Positions 1 to 64,000 of a stretch of DNA of 64,000 nt are shown here, one piece after another; positions within the stretch are counted from its first letter, which is position 1; every line of letters begins with the position of its first letter. Below the pieces are notes generated by a model. The model saw only the letters and a list, made by a program, of their open reading frames with translations, did no database searches and was not told the origin of the DNA. Source of the stretch: a virus; the IMG/VR virus record IMGVR_UViG_3300046517_002960, positions 1 to 64,000 of that record; one strand, given 5' to 3'. A program made the translations under genes and the position numbers.

Positions 1-480
1 ATGAAACGTAACCGCTATGACCTGAACGACCGTAACGCATATGACGGACGGCCTGTCCGCAAGCCAGCCAAGTCACCTCGCACCACGCCGGCGCGCCGTA
101 GCGTCACCTCCGGTACCGGCGGACAGTACGTCTCCGGCGGAGCGAACCAAACCGCTACGGTTGGGCAGGCCGGCGCCGGCGGCAACGCGCGCAGGCCGGC
201 CACGAACACGATGGCAAAGTCAAAGCATGGCGGCATGCCGATCACTTACTACGCGCCAATGGAGCGCTGGCAGCCGACAACCGCGCGTACGGCCGTCCAT
301 GCGCCAGCCCGGACCGCAGGCAAGCACTACGATCCCGCTACCCGTGAGGATGACGGCTCCGCATCGGTCGCCGAGGGTATCCGGCAGGCCGCCATGGCGC
401 GGCATTCCATCCTCCGCACGAACGGCGCGATCGACGTGCTGCCGCGCGTAGGTCCCGTCTGGTCCGACGACACGAACTGA
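1..480 (+). CDS. hypothetical protein, possibly 5'-truncated at window edge
   Basis: 159-aa ORF starting at base 1; no recognisable family. Confidence 0.35.
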   Translation: MKRNRYDLNDRNAYDGRPVRKPAKSPRTTPARRSVTSGTGGQYVSGGANQTATVGQAGAGGNARRPATNTMAKSKHGGMPITYYAPMERWQPTTARTAVHAPARTAGKHYDPATREDDGSASVAEGIRQAAMARHSILRTNGAIDVLPRVGPVWSDDTN

Positions 481-528
481 CACCTAGCTAACCCGAGCAA
501 CCCAAGATCACGATCAGGAGAAACGCTC

Positions 529-1281
529 ATGAACGAGAACATGAACACGATCTATTTCACCCGCACGTGCAAGCGCCGGCAGCGCCTCGGCGACACGCTG
601 GTTATCCGTACCGACGACGCCACGATCACGATCACAGCCGGCAAGCGTACGCAGGTCACCACCATGCACGACACGCCCAAGGCCGCGCCCAAGGCCGAGC
701 CCAAGGCCGAGCCCAAGGCCGCCGCGCCCAAGGCCGCCGCGCCCAAGGCCGCCGCTACCGTGCCAGCCGCCAAATTCCAGCCGGCCACCGAGCCCAAGGC
801 CGAGCCCAAGGCCGAGCCCAAGGCCGAGCCCAAGGCCGAGCCCAAGGCCACCGCGTGCAAGTGCGGACGCGTCCACCGCGCTGGCTCTGCCGCCGCCGCG
901 CGCTGCACCAAGCCGCAGGCCACCGACACGCCGCAGGCCACCGACACGCCGCAGGTCACCGACACGCCGCAGGCTGATCTGTTCACGGCTACCGTCACGT
1001 ACGCGAACGGTTCGGAAGACTCGCACACGAACATCCTGCCCGAGATCACCGCATGGCTGGCCGCGCGTAACCCCCGGATCGTTACCAGCGTGATCATGGT
1101 CCGTGCGGACGAGCCCAAGGCCGAGCCCAAGGCCGCCGCGCCCAAGGCCGCGCCCAAGGCCGCGCCCAAGGCCGAGCCCAAGGTCACCAATGAGGCAACC
1201 GTCGCGACCGCGCACCGTGGCCTGCCGCGCGTGTCCGGCACCGTGAGCCTGGCCGCGATGCGTGCCAAGTACGGGCACTGA
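529..1281 (+). CDS. Lys/Ala/Pro-rich repeat protein (histone H1-like low complexity)
   Basis: GATCAGGAG RBS at ~512; EPKA/APKA and PQATDT repeats; N-terminus similar to ORF 3213-3506. Confidence 0.7.
   Translation: MNENMNTIYFTRTCKRRQRLGDTLVIRTDDATITITAGKRTQVTTMHDTPKAAPKAEPKAEPKAAAPKAAAPKAAATVPAAKFQPATEPKAEPKAEPKAEPKAEPKATACKCGRVHRAGSAAAARCTKPQATDTPQATDTPQVTDTPQADLFTATVTYANGSEDSHTNILPEITAWLAARNPRIVTSVIMVRADEPKAEPKAAAPKAAPKAAPKAEPKVTNEATVATAHRGLPRVSGTVSLAAMRAKYGH
676..970 (+). repeat. coding tandem repeats (12-bp gagcccaaggcc; 18-bp ccgcaggccaccgacacg)
   Basis: tandem copies visible at ~676-850 and ~913-970; 12-bp unit recurs at ~1110-1180. Confidence 0.9.
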
Positions 1282-1291
1282 CCCGTCGCAC

Positions 1292-1473
1292 TGAGCCAGG
1301 CCAGGCCGCACGTGAGCCAGGCCGCAATGAGCCATGCGGGCATCGCGCGGGATGCCCGTACGGACACTCTGAGCCATGCGCCGGCCCGGTCTAGCCACTG
1401 AGCCAGACCGGGCCGCGCGTGCCTCTTGCCTAGGCCGGCCCGTACGGATGCCAACCGCGTACGGGCCGGCCTA
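1292..1473 (+). repeat. intergenic TGAGCCA repeats with three inverted repeats
   Basis: TGAGCCA x5; stems cgggcatc/gatgcccg, cggcccggtct/agaccgggccg, taggccggcccgtac/gtacgggccggccta. Confidence 0.75.
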
Positions 1474-1513
1474 CGTGAGAGACACGCACCGATGCCCAAG
1501 ATCAGGAGACACC

Positions 1514-1612
1514 ATGAACTACAAGATCATCTCACGGCGTGACGGCTGGATCACGGCGGTAGGCGCGGACGGCAGGATCGTCCGCGTGTCCGCCGGCGGG
1601 AACGGCAAGTGA
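1514..1612 (+). CDS. 32-aa hypothetical peptide
   Basis: GATCAGGAG RBS then MNYKIISRRDGWITAVGADG. Confidence 0.55.
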   Translation: MNYKIISRRDGWITAVGADGRIVRVSAGGNGK

Positions 1613-1675
1613 CCGGCCTGCGCGCGTACCTGAGCCACTGACAATCTCCGGCTAGCCGGACAATCACCCGCCACT

Positions 1676-1738
1676 AGGCGAAACGCGCGGTGTGCGCGTC
1701 TGCGGGACATGGCCTACCCGCACCGACGATGCCAGGCC
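1676..1738 (+). ncRNA. type II hammerhead ribozyme HH1
   Basis: ggc-GAAA-cgcgc/gcgcg-UC; stem I ugcggg/cccgca; core CCGACGA; U-gcc; loop ggccu pairs 3' aggcc; predicted cut after C1700. Confidence 0.88.
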
Positions 1739-1764
1739 ACCGAACCAACTGATCGGGAGAGATC

Positions 1765-2508
1765 ATGTCCGACGTCATCCTGTACGCAAGCGCTGTCAAC
1801 CGCGGGCGCACCGCGTGGAACGCGACCAGCAAGTCCGCATGGACGCTGGCCGAGATCGCGGCCAACGTCGAAACCAAGTACGCGGAGAACACGCTGGTCA
1901 AGCTGGCCGCCGCCATCGCGGGCGACGACCTGTCCGGGGCCACGCTGGCCAATTACCGCACCGTGTGGCTCGCCTACGTCACCGATGAGAGCGACACGCG
2001 GGACGTCAAGAACAGCAACAGCTTCACCGTGCACGAGAAGTTCGCGAAACTGCCCGACCGCGTCAAGCTGCTGGCCAGCAAGCACTGGTCCGCGAGTGAG
2101 GCCCGCGCCTACGTCAAGGCGCTGAACGCGCCGGAGCCGGGCGAGGACGAGGTCGACGGTGAGGGCGCGGGCGAGAGTGCTGGCGCCGGCGCCGAGTCGC
2201 CCAACCGCCGTGACTGGCTGGTTAACAAGATCGCCGAGACTGAGGCCAAGCTGCTCAAGTGGTACACCGAACTGTCCGAGATTGACGCTGCGGACGACAC
2301 GGACAGCACCGACGCGGACAGCGCCGGCACCACGCCGGCTGCGCCCGTGCTTCACATCGTGGGCGGCGGCGTGCCCGAGCACGACGCCAGCGCCCCCCAC
2401 GCGGCCTGCCCCGTGTGCAAGGACCTGGGTATCGCGCCAGCCGTCACCGAGCAGGCCGGCTCCCCGCGCCGCGCCCGTCGCAACCGCCGCCAGCCGGCCG
2501 CCGCGTAA
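1765..2508 (+). CDS. hypothetical protein with acidic linker
   Basis: 247-aa ORF directly after HH1 and its RBS. Confidence 0.75.
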   Translation: MSDVILYASAVNRGRTAWNATSKSAWTLAEIAANVETKYAENTLVKLAAAIAGDDLSGATLANYRTVWLAYVTDESDTRDVKNSNSFTVHEKFAKLPDRVKLLASKHWSASEARAYVKALNAPEPGEDEVDGEGAGESAGAGAESPNRRDWLVNKIAETEAKLLKWYTELSEIDAADDTDSTDADSAGTTPAAPVLHIVGGGVPEHDASAPHAACPVCKDLGIAPAVTEQAGSPRRARRNRRQPAAA

Positions 2509-2520
2509 CCCGATCGCCGA

Positions 2521-2553
2521 GCCGGCCACGGTGCCCCGCGCACCGTGGCCGGC
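2521..2553 (+). terminator. 14-bp perfect GC hairpin (terminator or processing stem)
   Basis: gccggccacggtgc-cccgc-gcaccgtggccggc after stop at 2508; no U tract. Confidence 0.4.
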
Positions 2554-2565
2554 CGGACCAGCAAG

Positions 2566-2650
2566 AGGCGAAACGCGCGGATCCTCCGGCTGACCGGAGA
2601 GTTCCGCGCGTCTGCGGGATATGGCCTACCCGCACCGATGATGCCAGGCC
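2566..2650 (+). ncRNA. type II hammerhead ribozyme HH2
   Basis: stem III cgcgcgg/ccgcgcg with CCGG hairpin insert; GUC cut after C2612; stem I ugcggg/cccgca; core CCGAUGA. Confidence 0.9.
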
Positions 2651-2671
2651 ACCGATATCAGGAGTGATCAC

Positions 2672-2905
2672 ATGCTGTACCCGCTCAGGTACGCCCAGGT
2701 GTTCCGCGCGAACGGCACGCGCGTCGTGGCCGGCGACCACATCACCAGCCGGCTCGGCCGCCGGTACATGTTCCGCTACGCCACGGTGGCCGCGACCGAT
2801 ACCGCGTTTGGCCGCATCGTGGCCGCGCCCATCATGAGCGACGGATTCCCGCTCGGTCACAACGACGAGTTCACCGATTTCGCGTTCGGCCTGACCGTGC
2901 GCTGA
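2672..2905 (+). CDS. hypothetical protein
   Basis: 77 aa, RBS after HH2. Confidence 0.7.
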   Translation: MLYPLRYAQVFRANGTRVVAGDHITSRLGRRYMFRYATVAATDTAFGRIVAAPIMSDGFPLGHNDEFTDFAFGLTVR

Positions 2906-2953
2906 AAAGGGAAAGCCGCCGGCAAGCGAAACGCGCAAGATCAGGAGACAGAC

Positions 2954-3106
2954 ATGATCACGATAACCGCCACCCCGCAGGTCGGCACGCCGGCCGTGCA
3001 GGACGCCGCACGTGCCCGCGCGATCACGGCCGGCGTGCCTACCCGCCAGCCTGACAGGTGGCAGCGTTACGCGGACATGGCGCAGGTCGGCTGGACCACC
3101 CATTAG
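2954..3106 (+). CDS. 50-aa hypothetical protein
   Basis: GATCAGGAG RBS; TAG stop overlaps start of HH3. Confidence 0.6.
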   Translation: MITITATPQVGTPAVQDAARARAITAGVPTRQPDRWQRYADMAQVGWTTH

Positions 3107-3189
3107 GCGAAACGCGTGATTCTCCGGCCAGCCGGACAATCGCGCGTCCGTGCGGCGCTGGCCTGCCGCGCGCTGAATGATGCCAGGCC
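3105..3189 (+). ncRNA. type II hammerhead ribozyme HH3
   Basis: stem III cgcgugauu/aaucgcgcg; cut after C3148; stem I cgugcggc/gccgcgcg; core CUGAAUGA (1-nt insertion). Confidence 0.85.
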
Positions 3190-3212
3190 ACCGAACAGAT
3201 CAGGAGACAGAT

Positions 3213-3506
3213 ATGACCCGCCAGACCAGCCAGCCCGCGCAGCCCGGCAACGAGCTGTACTTCACCGCCGGGACTAAGCGCGCAGCCCGCATCGGGCGCA
3301 CGATGGTCGTCGTGACCGATGGCGCGCGGATCGAGATCACGCTGCCCGTGCGTGACGGCGAGGCGACCGCCATCACGGTCACGCGCGACCCGGACGTCAA
3401 GGTGGCGAACCGCGTGCGCAAGCCGGCGGCCGTCAAGCCGCAGGCCAGCAAGCCCGCTGCCAAGCCGCAGGCCGCGCGCAAGCAGCCCGCCGGCGCCGCC
3501 AAGTAG
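3213..3506 (+). CDS. small protein with Lys/Ala/Pro tail, paralog of 529-1281
   Basis: LYFTAGTKRAARIGRTMVVVTDG vs IYFTRTCKRRQRLGDTLVIRTDD; TAG overlaps HH4. Confidence 0.75.
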   Translation: MTRQTSQPAQPGNELYFTAGTKRAARIGRTMVVVTDGARIEITLPVRDGEATAITVTRDPDVKVANRVRKPAAVKPQASKPAAKPQAARKQPAGAAK

Positions 3507-3591
3507 GCGAAACGCGCGTGACTCTCCGGCCAGCCGGAAGATTCCGCGCGTCCGCGAGGGATGGCCTACTCGCGCTGAATGATGCCAGGCC
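3505..3591 (+). ncRNA. type II hammerhead ribozyme HH4
   Basis: stem III cgcgcg/cgcgcg; cut after C3552; stem I cgcgag/cucgcg; core CUGAAUGA. Confidence 0.85.
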
Positions 3592-3741
3592 GCAGATCAG
3601 GAGTGACGCAGGCATGACGAATTTAGGCTGACCAGCCACCTGTGATCCGCTAGCCGCGCGCATGGCGCAGGTGACGCGGTGATACCGCACGCCGCCGGCG
3701 GCAGAACGGCGGGATTACCGGGACCGCGCACGACGACACAC

Positions 3742-3813
3742 AGGCGAAACGCCGGCGGATGGAGGCGCCGGCGTCTGCGGGGCATGGCCTACCCGCACCG
3801 ATGATGCCAGGCC
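3742..3813 (+). ncRNA. type II hammerhead ribozyme HH5
   Basis: stem III cgccggcg/cgccggcg without CCGG insert; cut after C3775; core CCGAUGA. Confidence 0.88.
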
Positions 3814-3834
3814 GCAGATCAGGGAAGTGATCAC

Positions 3835-4038
3835 ATGACCACCACCGACACGATGCCGCGCCCGACGCCCGCTCAGCTGCGTGAGCGCGCCGAGGCGCGC
3901 CGCGCCCACAGGACCCGTGACGCCGAGGCGCGCTGGATGCGCCAGCGCCGCCAGGCCGCGATCCGCAACGGCATGCCACGCAACACGCCGCTTACGCGCG
4001 CTGAGCTGGCTGCGCGCTGCGCCCGCGCCGGGCACTAG
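3835..4038 (+). CDS. Arg-rich hypothetical protein
   Basis: 67 aa, sole ORF between HH5 and HH6; TAG overlaps HH6. Confidence 0.7.
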   Translation: MTTTDTMPRPTPAQLRERAEARRAHRTRDAEARWMRQRRQAAIRNGMPRNTPLTRAELAARCARAGH

Positions 4039-4124
4039 GCGAAACGCGCGGGATTGTCCGGCCAGCCGGAGGATTCCGTGCGTCTGCGGGGCGCTGGCCT
4101 GCCCCGCACCGATGATGCCAGGCC
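4037..4124 (+). ncRNA. type II hammerhead ribozyme HH6
   Basis: stem III cgcgcgg/ccgugcg; cut after C4084; stem I ugcgggg/ccccgca; core CCGAUGA. Confidence 0.9.
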
Positions 4125-4152
4125 GCTACCCGAGACAGGTCAGGAGACAGCC

Positions 4153-4344
4153 ATGTCCAGCAGGAAAGCCGTACCCGCCGCGCTCGTCCTGCCTGCCCCG
4201 GACCGCGGGCGGGCACTGGCCGAGCTGCGCCAGTCCAACGCGTCCGGCCCGCACGGCCCGCGCTCCAAGCGGATCATCGCGCGGCGCGAGCGGCGCGGCA
4301 CCACGCAGGAGCTGCGCGACCTGCGCGGCCGGCGCCAGGACTGA
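4153..4344 (+). CDS. Arg-rich hypothetical protein
   Basis: 63 aa, sole ORF between HH6 and HH7. Confidence 0.7.
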   Translation: MSSRKAVPAALVLPAPDRGRALAELRQSNASGPHGPRSKRIIARRERRGTTQELRDLRGRRQD

Positions 4345-4345
4345 G

Positions 4346-4430
4346 AGGCGAAACGCGCGGAATCCTCCGGCTGACCGGAGACTCCGCGCGTCCGCAGGAC
4401 ATGGCCTGCCTGCGCTGATGATGCCAGGCC
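4346..4430 (+). ncRNA. type II hammerhead ribozyme HH7 (canonical CUGAUGA core)
   Basis: stem III cgcgcgga/uccgcgcg; cut after C4392; stem I cgcagg/ccugcg; core CUGAUGA. Confidence 0.93.
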
Positions 4431-4451
4431 GCACACGATCAGGAGACCGAC

Positions 4452-5190
4452 ATGAACGGCACGCACCGCCATGACAGGACCGAACCGGGCAAGCACGAGC
4501 AGCCGCACTACGTCACGCGCTGCTGCCGATCCGGGCGGGAACACCGGCCGGTGTTCACCTACCAGCTGCGCGACACCAAGCTGGCGCTGACCAGCCCGCG
4601 CCCGGCGCAGGAGGCACGGGCATGAGCGGCAGGATCACGCCCCCGACCTGGTACCTCGGCGCGCGGCACTACCAGCTGGAAGTCACCGACAGCAACTGGA
4701 TCCCGGTTCACCTGTCCGTCACGACCCGCGCGTACGGCGGATCCTGGCACGACACCGCCAGCATCGCGCGGGACTGCCCGCCAGCCACCGGGATGACAGG
4801 CCGCACGTGCCGCCGCCGGTACCCGTGGCCCGTTGACCGGGACCACCAGCGCCCGAACGGGCCGAGCCCGCACCAGAACCGGGATGACCCGCGCATCCCC
4901 GGCTTCGAGACCCCGCACGACCCGTACCGGGGCTACGTGTGATGCCGTCCATCTACGCACCTAACGACGCGGTCGCCCTGCTCCAGAAGCTGCTCGCCGC
5001 CGCGCGTGACCTGACCGAGCCGAGCGAGCCGAACGCCGAGTACATCCGCGGGCAGGCCAACCTGATCGCGGATGCGTGCGGGCTCGGCAGTGACCGGCAG
5101 GACAGCGACGACGTGTGCGAAGCGCTCACCAGGGCGATCACGGGCGCGCACCTCAACATCGTCGGCGAAACCTACTACCCGGACTTCTAA
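4452..5190 (+). CDS. three translationally coupled hypothetical ORFs (4452-4625, 4622-4942, 4942-5190)
   Basis: start/stop overlaps; RBS after HH7. Confidence 0.65.
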
Positions 5191-5205
5191 GCGAGCCCGG
5201 TTGCC

Positions 5206-5291
5206 AGGCGAAACGGCGCGATTCTCCGGCCAGCCGGAGGATCGTGCCGTCTGCGGGGCGCTGGCCAGTCCCGCACCGATGATGCCAGGCC
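5206..5291 (+). ncRNA. type II hammerhead ribozyme HH8
   Basis: stem III cggcgcgauu/gaucgugccg; cut after C5251; core CCGAUGA. Confidence 0.9.
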
Positions 5292-5312
5292 ACGCACGAT
5301 CAGGAGACCGAC

Positions 5313-5957
5313 ATGCACATCACGTACACGATGGCCGGCGCAGGCGAAGCCGAAGGCGTCACGCTCCACGCGACCAGAACCGGCCGAGACGCGGTTGACG
5401 TCCTGCGCGCCATCGAGAACACCGCCGGCCTGACGCTCACCCGCGTCCAGCTCAGGCCCGACGACAACCCGGACGCATGGGCGCTGAACGAGGTGCTGTG
5501 GGCCGCGCAGGCGGCGGGCTGCCCGGTGCGCCGCCAGTGGGTCCGCACGCGCGACGTGCGCATGGGCGATGAACTGGCGCACAAGCTGTCCGACACGCCG
5601 TGGACGTACACGCCGGTCACCGGCTGGGCCGACCGCCTGCTGGAGCTGTCGCGGTTCGGCGGCGGCCTGGCTGACGTCACGCACCGGACGTTCCGGGTCT
5701 CGGCCGCGCCGTGGTGGGTCCGCGACGACAACATGATGCTGACCTGCGACCTGGACGGCGAAGCACTGATCAGGCTGCGGCCGATCCGCGAGCCGGGCCG
5801 TTTCCGCTGCCCGTGCTGCGGCGATGACGTCATCTCCGCAGACGGCCGCGACTGGGTGTGCGGCGACTGCGCCGGAGCCGGCTGCGAGCAGTCGCGCGAC
5901 GCGTGCGGCGAGCTGAACTGGTGGAACTGCCAGCGCGATGATGAGGACGGTGCATGA
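5313..5957 (+). CDS. hypothetical protein with C-terminal Cys-rich (putative Zn) region
   Basis: CPCC...CGDC...C...C motifs; RBS after HH8. Confidence 0.7.
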   Translation: MHITYTMAGAGEAEGVTLHATRTGRDAVDVLRAIENTAGLTLTRVQLRPDDNPDAWALNEVLWAAQAAGCPVRRQWVRTRDVRMGDELAHKLSDTPWTYTPVTGWADRLLELSRFGGGLADVTHRTFRVSAAPWWVRDDNMMLTCDLDGEALIRLRPIREPGRFRCPCCGDDVISADGRDWVCGDCAGAGCEQSRDACGELNWWNCQRDDEDGA

Positions 5958-6249
5958 TGCGCCTGCTGGACATGATGATCTTCGGCGTGCCCATGCTGCT
6001 GTTCGTCATCATCGCCGGGTACCTGATCTGGCGCGGGCGCCACCGCAGCGGGCGCGGGCTGTGGTGGGAGCTGTGAGCACACGCTGGTTCGTCGCGGCCA
6101 GGCCCGGCACGGCAATGGTGTTCGGCGTCAAGGGCACCAGGGTCGTGTGGACGTCGCCGCGCTACACGGGCCGCAGGGGCGTGCCGCTGTCGTTCCTGCG
6201 AGCGCAGATGCGGCAGCAGGGCCGCGCGTTCTACGAGATCACCCGATAG
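5954..6249 (+). CDS. two small coupled ORFs: membrane peptide 5954-6076 and hypothetical 6073-6249
   Basis: hydrophobic MIFGVPMLLFVIIAGYLIW; second ORF TAG overlaps HH9. Confidence 0.55.
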
Positions 6250-6332
6250 GCGAAACGCGCGGATCCTCCGGCTGGCCGGAGAGTTCCGTGCGTCCGCAGG
6301 ACATGGCCTGCCTGCGCCGATGATGCCAGGCC
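6248..6332 (+). ncRNA. type II hammerhead ribozyme HH9
   Basis: stem III cgcgcgga/uccgugcg; cut after C6294; stem I cgcagg/ccugcg; core CCGAUGA. Confidence 0.9.
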
Positions 6333-6360
6333 GCACACCTAGTGATCAGGGGAAACGATC

Positions 6361-9122
6361 ATGACTCACAGCACGCCCGGTGACCGGGCACGGATCGCGG
6401 CTGCCGAAGCCGCGCAGGCACGGATGCTCGCGGCGCTGCCGGACTTCCCGCAGTTCGGCTTCTACGTCAAGACCGGGCTGGCCGGCTACGGGCCGGACCT
6501 GGACGAGAACGACTACCCGGCGCGCAGCTGGGAAGACGTCGCGCACCAGGTCGCGGAGGAGCTGTCCTTCATGGCGGACTTCAACGCCGAGGGCGCATCC
6601 GCACTGGCCGACCAGGCGCGCGAGGCGCACGACGAGGCGCGCGAGGTTTTCCGGCTGTACGCGTCGGTCGCGGACTACCAGGGGATCGCGGACACGTACC
6701 GCGATGCGGACGATGCGCGCCGGCTCGCGGACGAGCTGGGCACGCTCGCGGCCAACTTCTCCAACCTGGCCAAAGAGCTGAACCCCGCGCCGCTGTACCA
6801 GGGCCGGCCGGAGCTGCGGCACGCGCGCATCTGGGACCTGATCAGCCAGCTCCCGGTGTACGTGTCGGACAACTTGAAGCTGTACGTCTGGGAATGCGAG
6901 GAAGACCCTGGCGATCCCGACGACGCGGAGCCAGGCGGCGGCTACGGGCCGGCCGGGGCCGGTCACACCGACGAGCACGACATCGCCCGCATGGAGGGCG
7001 ACGGCGCCGGCCTGTACTGCGCAGGGGCGTAATCCTCCGGCCGGCCGGACAAATCACGAACGGGAGACAGGCATGAGCGACACCACGCAGGAGCACAACA
7101 GGCAGGCCGTGCGGCTCCGCGCCGCACTGTACCAGGAAGACGACGCCACGCTGGGCGCCATGCTGGCAGGCGGGACGAGCGTCCGGGCCGCGTTCGCGCA
7201 GCGGGTCGGCTGCGGCGACCTGCCGTACTCAGTCATCGAGCACGAGTTCACCGCCCACGCGGCACGTCAGCTCCGGCGCCTGGCGGACGGGGGCACGCTG
7301 TGAAGGCCGGCGTCGTGCGGATGAGCGACAAGACTGACGGACCATCGATCAGGAGACAATCATGATGCCGCCGATACCAGCCGTGGTCCTGCTGCCCACC
7401 GAGACAGCGCACGGCTACTGGCCGGCCACCGTGGTCGCGGCCATCCCGCTCGGCCACGGCAACCTGTACGCCGTGACCGCCATCGAGCCCACCTCGTCAC
7501 CGGACGCACCCGCGTTCTTCGCGGCCGAGGCCGGCCGGAGCATCCACGGGTTCTGGGTCGCGGACACGGATACGGACACCTTCCCCGCCCCTGCCCTGGC
7601 CGATGCACTGGCCGCCATGACCCGCATGGCGGGGCTGCGCTGACCTTCCGGCCGGCCGGAACCTGAGAGGAGACGATCATGAGCGGTGCGCGTACCCGGC
7701 GGATGCGCCGGATTGCGGCAAGCAGCGAGCTAGGCGACCTAGTCGCGAAGCTGCGCGCGAACGGCGCGGCATGCGACAGCGACTGGATGCGCCGGCACGA
7801 ATCACGCGAGGACGGCCAGCTGTGGCTGACCGCGCCGGTATCGCACGCCGACAAAGCGTCCGACACGCTAGCCGACTGCAACTACGAGGTCGCCAGCGAG
7901 CTGCTGCGCGAGGCGTCAGGCTTCGCCCGCTGGACGGTGTACGACGCGGCCTGGCACTTCGCCGGCACGGACATCAAGGTCCCGCGCGGTGGTCACCGCT
8001 ACCTGTCCGGCGGCATCGCCGAGCGGTCGGACGCGTGGCCCGGCGGGCTGATCGAGACGATCCTGGTCCGCGCGGATGACGCTGCCGCGCTGCGCGTGCT
8101 GGCTGGCATCATCGACGCGCTGGCCGGTTACCCGTCGCTGGACGACGCGCGGCTGGCCGAGATGGAGCACGAGCAGGCTCATCCGTCCGATCACGAGTGC
8201 TACGCGGACGCCGGCTGCGGCTGCGCCGTCCGCAACCACGGCCATGCGCCGGCTGACAGCAGCATCGATGCCGGCGACACCACAGACGACGGCGATGCCT
8301 GGTGCCAGCTGTGCGGTGACTGGGTTCCCCTCGGCACGACCGTCACGAACGGCGTGCTGTAGCAGCAGCGATACCGCGACTCCATACTGACCAGCAGGAT
8401 CAGGAGAACGACCATGCCCACAATCACGGCCGAAGTCACCGCACCGACCTTCCGCACCGAGATCACCAGGTCCCGGCTCACGATCGAGCTGCCCGAGCGG
8501 CACATGAGCGTGGAGATCTTTGACGACGGCACCGTCCGCGTCACGCAGGAGTCCCACGACATCCTGGACGGCGCCCCGTCCGCGCCGGATTTCCCGCGCT
8601 ACGCGCCCGGCGGCGAGTACGAGTTCCGGCTGCCCGACCAGGTGGAGGTCAACGCCATCTGCGACACGCCCCTGGGCAGCCCGGACTTCGACAGCGGGGG
8701 CGCGTTCACGATCGCCGCGACCCACCGGCACTGACCAGGCCAGGAACAGGAGCACTGACATGAGCGACACGAACAACCTGCCCGAGATCACCCTGCGCAC
8801 CAGCCCGCAGCTGTCCATCGGCGACGCCGAGGAACTGGCCACGTGGTTCCTGCACAAGATGGGCACCGAACTGCGCGCCAGGCTGATGGCCGAGCGCCCG
8901 GTGCTGTACGCGCGGGTGTACCCCAGCGTCAACCCGGACGCGATCATGCGCAACGTAACAGCCGGCCTCGCCCGCGTGCAGCAGTCACAGGCCGAGGCGT
9001 TCGCGGCTGCCGCGGACAGGCATCTTCTCAGGCAGCGCCCCGGCCACTACCACGACCCGGCGGGCACGTACGACTACTGCACCGACAAGGCGTGCCCGCG
9101 CCTCAAGCCGCCCGCGTCCTGA
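6361..9122 (+). CDS. six hypothetical ORFs (6361-7032, 7073-7303, 7362-7643, 7679-8362, 8414-8734, 8760-9122)
   Basis: each preceded by an AGGAG/GGGAG-type RBS; acidic phage-like proteins; no family recognised. Confidence 0.7.
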
Positions 9123-9124
9123 CC

Positions 9125-9210
9125 GGCGAAACGCGCGGAACCCTCCGGCCGACCGGAAATTCCGCGCGTCTGCGGGGCGCTGGCCTGCCCCGCACCGACG
9201 ATGCCAGGCC
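9125..9210 (+). ncRNA. type II hammerhead ribozyme HH10
   Basis: stem III cgcgcggaa/uuccgcgcg; cut after C9170; stem I ugcgggg/ccccgca; core CCGACGA. Confidence 0.9.
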
Positions 9211-9226
9211 ATCACAGGAGGCAGTC

Positions 9227-11627
9227 ATGAAGTATTTCAGGATCCGCGAGGGCACCGGCATCGAGCAGGTGCTGGCGGATGAGGAGATCACGCCGGGCGA
9301 CGGCGCGTACTCGGCAGCCGAGGTGACGGAGGTGCTGAAGGCCCTGTTCGCGGACCAGCAGGTCCTGCGGCAGCCGAGACGCGGCGGAGAGCGCGTCACC
9401 GCAGGCGTGAGCCGGCCGCAGGACAGCGACGGGTACCGGGTGCTGGTGCAGGCACCGGGGCAGGATTTCTGGCTGGCCTCGAAGCTGGTCTTCGCGGGCA
9501 ACGCGAACGGCGTGGCGTACCGGGACTTCCCGGAGCTGATCGAGGACGCGGTGCGCATCGCGAACGCGATGCTCCGCGCGTGGGACAGGCACGGCGCGCA
9601 GTGAGCGGCGGGCAGGCGGTCCAGACGGGCCAGGTCATCCCCCTGGCCTGCGGTCACGCGCACACGGTGCAGTTCAACGACCCGAAGGACCGCGCCGCGC
9701 TGTTCTTCTGCGGCACATGCGACGGGCTGCGCGCGGCTCTCCCGGCTGACACGGATCCGGGCGAGGACGAAGACGAGTACGAGGACGAAGACGAGGACGG
9801 GGACGCGATGGGTCCGGGCACGGCGCTGCTGATCGTATCGGACGCGATCCCGGCCCGGGCGCGCACCGCGGAAGTGGAAGCCGCGCTGGACGTGCTGCAC
9901 CGCCTGGCGGAAGGCACGCTGAACGAGAGCGAGAGCATCTGACGCCCTAGCAGGCGGAGCGCACGGAACCTCCGGCTGACCGGAGCATTCACCGATACTG
10001 GCCGAACAGGATCAGGAGACAAGAGCCATGCGCTTTTACATGGACTACTGGAACCGGCGCGGGAAGAACTACGGCGCCGGCATGAGCGACGGGTGCACCG
10101 CGCACGTGCGGGGCTGGCGGGCCGGCGTCCGCGTCCAGATCGGCGCGCAGGACGCCGACAAGGACCGGGACGAGGTCGCGGTCTGGATGACCAGCGGCAG
10201 CAACGGCGGACACGAATCCGCGTACCTGGGCACGGTCCGGGAGACGAAGGACGGGCCGCGCTGGGACGCGAGCGCGAACAGCAAGCCGTCGCGGAGTGCC
10301 AGGGCAGCTGCTCTCCGCGCAGAGCTGGCCGGGCTGCACAGCCAGCTAGCACAGGCACGCCGGGAGCTGGACGACGCCCCGGCTGCTGCCCGCGCCGAGC
10401 TGGACGATGTGCGCGCGGCGATCACGGCTGCCCGCGCCGAGCTGGCCGACGTCCCGGCCGCTGCTTACCGCGAGCTGGCCGGTGTCACGGACCGGATAGC
10501 CAAGCGGCGGCAGGCTCTGGCCGGCATGCCGGAGCCGCGCAGCGCAGACGAGAACCATCCGGGCATCGCACGGCACGCGCTCCAGCTCGCCATCAGCGCG
10601 CTGGAGGACGCGGCGGAGCGCGCGTTCGCATCCGGCCAGGGCACGGACTTCGAGTCGGAGACGGCGCTGATAGACCTGCGCGCCGAGCTGGGCCGGCTGG
10701 ACAAGCCGCGCATCACGACCACGCCGGCCGAGGGCTGCGACGCCTGGGACGAGGAGCTATGACCACGCTGAGGGAGCGCATCCGCCAGAACCAGATCACC
10801 GCGAAAGCAACCCAGCGCGAGGGGCCGCCCGCCTACGTCGACTGGGGTGGTGACGAGCGCGGCGGGACCGCATGGTGGGACGTCACGCTGAAACTCGGCC
10901 GGGGAGAGGACAAGCGCCAGCTGACGGTCCCGTTCGGCCTGGGGCCAGGCTTCATGGGCAAGCCGCCCGACGCGCTGCGCGTGCTGTCGTGCCTGTGCGA
11001 GGACGCGGCTGGCTGGGAGAACGCCGATGGCTTCGAGGACTGGGTGCGCGAGTACGGCGCGGACGAGGACGACGGCACCAAGAACATGCAGCTGTACCAG
11101 CGGGTCACCGATGGCGTCAAGCGGCTGCGCCGGTTCCTGGGCGAGACGTACGAGGACTACTTGTGGGATACGGAGGACGTGTGATGAGCGTGGAAAGCCG
11201 TCGCGCGCAACTGCGCAGCCAGATCGCTGAGCCAGTCATCACCGGGGACATGACCCGCGCCGAGCGCGATGCCGAGATGGACCGCTGGCTAGCGGACTGC
11301 CAGGCTCAGAGCAAGCGGCTGGACGAGGAGCACATGCTGCTCGGGATCGGCCGGAGCGCGGCGGTCTGCATGACGCACGAGATCACCGGCCCCTGGCTGA
11401 GCGCCACGGCCAGCCGGTGGTACCTGGCCCTGCCCGAGCGGTACATGACCCCGGCCAGCATGGCCCGGCCGGACTGGGATCACAGCCACTACCCGCACGA
11501 CGAGCACGGGCACATCGGCCGGGTCACCACGCTCCAGCGGCCGAAGACCCAGGCAGACACCGAAGCGGAGAAAATGGTCGCCGCCATCCTGGCAGACATC
11601 GCCCGCGAGGACGCGGAGCCGGGATAG
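9227..11627 (+). CDS. five hypothetical ORFs (9227-9604, 9601-9942, 10028-10762, 10759-11184, 11184-11627)
   Basis: RBSs and start/stop overlaps; 10028 has a coiled-coil repeat; last TAG overlaps HH11. Confidence 0.7.
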
Positions 11628-11694
11628 GCGAAACCGGGCACGGAAAGCCCGGTCTGCGGGAGGGTGGCCGTTCCCGCACCGACGATGCCAGGCC
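11626..11694 (+). ncRNA. type II hammerhead ribozyme HH11
   Basis: divergent stem III ccgggc/gcccgg; cut after C11654; stem I ugcggga/ucccgca; core CCGACGA. Confidence 0.88.
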
Positions 11695-11723
11695 AGGTAC
11701 AGCAGACACGATCAGGAGAACGC

Positions 11724-11837
11724 ATGGACACCAGGACAGCACAGCCCCGCCAGCCCGAGCCGCAGCGCCCGCCGCTGGACGCGTACGGCGACGACGTCGT
11801 GCAGGCGCAGCAGGTCATCGGGAACAACGGCTGGTAA
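11724..11837 (+). CDS. 37-aa peptide, sole ORF between HH11 and HH12
   Basis: GATCAGGAG RBS; MDTRTAQPRQPEPQRPPLDAYGDDVVQAQQVIGNNGW. Confidence 0.6.
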   Translation: MDTRTAQPRQPEPQRPPLDAYGDDVVQAQQVIGNNGW

Positions 11838-11843
11838 GGGACC

Positions 11844-11927
11844 AGGCGAAACGCGCGGATTCTCCGGCTGGCCGGAGGATCCGCGCGTCTGCGGGAGACG
11901 GCCTCCCCGCACCGATGATGCCAGGCC
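11844..11927 (+). ncRNA. type II hammerhead ribozyme HH12
   Basis: stem III cgcgcggauu/gauccgcgcg; cut after C11889; core CCGAUGA. Confidence 0.9.
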
Positions 11928-11949
11928 AGGACCAAGATCAGGAGACAGC

Positions 11950-12141
11950 ATGAGCACTAGCACTTACGGCTATATCGCCCTGTACCAGGGCAGGCGCACC
12001 GAGCTGCCCGCCGAGAGCTTGTACGCGGCCAAGATGCAGGCCATCGAGTTCTTCAAGCCGCCGAAAAGCAAGCAGCATCTCGTCAGCGTGCACCTTGCCG
12101 AGAAAGACGGCGAGACCGTCATGCAGGTGATCACGTCATGA
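11950..12141 (+). CDS. small hypothetical phage protein
   Basis: 63 aa, RBS after HH12. Confidence 0.75.
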   Translation: MSTSTYGYIALYQGRRTELPAESLYAAKMQAIEFFKPPKSKQHLVSVHLAEKDGETVMQVITS

Positions 12142-12260
12142 CCTGGTGGAGCGGGCCGCCCGCATCCAGCACCGGGGTCAGGAGAACACCATGAAAGAGG
12201 TCGCACTCACCCTTCCGGCTGGCCGGAACATCACGAGATAACGATCAGGAGAGAAGCACC

Positions 12261-13610
12261 ATGGGATACACCGGGGAGCAAGTCATCGAGCGGTTCGTCC
12301 GCAACGCGGGCAAGGGCCGGTACAGCACCGAGCCGGGCAAGCGGCCGGGCACGCGCCGGCAGGCGTTCATTGACGGGTCGGGCTCCAGCCTGTTCTACGC
12401 CACTGACCGGGAGGGCCGGGTCATCGAGATCCAGTCCTACGGCGACTGGTTCCCGCTGGCGCGGCTGCTGCTGCACCCGTCCGGGCGGCCGATGATGTGG
12501 CTGCTGAACGGCGACCGCTGGCCGGGCGGCGGGTTCGGCCGGACGAACGCGCACAACGACATCGCGCGGGTGCACGCGCAGGCATCCGGCACGCCGTGCT
12601 TCATCGTGCCGTTCAGCGCGCTGCGGGCGGCCGGCATCGAGCTGGCGACGATCCGGCCGGTGCACGTGGAACCGGAGCGGTGGGAAGCCGAGGACCACTC
12701 CGCGGCTGCGCTGGACGAGGTGCCGGAGGGTCACCGCAAGCGCCGGGTCTTCCGGGACGCGACCGGGGCGGTCATCCTCAAGCCGGAGATCCCCGGGCCG
12801 GTCTGGGTGCAGCCGGACGGCAACGGCGGCTGGAAGGTGCAGAACCGCCGGATCGGCGAGCACGGGTACGCCTGGTACACCGACCAGGTTGACGGGCCGG
12901 CCTACCAGGGCGAGCTGGCCGACGCTTACGAGGACATCGAGCCGGGACCGGACGGGCGCTACCACTGGAGCACCGAGCGGCACTGGCTGGGCGCGTCACT
13001 GTTCCGTGCCCGGTACCGGGTCTCCGGCGGATACGCACGCGGCGTGTTCACCAAGCCCCGGAACCGCTGGGCGTACTTCGTGACGGCGTTCGACCACGAC
13101 GAGCCGCGCCCGCTGTGGTTCATGTCCGAGCTGGCGCGCGGCATCAGGCCGGCGACCGTGGCCGAGGCGGTCGATTCGCTCAAGCCGGCCGAGGTGCGGT
13201 ACGCGGAGGCGGCCGGGATCCCGGTGCTGCGCCAGGGCGACCTGTTCGTCATCCAGGCAGTGCACATCACGATCCCGCTGGACAGCGACGGCCACGGGCT
13301 GGACTACAGCCTGGTGACCGAGCGGGAGCTGAAGGCGCAGGGCGGCGAGCTGGTGCGGTTCGAGAACAGCTGGGGCCGGCACGGGCGGTACGTCAACGAC
13401 TCGCACACCGCGACCCGGGTGATCGCCATGCCGGACGGCGAGCTGTACGTGCGCGGCATCATGCGGCACCGCCCGGACAGGCGCCGGCCGGACCACGTCA
13501 ACCTGGAGCTGTGGGACCGGCAGACCTGGGGCCGCATCGTGCCCAACACGCAGGCCCGGTCGGTCGATGCCCGGCCGCGGTCGTGGTCGATGGGCGGTGC
13601 GGTTGATTAG
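12261..13610 (+). CDS. 449-aa hypothetical protein
   Basis: long ORF with RBS; C-terminal RQGD...H motif region; function unknown. Confidence 0.8.
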   Translation: MGYTGEQVIERFVRNAGKGRYSTEPGKRPGTRRQAFIDGSGSSLFYATDREGRVIEIQSYGDWFPLARLLLHPSGRPMMWLLNGDRWPGGGFGRTNAHNDIARVHAQASGTPCFIVPFSALRAAGIELATIRPVHVEPERWEAEDHSAAALDEVPEGHRKRRVFRDATGAVILKPEIPGPVWVQPDGNGGWKVQNRRIGEHGYAWYTDQVDGPAYQGELADAYEDIEPGPDGRYHWSTERHWLGASLFRARYRVSGGYARGVFTKPRNRWAYFVTAFDHDEPRPLWFMSELARGIRPATVAEAVDSLKPAEVRYAEAAGIPVLRQGDLFVIQAVHITIPLDSDGHGLDYSLVTERELKAQGGELVRFENSWGRHGRYVNDSHTATRVIAMPDGELYVRGIMRHRPDRRRPDHVNLELWDRQTWGRIVPNTQARSVDARPRSWSMGGAVD

Positions 13611-13644
13611 GCGCGCCTTACCCTCGCTGCGATAAGGCGGCGCA

Positions 13645-14193
13645 GTGCGATGGAAAGCTGTGCCTGGCTGGGAGGGTGCCTACGAGGTGTCGGATCACGG
13701 CCAGGTCAGGTCACTGGACCGCATCGTCCCGGCGCTGGACAGGTGGGGAAACCTGACGCTGTACCAGCGCCGGGGCATCATCCTGAAACAGCGGCTTAAC
13801 CGCGATGGCTACCCGGTCGTGGGCCTGTCCTCTGGCGGGCATACGACGACGAAACCAGTTCACGCGCTTGTGCTATCGGCTTTCGCTGGCCTATGCCCGC
13901 ACGGATTGCAAGCGTGCCATGGTCCAGGCGGACGGGCGGATAACCGGTGGCCCGAGAACCTGAGCTGGGGAACGGCTGTGGACAACCATGGGCGAGACAG
14001 ACGGCGCGACCACACGACATCGCGCGGCGAACATGACGGCAAGGCGAAACTAACCTGGGAACAAGTATGCGAAATACGCATGATCACAGGCACATCCCAG
14101 CAGGCCATAGCCGACGCATACAGCGTGACACAGTCAACCGTCAGCAAGATAAAGCTAGGGCGTCTCTGGCAATACCCGCCAGAGGAATGGTAG
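13645..14193 (+). CDS. NUMOD4-HNH homing endonuclease with C-terminal HTH
   Basis: WKAVPGWEGAYEVSDHGQVRS (NUMOD4); VHALVLSAF...CHGPGGRADNRWPENLSWG (HNH); lower GC than flanks. Confidence 0.9.
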   Translation: MRWKAVPGWEGAYEVSDHGQVRSLDRIVPALDRWGNLTLYQRRGIILKQRLNRDGYPVVGLSSGGHTTTKPVHALVLSAFAGLCPHGLQACHGPGGRADNRWPENLSWGTAVDNHGRDRRRDHTTSRGEHDGKAKLTWEQVCEIRMITGTSQQAIADAYSVTQSTVSKIKLGRLWQYPPEEW

Positions 14194-14218
14194 TGCCCGG
14201 CAACGAGGACGTGGACTA

Positions 14219-14305
14219 AGGCGAAACGGCGCGCATTCTCCGGCTGACCGGAGGATCGCGCCGTCTGCGGGGCGCTGGCCTGCCCTGCACCGATGATGCC
14301 AGGCC
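14219..14305 (+). ncRNA. type II hammerhead ribozyme HH13
   Basis: stem III cggcgcg/cgcgccg; cut after C14265; stem I ugcgggg/cccugca; core CCGAUGA. Confidence 0.9.
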
Positions 14306-14323
14306 AGGAAGCAGGAGACAGAC

Positions 14324-17300
14324 ATGGAAACGCTGCAATTCGTGCGGATGATCGCGGGGCTCTCCCGCAGCGATGAGCCGGACGCGCCGGAGAGCAAGCC
14401 CGGCGACGACGCGATCGAAGCCATGGACAACCTCATCGCCATGGCGCGGGAGATCGCCCCCGCCCTGGAGAGCACGCTGCGGGACGCCCTGACCGAGGCG
14501 GACCGGGCACTGGGCGGCGACTCCAACGACGACGAGCACGACGCGCTCTACAGCGTGCGCGAGACCATCGCCGGGCTGCTGGGCGACGACTCCGAGCCGC
14601 CGAGCCCGGACTACGACGGCACCGAGGAAGTGCCGCTGGAAGAATGCCTGGAGGCCGCGCGCAAGCTGGGCGCGGAGCACGGCAAGGCAGCGGGCACCTG
14701 GGCGTTCGACGGCAACACGCCGCATGAGACGTACGTGGCGGCACTGCGCGGCATCCGCGAGGGCGACCCGGCGGTGCTGGACAGGTTCAATGCGCCGCCG
14801 GGCATCGGCAGCGAGTACGCGATCGAGAGCCTGTACTACGACCTGGACCTGGCCTACCCCCCGGACCGGCCCACGCCGGCGGAAGCCAGCGAGATCGCGC
14901 AGATCACGGAAGCGTTCGAGCAGGCGGAGCAGGACGCGTTCTGGGCCGAGGTGGAGCGCGCGGCCCGCTACCAGGTGGAGGGAGACGGATCGTGAACACC
15001 GTCAGCTACGAGGACCTGAGCGCAGCCAGGCAGGCCGAGGTCACCGGCACCCGGCATTACAGCGTGTACGGGCGGGCCGGGTGAGCCCGGCGCAGGCCGA
15101 GCGGGTCTGGCGCGGCTGCGCGCTGGCCGCGCTGAACGCCAGCTACTACCACGACGCGCACGACTTCGCGTCCGTCACGCTGTGCGGCCTGCCGCTGACC
15201 GGGCTGCGCGAGGACCGGGTGACGAACGGGATGCGGGAATGCCCGGCCTGCGCGCGGGTGGCCGCCGGGCACGCCGGCCACAGCGCGGATGACTGCCCGC
15301 TGCCCCGGCCGCTGCCGCGCACCGCGTTCTACGAGCGGATGCGGGCCGGGCATATCAGCAGGACGGGCCACCGGCTGAACGCCGTGCTGATCCCGGCAGG
15401 CGGCGGCATCATGCGCGTGCAGCGATCCTGCTGCCAGGACGAGTGAACAGGAGGGTAACAGATGACTGACTACGACGGCGCGCTGGACAGTTTCGATATC
15501 GAACCGGAAACCGGCGACGTGCTCGCGTGGGTTCACGACGGCGAGCGGTACGTGCACCCGGTCAGGATCACGCACGCCGAGCTGGCCGGCATGGCAGAGG
15601 CGTCCGGCGAGGCGTTCCAGGTGCGGACCGTACAGTGCGCGCGGTGCCACCTGAACCGGCCGGCGTTCGAGCTGAACAGCTTCGGCATCTGCGTGGTCTG
15701 CGTAACGGCAGGCCGCTGATGTCCGGCAACGGCTGGATCTGCTACACATCCTGCCCGGCCAGCGAAGTCCCGGCCGGCGCGATCTGGCACGCCGAGGAAC
15801 GACGCTGGTTCAGCGCCGGAATCCTGCGCGCCGAGTACTCGTGGGGCGACCCGGCCAGCCACCCGGACTGGCGGTGGCCCGGCTTTACCGGCATGCCATG
15901 GATGCGCACCATCAACACCTCCCTGCCGGAAGGCGACCCGCGCCGGGTGACCTACTTCCGTGACCGGGACGCAGAACCTTCCGGCCAGCCGGACAATCAC
16001 GATCAGGAGGACGATCATGAAAGGCGCACCGCTGAATGACGCGGACCGCGAGGAGTGGATCAGGAACGACGAGGCCCTGCATGACTGGTGGAAATCCACG
16101 CACCAGGGAATCAGCACGTTCATCCGCGCCAACCGGGCCGAGCTGGACAAGCTGATCATCGCGGTGCGGGACGCGCCGCCGCCCGAGCGCACCTGGCGCG
16201 ATTACATTTGAGCACACGATCAGGAGACACGATCACACATGAGTAACGACATCACGCCGGCCCTGGACACCACCGTCCGGGTGACACCGCGCATCCGCGA
16301 GCTGCTGACGCTGCTAGCTGACCCGCACGCGCCGATGCTGCCGGGCGAGCGCGCCGAGCTGGCCGGGCTGGTCCGGCTGCTGCTGGCCCGGCCGATCCCG
16401 GACCAGACCGTCAACGCCGGCTACATCGTGCAGCACGTCATCGACGGCTATCCCCGCGAGCCCGGCGCGTACCGGAGCTGGCTGGTCGCCTGCGAGGACC
16501 CGGCTACCGGCGAGTGGGTGACCTGGGAATGCTACGTCATGGACGACGGCGAGCACCCCGGCCGGCTGGCGTACGGCGCTGGCCACTACTTCTACAGCTC
16601 CGACCCGGCCATCAACAAGCACCGGGCACTGCGGGACCTGGCCCGGCGGGCGGGCGTCCCGGTCGCCACGGTCAGCATGGACACGGACGAAACGCTCAGC
16701 CGGCTCACGGACTGGCCGTACGACCTGAACTACAAGGAAGCGGACGACCTGATCGCAGGCGCGGACGCGCAGCCAGGGCGCGAGGTCGGCCACGGCACGG
16801 CGCGGCTGACCCGCCGCGAAGACAGCAGCTCCGTGCGCTACGACCTGCGAGAGCAGCCGAAGCGATGAGCGCCGCGACCCCGCGGGACACGCAAGATCAC
16901 ATGCTCGGCTCGGGCGCGCTGTCCTTCTCCTGGTGGCAGAGGGCGGTCACCGCGGACGCGGACACGCCGCAGTGGACGGCCGTGCTGTCGTGCGAGGACG
17001 GGTACGGCGGCACGAAGACCGTAACCGTAAGCCACGACGTCGTGCTGGCGACCGCACGGCAGGTCGTGGGCAGTGCGGGCAAGACGCTGCGCACCCCGCG
17101 AGGCAGCGAGTACCCCGCATGGTCCCGCACCCTGGAGCAGCAGTGCTGGCGGCTGCTCACCGACCCGGACGACGCCGATTTCGACGCGCCCTGCGCGGAT
17201 GAGCTGCTTCAGCTCGCGGTGCTGGGCGAGGTGGTCTTCGGCTGACCCGGCCGTAATCACGCGATCAGGAGATTCATGATTCACATGACGAACGAAACCG

Positions 17301-18349
17301 AGAACCCGGCGGTAGATCCCTACGCGCCGCAGCGGTTCACGCTGGAGATCACCTTCAGTCCCGGCCGGGGCTGGGAGGCCGTCTTCGATACCGCAGACCC
17401 GGCGCTGAGCACGAGCGGCCAGGGCTTCACGGCGGACAACCCGGCGCTGCTGCTGGCGGCCGTCACCCGGGCGCTGCGACCGCTGCACCGCACGCCGTGG
17501 CAGGTGTTCAGCACCGCGCACGGCGCCAGGGCGATCGAGGCGCTGCGCTGGTTCGCCGCGTACATGTACCGGGAGGCGGCCAGCGCGCAGGCCAGTTACG
17601 AGACGGTCAGCGCTGACCCGGAACTGGCCGCGAGGCAGGACGCGTCCATGATGACCACGATGGGCCTGTTCCACTCCGCGAGCCTGTTCGCGGACGCGGC
17701 GGCCCGCGCCGACCGGGCGCGGGAGGCGTACGAGGCGCTGGACGGCGACCGCGAGTACGCGTTCGAGACCTTCGACATGACGCACGGCTACGTGCTGAAG
17801 AACGCGCTCATGGTGCTGGCCGAGCATGTCCGCGAGGGCAAGGACCCGGTGCGGGACCTGGCTGTCGCGGACGCGGCCAGCGCGGCACGGCACGGGTACG
17901 AGCTGCTGGCCGGCGAGCTGGACGGCGAGGAGCCGCCGCTGGACGCCGGCTTCCAGGAGTGAGCATGCACGGCGAGATCATCAGCTTCTACGTCGAAGCA
18001 GACGGCCAGCACGTGGTGATGACGTGCGATAACCCGGATGAGGGCGCGTGCATCACGGTACGCGCCGCCAAGGCAGAGCTAGCCGCGATGGGCGATGCCG
18101 AGCCGGTGTACCTGATGGTGCGCCCGCAGCAGACCGCGACACCCGGCAACTAGCAGAACACGAGATCAGGAGACTCACATGTCCGAGAAGCAGCCCCGGT
18201 TCAGCATGACGGTGACCTACACCGACGACCAGGTGCCCGGCTACCACGCCGGCACCCTGGCGGCCGTCGCGAAGTGGCTCGGCCGGCAGGTGAACGTGGA
18301 CAGCGCGCAGATCGCGCCCGTGGCCGGCGAGAGCCAGCCGGGCAGCTAG
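14324..18349 (+). CDS. run of hypothetical ORFs (14324-14995, 15081-15446, 15462-15719, 15719-16039, 16017-16211, 16239-16868, 16865-17245, 17276-17962, 17965-18153, 18179-18349)
   Basis: RBSs and overlaps; several CxxC proteins; last TAG overlaps HH14. Confidence 0.65.
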
Positions 18350-18433
18350 GCGAAACGGCGCGATTCTCCGGCCAGCCGGAGGATCGCGCCGTCTGCGGGG
18401 CGCTGGCCAGCCCCGCACCGATGATGCCAGGCC
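18348..18433 (+). ncRNA. type II hammerhead ribozyme HH14
   Basis: stem III cggcgcgauu/gaucgcgccg; cut after C18393; stem I ugcgggg/ccccgca; core CCGAUGA. Confidence 0.9.
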
Positions 18434-18445
18434 GGAGATCAGGAG

Positions 18446-20800
18446 ATGACGCACATGACCGAGAGCTACGAGCGCGGCGGGTACACGATAACCATCAGCT
18501 ACGACCCAGGCGTGCCTGACCCGCGCGGGGACTTCGCCGGCTGCGGGCTGGTCCTGTCGCACAGGCGGTACAGCTGGCCGAACGACGCGGAAATCAGCTT
18601 CGGGATCTTCGACGGCTGGGAGGACGTCGCAGCCGAGCTGCGCATGCATCACGGCGCGCTGGTCATCATGCCGGTCTGGATGATCGACCACAGCGGCACG
18701 ACGATGCGCGCGGCTGACGAGAACCCGTTCCGCGATCCGTGGGATTCCGGCCAGCTCGGCTTCGCCTACATCACGGCGGAAACCTGGGCCATGACTCAGG
18801 GCGCTGCGTGGGAGGGCACGGACGAGCAGGTCGCGCAGGCCCGAAAGCTGATCGAGGACGAGGTAGAGACCTTCGGCGAGTGGTGCGCCGGCGAGACCTA
18901 CCAGTACGAGATCACCAGCCCGGACGGCGACCAGGCGGGCGCATGCAGCGGCTACATCGGCTGGGACTCCGCGGTTAGCGCGGCTGACGCCGAGGCAGAC
19001 CGCCTGGCCGCCGCCGCGAGCAGCAAGTAACGACGATCAGGAGCAGCGACATGAGCGGCAACATCTACGAGGGCCTGGGACCGCACGGCCCGTTCACGAC
19101 CAGGCTGGCCGAGCAGGAGCAGGCCAGCGACACCGGCACACTCCAGCCGGGCGACCAGGGCTACTGGCAGGTGTGGGGCGCGCACCCCATGGACATCCGG
19201 CCGGGCGACCTGGTGCTGGCGCGCTGGTCGCAGGACAACGAGCGCGAGCGCGGCATCCACCACTTCGCCGAGTACGAGGTGCTGGAAATGGCCCCGTGGC
19301 CGCTGCGCGAGGATGGCCGGGACGACCTGCGCAACTCGTGCCAGGTCCGGTTCCTCACCACGTCCAGCACGCCTGACCATCCGGTGTACGGCTCGGTCGG
19401 GATGCTCCAGGTAATGCGGCTGGTCAGGCCCGGGACCGGCAACTTCCTGGGAAAGTACGTCCGGTGATCACGATCACGATCCCGCACCCGACCGACCCGT
19501 CCTACGACGAACGGCACGGCGTGGCCGCATGGCAGGAGACGCTGACCGCCGCGCCGCGCGTATGGGAGGCTGCCGGGGCTGACCTCCGCCAGTTCGAGGG
19601 GCGCCGATCTGGCGCCTGCGCCGAGAATGTCCGCGCCGCCATCGGGCACATCCTCGAAAGGCCGGACGACTTCATCGGCAAGGCCAGCTATTACGACCTG
19701 CGCGCCACGGTGGCCAGCCTGACCGGGCTGTTCTTCACGCTCCGGGAGCGCCCGGAAGGGAGGGTCCATGTTGAGTAACGAGTGCGCGTCGTGCGGGACG
19801 GAGGACCTGGTCGACCGGGAGCTGCGCTACGAGGCGTACCCGCCCGGACCCGGCAGGTACGAGCCAGAAACCTGCGAGCACTGCGGTGCCCCGCTGTGCG
19901 ACAGCTGCGCGCTGGCCGGCGCCCGCCATGACTGCCAGGACGAGCCTGCCGCCGTGAGAGAACGGCTGGAATACCTGCGCGGCGAGCTGCGCGCAGAGCG
20001 GATCAGCTACGGCGGGCTGGCCGAGCTGCAAGACCTGACCGGGCACATCGAGGACGGCGACACCGAGCTGCTTGAAGCGGCCGGCGTGCCTGAGGCCAGC
20101 CCGGACAACGAACAGGAGACCTGACATGCCCAGACCCGCGATGACGGCGAACGACTTCCGCCGCAACGCCGCCGAGGCCCAGGACCCGCAGATGCTCGGC
20201 GCGCAGGACAAGATGCGCTACGCGTGCTGGCTGATCCGGTTCCACGACCCCCGGGCCGGCATCGGCCACCCGGAGAACCGCTTCTGGCGCGCCCTGGCTG
20301 ACGACCCTGGCGCACTGGGCGCAGATGCCGGACAAGACCCGCGAGTACACCGGGGGCGACTGGTCGGCGTTCAACAACGCGCAGGTGATGGCGGACGGCT
20401 ACATCGAGCTGTCCCCGGTCAGCGACGAGAAGAAGCTGGACCTGCTGCGGCGGTTCTACCCGCCCGATCCCGAACCCGCGGCGGCGGTGCACGCCAGCCA
20501 CGAGCCGCTTACCGCTGACAACGTGACGGCGGGCGAGCGCAACCACCCGGACGGCTACGTGTACTGCGGCCGGTGCCTGCGCCCGCTGGGGGAGCTGGGC
20601 GGGCCGTGCGGGGAGAACCCGGCGTGATCACCGTCGTCTCGCCGCTGGACGAGGCCAAGTCCGGCGAGATGCGCAGCCGGTACCTCGCCTGGGAACTGGC
20701 GGGATGCCGGCCGCACGCATTCGCGCCGGAACCTGCGGTGACGTGGCTGTACTGCGAGCGGTGCGGCTGCGAGCGCGGCGCGGTCCAGCACACGAGCTGA
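18446..20800 (+). CDS. hypothetical ORFs (18446-19030, 19051-19467, 19464-19778, 19768-20124, 20325-20627, 20624-20800)
   Basis: RBSs and overlaps; 19768 has CxxC pairs and an ISYGxLxELQ domain. Confidence 0.65.
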
Positions 20801-20812
20801 CCGGAGGCGGGC

Positions 20813-21172
20813 ATGAGCACCACGACGACCGTCTACCTGCTGCACTACGAGAGGCCGATCGGCGACACCGCCCGGCCCCGCATGACGGCGCAGCACTACG
20901 TCGGCTCGTACTGGAACCCGGGCCGGATCGCCAGCCACCGGTCCGGGACGAGCGGCGTGCCCATCACCGCGGCGTTCGCCCGGTGCGGCATCGGCTTCAC
21001 CGTCGCGCGGCTGGCCCGGGGCGGCAAGACGCTGGAGCGGGCGATCAAGAACGCCGGGCAGCACCGCCGGCACTGCCCGGTATGCACGCCGTCGCCGTGG
21101 CGCGGCCGGTGGGGCGAGCTGGTCATCCCAGCCCCTGACGGCGGCTGGCCTGACGGCGCAGACCCCGGCTGA
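20813..21172 (+). CDS. GIY-YIG-like nuclease
   Basis: VYLLHY...HYVG...RIASH...ERAIK...CPVC pattern of small actinophage GIY-YIG proteins. Confidence 0.65.
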   Translation: MSTTTTVYLLHYERPIGDTARPRMTAQHYVGSYWNPGRIASHRSGTSGVPITAAFARCGIGFTVARLARGGKTLERAIKNAGQHRRHCPVCTPSPWRGRWGELVIPAPDGGWPDGADPG

Positions 21173-21226
21173 CCCTCCGGCCGGCCGGACGATCCATGAC
21201 AGAACCAGATCAGGAGACGAGAACTG

Positions 21227-23891
21227 ATGACGACACGCGATGAGGCCAGGCGCACGGCGATGGCCTACGCCTGGGGCTGCGAAGACACAAGCAGCACCAA
21301 GACCGCATACCGGCCCGAGCTGGGCCAGGTCAGCGGCGACTGGGCGTTCGGCGAGGCGTACGCGCAGGGCCAGGACGACTACAACAGCGAGCGCCGGGGC
21401 GACATGACCTCGGTGCAGGCCGCGTACGGGAACTGGCAGGCCAGCGGCGGCAGGTCGGTGTTCAAGCGGGGCAGCCTGACGCTGGGCGACGAGCAGCGCG
21501 CCGAGCTGCGGGCGTCCTGGCCGTACCCGGACGCCCGGCCCGGAGCCTATGAGGGGTACTGGAGACTACAGGACCGGATGCAGGACGAAGCCTGGGCGCT
21601 GCTATGAGCCAGGAGCAGGCACAGGTCAGCAAGGCCAGTGCGGCACAGCGCGCGAGCCGCCGCACCCGCAAGACGCGGGGCGGCGGCGAGCCGGACAGCC
21701 CCTGGTGGCAGGAAGCCGCACCGTGGTACCAGGGCGGGAACCAGGACCGGGGCACGCAGGCAGGAGACGAGGACGGAAGCGATGACTGACCTGCGGATCC
21801 CGCTGACCCCGAAGCAGGCGGACTGGCTGGCTGACCTGGCGGCCAGCGGTTCTGAGAGCTACGCGGAGGCCCTGGACGCCGGGGCGCGGATCGTGGCTGA
21901 TCCCCATGGCGGTGACGTGCTCATCGTCCCGCCCGCTGCCGCGCGCCCGCTGGGGCTGGCGGTGGGCATCCGAGCTGACCTGGCGGACGAGGGCGAGTAC
22001 TCCATCGGGGTGCGCAGTTCCGTGCTGGGCCTGGCCCGCAAGCTGACCGCGAACGGGATCTGCAACGCGGCCCCGCTGATCCCCGATGACAGGAGCTGAT
22101 GACGATGTGGACGATCGAATCCGCTATCCGGCAAGCGGTGCACGGCCAGCCGGGCGACCTGACCGACGACGCCCGGCTGTTCCTGCACGAGCAGGTCCAG
22201 CAGTACGTGAACGGCAAACAGGTCCTGCTCGCGGCGGCCACGGCAGTCATGCTGCTGGACGCGATCGCAGAACTGCGGCTGGAGACGGCAAGCGCGCAGC
22301 AGGAGCCCGCCGCCCAGGCAGAGGGCGTCAAGCACGTCCTGGCCGCCGTAGCCGGAACCGTATTCCGCAGCGGGATAGGCGAAGTGATCATCCTGCTCGA
22401 TACCGCTGACTACGTCATCAGCGTGGACAGCGACGGCGATACGGCCAGCGCATATCTCGTCACCGTGCCGCCCGCTGACATCGCGCAGGCCATGGACGCC
22501 GACCCGCGCGAGATCGGCGGCTGGTCCACCGGCTACGACATCTGACCACCGGAAATGACAGCGCAGGAGACGAAAATGACGACCATGACCGAGACACAGC
22601 CGGCCAGCCCCCAGGCCCGCCAGGATGCCGCGCGGGCAGGCCGGCAGGCCGCCGAGGACGACTTCGCACGGCTGGCCGGGGACCGCGATGCGCTACGGAA
22701 CGCATGGCTGGCCGCGTACACGCACAAGTTCGCGGAGCTGGCGGCGCCGTGCGCGACCGAAGCCCGGCTCATCGCGGCCGGGCGGGTGCCCGTGTTCCAC
22801 GCCGGGCAGCGGATCGAGTTCGCTAGCTGGGATCTGCTGGCGCTGGGCCGGGGCGAGTGGCAGGCGGGCGAGGTCGACAGCTACTACGAGCCGGACTGGC
22901 AGCCGGTCTACCCCGGCCCGGTGCTGCGCCTGGACGTCCGGGTGATCGGGAAGCGCGGCCAGCCGATCGGGAAGCCGATCGAGGTCAGCGAGTACCAGGT
23001 GCGCGTGCCGCAGGACGCGGAGGTGACGGCATGAGCGGCTGGACGCCAGAGCAGCTAGACGCGCTGAACGCCGAAGCTGAGCACAAGCAGCGGATGGAAG
23101 ACGACAGCGCCGACCCCGGCGACCCGGCTGAGCGCGAAGCGTGGGAAGCCGGGAACACGAGCGGGCACTCACCCTCAGACTGGCACGCGAGCCTGCCCTT
23201 CGAGGACGGGGAGACCCCGTACGGCCGGTGGCTGCGTGAGATGCGGCTGATGGAACTGGCGGGCATCGACCCGGCGAACGCCCCGCTGCGCGAAGCCTGG
23301 CAGCAGGCCATGGCGGCGCTGCCGGCGGAAGCGGGCGAAACCGCATACGGCCTGGCGATCCGCGCCCGTCGCGAAGCCTGGGACACCCTGCTGGCCGCGC
23401 ACGAATGCCAGCTGCGTACCTGCGTGTACTGCGGGGTGCCGGGCCTGGCTGAGCATTTCCAGGCCGTCAACGGCCGGAACTGGGCCTGCAAGCAGGGCCG
23501 GCTGTGCGACCTGCGGTACGCCCTGAACGGCAAGCTGTCCCAGGGGCTGCCCGACAACAGCGTGGCGTACTACGTGCAGACCCTGGTCCGCGAGCTGGCC
23601 CAGATGGCGCGCGATGACCGGGCGGCAGCCGGGCACCTGGCCGACCCGTGGGGCAGGCACACCGCCCGCCAGCACCGCATGCTGAGCACCCAGGACCTGG
23701 CCACGTTGCACGTCACCCTGACCGCCGCCGCCGGGTGGCTGCAGGACGCTGGCCGGGCGGACTGGGGCCAGGCGCTCGCCCAGGCCCGCGCATTGCACGG
23801 CTGCAAGCGCTGCGGCGCGATGGGGCCGCAGCCGTGCACCACCAACAGCGGCGCCGAGCGGCACAGCTGGCACCAAGGCCGGGCTTTCTGA
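21227..23891 (+). CDS. hypothetical ORFs (21227-21607, 21604-21789, 21782-22099, 22099-22545, 22555-23034, 23031-23891)
   Basis: coupled starts/stops; no family recognised. Confidence 0.65.
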
Positions 23892-23929
23892 TAGCCGGCT
23901 GACCCGAACACAGATGATCACCACGTAGG

Positions 23930-24016
23930 AGGCGAAACGGGCGCGATTCTCCGGCTGGCCGGATGATCGCGCCCGTCTGCGGGACGGTGGCCTTCCCGCA
24001 CCGATGATGCCAGGCC
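23930..24016 (+). ncRNA. type II hammerhead ribozyme HH15
   Basis: stem III cgggcgcgauu/gaucgcgcccg; cut after C23977; stem I ugcggga/ucccgca; core CCGAUGA. Confidence 0.9.
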
Positions 24017-24042
24017 GCACGACGACGATCAGGAGCAATGAC

Positions 24043-27000
24043 ATGGCAGGGATCAGGCTGAACGCGATGGGCAAGCTGGAACTGTCCGCGTTCCGGACCG
24101 AAGACGAGGCCGGCGACGTGACGCTGGTCATCAAGACCGATGAGGGCACCGTCCGGATCTGGTGCGGCGGAAGCGAGGAGGACGCAACCCGGCTGGCTGT
24201 CGCGCTGGGCAAGGCCGCCATGCAGGCCCTCCAGGTCAGCGAGGAGTGGGACGACCGGCCAGACGAGGACGAGTACGGCTCGCAGGACGGCGACGGGTTC
24301 ATCATCCTGGACGGCGGCCGGTACTACCCGCAGCTCGGCCGGGAGCAAGGCTTCACCCCGGCGGACATGCCGCGCAACGGCTACCCCGACACGGACGTCG
24401 CAGCGTACGAGCTGGCCGGGCTGATGGCGGAGCACGACGAGAACCCGGACTCATGGGTATGCGGTGAGCACGGGCCGTCCGAGCGCGATGCCGGCGCCCT
24501 GGTGGACAGCTTCCTGGACTCCGCGAGCCCGGACATCAGGCTCAAGCCGCTGAACGGCGTGCGGTACGAGCCGGGCACCGAGGTCCGCTGGGATGACTCC
24601 ACCTGGGAGGTCCGGAAAGACTACGGCCAGCTCGGCGTGTGGCTGGTCATCCCGGTGGATCCGGACGCGGGCCGCGATCACCTGGTACCGCACAAGCTGA
24701 CCGACCGGGCTGATGACCTGAGCCGGGCGCGCCGCTGGATCGCGGAGTGCAACCTGGTCCGCGGGGAAGTGGCCGACCTGCCTGACGCCGAGGTCAAGCG
24801 CATCGTGGAGCGCCTGTACGAGGGCGGCTGGGCGGGGTTCGCCCGTGAGGCGGAGCTGCTGCGCCAGGCCCGCGCGTGGGCGCTGGAGAACACGTGGCTG
24901 GATGACCCCGAGGACATCGAGGATATGCCGGACGACCGGGTCTGGCTCGGGATCGAAGCGCGCTACGAGGGCGGCCGGGCGCAGTTCAAGCGGAACAACC
25001 CGTCATGAGCGACCCGGAAACGCCGCTGGCCCCGGTACCCCGGCCGCCGCTGGACGACCGGGTAATGGCCAACGGCAGCCCGGTCAGCCGCCTCACGGTC
25101 AAGCGGCCCAAGTACGGCGGCTGGTTTGTCATCCGCCGCCCGAAGGGCTCAGAGGATCCGGGCGGCGTGGTGCTGGAAGTCCGGATCCCGGGCCTGCGCG
25201 AGGACGTGCCGTTCGCAGACCAGGCTGACGCGCTGGTCGGCGCGGACAGCATTTACGCCGAGTACATCAGCGCAATCGACCGGCTCAAGGCCGGCTGATA
25301 ACCAGGAGACAGGCATGCATGAGGGCTGGAAATTCATCGACTGCGGCGAGATCGGCGGCACGCGGTACGTGGACGTGCTGGATGAGGGCGGCAACCCGGT
25401 CGAGTACGGGATCACGCTGGCCAGCGCCACCGCCCAGTACGAGCCGCACCCGGTCATGGCCATCAGCGAGCTGTACGACAACTGAGAACAGGAGACAGGC
25501 ATGGAGATCAGGGAAACCTGGCCCGACGCGACCGCCGGGCACGGCCTCGGCGATTCCGGCTGGTACGCGCCGTTCACTGACAGCAAGGCCGCGCTGTTCC
25601 GCGCCATGCAAGGCGAGTACGGCGGCTGCGTCAGCAAGATGTGGCGGCAGGAGCTGGTGGCGCACGGGCGCGCGGCGTTCGGCATCATGGTGCCGCCCGC
25701 GTACCGGGACGTCCGGTGCGGGTGGGTGTTCTCCCGGCGGGAGCGCTACGACAACGCCGAGCCGCACTGGCCGGCGGACAAGGCCACCTACATCCGCGAG
25801 GTGTGGGTGGAAGTCACGGACCCGGCGGCGGAATGGGGCTGGGAGAACGAGCAGCCGTGATCCTGCTCGGCCAGGACGACTGGCTGTTCTACGCGCGCCG
25901 CGCTGACGGCGTGCTCGTCTTCACCGTGGCAGAGACCGACTGGCACTGGCTGGAGACGCCGCACGGCGCCGACTGCTGGAACCCCGGCACCGGGCTCAAC
26001 TGCGACGGCGAGACCAAGATGACCTGCCGGCTGGACTGCACCTGGATGCACGAGTACGTCCGGGCGCATATGCGCGAGTACGACTGGGAGGAATGCGGCG
26101 ACGACCCGGTGTCGGGCGAATACCTCGGCTGGGGACCTGACCAGGACGAGGCGTTCATGGCGGCGAGCCGGCGAAACTACCTCATCAACTAGAACCTCCG
26201 GCCAGCCGGACGATTCACAGATCAGGAGACACCGATGCCCAGGACTATCACCTACGCCATCGAGGAAGACACGGGCCTGGTCTACAGCCGGGTCGGCGAT
26301 CAGGTCGCCGTGCCGGTGCTGGACTTCGAGGCCATCGGCCAGGGCGGCGACGGCTACAAGCCGGGGGACTTCCGCGGGCCGACGCGGTACAACCTGGAGA
26401 AGTGCTCGGTCTACGAGGTGGGCTTCGGCAGCCTGCGGTGGACGAGGAACATCCCGGTCGCGGTCAAGAACCGGCACCGGGAGTTCTGGGGCTTCCCCCC
26501 GCTGAAGTACGAGGACCCGCGCTACCGGGCCGAGCGCCAGCCGCCCGCCCGGCGGCACTGAGCACGAGATGAGATCAGGAGACAGGCATGGCATTCGGCG
26601 ATAACGGCGAGCAGATGACGCTCGCGGAGTTCCTGGGAGCGTTCGGCGAGCGCCGGGTCATCGAGGTCGACACGACCCGGGACGCGGCCAGCAACAGCCC
26701 GTGGATCGTCATCCGGTCCGGCCGGTTCTCAGTCGTGATGGTCCCGCAGGACCTGGACGGCGAGTACCTGGACATCGACGTCCACCCGTTCGTTGACGGC
26801 CTGGCCGCCACGGCCAGCGTGTTCGCGATGAGCGACGGGCGTGACGTGCCCAGCCTGGCCAAAACCGGGACGACCAGCTACAAGCGGCCGTCCGCGCAGC
26901 TGGTCGCGGTGATCATCGGGGAGCAGGGCACGGACCCGTTCCTGTGCTCGGGCACCCGGGGCTGCCGGGCACCGGACGGCGATGAGCATCACGCGTACTG

Positions 27001-27186
27001 CTGCCCGCGCTACTCGCTGAACGCGCCGACCGCGCCATGAGAACGTCATTCCTCTACACGATCGGGGCGGTAGTCATCCTCGGGATCCTCGTCGCACTGG
27101 CCGCCTGGGCGCTCAAGAGCGGCATCCACGGCGTGCACTACGTCCCGCGCGGCCGGGACACCCAGACCCGCAGGCCGCCCGGCTGA
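24043..27186 (+). CDS. hypothetical ORFs (24043-25008, 25005-25298, 25315-25485, 25501-25860, 25857-26192, 26235-26561, 26588-27040, 27037-27186)
   Basis: RBSs and overlaps; last one is a small membrane peptide. Confidence 0.65.
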
Positions 27187-27190
27187 GCAG

Positions 27191-27278
27191 GCCCCGGCCC
27201 GTGGCGGGCCATCCCGCGCCACGAGCCGGGGCACACCGGAACCGTACCACCGCGCCTGCCGGGTAACCGCCGGTTCCG
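27191..27278 (+). ncRNA. structured intergenic motif, copy A
   Basis: gccccggc..ggccatcc..gccggggc hairpin then ggaaccg-tac..gta-accgc-cggttcc; second copy at 46957-47053. Confidence 0.5.
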
Positions 27279-27300
27279 TCACGAGATCAGGAGACAGCCC

Positions 27301-28525
27301 ATGAATACCAAGATCGTCCGCATGAACGGCGTGCCCGTGCGCGTGCCGAGCGACCAGCTGACCGACCCGGACCCCTGGCGGGCCGAGGACTGCGGCGCCC
27401 GCGAGCCGGAATGGCCGGATGGCATGGGAGGCCAGGTCGTCTGCACGCTGCCCCCGCACGCGCGCCCGGACGGCCCGGACGGCGTCGCGCACATGGCCAA
27501 CAACGCGGCCTCCGACATCATCGCGATCTGGTGGGACGTGCCCGCCGTGTGGAACGTTGACGACGACAACTGAGAGCAGGAGACAGCACATGAGCGGCTA
27601 CCCCGCGAACCCGGTCAGCGTCTTCACCGCGCTGCGGGACGACCCGGACAGCACCCTGTCCAAGCACATCGGCGTGTTCAGCGACGAGGAACTGGCCCAG
27701 GAGGGCTGCCAGGAAGATGCCGACGAGGACTGGCAGAACCAGCGGCACATGCAGCCGGACGTGCCGCGCCCGGTCCTGACCTGGCAGGACGCCCGGAGCT
27801 GCCCGCTGCCGGACGGCAGCCGGTACACGGTGCTCCTGACCACGCTGGACGTACGCACCGGGATGGGCTGACAGCAACCACCAGACAGGAGACAGCACAT
27901 GAGCGAGAGCTACCCGCGCAACAAGCTGGTCGAGTGCCCCGAACCGGGCATTCTGTTCACCCGCGACAACGCCGCATGGGTCTACCACGCCCTGAAAGCA
28001 GTGCGGGAAAGCGGGCAGTCCATTCCCGAGCAGGACGAGCTGTGCGACGAGCTGGCCGGCATCCTGTTCCCGCCGGAAGCGTCCCAGCAGCGCCTGGAGG
28101 CCATCCGCGCCTCTCTGCGGGCCGGGAACATCAGCTACGGCGAGCTGACCGAACTCCAGGCCCTGGCCCCTCACACCGAGCCTGGCGACACCGAGCTGCT
28201 GGAAGCTGCGGGGGTACCCGGATACCCGCACGAGCAGGCCAGCACCGCGAACAGCGCGAGCCTGGAGGCGTTCACCAACGCACTGCTAGAGCAGGTGCCC
28301 CTGCCCGGCAACGACCGCGCCGACGCGAAGCTGGCCCGGCTCGCGGACGCCATCTCAGCGGCTGCCGGCATTGACCCGGACACAGCCAGCTGGCTGGCGG
28401 CGCGGGTGTTCGGCACGCTGGAGGCGATGCGCGTGGAATCCGGGGAGTACCGGGATCCCCGCAATGGCCCGCCGTGGGACGTGGCCGCGCTGGTGGCGGT
28501 CCTGAACTGCGAGGACGGCAGATGA
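27301..28525 (+). CDS. hypothetical ORFs (27301-27573, 27590-27871, 27899-28525)
   Basis: RBSs; 27899 shares the ISYGELTELQ domain with 19768. Confidence 0.65.
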
Positions 28526-28848
28526 CGTACCTGCGGAACGGCTGGGAGCACCTGACCGGGGACGAGACGGCGATCTACGAGGCGATCCGGCAGCTGGCCC
28601 GCCAGCGGCGCTCCGGCAACACCAGCCAGGTCGCCAGTTACAGCGGCCTGAACCGCACGCTGGTCAGCCGGCTCGCCACGGAGCTGCGGATGCGCGGCTT
28701 CATCGCGGACGTGAGCACGAACGCGGCGCACCACTGGCGGATCACCGCCCAGCCGGTGCCGTACTCCGCGGAGCAGCGCCGCCAGGACCGGGAGGCGGCC
28801 CGCCGGCAGCGGGAGACGGACGAGCAGGGCAGGAACGGCACGAGCTGA
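28522..28848 (+). CDS. winged-helix DNA-binding protein
   Basis: IYEAIRQL...NTSQVASYSGLNRTLVSRLATELRMRGFI. Confidence 0.6.
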   Translation: MTYLRNGWEHLTGDETAIYEAIRQLARQRRSGNTSQVASYSGLNRTLVSRLATELRMRGFIADVSTNAAHHWRITAQPVPYSAEQRRQDREAARRQRETDEQGRNGTS

Positions 28849-28866
28849 CCCGCCCGGCTTAACACG

Positions 28867-28890
28867 TGTCATGTATACTGTAAGAGACAG
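28867..28890 (+). promoter_or_regulatory. 24-bp promoter/operator, copy 1
   Basis: tgtcatgTATACTgtaagagacag, identical to 38362-38385. Confidence 0.65.
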
Positions 28891-28937
28891 CGAGAGCAGG
28901 AGCCAGGAACGATGATGCACGCAGACAAGCTGCGGCG

Positions 28938-29758
28938 GTGCTGACCGTAGCCGGCAGGCCCGGCGAGACGCTGGCAGAGAAGATCGCCCGGCTGAAGGAC
29001 GGCACCTGGCACGCGAGCGAGCGGCCGGCGCAGGTGACCGGCAACGTCTGGCGCAAGGCGCCGGGCGGCGTCCCGGTCCGCACCCGGCGGCCGGCCTGGC
29101 GGGGCCGGATCTTCCGCCACCCGCCAGGCGGGAACCGGCCCGAGCAGGACGGCTGCCAGCACAGTCACACGACGGTCAGCGGGGCGCAGCGCTGCGCCGG
29201 GCAGGAGGCCAGGCGGCGGAACCGCGAGCTGGCCAGGACAGGGAACGACACGGATCAGGAGACATGACATGCGCGATGACCCGGACCTCACAGCTGCGGC
29301 GGCAGAACTCGGCGGGACGCTCCGCCGGCTGTTCCCGTCCCCTGCTGACGTGGAAGCAGCGCTCCGCGATGGCCTGATCCGGGCGCAGTCTGCCGGCGGG
29401 CCGGCCGGCGAACTGGCTGCCGGGCTGATCGAGGTGATGAACCTCGCGCACCGCTGGAACCTCCAGTCGGGAGACGACCCGGGCGCCACGATCAGGCCCG
29501 GCGACGCGGCAGGCGAGATCATCAACGCGATAGCCCGCGGGCTGGGCAGCTGAATCCCCGGCCAGCCGGACAATCACAGATCAGGAGAGGCACATGAGCG
29601 AAGACAGGCCGATGGACCTGAACGAGAACATGCGGATGCACATGATCTACACGCACGACCGCACCCTGGAAGACCTCGCCGGCCGCTCCTACGACAACCT
29701 GAAAGCCGAGCACGACACGATGGACTGCCCGGCGACCCGCGCAAAAGACCCCCGATGA
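28938..29758 (+). CDS. hypothetical ORFs (28938-29267, 29269-29553, 29594-29758)
   Basis: downstream of promoter copy 1; RBSs for the latter two. Confidence 0.55.
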
Positions 29759-29879
29759 CCGCCACCGCGCCCGGCGCCACGATCAGGCCCGGCGACACGG
29801 CAGGCGAGATCATCAACGCGATAGCCCGCGGGCTGGGCAGCTGAATCCCCGGCCGGCCGGACAATCACAGATCAGGAGA
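29482..29879 (+). repeat. 107-bp direct repeat (29482-29588 and 29773-29879)
   Basis: 2 mismatches; each copy holds a gene 3' end, the CCGG motif and an RBS. Confidence 0.92.
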
Positions 29880-29884
29880 AACAC

Positions 29885-30754
29885 ATGAACAGCAGCGATG
29901 AGCACGGCCTCCCGGACGCCGGGAACGGCGAGCTGGCGGACTACGCGATCGAGCCGGGCGTGATCCGGCGCCAGGCGCAGGACGCCATGGCCGGGCGCCC
30001 GGACCGCGCGGGCATACCTGCCGGGAGGCGCGATGACCCGGACCTGATCGCAGACGCGATGAAGGCGCTGGAGGACCGGGTGCTGGCGCTCGTGCCGGAA
30101 GACCAGCGCGACCGGGCCGGGGATTGGATCAGCGACCTGCTGGACCTGGCGCCGGGCGAGGCGCTGGACCCGGGCGCAGCGCATGACCTGGCGCGCAGGA
30201 CCCTGGCAGGCCCGCAGCGGACACTGACCGACGCCGAGATCAACCGCTACGCGCGGTTCTACCCGCATCACGAGGCGGAAGACCTGCAAGCCATCACCGC
30301 TTACCCGTGCGTGGCGCTCGGCGGTGACGAGGACGACGACGGGGCAGTACAGGTGTACGCCTACGCGGAAGACGGCGGCGTGGTCGTCTCGCTGCACTAC
30401 GACTCGGCCGGGCCGGCTGATGACGGGTCCGGTCCGTGGGCGTACTACGGCAAGTACGGCGCCGTGCCGACGCTGGTGCTGGGCGGCGACGGCAAGCCGG
30501 TGTACGTGGCAGCCGAGGGCGTCCCGGACCTGTCTGAAGGCCTGGTCCTGCCTGCTCACGATGCGATCGCCAGGATGAGCCAGATAGGAAACGGCAGCGA
30601 CGCTGAGTTCGGGGACGTGCTCGAAGCCGGCCAGGACTGCGCCTTCTCGCTGCGGAAACTGCTGGCCATCACCGGCCGCCCCGCCCCGGAAACTGCGCCC
30701 GAGGGGGGATTCACGGCCGAGGGGGGATTCACGGCTCAGGACAGCGCCCAGTAA
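29885..30754 (+). CDS. hypothetical protein
   Basis: 289 aa with RBS. Confidence 0.75.
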   Translation: MNSSDEHGLPDAGNGELADYAIEPGVIRRQAQDAMAGRPDRAGIPAGRRDDPDLIADAMKALEDRVLALVPEDQRDRAGDWISDLLDLAPGEALDPGAAHDLARRTLAGPQRTLTDAEINRYARFYPHHEAEDLQAITAYPCVALGGDEDDDGAVQVYAYAEDGGVVVSLHYDSAGPADDGSGPWAYYGKYGAVPTLVLGGDGKPVYVAAEGVPDLSEGLVLPAHDAIARMSQIGNGSDAEFGDVLEAGQDCAFSLRKLLAITGRPAPETAPEGGFTAEGGFTAQDSAQ

Positions 30755-30795
30755 CCCGCAGACACGACACGGAACACGATCAGGAGGCACGAACG

Positions 30796-31023
30796 ATGAA
30801 CGGCAGTAATGAGCCCGAGATCACCCTGGCCATCTACGCCAAGAGCCTCGGCCGGGACACATCCGCACGCGAGCACAAGGCCCTGCTGGACGCCAAGGAC
30901 GCGGCCAGCGTCGAGGGCACCACCACCTGGCTGCTCAACGGCGCCGGAGCCAGGGTAGCTGCCATAGTCCCGGTTGAGCTGGTCCAGTACGCGAGACGGC
31001 ACGGATGGGGAGTGAACCACTGA
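30796..31023 (+). CDS. possible Phd/YefM-like small protein
   Basis: TTWLLNGAGARVAAIVPVE resembles the Phd-family beta motif; weak. Confidence 0.3.
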   Translation: MNGSNEPEITLAIYAKSLGRDTSAREHKALLDAKDAASVEGTTTWLLNGAGARVAAIVPVELVQYARRHGWGVNH

Positions 31024-31081
31024 TAGCGGCACCGAAGATCACCACGAGCATCGGTAACAGACACGATCAGGAGACAAGAAC

Positions 31082-34000
31082 ATGATCACGATTACCGAAG
31101 ACCAGCTCGCCCAGGTCATCCGGGACAGCGAGCTGACCGCCATAGACCCGGGCGTGCTGTACCGGAAGCTAGCGGCGCTGCCGCGCGATCCGGAGCCCCG
31201 GCCGGCCCGGGACGCGCTGCTGGCGTTCACGGCCGATGTCCTGGCGTGCGCGCCCGATGACGCCGCGGACCCGTCCAGCCTGGACACCGAGGCGCTGGCA
31301 GGCCTGGCGTTCTCAGCCGGGCAGCTGCTGGGCGGCGAGCCCACGGTCTACGACCAGGACAGCAACCAGAACGCGGCCCAGCTGGCCGGCGCGAAGGTGC
31401 TGCTGGCCCAGATCAAGCAGGTCGAGGAGCCGGACGGCAGCTGGCCGGGCGGCGACGTGGTGGACGTGCTGACCGAGTGGTTCACCGGGCTGGGCCTGGA
31501 CATCGAGTCCCTGGAAGGCACCCGGTGGGCGGACGAGTGGGCCGACGAGGGGGGATCTGCGGCTCAGGACAGCCCGGGCACGTAACCAGGCACGGCAGCG
31601 AACACGACCAGGAGACGAAGAACTATGGAAACGATCATCATCACCGCCGCCCAGCTTCACGCGGCAGCGAACTGGGTGCTGGCCGGCCCGGACATGGCCC
31701 AGGTCACGCTGACCGTCCACGGCGAGACCCTGCGGGCCGTCCAGGGCGACGACATCGGGGAATTCGGCCCGGACGGCAGCACCCTGCCCGAATAGCAGGC
31801 CCGGCAAGACACGATCAGGAGACACGCTATGCCCGGCGAGAACGAGTACCCGGCTGAGTACGACAGCCATGACGGCAGCTTCGACTACCTGCCGCCGCTA
31901 GAGCACGACAAGGCAGCCTTCGGCCGGGTCATCCCGGACGAGGCCACCGACAACGCGATCATCATCACGGCCGGGGAGCTGTGGGACCGCTACGGGCTCC
32001 ACGACCCGGACCAAGTCCTGTCCGGCGCCCAGCGTCTCGCGGTCAGCGAGGCGGTGCGCCGGTTCCGGGAGCACGTCGGCGACGACGAGGATCCAGGCGA
32101 GGACTACGACCCGGAGGACGCGCGGTACGACAGCCCGCAGGGCCAGCTGGACCAGGCGGTCGCGGCGGCGATCATGACCGCCAGCACGCTGTACGCCCGT
32201 TTCGGGGACGCGACTGCTGCCGGGGCCTGGGCCGTGCTGATCACGACGATGCTCGGCGATGACAGCCAGTACGCAGCGGTCCGCGCGGCCATCAGCGCCG
32301 ATGACACCGCGGACGTGCCGCTGGCGCAGACCGCGCGGGACGCGCTGATGCCGCACGCGTGCGGGGAGTGCGGAACCGAAGCGGACGCTCCCGGCCGGGA
32401 GCCGGATCACTTCAGCTGGTGCTCCCGGGCAGCGAGCCGCTGGGAGGTGGCATTCGGCCCGGTGGACACAAGCATAAATGCGGCCTCCGCAGAGGCGGCA
32501 GCAACCCAGGCCGCGGCCGAGCGCGAGTTCGAGGTCAGCGGCAAGTACTACCAGGCCGACCCGAACCCGGCCGTGCTCGTCCGGCGGGCGGGCGGCGGCT
32601 CATGGCAGCAGGTGTACCTGAACCCCGGCGAGGTCGAGACGGCGGTCGCGGCGCTCAAAGCCCGGGTGCACGGCGAGGACCAGGCGGCGGGGAAGTCCCT
32701 GGCCTGGCACGAGGGCACTCACGCCTGGAAGCAGCACGACGGCTACCCACGGCACCAGCACTCGGTCAACGGCGTGCTGACCATCGCGCCGGGTGACACG
32801 CGGCTGCATTTCTCCCATGGCCCGGAATTCCGCGAGGGCACCTGATGAGCTGGCTGCGCTGGCAGCAGGCGCACCTGCGGTTCGAGGTGCAGTGCTGGTG
32901 GCTGATCCTCACCGGCCGGGGGCACAAGAACGCGCCGCAGAGCCTGGAAGACGCATACGTCCGTGAGGTGCAGCTGTGGAACGAGCGCCAGGGCGGCCCG
33001 CGATGAGCCAGGGAAGACAGTCCAGCTGACGATCAGGAGAAGCCACATGAGCGACATCGGCGACGCGGCCAGGGAACCCGTCACGCCGGCAACCTGGGCG
33101 ATCCTGCAAGCCGACCCGGAGACGCTGGCATGGGCACAGGAGGTATCCCGGGCGGTGCAGGCCGCGTACCAGCAAGGGGTGCCCCCTGACTACGCGATGG
33201 AGCGGATGCGCGAGCAGGCGGCGCGCAGGCAGGAACCGGCCACGCCGGCTGACCCGGCAGCGGAGATCGAGGCGGCGCTGCGCGAGTACGACGCCGACGT
33301 GGCAGCAGGCGCGTTCATGCTGCCGGACCTGCCGCCCGGGCCGGGCACGTGCACCGGCTGCGGCGGCCCGACCGGGGACGCCAAGATGGCGGTGTGCGTG
33401 TACTGCACAGCATTCGCCCTGGAGGACACGGGCGCCGGCGAGATGCAGGTGATCAGCAAACTTGATCGCCTGCTTGATCGCCTGATCGCGACCATGATGC
33501 TGGTCGGGCTGGTCCTCATGATCAGCGTCATCATGATGGTGCTGCGCTGATGCGCGAGAGCCAGTACATCGACGCCTACCTGGACGCCACCGCCGAGCCG
33601 GGCACCCGGTGGACGCCGCACACGTACCTGAGCTACACGCTGCGCGGCAAGGCGAAGGGGTACTCCGGGCACTACTACCGGGCGCTGATGCGGGCGATCA
33701 GCCGCCGGACAGCCGCGGGCACCGTGATCGCGGTCCCGTCCAAGGGCCGCAGCACCGCCTACGTGCGGATAGAGCACACGTGATGCATGAGCTGCTGCTG
33801 GCCGGGTGCTCAGCGGCCGGCCTGGCAGCCACCGGGGCAACCGCCTGGCTGCCCGTGCTGTACTGGCGGGCCTGCCGGGAGCAGAAACGAGAACAGGAGA
33901 CAGGACGATGAAGCTGACACTCGAACTCCCCGGCGCGGTACGCGTCGTCGCGACGACAGACTACAAGGGCAGCCCGCTGACCGCGGTGCTGATCGGCGAC

Positions 34001-37000
34001 ACCGAGGTGCTGTTCGCGGACGGCCACGAGCCAGGCGGGCTGACGCCGGCGATGTGGGAGGACGTCATCAGCACCCGGCTGGCGCACGTCCTGGCCCGGC
34101 TGCTGCTGGACGAGGCCTTCGGCGGGCTGGACGGCGAGCTGTGGAGCGCCGAGTCGCCGACCGGCCGGGAGACGTGGGGGCGGGAGAGCGCGGCGTACGA
34201 GGTGCGGCTGGTGCCGGACCCGGAAGCCGGGCCGTGAGCACCGGCTACGACGAGGCGGATGCCTACGAGCTGGCGGCGAACCTGCACGTGCTCCGCGCGG
34301 TCATCCTCCACGGCAGGGGAAGCGGGCCGCTTCCCCTGCCGCCGATGGGCAGCGTCCCGGAGCCGGCGGAGCTGAGCGAGGCTGAAGCCCGGGCCGTGAT
34401 GGCCGGCGCCACCCAGATCGTCCTGGCGCGGCTGCGCGGCAGAGGCTACCCCGATCCGGAGGTAGCGGACATCAACAGCGGCCGGTGCGTGGACTGGGCT
34501 GAGCTAGTCTGCGGTGTCGTCGCCGGCATGATCATGACCGAGTGGGACGACCCGCAGTCCGGGCTGCTGCACACGTTCGTGCACTGGCAGGGCCGCTGGT
34601 ACGACGCCGAGCGGCTGGACGGCACGGCGGATGTCACCGGCCTGCCCATCTTCAGCCGGTTCCCGGGCACCCGGAGCGGACCTGAATTCGTCCGCAACAC
34701 CGCGGATGTACTCGCCGAGTACTGGCGGGATTAGGGTGGCCGGCGCGGTGCTGGCCTTCATCGGCGGGCTGGTGCTCTGGACGTTCCTCGCCAGGGCGGC
34801 GATCCGCCGATGCAACCGGGAACGATGACGATCAGGAGACGAGACGCTGATGACGGAAGCAGAGAAGGACGCGCTGGCGGACCAGCTGGCTATAGGCGTC
34901 CTGCTGGAAGCGTTCGGCCCGCTCGGGATCAGCGTGCGGGCCTGCGACGCGGCGTTCGAGGCGGTGCTGGGCAGCAGCGCGTTCGAGGGTGACCTGGTGC
35001 AGGCGCTGGGGGACTGCGTGTCCGCGCCGCAGGACGGCTGGTGCCGGTGCACCCTGGACCGGACGCGCCGCTTCCACCGGGGTGACTGCCCGGTCGATCC
35101 CGGCGGGCAGTTCCGGTTCACCGGAGCGGAGCTGACCGGGCGGCCCGGACTGGAAAAGGCACGGCCATGACCCGTCAGAAGGACACGTGGCGTTCGTCCA
35201 GGGGCGCGCAGGCGTACCGCGAAGCGTACCGGTATATCGCGGACGGCAACCCGGACCTGCCAGCCGGGCAGCAGCGGCGGCTGGCGCTGCGCTACCTGCG
35301 CATCACGGCATCGCCGCCGCTGAGCTGGAGGGGCACGCTGTCGGCCTGGCGGGCCGCGCGGGAACAGGGACAGGAGAAGAACGCATGAGCAACGGCGACA
35401 TCCTGGGCGCGATCGCGGTCCTACTGGCGGAGGCCAGCTACGACAGCGGGCTGTCCCGGAAGGAATGGACGCGGGCACCCGCGGTCCAGGCGCGGCAGGC
35501 GCTGTGCGCGGCGCTGGGCATCGACGCCGGCGAGCAGGACGCGGACCGCCTCCGTGCCCAGCTGTCCGTGATGCTGGACGTCACCGGCCAGGACTGGCCC
35601 CCGGACCTGAGCGACCCGCACGTCCAGCGGGGGCGCGAGCTGGCAGCCGAGGAGAGCGACCCGGAAATGCTGACGTCGGTGGACCGGCTCTACTACGCGT
35701 CCTGGCTGCTCCGGCAGAACCATCCCCGGGTGACGGATGACGACTGGATGGTGTGGGGCAACCTAGCCGACCACCTGGAGTGGGCGGCGCACATCCCGGA
35801 GCGAACGGGCGGGAGCCAGGACTGGCGAGCGTTCAACCGAGCGCAGGACCTGGCCACCGGGGTCATCCGGCTCCAGGACCATCACGCGCCGACCCGGGCG
35901 AAGCTGCTGCGCTGGGTGGGTGAACTGTCGTGAGCAGGCCCCGGCCGGTCGCCTGGACGGCAGGCAAAGCACGGCACGGCCGGCACACCGCATTGGTGTG
36001 GAACGGCGCGATGGGCCTGCCGCCCGGCTGGGCTGTCTGGCTGCCCGGCAGCGAGTTCCCGGTCAGCGAGGGCGACGCCCGGACCATGGACGCCGCCCGG
36101 GAGCAGGCCGGGGACGAGCTGCGCCGGCTGGCCCGGCAGCGCACCAGGATCAGGATCACCCGCTGCCACGACCCGGACCTGCGCGGCAGGACCTACGGCG
36201 GGCACACCGCGAGCACCATCGGGCGGCGGCTGTTCGGCCGCACGGCATACGCGATCCCGTCCGCGGACCCTAATAACCGGGGCCAGGGCATGATTGCCCG
36301 GGACGACAGGCACGGCACGCACGTGCTGGCCGACTACGTGGAGTACAGCGAATGAGATGGACGATGAGCCGGGACGGCAAGCGGCGGACCACGATGCGCG
36401 CGTCCTTCCGGCTGGACCGCCAGAACCTGACTGACATCCTGTGCTACCTGGCGCTGAGCCAGGGCTGGGACGTGGACGGCAAGCCCCCCAGCACGGCCTG
36501 GCTGGAAGGCCAGATCCGGGCTGAGCTGGAGTCGCACGGCATGGGCCAGTGGCCGTACTGGCGCGAGGAGCTGCCCGATGACGAGCAGGCCGCCGCGGTG
36601 ATGGCCTGGGCGGCCCAGCAGGTAGCCCGGCTGGCCCCGGCCGGAAGCTGAGAACAGGAGACGGGACATGAGCGAGCAGGAGATTCACTGGCACCTGGAC
36701 ACCGCCGTCTGGCAGCGGGCGGCGTTCCGCGGATACGATGCGGAAATCTGGTGGACCGGGCCGGGCACGCAGCTGAGCTGGCAGATCCACCTGCTGGGCG
36801 AGAACGAGCTGGACCCGGTGGCCCGGGGCACGGGCGCGGACGAGACGGACGCCAAGGCGCAGGCCGGGTACGTGCTGCGGAAGCTGACCGCCGCGGAGCT
36901 GACCCCGGCGCAGCTAGCCGCGCTGAAGCAACTGGCCGACCCGGCGCGCACTCTCGAGAGCACGCTGTTCGCGTTCAACGGGGTGCGGGTCACCACGGCG

Positions 37001-38357
37001 CAGGCGCTAGCGCGGCTGGGCCTGGTGCGCTTCCGCGAGGGCAGCACGATGCGCGACTGGGGCATCCTGCTGCACACCAGGGAACAGGACGAGCACACGG
37101 ACGCAGATCAGGAGACGAGATGAACGAAAGATTCAGGGGCAAGAGCCCGGTACCGCTGGTGCTGCTCATCGCCGGCTTCCTCCTCGCCGGGCCGGGGCTG
37201 GTATTCAGTAACGCGGCCCTGCTGCTGGCCGGCTACGCGTGCTGGGGCCTGGCCTTGGCATCCGTAGCGTTCCTGCTGAACCGGGACCGGCAGCAGAACC
37301 AGGGAAGGGGAGACTGACATGGCACGGACAGGAACAGGCCGGATGGATGCCGGCTTCGCGGTGTTCAACCTGCACGTCAACGACGCGCAGGACAAGGCCC
37401 GGGAAATCTTCATCGCCCAGTACGGGCAGGACAAGTGGGACGCCGTGCTCGCCCCGCTCGAGCGTGACGGGATCATGGCGATCTTCGAGCAGGAGCTGAC
37501 CTTCGAGATCGCGTTCTACATCACCACGATCATGCTGATCGTCAACGAGGACGTCACGGTGCCGGACGCCTGTCCCGCGGATCCCCTGACCGCGCTCGGG
37601 CTGTCCCCGGAGCAGGCTGCCGCCGCGCGGGCTGCCGCCGATGAGCAGGCGGCACACGAGGATCAGACCCGGCCGGACTGGGCGGTCACCCCGGACGCAC
37701 CGCACATCCGGGAGCGGCTGCGCGGCGAACGGCTGCTCGCGCTGGCTGCCGACCAGGTGCAGCAGGCGTGGGGCCTGAAGTTCGTGACGGCCCGGCTGCT
37801 CGGCCCGGTGCTATGGCACGCGCTGATCGCCCGGGAGATCCTGGGACTGATCGCCGCCCAGGACCCCGATGTCTCAGCTGAGACGGTCCGGGCGATGGTG
37901 AACGGCGCCTGGAACCAGCTGACGGAAGCGGAGAGCGCGTCATGATCATCGCCTGCGAACTCGCCGTCATCGCCATCGCGCTGATCACGCTGACCGGCCT
38001 GGCCGGCCATCACCTGCACTGGGTCCGCGAGCAAGCCCGTGAGCAGGCTGCGGCACGCCGTGACGAGATCCTGCGCAAGGTAGGTGCCCGGTGAGCAGCC
38101 GGGGCCTGGAGGCGGCCGAGCAAGCCCGCCAGGAGGCCGAGCACGCCCAGCAGCAGGAATGCGCGCGGAAGCACCGCGCCAGCTGGTGGGTGTACCAGCG
38201 CAAGTGCAACTTCAGCGCGTTCAGCGGCTACCACTACACGCCCAGCGAGTACTCCGGCTGCAAGTGCGGCATATGCGGCAGGCGGTGGCGGACGAAGGCA
38301 GCGTACGTCAGTACCCTGCCGGACAGCCCGCCCCAGCAGGGAGGTTCGCCCGGCTAG
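31082..38357 (+). CDS. run of hypothetical ORFs (incl. 31082-31585, 31625-31795, 31829-32845, 33047-33550, 33550-33783, 33908-34237, 34234-34734, 34850-35170, 35167-35388, 35385-35933, 36352-36651, 36668-37123, 37120-37317, 37319-37945, 38091-38357)
   Basis: co-oriented, with RBSs or start/stop overlaps; no family recognised with confidence. Confidence 0.6.
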
Positions 38358-38361
38358 CACC

Positions 38362-38385
38362 TGTCATGTATACTGTAAGAGACAG
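38362..38385 (+). promoter_or_regulatory. 24-bp promoter/operator, copy 2
   Basis: identical to 28867-28890; acctgtc/gacaggt inverted repeat flanks TATACT. Confidence 0.65.
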
Positions 38386-38479
38386 GTACTAACCTGGATG
38401 CCGCCGGGCTGGCACCCGGCAGGGTTAGCGGGTCCGCGGAAGCGGGACCATAGGATCAGGATCAGATCAGGAGACAGCC

Positions 38480-39595
38480 ATGACCACGACCATGACCACG
38501 GACGACCGGCACCGGATCGCGCTGCTGGAGCAGCGGCAGCAGCTCCGCCACATCCTGGACGAGCACTACGGCCGGGTGCAGGCTGAGCTGGGCCGTCTCA
38601 ACGGGGACAAGGTCCGGCTGGAGGCGCTGTTCGCGGACCGGATGGAACTGCCTGTCATCGGGTCGTTCCGGAACCTGCTCACCGCCATGGCGGCCCGGTG
38701 GTGCACGGCAGCAGAGGAGGCCCGCAAGCCCGGCAAGGACCAGGACTTCGGCGTCGCGGCCGGGCTCGAGCTGGCAGCCCAGGAGATCGAGGCGCTGCTG
38801 GCGGCCACCAAAACCGGGGAACCGCGATGAGCGGCGAGAACGCACGAGCTGCCCGGCTGGAGCGCAAGGCCGCCGCGGTAGAGGCAGCCGCGGAGGGCAT
38901 CCTCGTGACGACCGGCCGGCTCGCGACCGGCCCGGTGCGCCGGTACCTGGCCCTGCTGTACGACGCGGCCGAGGCGGACGGCTTCGAGCACGGCTGCGCG
39001 CAGGCAGTCAGTGGGCTGCCGCCGCCGGAGGACTATCACATCGTCCCGCTGCCGGCATCAGTGCACGACCGGCACGGCCACCCCATCGGCGAGCCGGTCA
39101 CGTCTGATGCCATGCGCTGGGACGCGGCCTACCCGCTGACCGCGCTGTGCAGCACGTGCCAGCAGCCGGTCCGCTGCGAGACAGCGGAGTCGCCATGGAC
39201 GCACAGCAGTGACGGGTAAGACCAGGGTCGTGGGAGGCCGCCCGTCACGGCAGTCGCTGGAGCGCGCAGCCGGGACGCCGGAGCCGGCCGACCCGGGCGC
39301 CTTCTACCGGGTAGAGCCCGGCGAGACGCACCCGGAGTACTTCCCGGACAGCCTTCCCGGGCAGGCGGACGCGATCTCGCGAGCAGAATGGCTGTCGGTG
39401 GCGCACTCGGTGCAGCGGGTCCTGGTTACCCGGGACGTGCCGCGGCTCGCGCTGCCGGCCTGCCGGGACAAGGTGATCCGGCGGTGCCGGGGCGGTACCT
39501 CGCTGTGGGCGGCGTCTGGCGGGCAGCCGGACCGCGGCGAGCCGGCCGCGGAAACGGCGGAGGCCGCGGTGGTCCTGGACCTGCGCGGGATATGA
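38480..39595 (+). CDS. hypothetical ORFs (38480-38830, 38827-39219, 39209-39595)
   Basis: RBS and overlaps. Confidence 0.6.
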
Positions 39596-39616
39596 GGACA
39601 CGATCAGGAGACCGAG

Positions 39617-40672
39617 ATGCTGATTAACGCGGCGGGCCTGGACACCAGGCCACCGGAGGAAGTCGTGAAGGGGATGATCCCTCGTGTGGGCGCGGGCTTC
39701 GCCTGGGGGCCGTCGTACTGGGGCAAGTCCCTGGTATTCGGCGGCGAGCTAGCCCTGGCGGTCGCCAACGGGCACCCGTTCCTCGGCCGCGAGGTAATCC
39801 GCGGGTCCGTCGCGCTGTGCCTGGGCGAGGGCCTGTACGACGCCGGGGTGCGCAAGCAGGCCCGGATCATCCGGCAGCAGCGCGACAACGCGGCGCACGC
39901 GGCGGCCCTGTCCGAGATCGAGGACGACCCTGCCGCCGGGGCGGAGTGGCTGGAAGGCCAGCAGCCGTACACCGACGACCGGCTGTTCATCGAGACCGAG
40001 GCCTTCGTGCTGCCCGTCGATGCCCGGGGCGGGATCAGCCCGGGCATGCGGCAGGCGCTGGACGGGCTGGCCCGGCTCCCGGACCTGGAGCTGGTCGTCC
40101 TGGACTCGCTGGCCAACTTCACCGGGGGCGCCTCGCTGTCCCACGACGCGTCCGCGAACCGGATCATGCTCGGCATGCACGCGATGGTGGCGGAGCTGCA
40201 ATGCTGCGTGCTGGCCATCAGCCACCCGACCGCGAAGGGCGATAAGATGCTCGGCGCGCTGCGGCTGTTCAACTCGGCGGACTTCGTGTACCAGATCGAG
40301 CCGGTGCAGGGCAGCCCGGGCAGCGGCAGCCCGATGGTCGCGGCGCTGGCCTGCCAGAAGAACAAGTACGGGCCGCCGTTCGCCCCGGTGCAGTACGTCA
40401 TCGAGCCGATCGAGTGGGCCGAGCCGGCCACCGATGACGCAGGGAACGTGCTGGACGGCGAGCCGGACGTCACGACCCGGTCAGCCACGGTGCGGCTGCA
40501 CCAGCCGAAGTCCGCGAAAGTGCTGCGGCTGCCGTCCCCGGAACTGTCCGGCCAGCCGGAGAATCAGCCAGGGCTGCGGCTGGCCGCGCCCGTCATGGCC
40601 CCGGCCAAGCGGACCGGGATACGCCCCACGGCCGGCCGGGGCGGGGCGGTCTTCGCACTGAGAGGGATGTAG
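39617..40672 (+). CDS. AAA_25/RepA-like P-loop ATPase (helicase-type)
   Basis: Walker A GPSYWGKS, LCLGEG, Walker B LVVLDSLA, ISHPTAK...GALRL. Confidence 0.8.
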   Translation: MLINAAGLDTRPPEEVVKGMIPRVGAGFAWGPSYWGKSLVFGGELALAVANGHPFLGREVIRGSVALCLGEGLYDAGVRKQARIIRQQRDNAAHAAALSEIEDDPAAGAEWLEGQQPYTDDRLFIETEAFVLPVDARGGISPGMRQALDGLARLPDLELVVLDSLANFTGGASLSHDASANRIMLGMHAMVAELQCCVLAISHPTAKGDKMLGALRLFNSADFVYQIEPVQGSPGSGSPMVAALACQKNKYGPPFAPVQYVIEPIEWAEPATDDAGNVLDGEPDVTTRSATVRLHQPKSAKVLRLPSPELSGQPENQPGLRLAAPVMAPAKRTGIRPTAGRGGAVFALRGM

Positions 40673-40686
40673 GAGGTGAGCAGGAC

Positions 40687-41187
40687 ATGAGTACACAGCA
40701 CATCGACATCGCCCGGTGGATCTCGGACAACTGGGTCTGGGTCCTGATCCTGATCTGGGTCTTCGGCGGCGGCATCGCCGAATGGGTGCACGTGCAGGCC
40801 AGGCGGCACCGCAAGGCAGTCGAGCGCCGCCGCCAGTACCGGCTCCGGATGGCCTACGCCCGGCACGGGATGCCGTATATCCAGGCAGGCGGGCAGATCA
40901 CCGGCATAGCGTCGACCGGGCACGGCACCGTCAATGTCCAGGGTGCCACGCAGCCCGGCGACGACCTGGCGCTGCCCGCGGCGGTAATCCCCGCGCCGCC
41001 CGGCGCCCGGCCCCTGCACGGGGTACCCGGCGCGTGCCGGCACGAGCGGATCGTCCCGGTGATCACGGACGGCGGCGAGGTCCGCAAGTGGATCTGCGCG
41101 AACTGGACCCGGGGCTGCGCAGCGGAGTTCCCGCCGGAAATCGCTGTCTACGAGGGGGACCTGGGCGAGCCGGCGGAGGGGTCGTGA
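40687..41187 (+). CDS. single-pass membrane protein with C-terminal Cys motif
   Basis: WVWVLILIWVFGGG; CRHE...ICAN...C. Confidence 0.65.
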   Translation: MSTQHIDIARWISDNWVWVLILIWVFGGGIAEWVHVQARRHRKAVERRRQYRLRMAYARHGMPYIQAGGQITGIASTGHGTVNVQGATQPGDDLALPAAVIPAPPGARPLHGVPGACRHERIVPVITDGGEVRKWICANWTRGCAAEFPPEIAVYEGDLGEPAEGS

Positions 41188-41612
41188 CGGAGGCCTGGGT
41201 GCCCGGCACCGGCCCGGTGGACATCGTCCGGCTGGAGGGCGTGCCGCCGGACCTGGCCACCGGGGTGTACCGGGTGGAATTCTGCGGGCCGGGCGAAGCC
41301 CTGCTCCCCGGCGAGGGCAGCCTGAGCCTCCCGGTATTCCGGTTCCTGGGCGCGGAGGACGACGAGCCCCCGCACTGGAACCGGCCCGGCGTCCGGTACC
41401 TGACCCCGACCGAGATCCGGCAGATCCGAGCGCTGCGCTCGCAGCGAGATGAGCGCGGCAAGCGCCTCTACACGCTGGACGTGCTGGCCGCCCGGTTCGG
41501 CACGACCGCGACCACCATCTCCCGGCTGACCCGGCCGAAGGACCACGTGCCGGTGCCGCGCAGGCGGCGTAAGCCAGCCATCAACGACAACGATCAGGAG
41601 ACAGGGCCATGA
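41184..41612 (+). CDS. hypothetical protein with C-terminal HTH
   Basis: LTPTEIRQIRAL...LDVLAARFGTTATTISRL. Confidence 0.55.
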   Translation: MTEAWVPGTGPVDIVRLEGVPPDLATGVYRVEFCGPGEALLPGEGSLSLPVFRFLGAEDDEPPHWNRPGVRYLTPTEIRQIRALRSQRDERGKRLYTLDVLAARFGTTATTISRLTRPKDHVPVPRRRRKPAINDNDQETGP

Positions 41613-44600
41613 AAGACGCAGTAGTGCACGTGCACCTCCGCACCGACGAGGAAGCGTTCGCGTTCGGCGACTTCGCCCGCCGGCAGCCAGGAGTAACGGC
41701 CGTGCAGCTCACCACCCGGGGGCTGAACCCACAGGAGCTGGAGTACGCCCCGCCGGAGCTGACGCCGGAACCCCGGTTCCTCGCCGATCCGGTCTTCGTG
41801 TCCGGGAACAGCCCGGCCGAGCTGGAGAGCGAGGCGCTGGCGCACGTCGAGATGGCTACCGGCTGGACAGGCGGGCAGCTGAAGGTGTGGACCCCGTACC
41901 TGATCCACGAAGTCCCGCCGGCTCCCGGACGCAGGTCCGCGCAGGCACAGGCAGCCGCCGCGCAGGAGCACCGGCTGTACGCGGAGATCGCCGTCAAAGC
42001 CTGGGACGTGCTGCCCGCGCTACCCGCACAGGAGGACAAGGATGCCTGAACAGGACCCGAAGGACTGGCTGCTGGCCGAGGGCTACGCGGCGGTCGCGTG
42101 GGCCAGCTCCCCGCAGGCGAAGGCCCAGTTCGAGGCGGCCATGGGGTTCGCGCGGCGGACCGGGGTCAAGATGACCGAGGCGGAGCTGTGCGCGGTGCTG
42201 TGGGTCGCGCAGACCGCGGAAGTACCAGACGACCCCTCCGGCAGGACCCGGGTGAAGCGGGAGCTGAAGTTCGAGCCCGAGGGCGGTGACGACGGCGAGC
42301 TGCCCGCGGTGTTCCAGCTGCTGAACTGGCTGACGCCGCAGAACAGGGACGGCCGGGCGGCGGGCGGCTGGGTGAACGCCGGGCCGGCGATGCGGACCGT
42401 GCTGGCCGGCGGGATCAGCCGGCGGGAGCTGGAGCAGCTGCTGGCGGACGGGATCGCGAACCTGGCCTGGGACGGGAGCCTGAACGGATGAGCGGGCTGC
42501 TGCCAGTCAGGAACGAGGAAGACCTGGCCCTGGACAACGCGGCCTTCAATGACGACGGGCTGGTCCCGCTGTTCATCAACGGCGGCCGGTACGGCGGCGA
42601 CTGGAACATGGCGGCGTCGCTGAACGCTGACGCCGGTTCCTGCGGCAGTTTCTGGGTCATGCGGCCCGGCTCTGTCAGCACGGCTGACCCGCGGTACCCG
42701 GACATGGTCATCGAGACGGCATTCGGCTGGCTGAAGACGCAGGCCCGGACCAGGGGATGGCGGGTACTGAGCTGGGAGAACCTGAACAGCGAGTACGGCC
42801 CGGCCGAGCGGCCCTACTTCGCGCTAGCCCGGGCGATACTCGGCAACGAGCGCTTCGAGCCCCTGACCGGGGTCCTGTACGCGGACGAGGCAGACAAGTG
42901 AACATCGAGAACGGCGACCGGGTGACGCTGCTGAAGCTGGACGGCATCGGCGGCACCGTCACCCGGGTCCGGGACGACGGCCGGGTGGCGGTGCTGGCCG
43001 ACTGTGCTGCCCAGTCCGTGGTCTGGGACCGCGCCGACCTGGGACGGCCCCGCCCGCCGCGCAAGGCACGCGATCAGGAGGATGACCGATGAGCGGGACA
43101 CCGCCCGTGAACTACGGGCAGATGGACCAGAAGCAGGCGCTGGCCTACGCCAGCAACATCCTGCGGACGCTGTCCGCGCAGGACGCGGAGCTGGACTCGG
43201 GCAAGCTGCTGTACTCCGCCCGGGTGCTGGATAACTACGGGAAGGACATGGAGGACTGACATGAGCAGGGACAGGAGCTGGCACAGCGCTCTCCGGCAGG
43301 CCGGGCTGGACAGCGGACCCCGGATGAGCGGCCGTGAGCGGATCGCTCGGATGCGCGAGGAGGCCCGCGAAAGCGAGCGGCGGCGCAGCTTCCGGTACGG
43401 GCTGGCGGCTCTCGCAGCGCTCGCCGTGCTCATCGCCGCCGTCATCGTCGCGGCGGTGCACTGACATGGCGGTCCACCGGATGGACATCGCCATCGAGGC
43501 GAAGGAAGACGAAACCGGCGAGGGCGTTCAGCCCGGCTACCCCGCGCCGAAAGAATCCGCCGAGGTCCTGCGGGACATCCTGGCCGACGAGACCAAGCAC
43601 CACGACGGGCTCGGCTGGCGGACCACGGGGGTCACCCCCGTCGCGGCGGGCACGGTGCTAGTCAGCGCGGCTGACCTGCGGCACGTGCTGGACCGGGTAG
43701 CGCAAGGCCACTGGCTGGACTACCTGCCGGAGGGCGCGGCTGCGGCGGCGCTCCGCGAGCAACTGGAGGGACAGGAATGAGCGAGCAGGCCGCACAGCAG
43801 GCAGCGGAACAGGAGGCGCCGGCCGCGGTGCCGGTCACCTTCCGGGTGACGACGTACTGGAAGCGCGGGCGCAACGAGCCCGGCCTGACGTCCATGGCCA
43901 GCCAGCGCCTGGTCATCAGCCAGGCGCTGGACTGGGTGCTGAACGAGCTCCCGGACGACGCCGTGACGGTAACCGGGGACGGGAACGGGTGCACGGTGGT
44001 CATCGACTGGTCAAGGGTGCCGGGCGCGATCCGGTACGGGAGGCGGTAGCCATGCCGACACCGGCCCTGGACTTCCTGGAGAAGGTCCGCACCTGGCAGG
44101 AAGCTGACGGAGCGTCGTCCGGGCTGCCGCTGGTAATCCCGGACAGCACGCAGAGCCGGCTGGACGCGATCCTGGCCGACATGGACCTCGGGTACAACCG
44201 CGCGGACCTGGAGACCCGCGCCCGGCGCTGGCTGATCGGCTACCACGAGCTGACAGGGCAGCAGGGCGGCCTGACCCCGGAGCAGCAGCGCGAGCTGGAC
44301 TCCATCGTGACGTGCATCCCGCTGTGGGACGCCCGGCAGCAGCGATCCGGCCCCTGGCTGGCCAGCGTCCCGCGGCTCGCGTGGATCGTGCTCGCAGCCA
44401 TCGTGTGCCTGCTGGCCGGGCTGGGCGCCGCCTGGGCACTGGCCTCGTCCGGCAACGGCGCCCCGCCGCCCGCCGGCCCCGTCGCCCAGGCGCCGCCCGG
44501 GCCGGCCCAGGGTCCGCTGACCGACCAGCAGCAGTTCCGGGCCGACTGGAACGTGCCGGCCAGCGCGACCGCGGACGCCGGGAACCCGGCCGCGCTCGTG

Positions 44601-44867
44601 TGGCTGGACAGCCAGGACCAGCTGTACCACGTGACCCCGTGGGGCGTCCCCGCGGATGACGCGGGCTGGCACGACACCACCGCCATCACGGCGGCCGTGC
44701 ACGGCACCCAGGCCGACGTCACGGACGGCGACGCCATCTGGACCGTGACCACGGGCCAGCCGTTCGTGCTGTCCGGCAACCCGCAGGTGATCTACCGTGT
44801 CCTGCGGGACGGCACCATCCAGTCGGTGCCCGCATCGCACGGCATCAAGATCCGGCATCACCTCTAG
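41609..44867 (+). CDS. hypothetical ORFs (41609-42049, 42042-42491, 42488-42901, 43261-43464, 43466-43780, 43777-44049, 44052-44867)
   Basis: coupled ORFs; 43261 and 44052 have TM segments. Confidence 0.6.
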
Positions 44868-44894
44868 CAGCCAGACCAAGAACAGGAGACAGCA

Positions 44895-46934
44895 ATGCCA
44901 GCCATCATCGCGGGCCTGCTCGCCGGGGTCATCCTCGGCCTCGTCAGCGCCGGCCTCTCGCTCATCAGGTCGAAGGGCGAAGGCGGCACGTCCGCCGCCG
45001 TCAACTTCTTCGGCAACCTGATCATCACCGGCCTGGTCATCACCTGGCCGTTCACCGGGTACCTCCAGATGCGGGCGACGCTGTTCGGCGTCCTGCCGCT
45101 GGTCTTCCTCGATCTGGTCCTCGCGATGATCATCGCGTGGTGCGCGGACGGCGCCGCCCACGGGCTGTCCGCCGCCTCTATCGTCATGATCGTGGCGGTA
45201 ATCGCGTCCGGGCTGACCTGGGTCAAGATGGACTACGGCCCGCATGACGCGAAGAAGGCGGCGAACATCGTCCAGGTCACCTGCGAGTACGGCAGCGGCC
45301 ACCCGGGCAAGCCCGCTCCGGGGTGCCCGAATGCGTACTCCGGGTCCGGCGACACGCTGCCGGCCAGCTCCACCGACCACCTGGTGATCGTCACCCCGGA
45401 CCAGGCCGCCACCCGGGCGTCGCAGGCGATGTCCTCGGGCATCGCGGCGACCCGCAACTACGCCACCTACACCAACCTCGGGCCGGCCACGCTGCAGCGG
45501 GTGGACGGGCAGATGTGGTACGTCTTCCAGCTCGAGTACGACGGCGCGGGCAACAAGCAGCGGCTGCACGGCGTCGTGCCCGGCTACGTCATGATCAGCG
45601 CCGAGGACCCGAACGCCGAACCGGTAGAGCGGTACGACGGGAACTACACCATGATCGTGTCGCTGGCTGGCGGGCAGGGCTCCGAGCCGCTGCGCTACGT
45701 CCGCGACCACATGGCCGGCGGCACGGGCGTCATCCTGGCGGACCCGACCCTGGAGATCGCCGACAGCAACACCCCGGGAGTCCCGGCCGGCACGCCGTTC
45801 TTCACGGTCACCATCCTCGAACCGCAGCTCGGGCAGACCTTCATGGCGCCGACCGGCGTCGCGCTGGTCAACGCGCACACCGGGCAGATCACCCGGTACG
45901 ACCTGCCGGGCCACGGGCCGAACCAGCTCTCGGCGCACGCGCCGTGGGTCGACCGGGTCTACAGCGCGGACATGGCCGAGCAGATCGCCAACTGGTGGGG
46001 CCGGTACGCCCAGGCCGGCTGGGGCGGCATCGGGTCCACCAACGCCAACCGTTTCGTGGTCTCCGACACCCCGGTCCTGACGTACACCGGGGACGAGAAC
46101 CCCAGCTGGAGAATGCTGCTCACCTCCATGAACTCCGAGACCTCGGTCTACCGGATCGTGGAGTTCGACTCGGCGACCGGCGCGATGCGGATCTACAAGC
46201 CGGCGTTCCCGATGGGGATCGAGTCCAACGTCGCGCAGGCGTTCTGCAACGCGCAGGGCGTAGGCGCGGGGAACGTCAAGTCGAACCACCTGGTGCCGGA
46301 GCACCTGAGCCTGCACGTCATCGACGGCGAGCTGGTCTGGATGGCCAGCTACGAGTCGTCCAAGGGCAACGGCGCCACTGACGCCAGCGCCTCGGCCCAG
46401 CAGGAAGGCGACAACGGCGACCCGTGCGGCAACGGCGAGGCGCCGGCCGACAACCCCACCTTCACCGGGGTCGGCTTCGTGCCGGCCTACCAGGCCACCG
46501 CGTCCAACGCCGTGTTCGGCAACACCCGGCAGGCGGCCCTGACCAACCTGTTCACCGGGATCGCCCAGCAGGGCAGCGGCAACGGGGCCAACCCCAGCTC
46601 GGGCGCGGTGCAGGTCACCGTGGCCGGGACGCTGTGCGGCAAGGCGTCCGACGTCTCCGGCGGGAACCAGGTGTACTACCTGACCCTGTGCGGGGCGAGC
46701 GGCAAGCCGGACAACAGCAAGGTCTTCACCGCGACCAGCGCGACCGGCCCGGCCGTGGTGCTGTCCCAGCCCGGCGACAAAGTCGTGCTGAAGGTGCTCA
46801 AGGCGACCGCCAGCAACAGCCAGCAGCAGGTCCAGGGGTTCAGCGACGCGCAGCACCCGGTCGGCCAGGGCGGGGGAACCGCTCCCGCGGCGGCGGCGTC
46901 CGCTCCAGCTGCACCGTCACCGGCTAGCAGCTGA
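44895..46934 (+). CDS. large membrane-anchored protein (four N-terminal TM segments, large soluble domain)
   Basis: 679 aa, AACAGGAG RBS; hydrophobic N-terminus; PWVDRVY...WWGRY motif. Confidence 0.8.
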   Translation: MPAIIAGLLAGVILGLVSAGLSLIRSKGEGGTSAAVNFFGNLIITGLVITWPFTGYLQMRATLFGVLPLVFLDLVLAMIIAWCADGAAHGLSAASIVMIVAVIASGLTWVKMDYGPHDAKKAANIVQVTCEYGSGHPGKPAPGCPNAYSGSGDTLPASSTDHLVIVTPDQAATRASQAMSSGIAATRNYATYTNLGPATLQRVDGQMWYVFQLEYDGAGNKQRLHGVVPGYVMISAEDPNAEPVERYDGNYTMIVSLAGGQGSEPLRYVRDHMAGGTGVILADPTLEIADSNTPGVPAGTPFFTVTILEPQLGQTFMAPTGVALVNAHTGQITRYDLPGHGPNQLSAHAPWVDRVYSADMAEQIANWWGRYAQAGWGGIGSTNANRFVVSDTPVLTYTGDENPSWRMLLTSMNSETSVYRIVEFDSATGAMRIYKPAFPMGIESNVAQAFCNAQGVGAGNVKSNHLVPEHLSLHVIDGELVWMASYESSKGNGATDASASAQQEGDNGDPCGNGEAPADNPTFTGVGFVPAYQATASNAVFGNTRQAALTNLFTGIAQQGSGNGANPSSGAVQVTVAGTLCGKASDVSGGNQVYYLTLCGASGKPDNSKVFTATSATGPAVVLSQPGDKVVLKVLKATASNSQQQVQGFSDAQHPVGQGGGTAPAAAASAPAAPSPASS

Positions 46935-46956
46935 CAACCTAGCGCTCTGGCTGAGC

Positions 46957-47053
46957 GCCCCGGCAGGGCGGCCATCCTCCGTCCTGCCGGGGCTGCGGCC
47001 GGTGCGCCACCAGAACCGTACACGGCCGGGACCGGCGTAACCGCGGGTTCCGG
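46957..47053 (+). ncRNA. structured intergenic motif, copy B
   Basis: same two-hairpin architecture and conserved words as 27191-27278. Confidence 0.5.
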
Positions 47054-47075
47054 CACCAGGCAGGAGGAAAGATTC

Positions 47076-47826
47076 ATGAATCAGGAAACCATCAACGCCA
47101 TCGCGAAGGACGCAGCGGAACTAGGCCGTCAGCTGTACGCCGAAGGCGTCACTGACACTGACACCCAGGCGCGGATCATCGCCGGGGCGATGCCCGTGAT
47201 GGCGGAGCACGAGATCGCCGTGCACGCGATCACGGAACGCGCCCAGGGCAAGCGATACGGGCCGCGGGAGCCGGACGCCAGCCCCTCTGGCACCGCAGCG
47301 CGGCTCGGCTGCTGAGCATGGACGCCACCGACCCGGCCGAGGCCGCCGCGAACGACGTGCGGGCCGCGCTGCACCTGCCCGGCGCGATCAGGGGCTGGTC
47401 ACCGCGTAGCCAGGTACGGCTGCCCAGGAGCACGGCCGAGCGGGTGAAGTGGCTGCTGGCCTACGCGGACTGGCTCCGGCAGGAAGCGGGCAGCCAGGGC
47501 GGGCAGCCGGAAGACCGGCAGCAGCACCAGGCCCGCGAGCTCCACGGCACCTTCGGCCGCACGCTGGAAGACCCGGACGCCGGTAACGGCCCGCCGCCGT
47601 GAGCAGGAAGGAGTCAGGAATGGGCGAAGCCCGGGAATGGGAACGGCGGCGCGCGGCGCTAGCGGCAGGCGAGCCGTGGGACGAGAGCACTGCCGTCTCG
47701 GTGAACGGCACCGCGCTGTACGGCGCGGAAGCACAGGCGACCATCGCCAGCGGCGCGGCGGTGCACTGCGGCACCTGCTCCAGCCCGCATCAGAAGGTCT
47801 GCCACGACAATCCGCACCCGCGGTAG
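47076..47826 (+). CDS. hypothetical ORFs (47076-47315, 47318-47602, 47599-47826)
   Basis: RBS and overlaps. Confidence 0.55.
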
Positions 47827-47842
47827 AGCTGAGCAGCACGGC

Positions 47843-48264
47843 TCACCACGGCCTGCCTGCCCCGGCGTCCGGCTCCGGCCGGGGCGGGGCGGGCGCGCCC
47901 TTGTGCGCTTCGATCCACTCGCCGATGATCCGCCGGGCGCGGGCCACGCTGTACCCGCCACGGAGCTGGTTGCAGTACACCGGCCGGCCCGCGGCGGGCG
48001 TGCACACCGGGCAGGGGTTGAGACGCCGCCCGGCGCCGTGCGCGGGCCGGATGTTGCGCAGGTCCCAGGCCAGGTCCGGTCGGTCAGCCACCGACTCGAG
48101 ATGGTCCGCCTGAACAGCGCCCCCATGGCCGCAAATATGGCAGACCCCGCCATGGTGCGAGACCGCGTACTTCGCGAACCGGTCCCACCTAATCTGGTGC
48201 CCTTGGTCGGCGCCACGCCATCCGGCTCACGCCGCGGGCTGCGCGGCAGCGGAACGTCGGGCAA
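47843..48264 (-). pseudogene. HNH endonuclease (actinophage terminase-associated type) with a frame break near the 5' end
   Basis: RWDRFAKYAVSHHGGVCHICGHGGAVQADHLESVADRPDLAWDLRNIRPAHG...CPVC...CNQLRG; the GGAGG/TTG start at 48264 is in another frame. Confidence 0.7.
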
Positions 48265-48367
48265 TCACATCACCTCCCCTGCTCTCACGGTAAAATGCAA
48301 GCAGGAAATGCTGCCGGGAACCGCTGGAACGGCCCCGGCAGCGCGAGTCAAATGGAGTGACCCGCCA

Positions 48368-48946
48368 ATGGCTGAGCCTACCAAGCGTTGCTCCCGCTGC
48401 AGGCAGGACAAATCGACGCTGACAGCCTTCTCCAGGAACCGGTCGAGGCCTGATGGGCTCTGCAGCCAATGCAAAGCCTGCGCCCGGCTTCCAGCCCAGG
48501 GCATATGGGGCAGGAGCGCCAGTCACAGTCGCCATCCGCTGTTCCGCATCTGGACAAGCATGCTCGATCGGTGCGAGAACCCGGCTCATCATGCGTATGC
48601 CCGGTACGGCGGCCGGGGCATCTCCGTCTGCAAGCGGTGGCACGACTTCGCTGCTTTCCGGGATGACATCGAATCGCATATCGGACCACGGCCAGCCAGA
48701 AAGACCCTGGATCGCTACCCGGACAACGACGGCAACTACGAGCTCGGGAACGTGCGCTGGGCGACAAAACAAGAGCAGGCAGACGGCCAGACCCGCAACG
48801 GCGGCCTTACCCGGAATCAGATAAACGCGCGGCGTGAGCAGGTTCGCGTAATGCTCGCCGCAGGCAGCACGTACCGGCAGATAGCGGACACGCTAAAACT
48901 GGGTGTCCGCACAGTCCGCAACGACGCTAGTAAGGCTGGCAAGTAG
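48368..48946 (+). CDS. HNH homing endonuclease with N-terminal Zn finger and C-terminal HTH
   Basis: CSRC...CSQC; YGGRGISVCKRW...TLDRYPDNDGNYELGNVRWAT; lower GC. Confidence 0.85.
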   Translation: MAEPTKRCSRCRQDKSTLTAFSRNRSRPDGLCSQCKACARLPAQGIWGRSASHSRHPLFRIWTSMLDRCENPAHHAYARYGGRGISVCKRWHDFAAFRDDIESHIGPRPARKTLDRYPDNDGNYELGNVRWATKQEQADGQTRNGGLTRNQINARREQVRVMLAAGSTYRQIADTLKLGVRTVRNDASKAGK

Positions 48947-49046
48947 AGCGCGACCCCTTCGTCGGCGGCACGCCGTCCGGCTCGCGGCGCGGGCTGCGCG
49001 GCAGCGGGACGCTCATACTCAAGACGATAACGACAGGAGGCAGCTC

Positions 49047-50087
49047 ATGAAACGTGCCTGGTTCGCCGGCACGGACGGCACCTACTACCGGAACTGCCCG
49101 CTGATCATGGCCGAGCAGCAGCGCTGCCTGCGGCGGCCGTGGCGGTACCGGCTGTTCTGGCAGCTGGACGCCGAATGGCACGAGGTCTTCCGCCAGGGCG
49201 TCAAGCGGAAGGACCGGCTCGGCCGCGGCGACGTGCTCGTGCAGCCACGGCCGTTCCGCGAGGCCTACCCGGACAAGCCGGGCCTCTGGCAGCTGGACGA
49301 GTACCGGTAGCGAGAACAGGAGACAGATCATGGACGACGACCTGCCCGCGGTACACCTGGCGCGCCCGCACGAGATCCAGCTGCGCAGCCGCATCCTGGA
49401 CGGCGGCAAGCTGCGCGAAGTGACCTCCACCGCACGGGTAGCCGGCACGTCCCGGGCCTGGGAGATCTACACGCGCTGGAACGGCCGTCCCAAGGTGATC
49501 AAGCTGCGGCCGGACGACCTGGCTGCCGTCACGGACCCCTACGAGTAACAAGAGGCACACATGAGCACCACCGAGATCCCGGACCTGATCCAGCGCGGCA
49601 CCGTGGGGCCGGTCACCTACTACGCGGACCCGGATGCCCTGGACCGGTACGCGCTCTGGATCCGGGTGATCCGCTGCGGCGGCGAGTTCCGGGTCACCGT
49701 GTTCCGGCTGGACCTCGAGCTGCGCGCGTTCGACTACCTGCCCCGCGAGGCAGTGCCGGACGGGCCGCTGGACGCGGCCACGGTGACACAGCTGGCCCGC
49801 GAGGCGCTGGGCGGGCAGGCATGACGACGGGCCTGGGATACCGCTGGGGCACCAGCGGGTGGCTGATCGACCCGGTGCTGTACCGGATCCTCCTGTTCAG
49901 CGCATGGACCGGCAATGAGGCGTACCTTTTCACGGACCCGCACGTCCGGGCCTGGGTAGCGGTGCCGCTCACGGTGGGCCTGACAGCGCTGACCGGGGTC
50001 TGGGTGCTCCTGCCGCTGCTCGCCTGGGCACGGGCTTACCTGCACCGGGGGCACCCTCGCCGGCGGCTGCAGGACGGCCCGCGGTGA
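49047..50087 (+). CDS. hypothetical ORFs (49047-49310, 49330-49548, 49561-49824, 49821-50087)
   Basis: RBSs; last one is hydrophobic. Confidence 0.6.
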
Positions 50088-50599
50088 GGGGCATCACCCC
50101 GGCGGTGCTGCTGGAAGACCCGAAGTACCCGCATAACGTCGGGATCGCGTTCCGCGCCTGCGCGCTGCTCGGCGTGGCACAGCTGTGGTACACCGGCACC
50201 CGGGGCGAGAGCGCCTGGCGGGAGCTGCGGCGGCTGCCGCGCGAGGAGCGGATGCCCCGGTACACGGCCCGGACCGAGCTGATCGCCGCGCCGGGCCGGT
50301 GGACAGGCGAGTTCCCGCCGGGCACCGTGCCGGTCGCGGTGGAGGTCAGCCCCACGGCGGAGGACCTGACCTGGTTCGAGCACCCGCAGGACGCGGTGTA
50401 CGTGTTCGGGCCGGAGGACGGGTCGCTGTCCAAGGGCACCCGGTCGGCGTGCCACCGGTTCGTGACCCTGCCGAGCGACGGGCCGCTGAACCTGGCCGTC
50501 GCGGTCGGCGCGGTGCTGATGGACCGGCGCGTCAAGGCGATCGCGGCCGGGCGGGAGGAGTCCCGGGGCGCCTACAAGCGCGTCCGGTCCATCGTCTGA
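50084..50599 (+). CDS. TrmH/SpoU-family (SPOUT) RNA methyltransferase
   Basis: LLEDPKYPHNVGIAFRAC; VYVFGPEDGSL; FVTLP...LNLAVAVGAVL. Confidence 0.88.
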   Translation: MRGITPAVLLEDPKYPHNVGIAFRACALLGVAQLWYTGTRGESAWRELRRLPREERMPRYTARTELIAAPGRWTGEFPPGTVPVAVEVSPTAEDLTWFEHPQDAVYVFGPEDGSLSKGTRSACHRFVTLPSDGPLNLAVAVGAVLMDRRVKAIAAGREESRGAYKRVRSIV

Positions 50600-50627
50600 A
50601 CCGGAAACGAGAACAGGAGACAGCTAC

Positions 50628-52582
50628 ATGTTCAGCATGGAGATCCCCGGCACGAACGGTAACACGCTGGTCGTCCAGAGCGACGGCCCCGGCCAGGTCA
50701 CGGTCAGCGTCCTCGGCCCGCGGGGCGGCGAGCTCGGCAGCGCTGCCCTGACCGAGCGTACGGCGGCCCAGGCGGCGACCGCGCTCATGCACGCCTACCA
50801 GGGCCGCTGGACCAGCACGCCAGTCCGGGAGAACGGCACGGGCCTTCCCGGGGGCAGCCGGCTCACGTACTTCGACTACCGCAAGGCCTGGTTCGGCAGC
50901 AGCGAGCGGACGATCGGCATCGCCGCGGCCGTCAGCGAGGCTGGCGGCGGCGATGCCTGGAATTTCGAGGTGGCCGAGGTGAACCTGGGCCAGTACGGCA
51001 CCGCGCTGCAGGTGCGGGTGTTCGATGACGGGTTCGCCGCGTTCGCCGAGCTGCCGGAGTTCTTCGCTGCCCTGGCGGCAGGCGGCCCGGAGACCCTGGA
51101 CGGCGTCGTGGTGCTGCTGGAGGACCTGGGGGCGGCTGACCGGACTGCCACCGAGCCGCCGTACCCGCCAGAGGCGGACCCGGTGGAGAAAGCGGCGGCG
51201 GTCATCCGGAACCACCCCTCCGGGACCCGGGACCGCAAGCAGGCCCTGGCCGTGGCGGCGGCGGTGCTGGCCGAGCTCGGGCTGAGCCCGTGAGCGCTGC
51301 GCCGCGGATGGAGGACAGCTGCCCGCACCAGCCCCGGCTGGCGTACTGCGATGCCTGCTCGTCGGTGCCGCGGATGTCCCGGTGGGCGGTAACGCTGACC
51401 GGGTACCAGCTAGCCGATGCGCTCGAGACCATCGACCGCGAGCCCCGCTACTACCAGCCGCCAGAACGCAAGGCGGTCCTCATCGAGGCCGCCCGGCGGC
51501 TGCGGCCGTAAGACAGCGACGAGAACAGGAGAACGATCATGGCAGTTACCCAGCACCGGACCGGGTTCTTCCTGACCGGGGACCTGGCCGTGAGACTCAC
51601 GGTCTTCGACCACCACTGCCCGCAGGTCCCGGACAGCGCCTGGGAGGCGTTCGAGCGCGGCTGGCGGCACGCGCACGGCAGCGACGTACCCGGCGGCGGC
51701 ACGATCACCGGGTACGTGACCGGCCACGCAGGCTGGACCTGGGACACCACGTTCACGGACGGCACCGTCGTCATCGGCGACCCGGACGGGCCGCTGTCCC
51801 TGGAAAGCGAGCCAGCCGGGCCGGGAGGCTGCCGCATCGTCTTCTGGGACGACGGGACGCCGTACGACACCGGGCTGCGGGTCTGGGAGGGCGAGGCAGG
51901 CATCATCGCCGCGCTGCTGCGCGAGCACAAGGACAGCTGAGGGAGCAGGAGAACGACCATGACAAGCACGATCTACCTCTACGAGGACAACGCCGGCGGG
52001 CTGCACGCGCGCAAGGACGACGGCCCGGTCTGGGACTTCGGCACCTGCGGCGCCATCACTGGCCCGGAACCCCGGATGTTCCTGCCCGACGCGCTCGCCT
52101 GGCTGAAGGGCGACTGGGAGCCCGGCGAGAACGACGGCCAGCACACCTGCGGCGACACCGAGCCTGCCGAGGGGAACAAGCTGATCGCCACCTGCGACGA
52201 CGAGCGCGTCACCGTGATCCGGGAGCACGGCGAGCCGGTCGCGGGCGGGTCCGGCCGCGCCTACCTCGGCCCCGAGCTGCTGGCGCTCCCCCCGGAGCAG
52301 GCCCCGAAGCGGCAGTGCTACTGGGTCCCGGAGGAGCAGTTCGATGACGAGGGCTGGATCCCCTCGCTGGTGACCGAGGGCGAGCCGGGCCATGACCCGT
52401 TCACCGGCAAAGGCCCGTGCGCCAGCCCGTGGCACTGGGGACGGACCCTGGACGAAGCGCGGGCGACCGCGGCGCGGATGAACGAGCAGGACTTTCACCT
52501 CTCGGAGCAGGACGTGCTGGAGATCAGGCTGTCGTCCATAGCGGCGCACCTGGCCGCGGGAGGCGAGCGCAGGTACAGCTGA
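50628..52582 (+). CDS. hypothetical ORFs (50628-51293, 51290-51511, 51539-51940, 51959-52582)
   Basis: AACAGGAG/GCAGGAG RBSs; end of the + strand run. Confidence 0.65.
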
Positions 52583-52751
52583 GCACGCTCACCACCCGCG
52601 ACCGGACAGCGCAGGCCAGGCCCCCGTGCAGGTCCAGGCCGGCCCGGTCACGGGCGGAGGGCGGGCCGGCGGGTTGCCCCCCGGGCCTGAGCAGCGCCAG
52701 CAGCCCTGGTCCCGGGTTCCCGGGGCACTCGGCCGGCCGTCCCTCCGCCTG

Positions 52752-53468
52752 TCACGGCGCGGTCCACCAGTCCAGCCGCATGACCTTCTCCGTGGCCAGC
52801 CCGGCCGGAATGCGGCGGCCGTCCGGACCGGGCAGCCACACCCGGGCGCAGGCATTGATCACCACGTCGTCGCTGCAGTACGGCCAGGTCCACAGCGGCT
52901 CCCGGGTCATCCCCAGCGGCTCGAGCACCGCGCCCAGCGGCGCCCCGGTCTCCTCCAGGGCGCGCAGCGCGTCCGCGCCGCCCGGGCAGTCCCGGACCCG
53001 GCCGGGGATGACCAGCGAGGTAACCCGGGCGCACAGCCGGCTGCCGCGGGCGGTGCGCAGCTCGCCGCGGCGCCGCAGCGCCAGTATCCGGCCGTCCAGG
53101 TGCGTGACCAGGTGCTTGCGCTCGCCCGCCGTCATCGGCGTGGTGCCGTCCCGCACCACCCGGGCAGTGACCGGCTCGCCGGCGTACTCCCCGGCCAGGT
53201 TCGTGAACAGCTCCCCGGCGGCCATCCGGCGGACCAGGGCGCCCACGGGGCTGACGTCGTGCTCGTCCGGGAGCAGGGTGGGCAGGCCCCCCGGCGGCCC
53301 CGGCAGGCGCTCGTCCAGGGCACGGGTGATGCCCGCCACCTTGGCGGCGTCCGGGGCGTCGGCGTCGGCGATGCGCCGGATGACGGCGATGACGTCGAAG
53401 AACGTGCCGAGCAGGGACAGGTCGGGGGGCAGGTCAAGGCCGGCGGAGGGCGCGGGTGTCTGCTGCAT
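52752..53468 (-). CDS. possible chorismate-lyase (UbiC)-like protein
   Basis: RRGELR...CARVTSLVIPGR...APLGAVLEPLGMTRE resembles UbiC/UTRA-fold proteins; weak. Confidence 0.4.
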   Translation of the reverse strand: MQQTPAPSAGLDLPPDLSLLGTFFDVIAVIRRIADADAPDAAKVAGITRALDERLPGPPGGLPTLLPDEHDVSPVGALVRRMAAGELFTNLAGEYAGEPVTARVVRDGTTPMTAGERKHLVTHLDGRILALRRRGELRTARGSRLCARVTSLVIPGRVRDCPGGADALRALEETGAPLGAVLEPLGMTREPLWTWPYCSDDVVINACARVWLPGPDGRRIPAGLATEKVMRLDWWTAP

Positions 53469-53573
53469 GAACCGAAAGTAGTCCCGCGGTCACGCAAAAG
53501 CGATCAGCAGAGCGTAGTTTTTTCACGCTCAGTAGCACGCCGGTTACAATGCGGAGGCTCAGAGGTGCGGCCG

Positions 53574-54470
53574 TCAGAACCGCCCGCCCAGCTTCGCCCA
53601 GCTCCAGCAAACCGGGCTGACCGCCGTGGTATAGCAGCACATCGCGCCCTCGGCGTTGACGTAGATGACCCGCATCCGGTCGTTCGCCGGGTCGTACGCG
53701 ATGCCCGCGCCGCCCCGCGCACCGGACTGGCCCGGGTCAGCCGCCGCCCAGGAGCCGTCCCCGATCTTCACGTTGACCTGGCCGTTACCCTCCCAGACGC
53801 CGACATGCCAGGGCCGCCCGGACCCGTCGAACGCGACGTCCGCGGCGTACGTGCTCCCGGCTGCGCTGGCTGCCCCGGATGGCCGTGGCCACTGGCCGTG
53901 ATCCGTAGTCCAGGCCTCGTCGTCATCGATCGTCCCGCCGCACATGGCGAAGTCGTACTTGACCTGCCGTAGCTGGGCGCGGGGTTCCCACATCCCCTCG
54001 CTCCAGCTACGGCACTGCCACGCGTAGGTGATCCGGCCCGCATCGAGCTGCCGCTTGCAGAACGAGTCGTCGCCGTACCCGCCGGCCCGGGCCTTGCCGA
54101 TGACCGACTTCACCCCGTCGAAGTACGCGTCGACCAGGGCCTTCTGATCCGGGGCCATGACCTCGAAATCCTGGTCGCAGCTGAAGTACAGCGGGATGCC
54201 GCGCAGGCCCAGGCCGTTCGCGAAGCTGTCCGCGGCCCGCGCGTCGGCCTGACCGCCGGAGTAGCCCCGGGATGTCTGGGTCTTGCCGTCCTGGTGCACG
54301 ATGCACACGCTCATGCCCAGCGACATCAGCTTGTCGAGTTCGGCCTTCGACAGGTTCTTCGTCGGATCGCTGGAGCTGTACCGGCAGGCAAACGTGTACC
54401 CGGCGTTCTTCATGCAGTTCAGGTCGGGGCGGGACCACGAGTAGTCGCAGCCCCTGGCTACCAGCGGCAT
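53574..54470 (-). CDS. DUF1906 (Rv2525c-like) glycoside hydrolase, putative endolysin
   Basis: GCDYSW...GYTFACRY...KNLSKAE...PLYFSCD...AGGYG...YAWQCRSWS...QLRQ. Confidence 0.85.
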   Translation of the reverse strand: MPLVARGCDYSWSRPDLNCMKNAGYTFACRYSSSDPTKNLSKAELDKLMSLGMSVCIVHQDGKTQTSRGYSGGQADARAADSFANGLGLRGIPLYFSCDQDFEVMAPDQKALVDAYFDGVKSVIGKARAGGYGDDSFCKRQLDAGRITYAWQCRSWSEGMWEPRAQLRQVKYDFAMCGGTIDDDEAWTTDHGQWPRPSGAASAAGSTYAADVAFDGSGRPWHVGVWEGNGQVNVKIGDGSWAAADPGQSGARGGAGIAYDPANDRMRVIYVNAEGAMCCYTTAVSPVCWSWAKLGGRF

Positions 54471-54561
54471 GCCGGGCTCCTCCGCACGAGGGGGGATTTC
54501 CCGGCTCCCGATTCTCCGGCTGACCGGAGGAAGGCCGCGGGCTCCAGCCCCAGCGTAGCCC

Positions 54562-55320
54562 TTACTGCCGCCCCCCGCCCCCGGCGTGACGGCCGGGCGG
54601 CGGGTCAGGCAGCGGCGGCGGGTCCGGCGGCGCGGCGGCGATGTCGGCCAGCTGCTTCTCCCACCGGTCCAGCCCGGCGCCGCACTCGGCCAGGATAGCC
54701 CGCAGCATCACGGTCAGGCTGTCCCCGAACGCGTTCAGCCGGGTCACCCGGGCCTGGGCCTCCACCGGCCCCTCGGCGGCGATCCGGGCCGCGGTCAGCC
54801 GGGCCTGGGCCTCGGCCTCGGCGGTGGTCCGGGCGGCGACGGCCTCAGCCTCGGCCAGGGTCCGGCCGGCCCGCTCCCGGGTGGTCCGCATCAGCTGCGC
54901 CGCGGTCTGCCGGGCGTCGTCCAGCTGGGCGTCGGCGGTGCGCTGGGCCGCGTCCAGCAGCCGCAGCGCGTCGGCCCGGGCCTGCTCCCGGCCGCTCTCG
55001 CCGCGCAGCCGGTCCCGCTCGGAGCGGGTCAGCCGCAGCTCCCCGCGAAGCTGGCCCACCTCGGCGTCGGCCGCCGACCGGGCGGTGGCCAGCTCCGAGC
55101 GGACGCTGCCCGCCTCGGCGCGGGCGTCCCGCAGCTGCCCGGCACACGCCTTCTGCGCGTCCTGCGCGTCCCGCAGCGCGCCGGCGCACCGGGTCAGGAA
55201 CTCGCGGACCTGCACCGGGTCCAGGCCGCCCCGGCGGACGGTCATGAGATCGGCGGCGGTGATGTCATCCGGGGACAGCGGGCCGGCCGGCGGCCTGCCT
55301 CCCGGTGCCTGCGAGGTCAC
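54562..55320 (-). CDS. DivIVA-domain coiled-coil protein
   Basis: LSPDDITAADLMTVRRGGLDPVQVREFL followed by a long coiled coil. Confidence 0.75.
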   Translation of the reverse strand: MTSQAPGGRPPAGPLSPDDITAADLMTVRRGGLDPVQVREFLTRCAGALRDAQDAQKACAGQLRDARAEAGSVRSELATARSAADAEVGQLRGELRLTRSERDRLRGESGREQARADALRLLDAAQRTADAQLDDARQTAAQLMRTTRERAGRTLAEAEAVAARTTAEAEAQARLTAARIAAEGPVEAQARVTRLNAFGDSLTVMLRAILAECGAGLDRWEKQLADIAAAPPDPPPLPDPPPGRHAGGGGRQ

Positions 55321-55321
55321 G

Positions 55322-56452
55322 TCAGTCTCCCCACTGCTCGGCGTGGACCTGCCCGCCGGGCACGCCGAGGCCGATCAGGCGGCCGGTGGTGACCTGGACC
55401 ATCGCGGGAGACCCGCACACGTAGCACTCCCAGCCGGACCAGTCGCCGTCGCGGGCGGCCACGTCGATGACGGTGCCGCGGGCGCCGTCCCAGGAGGCGG
55501 GGGCGCGACCGGACACCGCCGGGACCACCTCCAGCCACGGCCGGGCGCGGGCCTTGGCGGCCAGGGCGTCCAGGTCGTACAGCCCGTCCGGGGTCTGCGC
55601 GCCGAAGTACAGCCGGACCGCGGGCGGGTCCGGGCGGGCGGCCAGCTCCTCCAGCATTGCCGCCAGCGGGGCCAGCCCGGTCGACCCGGCCAGCATCAGC
55701 ACCGGCCGGGGCGTGGCGGCCAGGGTCAGGACCCCGGACGGGGCCGACAGCCGCATCGCGTCGCCCGGGGCGGCCCGCGCGGTGATCGCCGTGGAGAAGA
55801 TCCCGCCGTCGACCGCGCGCACGTGGAAGATCATCGTCCGGCCGTCGCCGGGCGGGTTGGCCGGCGACAGCGGGCGGCGGAACCGGGGCAGCCCGGAGCC
55901 CCGGCCCGGGTCCCGGGTGCCCAGCCACTCGGCCAGCACCGACTGCCCGGCCGTCCAGGCCATCGGGACGGCCAGCCGCACGGCCAGTACGGCGATGTCG
56001 GCGGTGCGGTGCGCGACATCGGTCACGGTGGCGTCCCAGGCGCGCGGCAGGCCGTCGTCCTCGGTGAACGCGGCGGTCATCAGCTTGGCCAGCGCGGTGT
56101 AGGCCTCCGCCCATTCCGCGGCCAGGTCCTCGGTCCAGTCCGCGCCCTTGTGCGCGGCCAGCGCGTACAGCAGCGCGCTGCCGACCAGGTCCCAGTCGCC
56201 GGGCTCGGGGCCGTAGAACCGGTGGTTCTTGCCCAGGCCGCGGGCCAGCTGCGCCAGCACGGCCTCGTCGTCCAGGTGGGTGAGGACCTTCAGCAGCGCG
56301 GCCAGCAGCCGGTCCCGCTGCCGGTCCATGCCGGGCGGGAACATCTCCATCACCCGCTGGCCCCCGGCGCGGAACAGCTCGGCGTAGAACAGCCGGGCCA
56401 GCTCCGCGGTATCGACTCCGGACAGGCTGGCGGCCAGGATCTGGGCATCCAC
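55322..56452 (-). CDS. flavohemoglobin-like protein (globin plus FAD/NAD-binding reductase)
   Basis: ARLFYAELF...QRDRLLAAL...LGKNHRFYG; MLAGSTGLAPL; YVCGSPAMV; GTG start after GGGAGG. Confidence 0.85.
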   Translation of the reverse strand: MDAQILAASLSGVDTAELARLFYAELFRAGGQRVMEMFPPGMDRQRDRLLAALLKVLTHLDDEAVLAQLARGLGKNHRFYGPEPGDWDLVGSALLYALAAHKGADWTEDLAAEWAEAYTALAKLMTAAFTEDDGLPRAWDATVTDVAHRTADIAVLAVRLAVPMAWTAGQSVLAEWLGTRDPGRGSGLPRFRRPLSPANPPGDGRTMIFHVRAVDGGIFSTAITARAAPGDAMRLSAPSGVLTLAATPRPVLMLAGSTGLAPLAAMLEELAARPDPPAVRLYFGAQTPDGLYDLDALAAKARARPWLEVVPAVSGRAPASWDGARGTVIDVAARDGDWSGWECYVCGSPAMVQVTTGRLIGLGVPGGQVHAEQWGD

Positions 56453-56775
56453 CAGGGACGGGCCTCCCGCTTGGGTGCTGAAGCCGGACCAGGCCAGTAA
56501 AGACCTTCGGCGCCCGGATCGCAAGAGCAGGCGCCGGATCCCGGCCGCGAGCCCAGAACCGGGTCAGCGCCCGCAGCACCTCACAGCCGTCGCACGCGCA
56601 CCACATCGCCATGCCGCAGCGCGGGCACCAGTCATAATCCGCAGGCGGGAAGGTTCCGGGCACGTGCTCGTGATGCTCGGTCGGCACACCGCAGTACAGG
56701 CACTCCGGGATGCGGTCCCGGTGACGCGATCCCGGCAGGGGCCTGGCAGCGGAGAACGGCGGGTCCCCGTTCGGC

Positions 56776-58074
56776 TCAGTCCCAGGTGGCGTCATCGGCC
56801 GCCGCCGCGTAGTCGTTGCACTCAGGGCAGTCACGGCAGGCCCGGCCGCCACACACCCGGCACCCGCACGGCCCGGGGGAGTGACCCGGATTCCGGGCAG
56901 GCTCGTACGGGTCCTGGTAGTCCGGATCACGGCGCCACATCATGTCCTCGTCACGCATGCCGGTGTTGCCGAACACGTCCCAGTACGCCTGCTCGCCCTG
57001 CGGCTCGCCGAAAGCCCAGATGCTCTGGCCGTAGCCTGGCGGCTCGCCGTACCCGGGCTGCATGAACTCCGCCGGGGTCGGCCGGAAGCCGGTGCGGGAG
57101 CGGTACTCCGGGTCCGGCAGGTACCCGTCCGCCACCGCGTCCAGCTCCGGCTCGCCTAGCGTGCAGTCACCACTCTCGGCGCAGGCCTGCGCCATCGCGT
57201 CGGCCACGTCCCGCCACAGCGGTTCCGGCCACAGCCGCTGCCCGTCCGCGGTCACGTGCGGATCCAGGCCGCGGCGCCCGGCCACGTACCAGGCGGCGTA
57301 ATCCAGGTCGGCCGCGAACGCGGCGTCGCCGTCGCCCGTCAGCATCCGGGCCTTCCCGGCGTACTGCCAGGCGGTCAGAAGCGGCTCAGCGGCCGTCTCA
57401 GGCGCGTACGGAGGCAGCTGAGGCGGGGGCCTGCCGTCCGCCAGCGCGGCCAGCACGTCGCCGTGACACGGCTCCGGCTTGCAGCAGCAGCCCAGCACCT
57501 TGCCGCGCAGCTCACCCAGCCGGGCCAGCAGCGCGGGCTGGGTCATGATCCAGGCCTCGTACTTCGCGATCACCGCGGCGCGGTCGCCGTCCCGGCCGAG
57601 GACGTACGGGTTGCCCCACTGGCCGGGCCGCATGATGTTCACCTCGCACGGCTCGTGCCGCAGGTTCACCGCCCGGGTAGCCCGGGGGCGCGGGTCGCCG
57701 CAGCCTTCCGGGTCGCCGTCCGCGCTCTCCCAGGCCGGGTCGCCGGAGTGCCGGTACTGTCCCGGCTGCAGGACCAGGGGCGGCGGGGGAGGCTGCGGCG
57801 GAGCCGGCCGGGCCTGGGCAGCAGGGGAAAGCCCGGCCGTCACCGCATCGAAAACCCACCGCGGCCAGGTATGAACCCGCAGCGGGCCTTCAGTGGTCAG
57901 CGCCGGGGCGATCCCGTGCCAGCGTGCTAGCCGTGCGGTCCGCAAGCCTAGCTCGAGCAGGAACCCGTACGTGACAGGAAAGCCCCGGGCTGACGCATAG
58001 TAGTACGTCGTGCACCGCGTGTGGGGTTCGGGCACGGGAAGCTGCGTAACCGCCTCGTAAGGGCCGCCGCTCAC
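56776..58074 (-). CDS. DUF4326-domain protein
   Basis: RPGQWGNPY...AVIAKYEAWI...LRGKVLGCCCKPEPCHGDVL. Confidence 0.8.
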   Translation of the reverse strand: MSGGPYEAVTQLPVPEPHTRCTTYYYASARGFPVTYGFLLELGLRTARLARWHGIAPALTTEGPLRVHTWPRWVFDAVTAGLSPAAQARPAPPQPPPPPLVLQPGQYRHSGDPAWESADGDPEGCGDPRPRATRAVNLRHEPCEVNIMRPGQWGNPYVLGRDGDRAAVIAKYEAWIMTQPALLARLGELRGKVLGCCCKPEPCHGDVLAALADGRPPPQLPPYAPETAAEPLLTAWQYAGKARMLTGDGDAAFAADLDYAAWYVAGRRGLDPHVTADGQRLWPEPLWRDVADAMAQACAESGDCTLGEPELDAVADGYLPDPEYRSRTGFRPTPAEFMQPGYGEPPGYGQSIWAFGEPQGEQAYWDVFGNTGMRDEDMMWRRDPDYQDPYEPARNPGHSPGPCGCRVCGGRACRDCPECNDYAAAADDATWD

Positions 58075-58833
58075 CGGATCGCCGCCATCGGCTCGAGCGC
58101 GCGGCACAGCGGGCACCACACCAGGCCGGCCAGGCCCGCCGCGCGGATCTTGTCCTCCACCCCGGCCCGGGTCATCCGCGGCCACAGCCGCAGTACCTGG
58201 CACGGGGACAGCCCGGCGGCGTACAGCTGCCCGGCCATCGCAGGGGTCAGCGTCTTCGGCAGCGGCGGCACCGGGGGCGCGGGCATGCCGGGCAGCGGCT
58301 CCTGGTCACTCATCGCCGTCCCCCGCATCACCGTGCTCCGCCAGCCCGCCGTCGATCACCCGCAGCACCGGGGCCTCCTCGCGGATCACGAGTCCCGGAT
58401 CGCCGTAGACGGCCCGCAGCAGCCGCTGCACGGCGTCCTGGTTCAGCGGCGCCTGGCCGCGGCGCTCAGCCACGGCGGGCCACCTCGTCCAGCATCTCGC
58501 GGAAGCCCAGATCGATGATCATGTCCGCGGTGCAGATCAGGCAGTCCTGCCCGGGCGGGTGCCGGCCGCAGTCGCCGAGCCGGTCCGCCAGGGCCGCGAG
58601 CACGAGCAGGCGGCTCACCGGAACCCCCGCGCCCGCAGCAAGGTGATCTCGTCCGGGCTGTAGTTCCCGGTGGCCGCCAGGTACAGCAGGTACCCCTCCG
58701 CTCGCGGGCAGAACGTCCCGCCCCCGGCTGCACCGGGGCGCGCCCCGCAGTCGCCTTCGCACTGGCAGCCGCGCGAGCTCCGCTGGCCGGCGCAGTGCGC
58801 GCAGTCACTCGTCGTCATCCCTGTCTCCCGTAT

Positions 58834-58857
58834 CTGTCTGTTGCAGTATACGTCACA
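58834..58857 (-). promoter_or_regulatory. 24-bp promoter/operator, copy 3
   Basis: minus strand tgtgacgTATACTgcaacagacag (20/24 to copies 1-2), upstream of RBS and ORF 58615-58818. Confidence 0.6.
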
Positions 58858-59124
58858 GCTGCGTCCGGCAGACTCGCCAGCGGCGGTACGCACGGGTCTC
58901 GCGGTTGGACCGGTCGATTTCCAGCCTGAGCACGACAGTAGGCACCAGGACGAGGTAGAACCGCCAGCCTTCCCACCAGCCGCCGTCCCAGCCCTGCACG
59001 TCATGAACCCAGTACAGGCCGATCCAGGTGTCGTGCGGGTCGAAGTACGGCCCCCTGAAGTGCACCCGCGGATAGTCCTCATCCGGCAGGGCGGCGACCC
59101 TGGCGCGGCGGCAGCCGGTCACGC

Positions 59125-60423
59125 TCACCACCCCGCCACGGTCAGCTCGCGCTTCGCACGAGTCACAGCCGTATAGAGCCAGCGGGCGCGGGTCCCGGTG
59201 CCGGGCGGCGGCCAGGGCTCCTCGATCACCAGCACCTTGTCCGCTTCCGAGCCCTGGCTCTTGTGCACGGTCTGGGCGTAGCCGTAGTCGAACAGGGCCA
59301 GGTCGCGGTCGCGGATGCCGCGGGCGGCCCCGGGCGGCGCGCCGAACAGGCGCCGGGCCACCTCGCCCTGCCACGGCTCGTCCAGGGCGTCCAGCCCGAT
59401 CGTCATCGGGCAGGTCTCCTCGCCGCCGCGGAGCCGGGGCTCGCCCGCCTGCAGGATGACGCCGCGCTGGCCGTTGAACAGCCCCTCGGCGTGGTTGTTG
59501 CGCAGGCAGATCACCACGTCGCCGGGCTGCGGCGGGCCGCTGCGCCCGTGCCAGGCCCGCATCGCCTCGTTGTGGTACGCGCGGGTGCGGTTGGTCGCGC
59601 ACAGGATCATGTCCGCCTCCCCCGGGTGCAGCCCGTCGTACCCGATCCGGTCCGGGCGGATCTTGGCCACGCCGGGGCCGTACACGCCGTGCGGGATGTG
59701 CCCCTGCTCCCGTGCCCAGCGGGCGACGTTGAGGATCGCCATCCCGGCCGGGTCGGCGGCGCTCTGCCGGTGGATCTCCTCCAGCCGCAGGTGCGGCGCG
59801 GCCATCAGGGAGAACGCGGACTGGACCGGGGGCAGCTGGCCGTGGTCGCCGATGGCCAGCACCGGGACGCCGTGGCTGGTCAGGTCGGCCCACAGCCGCT
59901 CCGGGATCATGGACGCCTCGTCGGCGACGACCAGGTCCAGCCCGGCCAGCGGCTCCGGCACCGGGGTGAAGCTGACCTGCTGCGCGGCCGGGCACGGCTG
60001 CTCACGGCGCTGGTGCGCGGCGCAGCGGTCTTCCCCGGCGGGCAGCATCCCGGTGCTGTCCGCGCAGTAGGCCAGCACGGCCGGGCGGTACAGCAGCCGG
60101 TGGATGGTGGACACCACGGCGGGGCTGGCGCGCAGCGCGTCCAGCTTGCCGCGCAGCACCTGGACCGCCTTGCCGGTGTAGGCGCAGAACGCGATCCGGG
60201 CATCGCCCAGCAGCCCGGGCAGCAGCCCGGCCAGGGTGGTCTTGCCGGTGCCGGCCAGGCCGCCGAGGATCAGCGGGCGCGGCCCCCCGTCGTCGTACCA
60301 CCGGGTAACCGCGTCCAGGGCCTGCCGCTGGCCGTCACTGAGCTGGGCCAGCAGGGCGCCGTGCAGCGAGGCGGGCGACGGCGCGGCGGCCCGGGCCAGG
60401 GCGGGTCCCGCGTCAGCCCTCAC
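59125..60423 (-). CDS. RecD/Dda-like SF1B DNA helicase
   Basis: GLAGTGKTT; CAYTGKA; STIHRLLY; DEASMI; GDHGQLPPV; YAQTVHKSQGSE; WLYTAVTRAK. Confidence 0.92.
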   Translation of the reverse strand: MRADAGPALARAAAPSPASLHGALLAQLSDGQRQALDAVTRWYDDGGPRPLILGGLAGTGKTTLAGLLPGLLGDARIAFCAYTGKAVQVLRGKLDALRASPAVVSTIHRLLYRPAVLAYCADSTGMLPAGEDRCAAHQRREQPCPAAQQVSFTPVPEPLAGLDLVVADEASMIPERLWADLTSHGVPVLAIGDHGQLPPVQSAFSLMAAPHLRLEEIHRQSAADPAGMAILNVARWAREQGHIPHGVYGPGVAKIRPDRIGYDGLHPGEADMILCATNRTRAYHNEAMRAWHGRSGPPQPGDVVICLRNNHAEGLFNGQRGVILQAGEPRLRGGEETCPMTIGLDALDEPWQGEVARRLFGAPPGAARGIRDRDLALFDYGYAQTVHKSQGSEADKVLVIEEPWPPPGTGTRARWLYTAVTRAKRELTVAGW

Positions 60424-60969
60424 GGATGCGCCTTGCGGTACGCCTCATTAGCTGCCTCGCAGCCCCGGCACACGTCCCAGTGATCGCCGTCCGCATCTGC
60501 GTGCAGCTCCCCCAGGGGGAACCGGCCGAAGCAGATGCAGCACATGACCAGCCCGCCCGGGCACGCCGGCCCCCGGTGCTGAGTGCCGCAGCACAGCCGG
60601 ACCGGGACCCAGGGCACCAGCTCCGTGCTCACGCCGGCCTCTGGCGCAGGTGCGGCGCGGCATGGTCCGGGTTGGCGGGCCGGGACCCGGGCGCCCGGTT
60701 GACCGCGCGCAGCCGGGCACCGGAGGGCAGCCACGGAGCGGCCGGGTGGACCTCGCGCGGCTCGCCGTCCAGGTGCAGCGCGTCCCACGGGACCCGGCAG
60801 CCCGCCTCGTGCACGTCGGCCCACCCCTTGCCCATCCGGGCCGGGTCGGCGGCGATCAGCGCGCCGCAGCACGCCGCGCGGACCCACAGCGACCGCGGCG
60901 AGGGCGGCGGGGTCCGGTGCTCCCGGCGCCGCTGACGCGGATCCGTGTTCCGGTACTTGCGGCTGCGGC

Positions 60970-61485
60970 TCATCTGCTCTCCTGTTCCTGGTCATGACGC
61001 CCGCGCTGGCCCGCCGCCGCGCCGCCGTTGCGGCTGATGTACTCCCGCCAGGGCACGAACCCGCCCTGCGGCCAGAACCCCCACTCGCCGCGGCGCGGGC
61101 CGGTGATGACCAGCGTCCACAGCGGGACTTCGACGGTCGTGATCATGTGCGCGGCCCGGCGGCCCATCCGGTGCACGGTGAACCGCTCGCACAGCCGCAT
61201 GAAACGGCGGCCCGGGTCGCGCTTGTCCGGCCAGACCCGCTCGATGTAGGACCCGTGCAGGATGAGCGAGGCGAACGCCCACGGGTGATCGTGCGGATCC
61301 GGGTCCTTATCCGGCCGGTGAATGTGGTGCAGGTACACCGCGAGCCAGGGCGTCTCGATCAGCCGGAGCCGGTCCAGGTACGGGTCGCCGTCCGCGCCGA
61401 TATCGACGCCGGACAGCAGCCCCCACCGGACGTGCGCGCTGCCCGCGGTGATCTTGCGCGTTGCCGTTGCCTGCCTGCCGTTCAT
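60970..61485 (-). CDS. cupin-like phage protein
   Basis: YLHHIHRPD..PDPHDHPWAFASLILHGSYIE. Confidence 0.6.
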   Translation of the reverse strand: MNGRQATATRKITAGSAHVRWGLLSGVDIGADGDPYLDRLRLIETPWLAVYLHHIHRPDKDPDPHDHPWAFASLILHGSYIERVWPDKRDPGRRFMRLCERFTVHRMGRRAAHMITTVEVPLWTLVITGPRRGEWGFWPQGGFVPWREYISRNGGAAAGQRGRHDQEQESR

Positions 61486-61680
61486 CTGCTCTCCTGCCCT
61501 GTCATGGCTGTCTCCTGCCCTGTCGTGATTATCATCTGCTGCCGCACCGGCACGGCCCGTGCCGCGGGCAGCCCTGCGCGCACCAGTGGCCTTCGGCCGC
61601 GCCGTTGCCGGGGCTGGCGTCGCGGCTCCAGCACCGGCAGCGCCGGGTCCGGGCGCGGCGCCACCACCGGGCCACCGGGT

Positions 61681-64000
61681 TCACGAGCTGTCCGGCCAGG
61701 CCTGGAACGGACCCTCGCCGGCCGCCTCGATCGGCACTCCGTAGATCTCGTAGAACCGCTGGCTGCGCATGCACGCGATCAGCGTGGCCAGCGCCTCCTC
61801 GGCCTCGGCTAGCGGCACGAACGCGAACACCTCGTCGTGGATGGGCAGCAGCGGGTAGTGCCCCCACCGGGTGTCCTTCCACCGCAGCACCCCGTCGACC
61901 AGCAGCTCGCGGGCGGTGCCCTGGATGCAGTTGTGCGACAGGAACCCGTCCGCGATCAAGGTCCGGGTGCTGGTCTGGATTGAGGCGAGCACCAGGTCCC
62001 CGGCAGGCTCTACCGCTTCCACCTGAACAGGTTCGGTCATCCCGGCGGTCACCGAGATGTCCTCCCACAGCGCCTCGTAACGCGGCTGGAAGCGCACCGG
62101 CTGGAGCGTGCCGAGAATCTGCATGATGTGCCGGACAGATGTAGTCCCGGCCCGGTGGCACCGGGACGTGTTACCCAGTGAATCCGGCCGGAGCGTGTGC
62201 ATCAGCCCCAGGTCAGTCATGCCCTTGCAGAACGCGTCCATCACCGGGCCTGGATTCTGGGCGAACTCCAGCTTGCGGGCGGCCCGGACCTGATTCGGCG
62301 TGCAGATCTGGAGGTTTGCCTCGCCGTCGTACAGCCCGGCCAGCCAGCCAGCCGTACGAGTGTCAGCTTCCCGCCAGGTCCCGATGGACAGCAGCTCGTC
62401 GCCAGGCTGAAGTACGTCAGCCTGCACCCAGGACAGGTACCGGCCGCGCTTGCCGTTGAGCTGCCTGCGCCGGACAAGCCACAGGTGGTCCGCGCTGCAC
62501 GTGACAGCCCGGCCGCCGGCCCGCACCAGGACAGACGGCTTGCGCACCATGCTGGCGGCTTCCACGACAGCCGTCCGCATCCGGCGATGCTGATTACCGG
62601 GCAGCCGGTTCTCATCGAAAGCCACGAGCCGGTCGCCCACCTGAATCTCCGCGGCTGGCACGTACCGCAGATCGCTTCTGAGCACGGGCGTGTCCGGGGC
62701 CAGGCAGTAGTTGCCGGCCGCGTGGTGACGGCCGCGGGGCAGCCAGATGGTCCGGCCGGAGTACGCGGTCCAGGCCCGGTTGCCGGATTGCGCGTAGGCC
62801 CGCATCTCCTGGTCCCAGGCGGCGTACCGGGGAGCGATCTGCTCGAACGCCCGGTGCACCGCCCGGCCGTGCGCCACTGGCAGCCCGACCTGCTTCGCCC
62901 CGGTGTCCGGGCCGCCGCCGAACATCTTACTGAACACGATGCGCTTGGAGTTGTAGCGGTCTTCCTTGCCGGCGTTCCCGCCGAAGGCCATCCGGGCGGC
63001 CATCCAGTGCAGCCCCTTCTGGTCCAGCCCGCAGGCCGGGTGACACGGGTCGTTCCCGCACGCCTGGCAGCGGGTGGACAGCTCGGCCTCCAGCAGCGCG
63101 AAGTCGCCGCTCAGCGCGGCGCCGACCCGGATCTCCACGCCGGAGAAGTCGGCGCTGATCCCGGCCATCGGCACCCCGTACGGGCTGGTCAGCTCGTCGT
63201 CGGCGATGACGCAGGCGCGGATCCCGCCCTGCCGTGAGAATTGTTGCCCGTTGGGTCTCACGCAACTACTGCGACCCGTGTCGGCGTTGATCGTGTAGAC
63301 CACCGGGCGCATCCGGCCGTCGCCGCGTTCGCACAGCGTGTTCAGCGGGTTGAGCAGCAGGCCGAGGGTAGTGACGTCATGCCGGTACTCCAGGATCTGC
63401 CGGCACAGCTCGGAATGCTCGTAGAAGTCCCGGCCGTCCTGGCCGTCCTGCTTGGCCAGCGGCTCGAGCACGTCCTTGGCCGCGGACGGGCCGCCGCTCC
63501 CGGTCCGGCCCAGCGGCACGCCCATCGCGGCCAGCGCGGCCGGGACTTCCTTGGACGAGCTCGGGTTGGCGATGTCCGGGCACAGCTCGGCCACCCGCCG
63601 CCGGGCTGCCTCGCGGGCCTGCTCGTACTCGGCGATCTTGGCCTGGATGTGGCGGTGGTCCAGCCGGAACCCGTCGTGCGCGACCCGGGCGCACATGGCC
63701 TGGAAGACCCGCTCGCGGGCCAGCACGTGCTCGTCCGGGCGGGGCAGCACGCGCAGCACCGCGGCCAGGTCCAGCACGTCGGACCCGGCGTACCGCTCGA
63801 ACGTCTCGCAGTCCTTGCGGACCATGGCCCAGCCGGATTTCTCCCGCGGGGTGCTGGCCTCCAGGTTGGTCAGCCACCGGCCGGACTTGAACAGCGCGCT
63901 GCGCGCCTCGTCGGCCGGCTTGGACGCCGAGTAGCCGCCCAGCAGGCCGAGGGCGAGCCGCTTCAGCTCGTTCTCGTCCGACCCGGCCAGCGACGGGTCG
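61681..64000 (-). CDS. family A DNA polymerase, 5' part beyond the window, intein-containing
   Basis: TGRSS...NGQQ; motif A ADFSGVEIR; motif B KRIVFSKMFGG; IQGTA; motif C IHDEV; frame open to 64000. Confidence 0.92.
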   Translation of the reverse strand, partial: DPSLAGSDENELKRLALGLLGGYSASKPADEARSALFKSGRWLTNLEASTPREKSGWAMVRKDCETFERYAGSDVLDLAAVLRVLPRPDEHVLARERVFQAMCARVAHDGFRLDHRHIQAKIAEYEQAREAARRRVAELCPDIANPSSSKEVPAALAAMGVPLGRTGSGGPSAAKDVLEPLAKQDGQDGRDFYEHSELCRQILEYRHDVTTLGLLLNPLNTLCERGDGRMRPVVYTINADTGRSSCVRPNGQQFSRQGGIRACVIADDELTSPYGVPMAGISADFSGVEIRVGAALSGDFALLEAELSTRCQACGNDPCHPACGLDQKGLHWMAARMAFGGNAGKEDRYNSKRIVFSKMFGGGPDTGAKQVGLPVAHGRAVHRAFEQIAPRYAAWDQEMRAYAQSGNRAWTAYSGRTIWLPRGRHHAAGNYCLAPDTPVLRSDLRYVPAAEIQVGDRLVAFDENRLPGNQHRRMRTAVVEAASMVRKPSVLVRAGGRAVTCSADHLWLVRRRQLNGKRGRYLSWVQADVLQPGDELLSIGTWREADTRTAGWLAGLYDGEANLQICTPNQVRAARKLEFAQNPGPVMDAFCKGMTDLGLMHTLRPDSLGNTSRCHRAGTTSVRHIMQILGTLQPVRFQPRYEALWEDISVTAGMTEPVQVEAVEPAGDLVLASIQTSTRTLIADGFLSHNCIQGTARELLVDGVLRWKDTRWGHYPLLPIHDEVFAFVPLAEAEEALATLIACMRSQRFYEIYGVPIEAAGEGPFQAWPDSS
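61930..62706 (-). mobile_element. intein (259 aa) with LAGLIDADG-type segment
   Basis: GNY|CLAPDTPVL...ADHLWL...WLAGLYDGEA...TLIADGFLSHN|CIQGTA. Confidence 0.92.

What the first reader, a model, noticed from the sequence alone, without database searches (positions are those of the whole stretch)
1647..54528. Modular TCCGG-CYRR-CCGGA element, 24 copies, inside and outside the ribozymes
Seen: the element caps stem III in 12 of the 15 hammerheads and also stands alone at 1647, 7036, 7647, 9971, 12214, 15980, 21176, 26197, 29558, 29849, 40547 (inside the AAA gene) and 54515 (in the minus-strand block, upstream of the lysin). The arms are fixed and the centre varies (CCAG, CTGA, CTGG, CCGG, CCGA, CTAG). 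Free copies usually follow a stop codon and precede an (C)AATCAC-like word and the RBS. HH1 lacks the insert but has a free copy 16 nt upstream. Inference: a binding site for an element-encoded protein, either an RNA hairpin (boxB-like antitermination, nuclease site, 3' end protector) or a DNA operator. The copy at 54515 lies in + orientation in a minus-transcribed region, which favours a DNA-level or orientation-independent role.
Basis: partly seen in the sequence, partly recalled or inferred. Interest (0 to 1): 0.75.

Follow-up and report, generated by a model that had tools for sequence, protein, structure and literature searches.

The report
Shared hairpin module in phage ribozymes
A 14-24 base palindrome (TCCGG-4 bases-CCGGA) really does recur about 36 times in this large soil phage, both as the tip of its self-cutting hammerhead RNAs and on its own at gene ends. 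Related phages keep the same arms with their own centre, so it looks like a self-copying standard hairpin rather than a proven protein docking site.

Summary
The window holds 23 exact TCCGG-N4-CCGGA copies (0.27 expected), 22 of them family members, plus two CCCGG variants. The whole 190-kb phage record holds 34 exact copies.

- Twelve copies cap stem III of 12 of the 15 type II hammerheads. The rest lie at gene ends, in a tRNA spacer, or in C-terminal ORF tails.
- With its flanks the unit is a 24-nt dyad: RATYC-TCCGG-N4-CCGGA-GRATY.
- Four further related phage lineages found here carry the same arms (97 exact copies across the five lineages). Each lineage has its own typical centre (CYRR, TCAG, ACGT, ACAG), and centres occur in both orientations.
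- Orthologous junctions show gain, loss and replacement of the module.
- Free copies fold weakly as RNA (-6 to -12 kcal/mol, no better than shuffles). Arm pairs never show G-U, although neighbouring stem III pairs do.

Best reading (0.45): a self-homogenising palindromic hairpin "part" that sits where a hairpin is needed or tolerated. A dimeric binding protein (0.3) is not excluded, and no partner was identified.

Earlier notes of this scan describe similar palindromes at the tips of RNA-processing hairpins in other phages. Those notes are unchecked.

The parts
2585..2598 (+). module (centre CTGA), tip of stem III of hammerhead 2566-2653
3123..3136 (+). module (CCAG), tip of stem III of hammerhead 3105-3192
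3525..3538 (+). module (CCAG), tip of stem III of hammerhead 3505-3594
4057..4070 (+). module (CCAG), tip of stem III of hammerhead 4037-4127
4366..4379 (+). module (CTGA), tip of stem III of hammerhead 4346-4433
5225..5238 (+). module (CCAG), tip of stem III of hammerhead 5206-5294
6267..6280 (+). module (CTGG), tip of stem III of hammerhead 6248-6335
9144..9157 (+). module (CCGA), tip of stem III of hammerhead 9124-9213
11863..11876 (+). module (CTGG), tip of stem III of hammerhead 11844-11930
14239..14252 (+). module (CTGA), tip of stem III of hammerhead 14219-14308
18367..18380 (+). module (CCAG), tip of stem III of hammerhead 18348-18436
23950..23963 (+). module (CTGG), tip of stem III of hammerhead 23930-24019
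1647..1660 (+). free module (CTAG), 15 nt upstream of the capless hammerhead HH1 (1676-1741). The same 'module plus capless hammerhead' layout is seen in relative L179.
7036..7049 (+). free module (CCGG), 3 nt after the stop of 6361-7032 and 23 nt before the start at 7073
7647..7660 (+). free module (CCGG), 3 nt after the stop of 7362-7643 and 18 nt before the start at 7679. The orthologous junction in phage B also has a free module.
9971..9984 (+). free module (CTGA). It is orthologous to free modules in L178, L179 and L181, which are followed there by a two-hairpin RNA that is deleted here.
12214..12227 (+). free module (CTGG) upstream of the 449-aa gene, lying inside a 16-codon mini-ORF. 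The orthologous junction in phage B carries a capped hammerhead.
15980..15993 (+). free module (CCAG), followed by CAATCAC and the GATCAGGAGG RBS
21176..21189 (+). free module (CCGG), 3 nt after a TGA and 37 nt before the start at 21227
26197..26210 (+). free module (CCAG), 4 nt after a TAG. The word GGCGAAAC lies upstream of it, so it is possibly a hammerhead relic.
29557..29570 (+). free variant CCCGG-CCAG-CCGGA, 3 nt after the stop of 29269-29553
29848..29861 (+). free variant CCCGG-CCGG-CCGGA, with the same flanks as the 29557 copy (a duplicate)
40547..40560 (+). module (CCAG) inside the C-terminal tail of the AAA_25 ATPase ORF (codes SGQPE), beyond the part that is homologous to G001
54515..54528 (.). 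module between two minus-strand genes. The centre reads CTGA on the + strand and UCAG in the transcript.
35112..35125 (.). exact arms but centre TTCA, inside ORF 34850-35170, with flanks unlike the family. Probably a chance match and not counted as a member.

Best explanation
The element is a roughly 24-nt dyad-symmetric 'standard hairpin part': RATYC-TCCGG-N4-CCGGA-GRATY. It belongs to a clade of large, high-GC soil phages.

In RNA it forms the tip of stem III of the type II hammerheads that punctuate the early gene array. There it makes a helix of about 17 bp that ends two bases before the cleavage site, so it becomes the 3'-terminal hairpin of each cut message. This step is shown by sequence and folding.

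The same part also sits alone in places where a hairpin is wanted or harmless. These include positions just after stop codons, between convergent genes, in a tRNA spacer, and in dispensable C-terminal tails.

I infer that its uniform sequence is kept mainly by copying between copies. Short-patch gene conversion or templated repair between self-complementary repeats can anneal in either orientation. That would explain four things: lineage-typical centres, flipped centres, presence/absence differences at orthologous junctions, and the lack of half-decayed copies. Selection then acts only on 'a hairpin here'.

A dedicated binding protein is not required by the data, but it is not excluded.
For: - **Real and enriched.** The motif is 85-fold above shuffles.
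- **Helix in the ribozymes.** Stem III with the module folds to -23 to -34 kcal/mol, against -9 to -19 for the three capless hammerheads.
- **RNA-level pairing around the arms.** G-U pairs occur in the flanking helix of the ribozyme copies (13 of 197 pairs).
- **Long stem III is general.** Other high-GC phage type II hammerheads have long stem III helices of unrelated sequence.
- **Concerted evolution.** There are 97 exact copies in five lineages. The arms are identical and the centres are lineage-typical: G000 CYRR, L178 TCAG/CCAG, L179 ACGT in 13 of 16, phage B ACGT in 15 of 15, L181 ACAG/ACGT. This holds for embedded and free copies alike.
- **Conversion at an orthologous site.** The free copy upstream of the same gene is CTGA in L178 and L181 but ACGT in L179.
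- **Flips.** CCAG versus CTGG, and CTGA versus TCAG, occur within the same strand and context.
- **Gain, loss and replacement:**
  - The tRNA-Leu/tRNA-Gln spacer is 25 nt with the module in G000 and 4 nt in G001.
  - The convergent junction at 127071 has the module only in G000.
  - At 124965, relatives carry different, longer hairpins at the same spot.
  - An orthologous hammerhead has its whole stem III swapped.
- **No half-decayed copies.** nhmmer finds copies that are intact or absent.
- **No transposase.** No Y1 transposase is present.
Against: - Free copies are weak RNA hairpins (-6 to -12 kcal/mol, z-scores +0.3 to -2.3). 'A hairpin is needed here' is therefore doubtful for them.
- Arm pairs show no G-U (0 of 94) and no compensated variants. 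The centre is always exactly 4 nt. This is stricter than RNA pairing alone needs and would suit sequence-specific recognition.
- Free copies are kept at two orthologous early junctions in three or four lineages while the neighbouring spacer diverges.
- The copying mechanism itself is inferred, not observed.
Confidence: 0.45

Rival explanations
1. The module is a dyad-symmetric DNA site for a dimeric phage or host protein, in the manner of an operator, stoperator or ESAS. The half-sites are RATYC-TCCGG and the spacer is not contacted. The site is lodged in the only sequence-tolerant part of each ribozyme.
For: - Arms are invariant and spacing is fixed at 4 bp in 97 copies, with a freely varying, orientation-free centre.
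- The half-site consensus is equal on both sides, with A at -4 in 65 of 70 half-sites.
- No G-U occurs in the arms although neighbouring pairs tolerate it.
- Free copies are not thermodynamically special.
- HH1 lacks the insert but has a copy beside it.
- A weak winged-HTH protein lies at 28522-28848 and has no G001 homologue.
Against: - No binder was identified.
- Late-region sites are not conserved at orthologous junctions.
- One copy sits between two tRNAs.
- The lineage-wide uniform centre (ACGT) is unexplained if the centre is not read.
- Dyad symmetry is automatic for any hairpin.
Confidence: 0.3
2. The module is an RNA hairpin recognised by a sequence-specific RNA-binding protein, either boxB/N-like or like the histone stem-loop and SLBP. 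That protein would define or protect message 3' ends or tune ribozyme cleavage.
For: - The module sits right after stop codons, and 10-13 nt before the ribozyme cut.
- Arms and flanks are conserved.
Against: - The loop varies at all four positions and occurs flipped. Known hairpin-binding proteins read loop or bulge bases.
- Some copies lie in a tRNA spacer and at a convergent junction.
Confidence: 0.1
3. There is no independent module. Free copies are only debris of dead hammerheads, and they share the tip by descent.
For: - Clear relics exist. L178 11554 keeps the 5' half of a hammerhead plus the module. L179 1172 and 2783 have a 5' half plus module followed by a capless hammerhead. GGCGAAAC lies upstream of the 26197 copy.
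- The orthologous junction of the 449-aa gene has a capped hammerhead in phage B and a free copy in G000.
Against: - Eleven copies lie in the late half of G000, where no hammerhead occurs. They include a tRNA spacer and a convergent junction that are absent from relatives.
- Free copies share only 25-29 nt with the ribozyme.
- Relics should decay in the arms too, but none do.
Confidence: 0.1

Closest known systems
Clustered type II hammerhead ribozymes flanking single genes in prophages (Perreault et al. 2011, PMC3088659; Rfam RF02276)
   Same: The embedded copies are the distal part of stem III of such ribozymes, which sit at gene boundaries of a long early transcript. The pseudoknot between the stem I loop and the 3' tail is present.
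   Different: Here there are 15 ribozymes in 24 kb. Stem III is about 17 bp long and is capped by one fixed palindrome, which also occurs outside the ribozymes. I found no such shared module in the passages of that paper I read by term search.
SAS/ESAS repeats of Cluster K mycobacteriophages (Pope et al. 2011, PMC3203893; function still untested in 2025, PMC12699233)
   Same: Both systems have a conserved RBS-containing word at many starts in the non-structural genes (here GATCAGGAG, 50 forward versus 4 reverse). In both, a subset of starts is preceded by an inverted repeat whose consensus differs between related phage groups. Function is unknown in both.
   Different: The sequences are different. 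ESAS arms are 17 bp, imperfect, and separated by a variable 4-13 bp spacer. Here the arms are 5 (10 with flanks) bp and the spacer is always 4. ESAS are not parts of ribozymes.
Stoperators of Cluster A mycobacteriophages (PMC9283540)
   Same: Both comprise tens of short conserved sites in short intergenic gaps across a phage genome.
   Different: Stoperators are 13-bp asymmetric sites bound by a monomeric repressor, and their orientation follows transcription. This element is symmetric and orientation-free, and no repressor is known.
REP/BIME-type repetitive extragenic palindromes and other small palindromic repeats spread within a genome (own knowledge)
   Same: Both are short extragenic palindromes in many copies, with genome-specific sequence and insertion polymorphism. 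Both are tolerated in transcripts.
   Different: This is a phage genome rather than a bacterial one. No RAYT/Y1 transposase was found and there is no GTAG head. Most copies are built into a catalytic RNA.

Membership tests
Type II hammerhead ribozyme (RF02276), for the 12 embedded copies | Conserved core (CUGANGA, GAAA, cleavage triplet), three stems with stem II open, and a match to the Rfam model | tested here: met
   13 of the 15 match RF02276 at E<1, and 2 are above the gathering score. The long stem III insert lowers the scores. The cores were read directly.
Type II hammerhead ribozyme (RF02276) | Self-cleavage activity | not testable with these tools
   This needs in vitro transcription or end mapping.
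Stoperator (Cluster A mycobacteriophages) | An asymmetric 13-bp site whose orientation follows the direction of transcription | tested here: not met
   The arms are self-complementary. Centres occur in both orientations on one strand.
Stoperator (Cluster A mycobacteriophages) | A cognate immunity repressor encoded by the phage | tested here: inconclusive
   Twenty window proteins were scanned and only a weak IclR-type winged HTH was found, at 28522-28848. The whole proteome was not scanned.
ESAS/SAS (Cluster K mycobacteriophages) | A 13-bp SAS (GGGATAGGAGCCC) at starts, with 17-bp imperfect inverted repeats and a variable spacer just upstream | tested here: not met
   The RBS word is different (GATCAGGAG), the arms are 5-10 bp, and the spacer is fixed at 4 nt. 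The layout is analogous, but the element is not a member.
REP elements mobilised by RAYT | An associated Y1 (IS200/IS605-like) transposase and a conserved GTAG head | tested here: not met
   PF01797 is absent from the 190-kb record while the controls were positive. No GTAG head is present. A host-encoded enzyme cannot be excluded.
Intrinsic (Rho-independent) terminator | A GC-rich hairpin followed by a U tract | tested here: not met
   No terminator-like site lies on the + strand in 1-20 kb. Only the 127071 copy has a T run. Free hairpins fold to -6 to -12 kcal/mol.
boxB/nut-type antitermination hairpin | A conserved loop read by the N-type protein, with few copies at operon starts | tested here: not met
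   The loop varies at all four positions and flips. There are 36 copies per genome.
RNase III processing hairpin (T7 early region type) | About 20 bp of double-stranded RNA, often with an internal loop, cut by host RNase III | tested here: inconclusive
   The embedded helices are about 17 bp. Free copies have only 5-6 bp. Cleavage is not testable here.

The most novel reading that the evidence does not exclude
The module is the docking site of a clade-specific protein that acts on the ribozyme tips and on the free copies alike. For example, a dimer could bind the 24-bp DNA or the stem III tip and thereby gate self-cleavage or fix message 3' ends. That would make this a protein-controlled hammerhead array, and it would give the first handle on what ESAS-like repeats in actinophages do.
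Probability: 0.2. Interest if true: 0.8.

Novelty: new variant of a known kind. Interest (0 to 1): 0.6.

Why it matters
Hammerhead arrays in phages have been known since 2011, and repeated intergenic palindromes in actinophages (ESAS, stoperators) since about the same time. The two had not been connected.

Here one fixed palindrome is both a building block of a catalytic RNA and a free-standing gene-boundary element. It evolves in concert across both contexts in at least five phage lineages.

If the uniformity comes from copying, this is a clean natural case of molecular drive shaping ribozyme sequence. If it comes from a binding factor, it would be a natural protein-addressable ribozyme array.

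In either case it warns annotators in two ways. Rfam thresholds miss 13 of these 15 ribozymes because of the insert. Conserved palindromes in phage genomes are not automatically operators.

Tried and rejected
- **IMG/VR pattern scans** for the capped ribozyme and for the extended module. Only the distant relative G001 turned up; all other hits were chance.
- **GTDB genome scan** for module plus hammerhead. Chance hits only, so no prophage and no host clue.
- **Protein-based locus search** with the 449-aa protein in IMG/VR. Nothing found.
- **Exact-protein look-up** of my own call of the phage B gene. Not on record.
- **Restriction or methylation-site reading** (GANTC, GATC, TCCGGA, CCGG, FseI). 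Observed/expected ratios are unremarkable: 0.76-1.16 for all but TCCGGA, which is mildly low at 0.52.
- **Y1/RAYT transposase.** Absent.
- **Modules as recombination breakpoints** between cassettes. 19 of 53 block edges lie near an element, against a 29% null (p = 0.17). Not supported.
- **Similarity to the Ro60-binding strand** of the phage's Y RNAs. It is limited to GCCGGA. Dropped.
- **SD/anti-SD mimicry** of the two halves (read from the flanks). Not conserved in free copies or in the ACGT lineages. Dropped.
- **The 9971 copy as a decayed hammerhead.** The apparent GGCGgAgC remnant aligns to the coding 3' end in relatives, so this is uncertain.
- **Rfam** finds no family for the free copies or for the two-hairpin RNA.
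- **Direct comparison of late intergenic regions with G001**. Too divergent to read.
Full report
**What is there.**

The pattern TCCGG-N4-CCGGA occurs 23 times in the window, against 0.27 expected from shuffles. One match (35112, centre TTCA, inside an ORF, unrelated flanks) is probably chance.

The window is the first 64 kb of a 190,216-bp virus record of about 70% G+C. The record holds 34 exact copies in all. Thirty of them lie outside my crude ORF calls, which cover about 70% of the genome.

Fifteen type II hammerheads lie between 1.6 and 24 kb. Rfam finds 2 above threshold and 13 at E<1, because the long stem III insert lowers the scores; the other two I read directly. In 12 of them the module is the tip of stem III. 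It gives a helix of about 17 bp with -23 to -34 kcal/mol, against -9 to -19 for the three capless ribozymes. The helix ends two bases before the cleavage site, so it would be the 3'-terminal hairpin of the upstream fragment.

**The unit is larger than 14 nt.**

The left flank and the reverse-complemented right flank have the same consensus, R-A-T-Y-C, next to the arms. A occupies position -4 in 65 of 70 half-sites. nhmmer shows that free copies share 25-29 nt with the ribozyme copies. The unit is therefore a 24-nt dyad.

In the early array, free copies lie 0-20 nt after a stop triplet (mostly 0-8) and 18-43 nt before a start codon behind the recurrent word GATCAGGAG.

Eleven copies lie in the late half of the genome, mostly with a CCGG centre. 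One sits between convergent genes next to a T run. One sits in the 25-nt spacer between tRNA-Leu(CAA) and tRNA-Gln(CUG). Two copies lie in frame in C-terminal ORF tails, both coding SGQPE, beyond the region homologous to the relative G001.

**Relatives.**

IMG/VR held only a distant relative, G001 (210 kb, 45-79% protein identity). Its hammerheads have long stem III helices built from related but different words (TCCSA-CYRG-TSGGA paired with TCCGG-CYRG-CCGG). These words are used in both orientations, and G001 has only 4 exact copies of the G000 pattern.

A metagenome scan and homologues of a 449-aa early protein gave four closer lineages: phage B (L057, L065, L093, L137), L178, L179 and L181. 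All have dense hammerhead arrays whose stem III is capped by the same arms, plus free copies after stop codons. Together the five lineages hold 97 exact copies.

The arms never vary apart from four single mismatches, and the centre is always four bases. The centre is lineage-typical:

- G000: CYRR
- L178: TCAG, CCAG or CTGA
- L179: ACGT in 13 of 16
- Phage B: ACGT in 15 of 15
- L181: ACAG or ACGT

Embedded and free copies of one genome share the type. At one orthologous junction the free copy is CTGA in L178 and L181 but ACGT in L179. At another, four lineages have four different centres between identical arms. Centres also occur flipped (CCAG/CTGG, CTGA/TCAG) within the same strand and context. 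This is concerted evolution of a module that is used without regard to orientation.

**Turnover.**

- The tRNA-Leu/tRNA-Gln spacer is 4 nt in G001 and 25 nt in G000. The difference is the module with its ATTC/GAAT flanks.
- At the convergent junction at 127071 the relative L186 has a 10-nt spacer and G000 has 36 nt containing the module.
- At 124965, right after a conserved stop codon and before a conserved GC hairpin, L185 and L186 each carry a different, longer hairpin where G000 carries the module.
- An orthologous hammerhead (G000 11626 versus phage B) has conserved flanks, core and stem I but an entirely different stem III.
- The junction upstream of the 449-aa gene has a free copy in G000 and a capped hammerhead in phage B.
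- Relics exist: the 5' half of a hammerhead plus the module, without the 3' half, in L178 and L179.
- Relatives have no module in the 16-21 kb of late region that is syntenic to a G000 stretch holding two.

**RNA or DNA, structure or sequence.**

Points in favour of an RNA role:

- In the ribozymes the flanking helix shows G-U pairs (13 of 197).
- Long stem III helices of unrelated sequence are common in other high-GC phage type II hammerheads.
- At 124965 the conserved feature across phages is 'a hairpin', not its sequence.

Points against structure alone:

- Free copies fold to only -6 to -12 kcal/mol, no better than shuffles.
- Arm pairs show no G-U (0 of 94) and no compensated variants.
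- The spacing is fixed.

These last points would suit a dimeric DNA-binding protein. They can also result from homogenisation among self-complementary repeats, which would at the same time explain lineage-typical centres, flips and the absence of half-decayed copies.

A protein that reads the loop is unlikely, because the loop varies and flips.

**Verdict.**

- Most likely (0.45): a self-homogenising palindromic hairpin 'part' whose demonstrated role is to build the long stem III. It also occupies hairpin-permissive sites.
- A dyad DNA site for an unidentified protein: 0.3.
- An RNA-binding-protein site: 0.1.
- Mere ribozyme debris: 0.1.

**Comparison with what is known.**

The nearest described things are:

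- the hammerhead clusters of Perreault et al. 2011;
- the SAS/ESAS repeats of Cluster K mycobacteriophages, whose function is still unknown;
- stoperators, which are asymmetric and orientation-dependent.

The element is not a member of the ESAS, stoperator, REP/RAYT, terminator or boxB families (see the membership table). Earlier notes of this scan describe palindromes at the tips of RNA-processing hairpins in other phages. I used them as analogies only.

**Negative results.**

- No Y1 transposase.
- No restriction-site-like bias.
- No host or prophage hit in GTDB genomes.
- No sigma-70-like promoters or T-run terminators on the + strand of the array.
- No significant association of modules with synteny breakpoints (p = 0.17).

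Noticed in passing
whole record; window starts such as 2939, 3198, 4437, 16001, 26220: The word GATCAGGAG, which contains the Shine-Dalgarno, occurs 50 times on the + strand and 4 times on the - strand. It lies just upstream of start codons and resembles the start-associated sequences of Cluster K mycobacteriophages.
   Followed up: partly
L178:8175-8275, L179:8765-8865, L181:8592-8692 (orthologous to window 9985-10010, where it is deleted): A conserved RNA of about 100 nt follows the free module. It has two hairpins whose loops are complementary (GUGGC/GCCAC). One compensatory C-G to A-U change between lineages occurs in the second stem. No Rfam family matches. It occupies the position a hammerhead occupies elsewhere, so it is a candidate processing element.
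   Followed up: partly
window 12191-12241: A 16-codon mini-ORF (MKEVALTLPAGRNITR) with a strong RBS runs through the free module at 12214. It stops 19 nt before the 449-aa gene.
   Followed up: no
window 40547 and genome 97874: Two in-ORF copies lie in the same frame (coding SGQPE) in C-terminal tails that start where homology to the G001 orthologues ends. This resembles in-frame palindromic insertions.
   Followed up: partly
hammerheads of the window versus G001 (L039-L049, 144.7-154.4 kb): The pseudoknot between the stem I loop and the 3' tail co-varies between phages. It is UGGCC with AGGCC in this phage, and UGACC with AGGUC in G001.
   Followed up: no
window 1647-1741; L179:1146-1290 and 2765-2890: The arrangement 'module (with or without a relic 5' half of a hammerhead) followed by a capless hammerhead with a GUGUG-type stem III loop' recurs in two lineages.
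   Followed up: no
genome 124900-124960 (L183:4900-4960) and its orthologues in L185 and L186: A strong GC hairpin (CCCCCGCG-N4-CGCGGGGG) directly after the variable hairpin position is conserved in three phages. It lies upstream of a minus-strand gene start.
   Followed up: no
window 28522-28848: A 108-aa protein gives a weak IclR-type winged-helix match (E = 2e-4, below the Pfam cut-off). It has no homologue in G001, which also lacks the TCCGG family. It is the only DNA-binding candidate seen among the 20 window proteins scanned.
   Followed up: partly
homologues of window 12261-13610: The 449-aa ORFan early protein has more than 70 metagenomic homologues. It also has distant homologues (30-32% identity) in Prauserella and Amycolatopsis genomes, which hints at a Pseudonocardiales-type host.
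   Followed up: no

What the first reader, a model, noticed from the sequence alone, without database searches (positions are those of the whole stretch)
1701..23977. Each excised unit carries a complete split hammerhead: possible circular or end-protected mRNAs
Seen: every fragment between two cuts starts with stem I, CYGAUGA and UGCC of ribozyme n and ends with GGC-GAAA, stem III and GUC of ribozyme n+1. Stem II (GGC/GCC) is identical in all copies, so each fragment can refold into a chimeric hammerhead joining its own ends. Unit sizes are 912, 536, 404, 223, 309, 308, 859, 1043, 2876, 2484, 235, 2376, 4128 and 5584 nt. Known: hammerheads leave 5'-OH and 2',3'-cyclic-phosphate ends, which hammerheads or RtcB can ligate; tandem hammerheads make circles in retrozymes; RNase E and RNase J prefer 5'-monophosphate ends. 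Inference: the units could be circular mRNAs, or linear RNAs protected at both ends to survive host RNA decay.
Basis: inference. Interest (0 to 1): 0.78.

Follow-up and report, generated by a model that had tools for sequence, protein, structure and literature searches.

The report
Hammerhead ribozyme array between phage genes
Fifteen self-cutting hammerhead RNAs sit between the early genes of an uncultured 190-kb phage and probably chop one long message into gene-sized pieces with hairpin-capped ends. This layout has been known since 2011, and nothing here indicates that the pieces become circles.

Summary
Fifteen type II hammerheads lie on the + strand at exactly the stated cut sites. They are the only ones in the 190-kb genome, and the unit sizes and the invariant GGC/GCC stem II are as described. 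Each one sits between a stop codon and a ribosome-binding site, 52-69 nt before the next start codon.

The circular-mRNA reading gains no support:
- Unit ends show no complementarity beyond the 3-bp stem II.
- The phage encodes no RtcB or RNA ligase.
- In related arrays stem II covaries within each ribozyme, yet 17 of 40 neighbouring pairs could not form the chimera.
- The uniform stem II here is explained by copies being homogenised within the genome.
- Perreault et al. 2011 looked for circles in such arrays and found none.

The end-protected linear reading is plausible for the 3' end, where stem III carries a hairpin used genome-wide after genes. It is doubtful for the 5'-OH, which RNase J1 attacks after glmS ribozyme cleavage.

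Two new details emerged. Fourteen of the 15 cores carry changes reported to slow cleavage (U4C in 12, A6a in 2). The array also contains decayed ribozyme scars.

This scan has already recorded such arrays on other DNA: 65 notes in at least 58 genomes. This is a new member of a known kind.

The parts
1677..1738 (+). HH01, type II hammerhead; cut before 1701; short stem III; core CCGACGA (U4C)
2567..2650 (+). HH02; cut before 2613; core CCGAUGA (U4C)
3106..3189 (+). HH03; cut before 3149; core CUGAAUGA (A6a insertion); missed by Rfam, 81.6 bits with own model; TAG stop overlaps stem II
3506..3591 (+). HH04; cut before 3553; core CUGAAUGA (A6a insertion); TAG stop overlaps stem II
3743..3813 (+). 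HH05; cut before 3776; short stem III; U4C
4038..4124 (+). HH06; cut before 4085; U4C; TAG stop overlaps stem II
4347..4430 (+). HH07; cut before 4393; the only copy with the fully canonical core CUGAUGA
5207..5291 (+). HH08; cut before 5252; U4C; 17-bp stem III, -32.4 kcal/mol
6249..6332 (+). HH09; cut before 6295; U4C; TAG stop overlaps stem II
9125..9210 (+). HH10; cut before 9171; core CCGACGA (U4C)
11627..11694 (+). HH11; cut before 11655; short stem III; above the Rfam gathering score (43.6 bits)
11845..11927 (+). HH12; cut before 11890; U4C; stem III -34.3 kcal/mol
14220..14305 (+). HH13; cut before 14266; U4C
18349..18433 (+). HH14; cut before 18394; U4C; TAG stop overlaps stem II
23931..24016 (+). 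HH15; cut before 23978; last copy; above the Rfam gathering score (40.9 bits)
9952..9990 (+). Decayed hammerhead 5' half (AGGCGGAGC in place of AGGCGAAAC) that keeps the apical hairpin; no stem I or core strand follows; lies between two genes inside unit 10
1482..1513 (+). Remnant resembling a hammerhead 3' end (GCACCGAUGCC) followed by the usual GATCAGGAGAC ribosome-binding site and an ATG, upstream of HH01
7036..7049 (+). Stand-alone copy of the hairpin UCCGGC-NNN-CCGGA, which forms the tip of stem III in 12 ribozymes; here it follows a stop codon with no ribozyme. Other stand-alone copies are at 1647, 7647, 12214, 15980, 21176, 26197, 40547 and 54515.
   Evidence: 22 loci in the window, 0.02 matches expected by chance

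Best explanation
The 15 elements are genuine cis-acting type II hammerhead ribozymes built into a standard intergenic module: stop codon, GGC-GAAA, long stem III hairpin, GUC cut site, stem I with a loop/tail pseudoknot, core strand, GCC, a 10-25 nt spacer, a GATCAGGAGAC ribosome-binding site and the start codon. They occupy the promoter-proximal 24 kb of a 52-kb block of rightward genes in an uncultured actinophage-like genome. As the long transcript is made, each ribozyme folds locally and cuts itself (inferred, not shown). This turns the polycistronic RNA into 14 linear units of 223-5584 nt. Every unit then begins with an identical structured leader, with the cut 52-69 nt before its first AUG, so translation starts are insulated from upstream context. 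Every unit ends 3 nt after a strong hairpin with a 2',3'-cyclic phosphate. The same hairpin follows many other genes in this genome, and it probably blocks 3' exonucleases and tailing. Because 14 of 15 cores carry U4C or A6a, cutting is probably slow or partial. That would give a mixture of long and short messages rather than complete dicing. The products stay linear.
For: Identity. Rfam and the covariance model give consistent hits, and in 10 of 15 copies the minimum-free-energy fold is the three-way junction, stem II included. On 93 distinct relatives 96.3% of cells are paired, 23 of 24 pairs change on both sides, and 0 of 500 shuffles reach these values. The loop I/tail pseudoknot covaries between arrays (UGGCC/GGCCA, UGACC/GGUCA, UUGCCC/GGGCAA); own tails give a mean run of 4.61 against 3.78 +/- 0.10 for permuted tails. 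Core positions other than 4 and 7 are invariant in all 15 copies.

Placement. The cut lies 52-69 nt before the start codon in 15 of 15 copies. The upstream stop codon overlaps stem II in 6 copies and lies within 2 nt of it in at least 2 more.

Conservation. Three to four genes with 48-59% identical homologues in a 210-kb phage also sit directly behind a hammerhead there.

3' hairpin. Stem III is worth -23 to -34 kcal/mol in 12 copies, far more than catalysis needs. Its tip is a genome-wide post-gene hairpin.

Precedent. Clustered prophage hammerheads cleave in vitro and in vivo and were proposed to process long transcripts (PMC3088659). Type II hammerheads cleave in Desulfovibrio vulgaris cells (PMC8782182).
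Against: No RNA data exist for this uncultured phage, so neither transcription as one unit nor cleavage is shown. U4C 'considerably decreases activity in vitro' and A6a gives 'low activity' (PMC3088659), so only HH07 is canonical and many junctions may cut poorly. Promoter and terminator scans were uninformative in this 70% G+C DNA. The stabilising role of the ends is inference. In Bacillus the 5'-OH left by the glmS ribozyme invites RNase J1, and actinobacteria have RNase J (background knowledge).
Confidence: 0.62

Rival explanations
1. Circular mRNAs. After double cleavage, the 3' half of ribozyme n and the 5' half of ribozyme n+1 on one unit pair through GGC/GCC. The ends are then joined by the hammerhead's reverse reaction or by a host RtcB ligase.
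For: The topology is correct and stem II is compatible in 14 of 14 units. The pseudoknot lies wholly in the 3' half, so a chimera would keep it. The nearest-neighbour partition function gives the chimeric stem II a probability of 2.5e-7 to 0.57 (median about 0.07) in the nine units of 1.1 kb or less. That is no lower than the same stem within a ribozyme in precursor context, at 0-0.046. RtcB is common in bacteria, with hits in 10 of 14 control genomes.
Against: Only 3 bp hold the halves together, with no extension possible and no complementarity of the ends. The energy model charges nothing for loop size and ignores tertiary structure, so one search is permissive rather than supportive. The phage has no RtcB or RNA ligase. 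In related arrays 17 of 40 neighbouring pairs cannot form the chimera, while stem II covaries within each ribozyme. Uniformity here is explained by concerted evolution. Perreault et al. 2011 searched for circular or spliced products from such arrays and found none. Units of 2.4-5.6 kb are far larger than known ribozyme-made circles (a few hundred nt in the retrozyme review read; otherwise background knowledge).
Confidence: 0.07
2. Conditional or attenuated ribozymes. The U4C and A6a cores are selected to be slow, so cutting depends on a factor (Mg2+, a chaperone, or clearing of the ribosome from the stop codon that overlaps stem II). This would time or grade early gene expression rather than dice the transcript constitutively.
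For: U4C occurs in 12 of 15 copies here and in 3 copies of the 210-kb relative, but in 0 of the 73 parsed copies from other loci, although the search pattern allowed C or U at that position. The other core positions are invariant, so this is not random decay. The stop codon overlaps the 5' strand of stem II in 6 copies, so a terminating ribosome would occupy it (the mechanism is inference). Perreault et al. suggested that slower phage variants might be regulated.
Against: U4C could be a nearly neutral variant spread by homogenisation among copies and offset by the pseudoknot. A U4C viroid hammerhead still works in vivo. No candidate cofactor was identified.
Confidence: 0.18
3. Mainly DNA-level or non-catalytic elements. 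In this reading the repeats are module boundaries for recombinational shuffling of gene cassettes, or platforms for the conserved hairpin (a terminator without a U-tract, or a protein-binding site), and cleavage is incidental or lost.
For: Gene-plus-ribozyme units occur in a different order in the 210-kb relative. Ribozymes resemble their paralogues in the same genome (mean 0.51-0.75) more than the ribozyme in front of the homologous gene (0.46-0.47). The stem III tip is a hairpin that also stands alone at about 10 junctions. Scars of lost ribozymes exist. Fourteen of 15 cores deviate from the consensus.
Against: Eleven core nucleotides, the GUC site, three helices with compensatory changes and a covarying pseudoknot are all kept. 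That is not expected without selection on the folded, catalytic RNA. All copies are on the coding strand in one orientation. This reading could also be true alongside RNA processing.
Confidence: 0.12

Closest known systems
Clustered hammerhead ribozymes flanking genes in prophages (Perreault et al. 2011, PMC3088659); type II hammerhead, Rfam RF02276
   Same: Type II topology, loop I/3'-tail pseudoknot, short stem II, one inserted nucleotide after A9, and positions between small phage genes on the coding strand. Proposed to process long transcripts. The circular or spliced idea was already raised there and not detected.
   Different: Fifteen copies in one 22-kb run of a 190-kb genome. Fourteen of 15 cores carry U4C or A6a. 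Stem III is extended to about 17 bp and carries a genome-wide hairpin. The cut-to-AUG distance is very regular.
Retrozymes and viroid-like RNAs (tandem hammerheads that release circular RNAs; PMC4918200, PMC7761336)
   Same: Two successive hammerheads leave a unit whose ends carry complementary ribozyme halves with 5'-OH and 2',3'-cyclic phosphate.
   Different: In those elements the units are repeats of a few hundred nt, with type I or type III hammerheads, and circles have been detected (PMC7761336). That such RNAs are non-coding and highly self-paired, and that a host tRNA ligase joins their ends, comes partly from the viroid review and partly from background knowledge. Here the units are unrelated protein-coding RNAs of 0.2-5.6 kb, only a 3-bp stem II joins the ends, and there is no complementarity between the ends.
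RNase III processing of phage T7 early polycistronic mRNA
   Same: Intergenic cuts turn one early transcript into gene-sized mRNAs that end in a stabilising hairpin.
   Different: T7 relies on a host protein enzyme and leaves 5'-phosphate and 3'-OH ends. Here the RNA would cut itself, independently of the host, and leave 5'-OH and cyclic phosphate.
RiboJ-type synthetic ribozyme insulators
   Same: A hammerhead just upstream of a ribosome-binding site removes variable upstream RNA and leaves a fixed structured leader.
   Different: RiboJ is engineered, is derived from a satellite-RNA hammerhead and is used singly. This array is natural, repeated 15 times, and also defines the 3' end of the upstream gene.
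glmS ribozyme and RNase J1 (Collins et al. 2007, as summarised in PMC3328962)
   Same: Self-cleavage in an mRNA leader leaves a 5'-OH on the coding fragment.
   Different: Here the 5'-terminal nucleotide is paired at the base of stem I, which may or may not change the outcome.

Membership tests
Type II hammerhead ribozyme (RF02276) | Conserved core: C3 U4 G5 A6 N7 G8 A9 ... G12 A13 A14, A15.1-U16.1, H17 at the cut site | tested here: inconclusive
   C3, G5, A6, G8, A9, G12-A14, A15.1-U16.1 and C17 are invariant in all 15 copies. Position 4 is C in 12 copies, and 2 copies have an extra A after A6. Both are natural variants already reported as active but slow.
Type II hammerhead ribozyme (RF02276) | Three helices around the core, supported by compensatory changes; stems I and III closed by loops and stem II open | tested here: met
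   96.3% of cells are paired, 23 of 24 pairs change on both sides, and 0 of 500 shuffles reach these values. The minimum-free-energy fold gives the junction in 10 of 15 copies.
Type II hammerhead ribozyme (RF02276) | Pseudoknot between loop I and the nucleotides 3' of stem II | tested here: met
   GGCC/GGCC is present in all 15 copies. It covaries between arrays. Own tails give a mean run of 4.61 against 3.78 +/- 0.10 for permuted tails, with a maximum of 4.15 in 2000 permutations.
Type II hammerhead ribozyme (RF02276) | Score at or above the Rfam gathering threshold | tested here: inconclusive
   Two of 15 copies exceed 37 bits, 12 score 23.7-34.9 bits and one is not reported. The shortfall comes from the long stem III insert and the U4C change.
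Type II hammerhead ribozyme (RF02276) | Site-specific self-cleavage | not testable with these tools
   No RNA data are available.
Ribozyme-made circular RNAs (retrozyme or viroid-like) | Unit ends held together by a stable helix or a rod-like fold that rebuilds the ribozyme | tested here: not met
   Stem II is 3 bp and cannot be extended (0 of 14 units). End-to-end duplex energy equals that of mismatched ends, p = 0.49.
Ribozyme-made circular RNAs (retrozyme or viroid-like) | Compatibility of neighbouring ribozyme halves conserved in related arrays | tested here: not met
   14 of 14 units are compatible here, but only 23 of 40 neighbouring pairs are in other phage arrays, while stem II covaries within each ribozyme.
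Ribozyme-made circular RNAs (retrozyme or viroid-like) | A ligase for 5'-OH and 2',3'-cyclic phosphate ends is available | tested here: inconclusive
   The phage genome contains none. The host is unknown and may encode RtcB.
Ribozyme-made circular RNAs (retrozyme or viroid-like) | Circular molecules detected | not testable with these tools
   Only the negative statement of Perreault et al. 2011 for other arrays is available.

The most novel reading that the evidence does not exclude
The ribozyme-released units are covalently closed circular mRNAs, closed by the chimeric hammerhead or by host RtcB. That would give a phage a nuclease-resistant early transcriptome and would be the first natural protein-coding circular mRNAs made by ribozymes in bacteria.
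Probability: 0.07. Interest if true: 0.85.

Novelty: new member of a known kind. Interest (0 to 1): 0.3.

Why it matters
The biological purpose of hammerhead arrays in phages has been open since 2011 (reviewed in PMC6765202). This locus is a large and very regular example, with one module per junction, a fixed leader length and the stop codon inside stem II. It adds three testable points. First, almost every core carries a change reported to slow cleavage. Second, stem III doubles as the phage's general post-gene hairpin. Third, comparison of arrays argues that selection keeps each ribozyme's own stem II paired, not the pairing between neighbouring ribozymes that circularisation would need. 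If the units do turn out to be end-protected or circular, this would be a host-independent way for a phage to set mRNA stability. It would also supply natural insulator parts for high-G+C hosts.

Tried and rejected
- Sigma-70 promoter and intrinsic-terminator scans over 1-40 kb found nothing above chance.
- Pfam and PHROGs on 27 different proteins gave almost no function: one NUMOD4/HNH endonuclease, one helicase/primase-like protein near 40 kb, and one PHROG family of unknown function.
- The search for cultured relatives that could serve as a model gave little. blastn of four ribozymes against 50,697 phage records hit only a 45-nt stretch in Roseobacter phage CRP-212. Gordonia phage OneUp and Microbacterium phage Kelcole carry a homologue of the 449-aa protein but have no hammerheads nearby.
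- My first argument, that a 3-bp stem II cannot close a long unit, is not backed by the nearest-neighbour model, which predicts the chimeric stem as readily as the stem within one ribozyme. I therefore rest the case against circles on comparative and published evidence, not on energetics.
- I considered a correlation between U4C and the identity of the first stem I pair and rejected it, because HH09 and the copies in the 210-kb phage break it.


Full report
**1. What is there**

The window is the first 64 kb of a 190,216-bp virus record with 70% G+C. Rfam's type II hammerhead model (RF02276) hits 14 places on the + strand between 1676 and 24019. Two hits are above the gathering score and the rest have E-values of 0.0025-2.2.

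Each has the same order of parts: GGC, GAAA, stem III, GUC, cut, stem I, core strand, one U, GCC, AGGCC.

A covariance model built from the 15 copies finds exactly these 15 in the whole genome, at 61-106 bits. The next hits, at 35 bits or less, are minus-strand hits over the ribozymes themselves (palindromic stem III).

One correction concerns the core strand. It is CCGAUGA in 9 copies, CCGACGA in 3, CUGAUGA in 1 and CUGAAUGA in 2.

**2. They are real hammerheads**

- The conserved core positions, apart from positions 4 and 7, are invariant in all 15 copies.
- In 10 of 15 copies the minimum-free-energy fold is the three-way junction, including the 3-bp stem II.
- On 93 distinct relatives from this and about 40 other viral loci, 96.3% of cells are paired, 23 of 24 pairs show changes on both sides, and none of 500 shuffles or six slid registers comes close. 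That alignment was fitted to the model, which favours the structure.
- The loop I/3'-tail pseudoknot typical of type II hammerheads is GGCC/GGCC in all copies here. It covaries between arrays: UGACC/GGUCA in a 210-kb phage, and UUGCCC/GGGCAA and CCCCC/GGGGG in an 86-kb phage.
- Each loop matches its own tail better than permuted tails: mean run 4.61 against 3.78 +/- 0.10, with a maximum of 4.15 in 2000 permutations.

**3. Anatomy of the module**

Every ribozyme sits in a gap between + strand genes. The cut lies 52-69 nt before the next start codon in all 15 cases, with a GATCAGGAGAC-type ribosome-binding site in between. The upstream gene's stop codon overlaps the first G of stem II (TAG|GC) in six copies and lies within 2 nt of it in at least two more.

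The genes are almost all without known families. The exceptions in the array are one NUMOD4/HNH endonuclease at 13645-14193 and one PHROG family of unknown function. The only cultured-phage homologues found are in Gordonia and Microbacterium phages.

The + strand gene block runs from about 0.5 to 52.6 kb, and the ribozymes occupy only its first 24 kb.

**4.

*(a) Slow-looking cores.* Twelve copies have C instead of U at core position 4. Two of the remaining three have an extra A after A6. Only HH07 (cut at 4393) is canonical. Perreault et al. 2011 state that U4C 'considerably decreases activity in vitro', although a viroid with it stays infectious, and that the A6a insertion gives low activity.

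U4C is specific to this lineage. It occurs in 12 of 15 copies here and in 3 copies of the 210-kb relative, but in none of the 73 parsed copies from other loci, even though my search pattern allowed either base.

*(b) A shared hairpin in stem III.* Stem III is far longer than catalysis needs, at -23 to -34 kcal/mol in 12 copies. Its tip, UCCGGC-YRR-CCGGA, is a genome-wide hairpin. It occurs at 22 loci in the window, where 0.02 matches are expected by chance, and its 12-nt core CCGGC-YRR-CCGG occurs 37 times on the + strand of the genome.

About ten copies stand alone right after stop codons, several of them inside the multi-gene units (7036, 7647, 12214, 15980, 21176). One, at 9952-9990, is a decayed ribozyme 5' half. 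A remnant of a 3' half precedes the first small gene at about 1487.

Junctions therefore come in two kinds, hairpin plus ribozyme or hairpin alone. The long units probably arose by loss of ribozymes.

**5. How common is this**

Perreault et al. 2011 described multiple hammerheads flanking single genes or short gene blocks in prophages. They showed cleavage of three tandem arrangements in vitro and of one in vivo, and proposed processing of long transcripts. [quoted passage not shown] A 2019 review still lists the purpose as unresolved. Type II hammerheads have been shown to cut in Desulfovibrio vulgaris cells.

In IMG/VR I found several other arrays:
- 11-13 copies in a 210-kb phage (IMGVR_UViG_3300037258_000590);
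- 5 copies in an 86-kb phage;
- 7-10 copies at one end of each of four phages of about 50 kb.

Other agents of this scan have logged 65 such notes in at least 58 genomes, with up to about 30 copies (these notes are unchecked). The kind is therefore known, and this is a large, tidy member of it.

**6. Testing the circular-mRNA idea**

The topology claim is right. A unit carries the 3' half of ribozyme n at its 5' end and the 5' half of ribozyme n+1 at its 3' end, and GGC/GCC fits in 14 of 14 units. The tests gave the following results.

- *(i) End pairing.* Stem II cannot be lengthened by even one pair, either within a ribozyme or in the chimera. The 40-nt flanks of a unit's own ends pair no better than mismatched ends: -15.96 against -15.99 kcal/mol, Mann-Whitney p = 0.49. 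No adaptation holds the ends together.
- *(ii) Energetics.* The nearest-neighbour partition function nevertheless gives the chimeric stem II a probability of 2.5e-7 to 0.57 (median about 0.07) in the nine units of 1.1 kb or less. That is no worse than the same stem within a ribozyme in a precursor with 100-nt flanks, at 0-0.046. The model has no penalty for loop size and no tertiary terms, so it permits the chimera but does not argue for it. I withdrew my energetic objection.
- *(iii) Ligases.* The phage has no RtcB (PF01139) and no RNA ligase (PF09414). The host is unknown.
- *(iv) Comparison with other arrays.* In the other arrays stem II varies (GGC/GCC, GCC/GGC, GUC/GAC, UGC/GCA) and always covaries within the ribozyme. 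Only 23 of 40 neighbouring pairs are compatible. One caveat is that undetected copies could lie between some 'neighbours', but any switch of stem II type within an array must create an incompatible unit.
- *(v) Concerted evolution.* Uniformity here has a simpler cause. Copies resemble paralogues in the same genome (mean identity 0.71) more than copies in the 210-kb phage (0.51). The three ribozymes that precede homologous genes in the two phages are no closer to each other (0.46-0.47) than to random copies.
- *(vi) Published evidence.* The only published experimental statement on circles from such arrays is negative.

I put functional circles at about 7%.

**7. Testing the end-protection idea**

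After cleavage the upstream unit ends 3 nt past a 15-20 bp G+C-rich hairpin with a cyclic phosphate. By general knowledge of PNPase and RNase II, which need a single-stranded 3' tail, and of tailing enzymes, which need a 3'-OH, this should be a poor substrate. This is inference. The fact that the same hairpin follows many genes that have no ribozyme supports a 3'-end role.

The downstream unit begins with a 5'-OH nucleotide that is paired at the base of stem I and locked by the pseudoknot. There the 5'-OH product is the substrate of RNase J1 and is rapidly degraded (Collins et al. 2007, as summarised in PMC3328962). If the host is an actinobacterium it has RNase J (background knowledge). Any 5' protection would therefore have to come from the terminal hairpin, not from the hydroxyl. 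The idea is plausible but unproven.

**8. Best reading**

I read this as self-processing of a long early transcript into linear units with standardised ends. It resembles T7's RNase III sites in effect and synthetic ribozyme insulators in design. Cleavage is probably slow or graded because of the U4C and A6a cores. My confidence is about 0.6.

Three rivals remain: conditional cleavage (0.18, a refinement of the main reading), mainly DNA-level or non-catalytic roles (0.12), and circles (0.07).

What is shown is the ribozyme identity, the placement, the conservation and the comparative pattern. Transcription as one unit, cleavage itself and every effect on stability are inferred.

**9. Limits**

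The host is unidentified. My search patterns fixed part of stem II in the seed hits, so family-wide counts of GGC/GCC are biased upward. The within-array variation reported comes mostly from copies found by the model rather than by the pattern.

Noticed in passing
window 1647, 7036, 7647, 9971, 12214, 15980, 21176, 26197, 40547, 54515, plus the 12 copies inside ribozymes: A hairpin UCCGGC-YRR-CCGGA with conserved flanks (GATTCT...AGAATC) occurs at 22 loci in the window, where 0.02 matches are expected by chance. Its 12-nt core CCGGC-YRR-CCGG occurs 37 times on the + strand of the genome, usually right after stop codons and on either gene orientation. It could be a terminator without a U-tract, an mRNA 3' stabiliser or a protein-binding site.
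   Followed up: partly
window, core position 4 of 12 ribozymes (for example 1724, 2636, 3799): U4C is nearly fixed in this array and present in 3 copies of a 210-kb relative, but absent from the 73 parsed type II hammerheads of other viral loci. Only HH07 has a canonical core.
   Followed up: partly
window 9952-9990 and 1482-1513: Two scars of lost ribozymes. The first is a 5' half with GAAAC mutated to GGAGC that keeps the hairpin. The second is a 3'-end remnant (GCACCGAUGCC) in front of the first small gene's ribosome-binding site.
   Followed up: partly
window 3553-3775: This 223-nt unit between HH04 and HH05 has a good ribosome-binding site but only a 5-codon ORF. All three frames are broken by stop codons. 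It is either a decayed gene or a small excised RNA.
   Followed up: partly
window 11724-11837: The 37-codon ORF in the 235-nt unit has a 48% identical counterpart directly behind a hammerhead in the 210-kb phage (L041:1328-1480), so it is probably a real micro-protein.
   Followed up: partly
window 529-1281: The gene upstream of the array encodes a protein full of 12-nt tandem repeats (GCCGAGCCCAAG and variants, which read as PKAE/PKAA repeats).
   Followed up: no
window 27170-27310 and 46935-47085: A second structured intergenic motif occurs in two copies: GGCUGAGC, a long hairpin with GCCAUCC in its loop, then GAACCGUAC...UAACCGC...GGUUCC, followed by a ribosome-binding site.
   Followed up: no
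L041 (IMGVR_UViG_3300037258_000590, 143.5-163 kb), L042, L020, L026, L030, L036: Other viral contigs carry arrays of 5-13 type II hammerheads at one genome end. In the phages of about 50 kb, stem II differs between copies of one array, and the inserted U after A9 is often absent.
   Followed up: partly
window 13645-14193: A NUMOD4/HNH homing-endonuclease-like gene sits at the end of unit 12, just before HH13.
   Followed up: no
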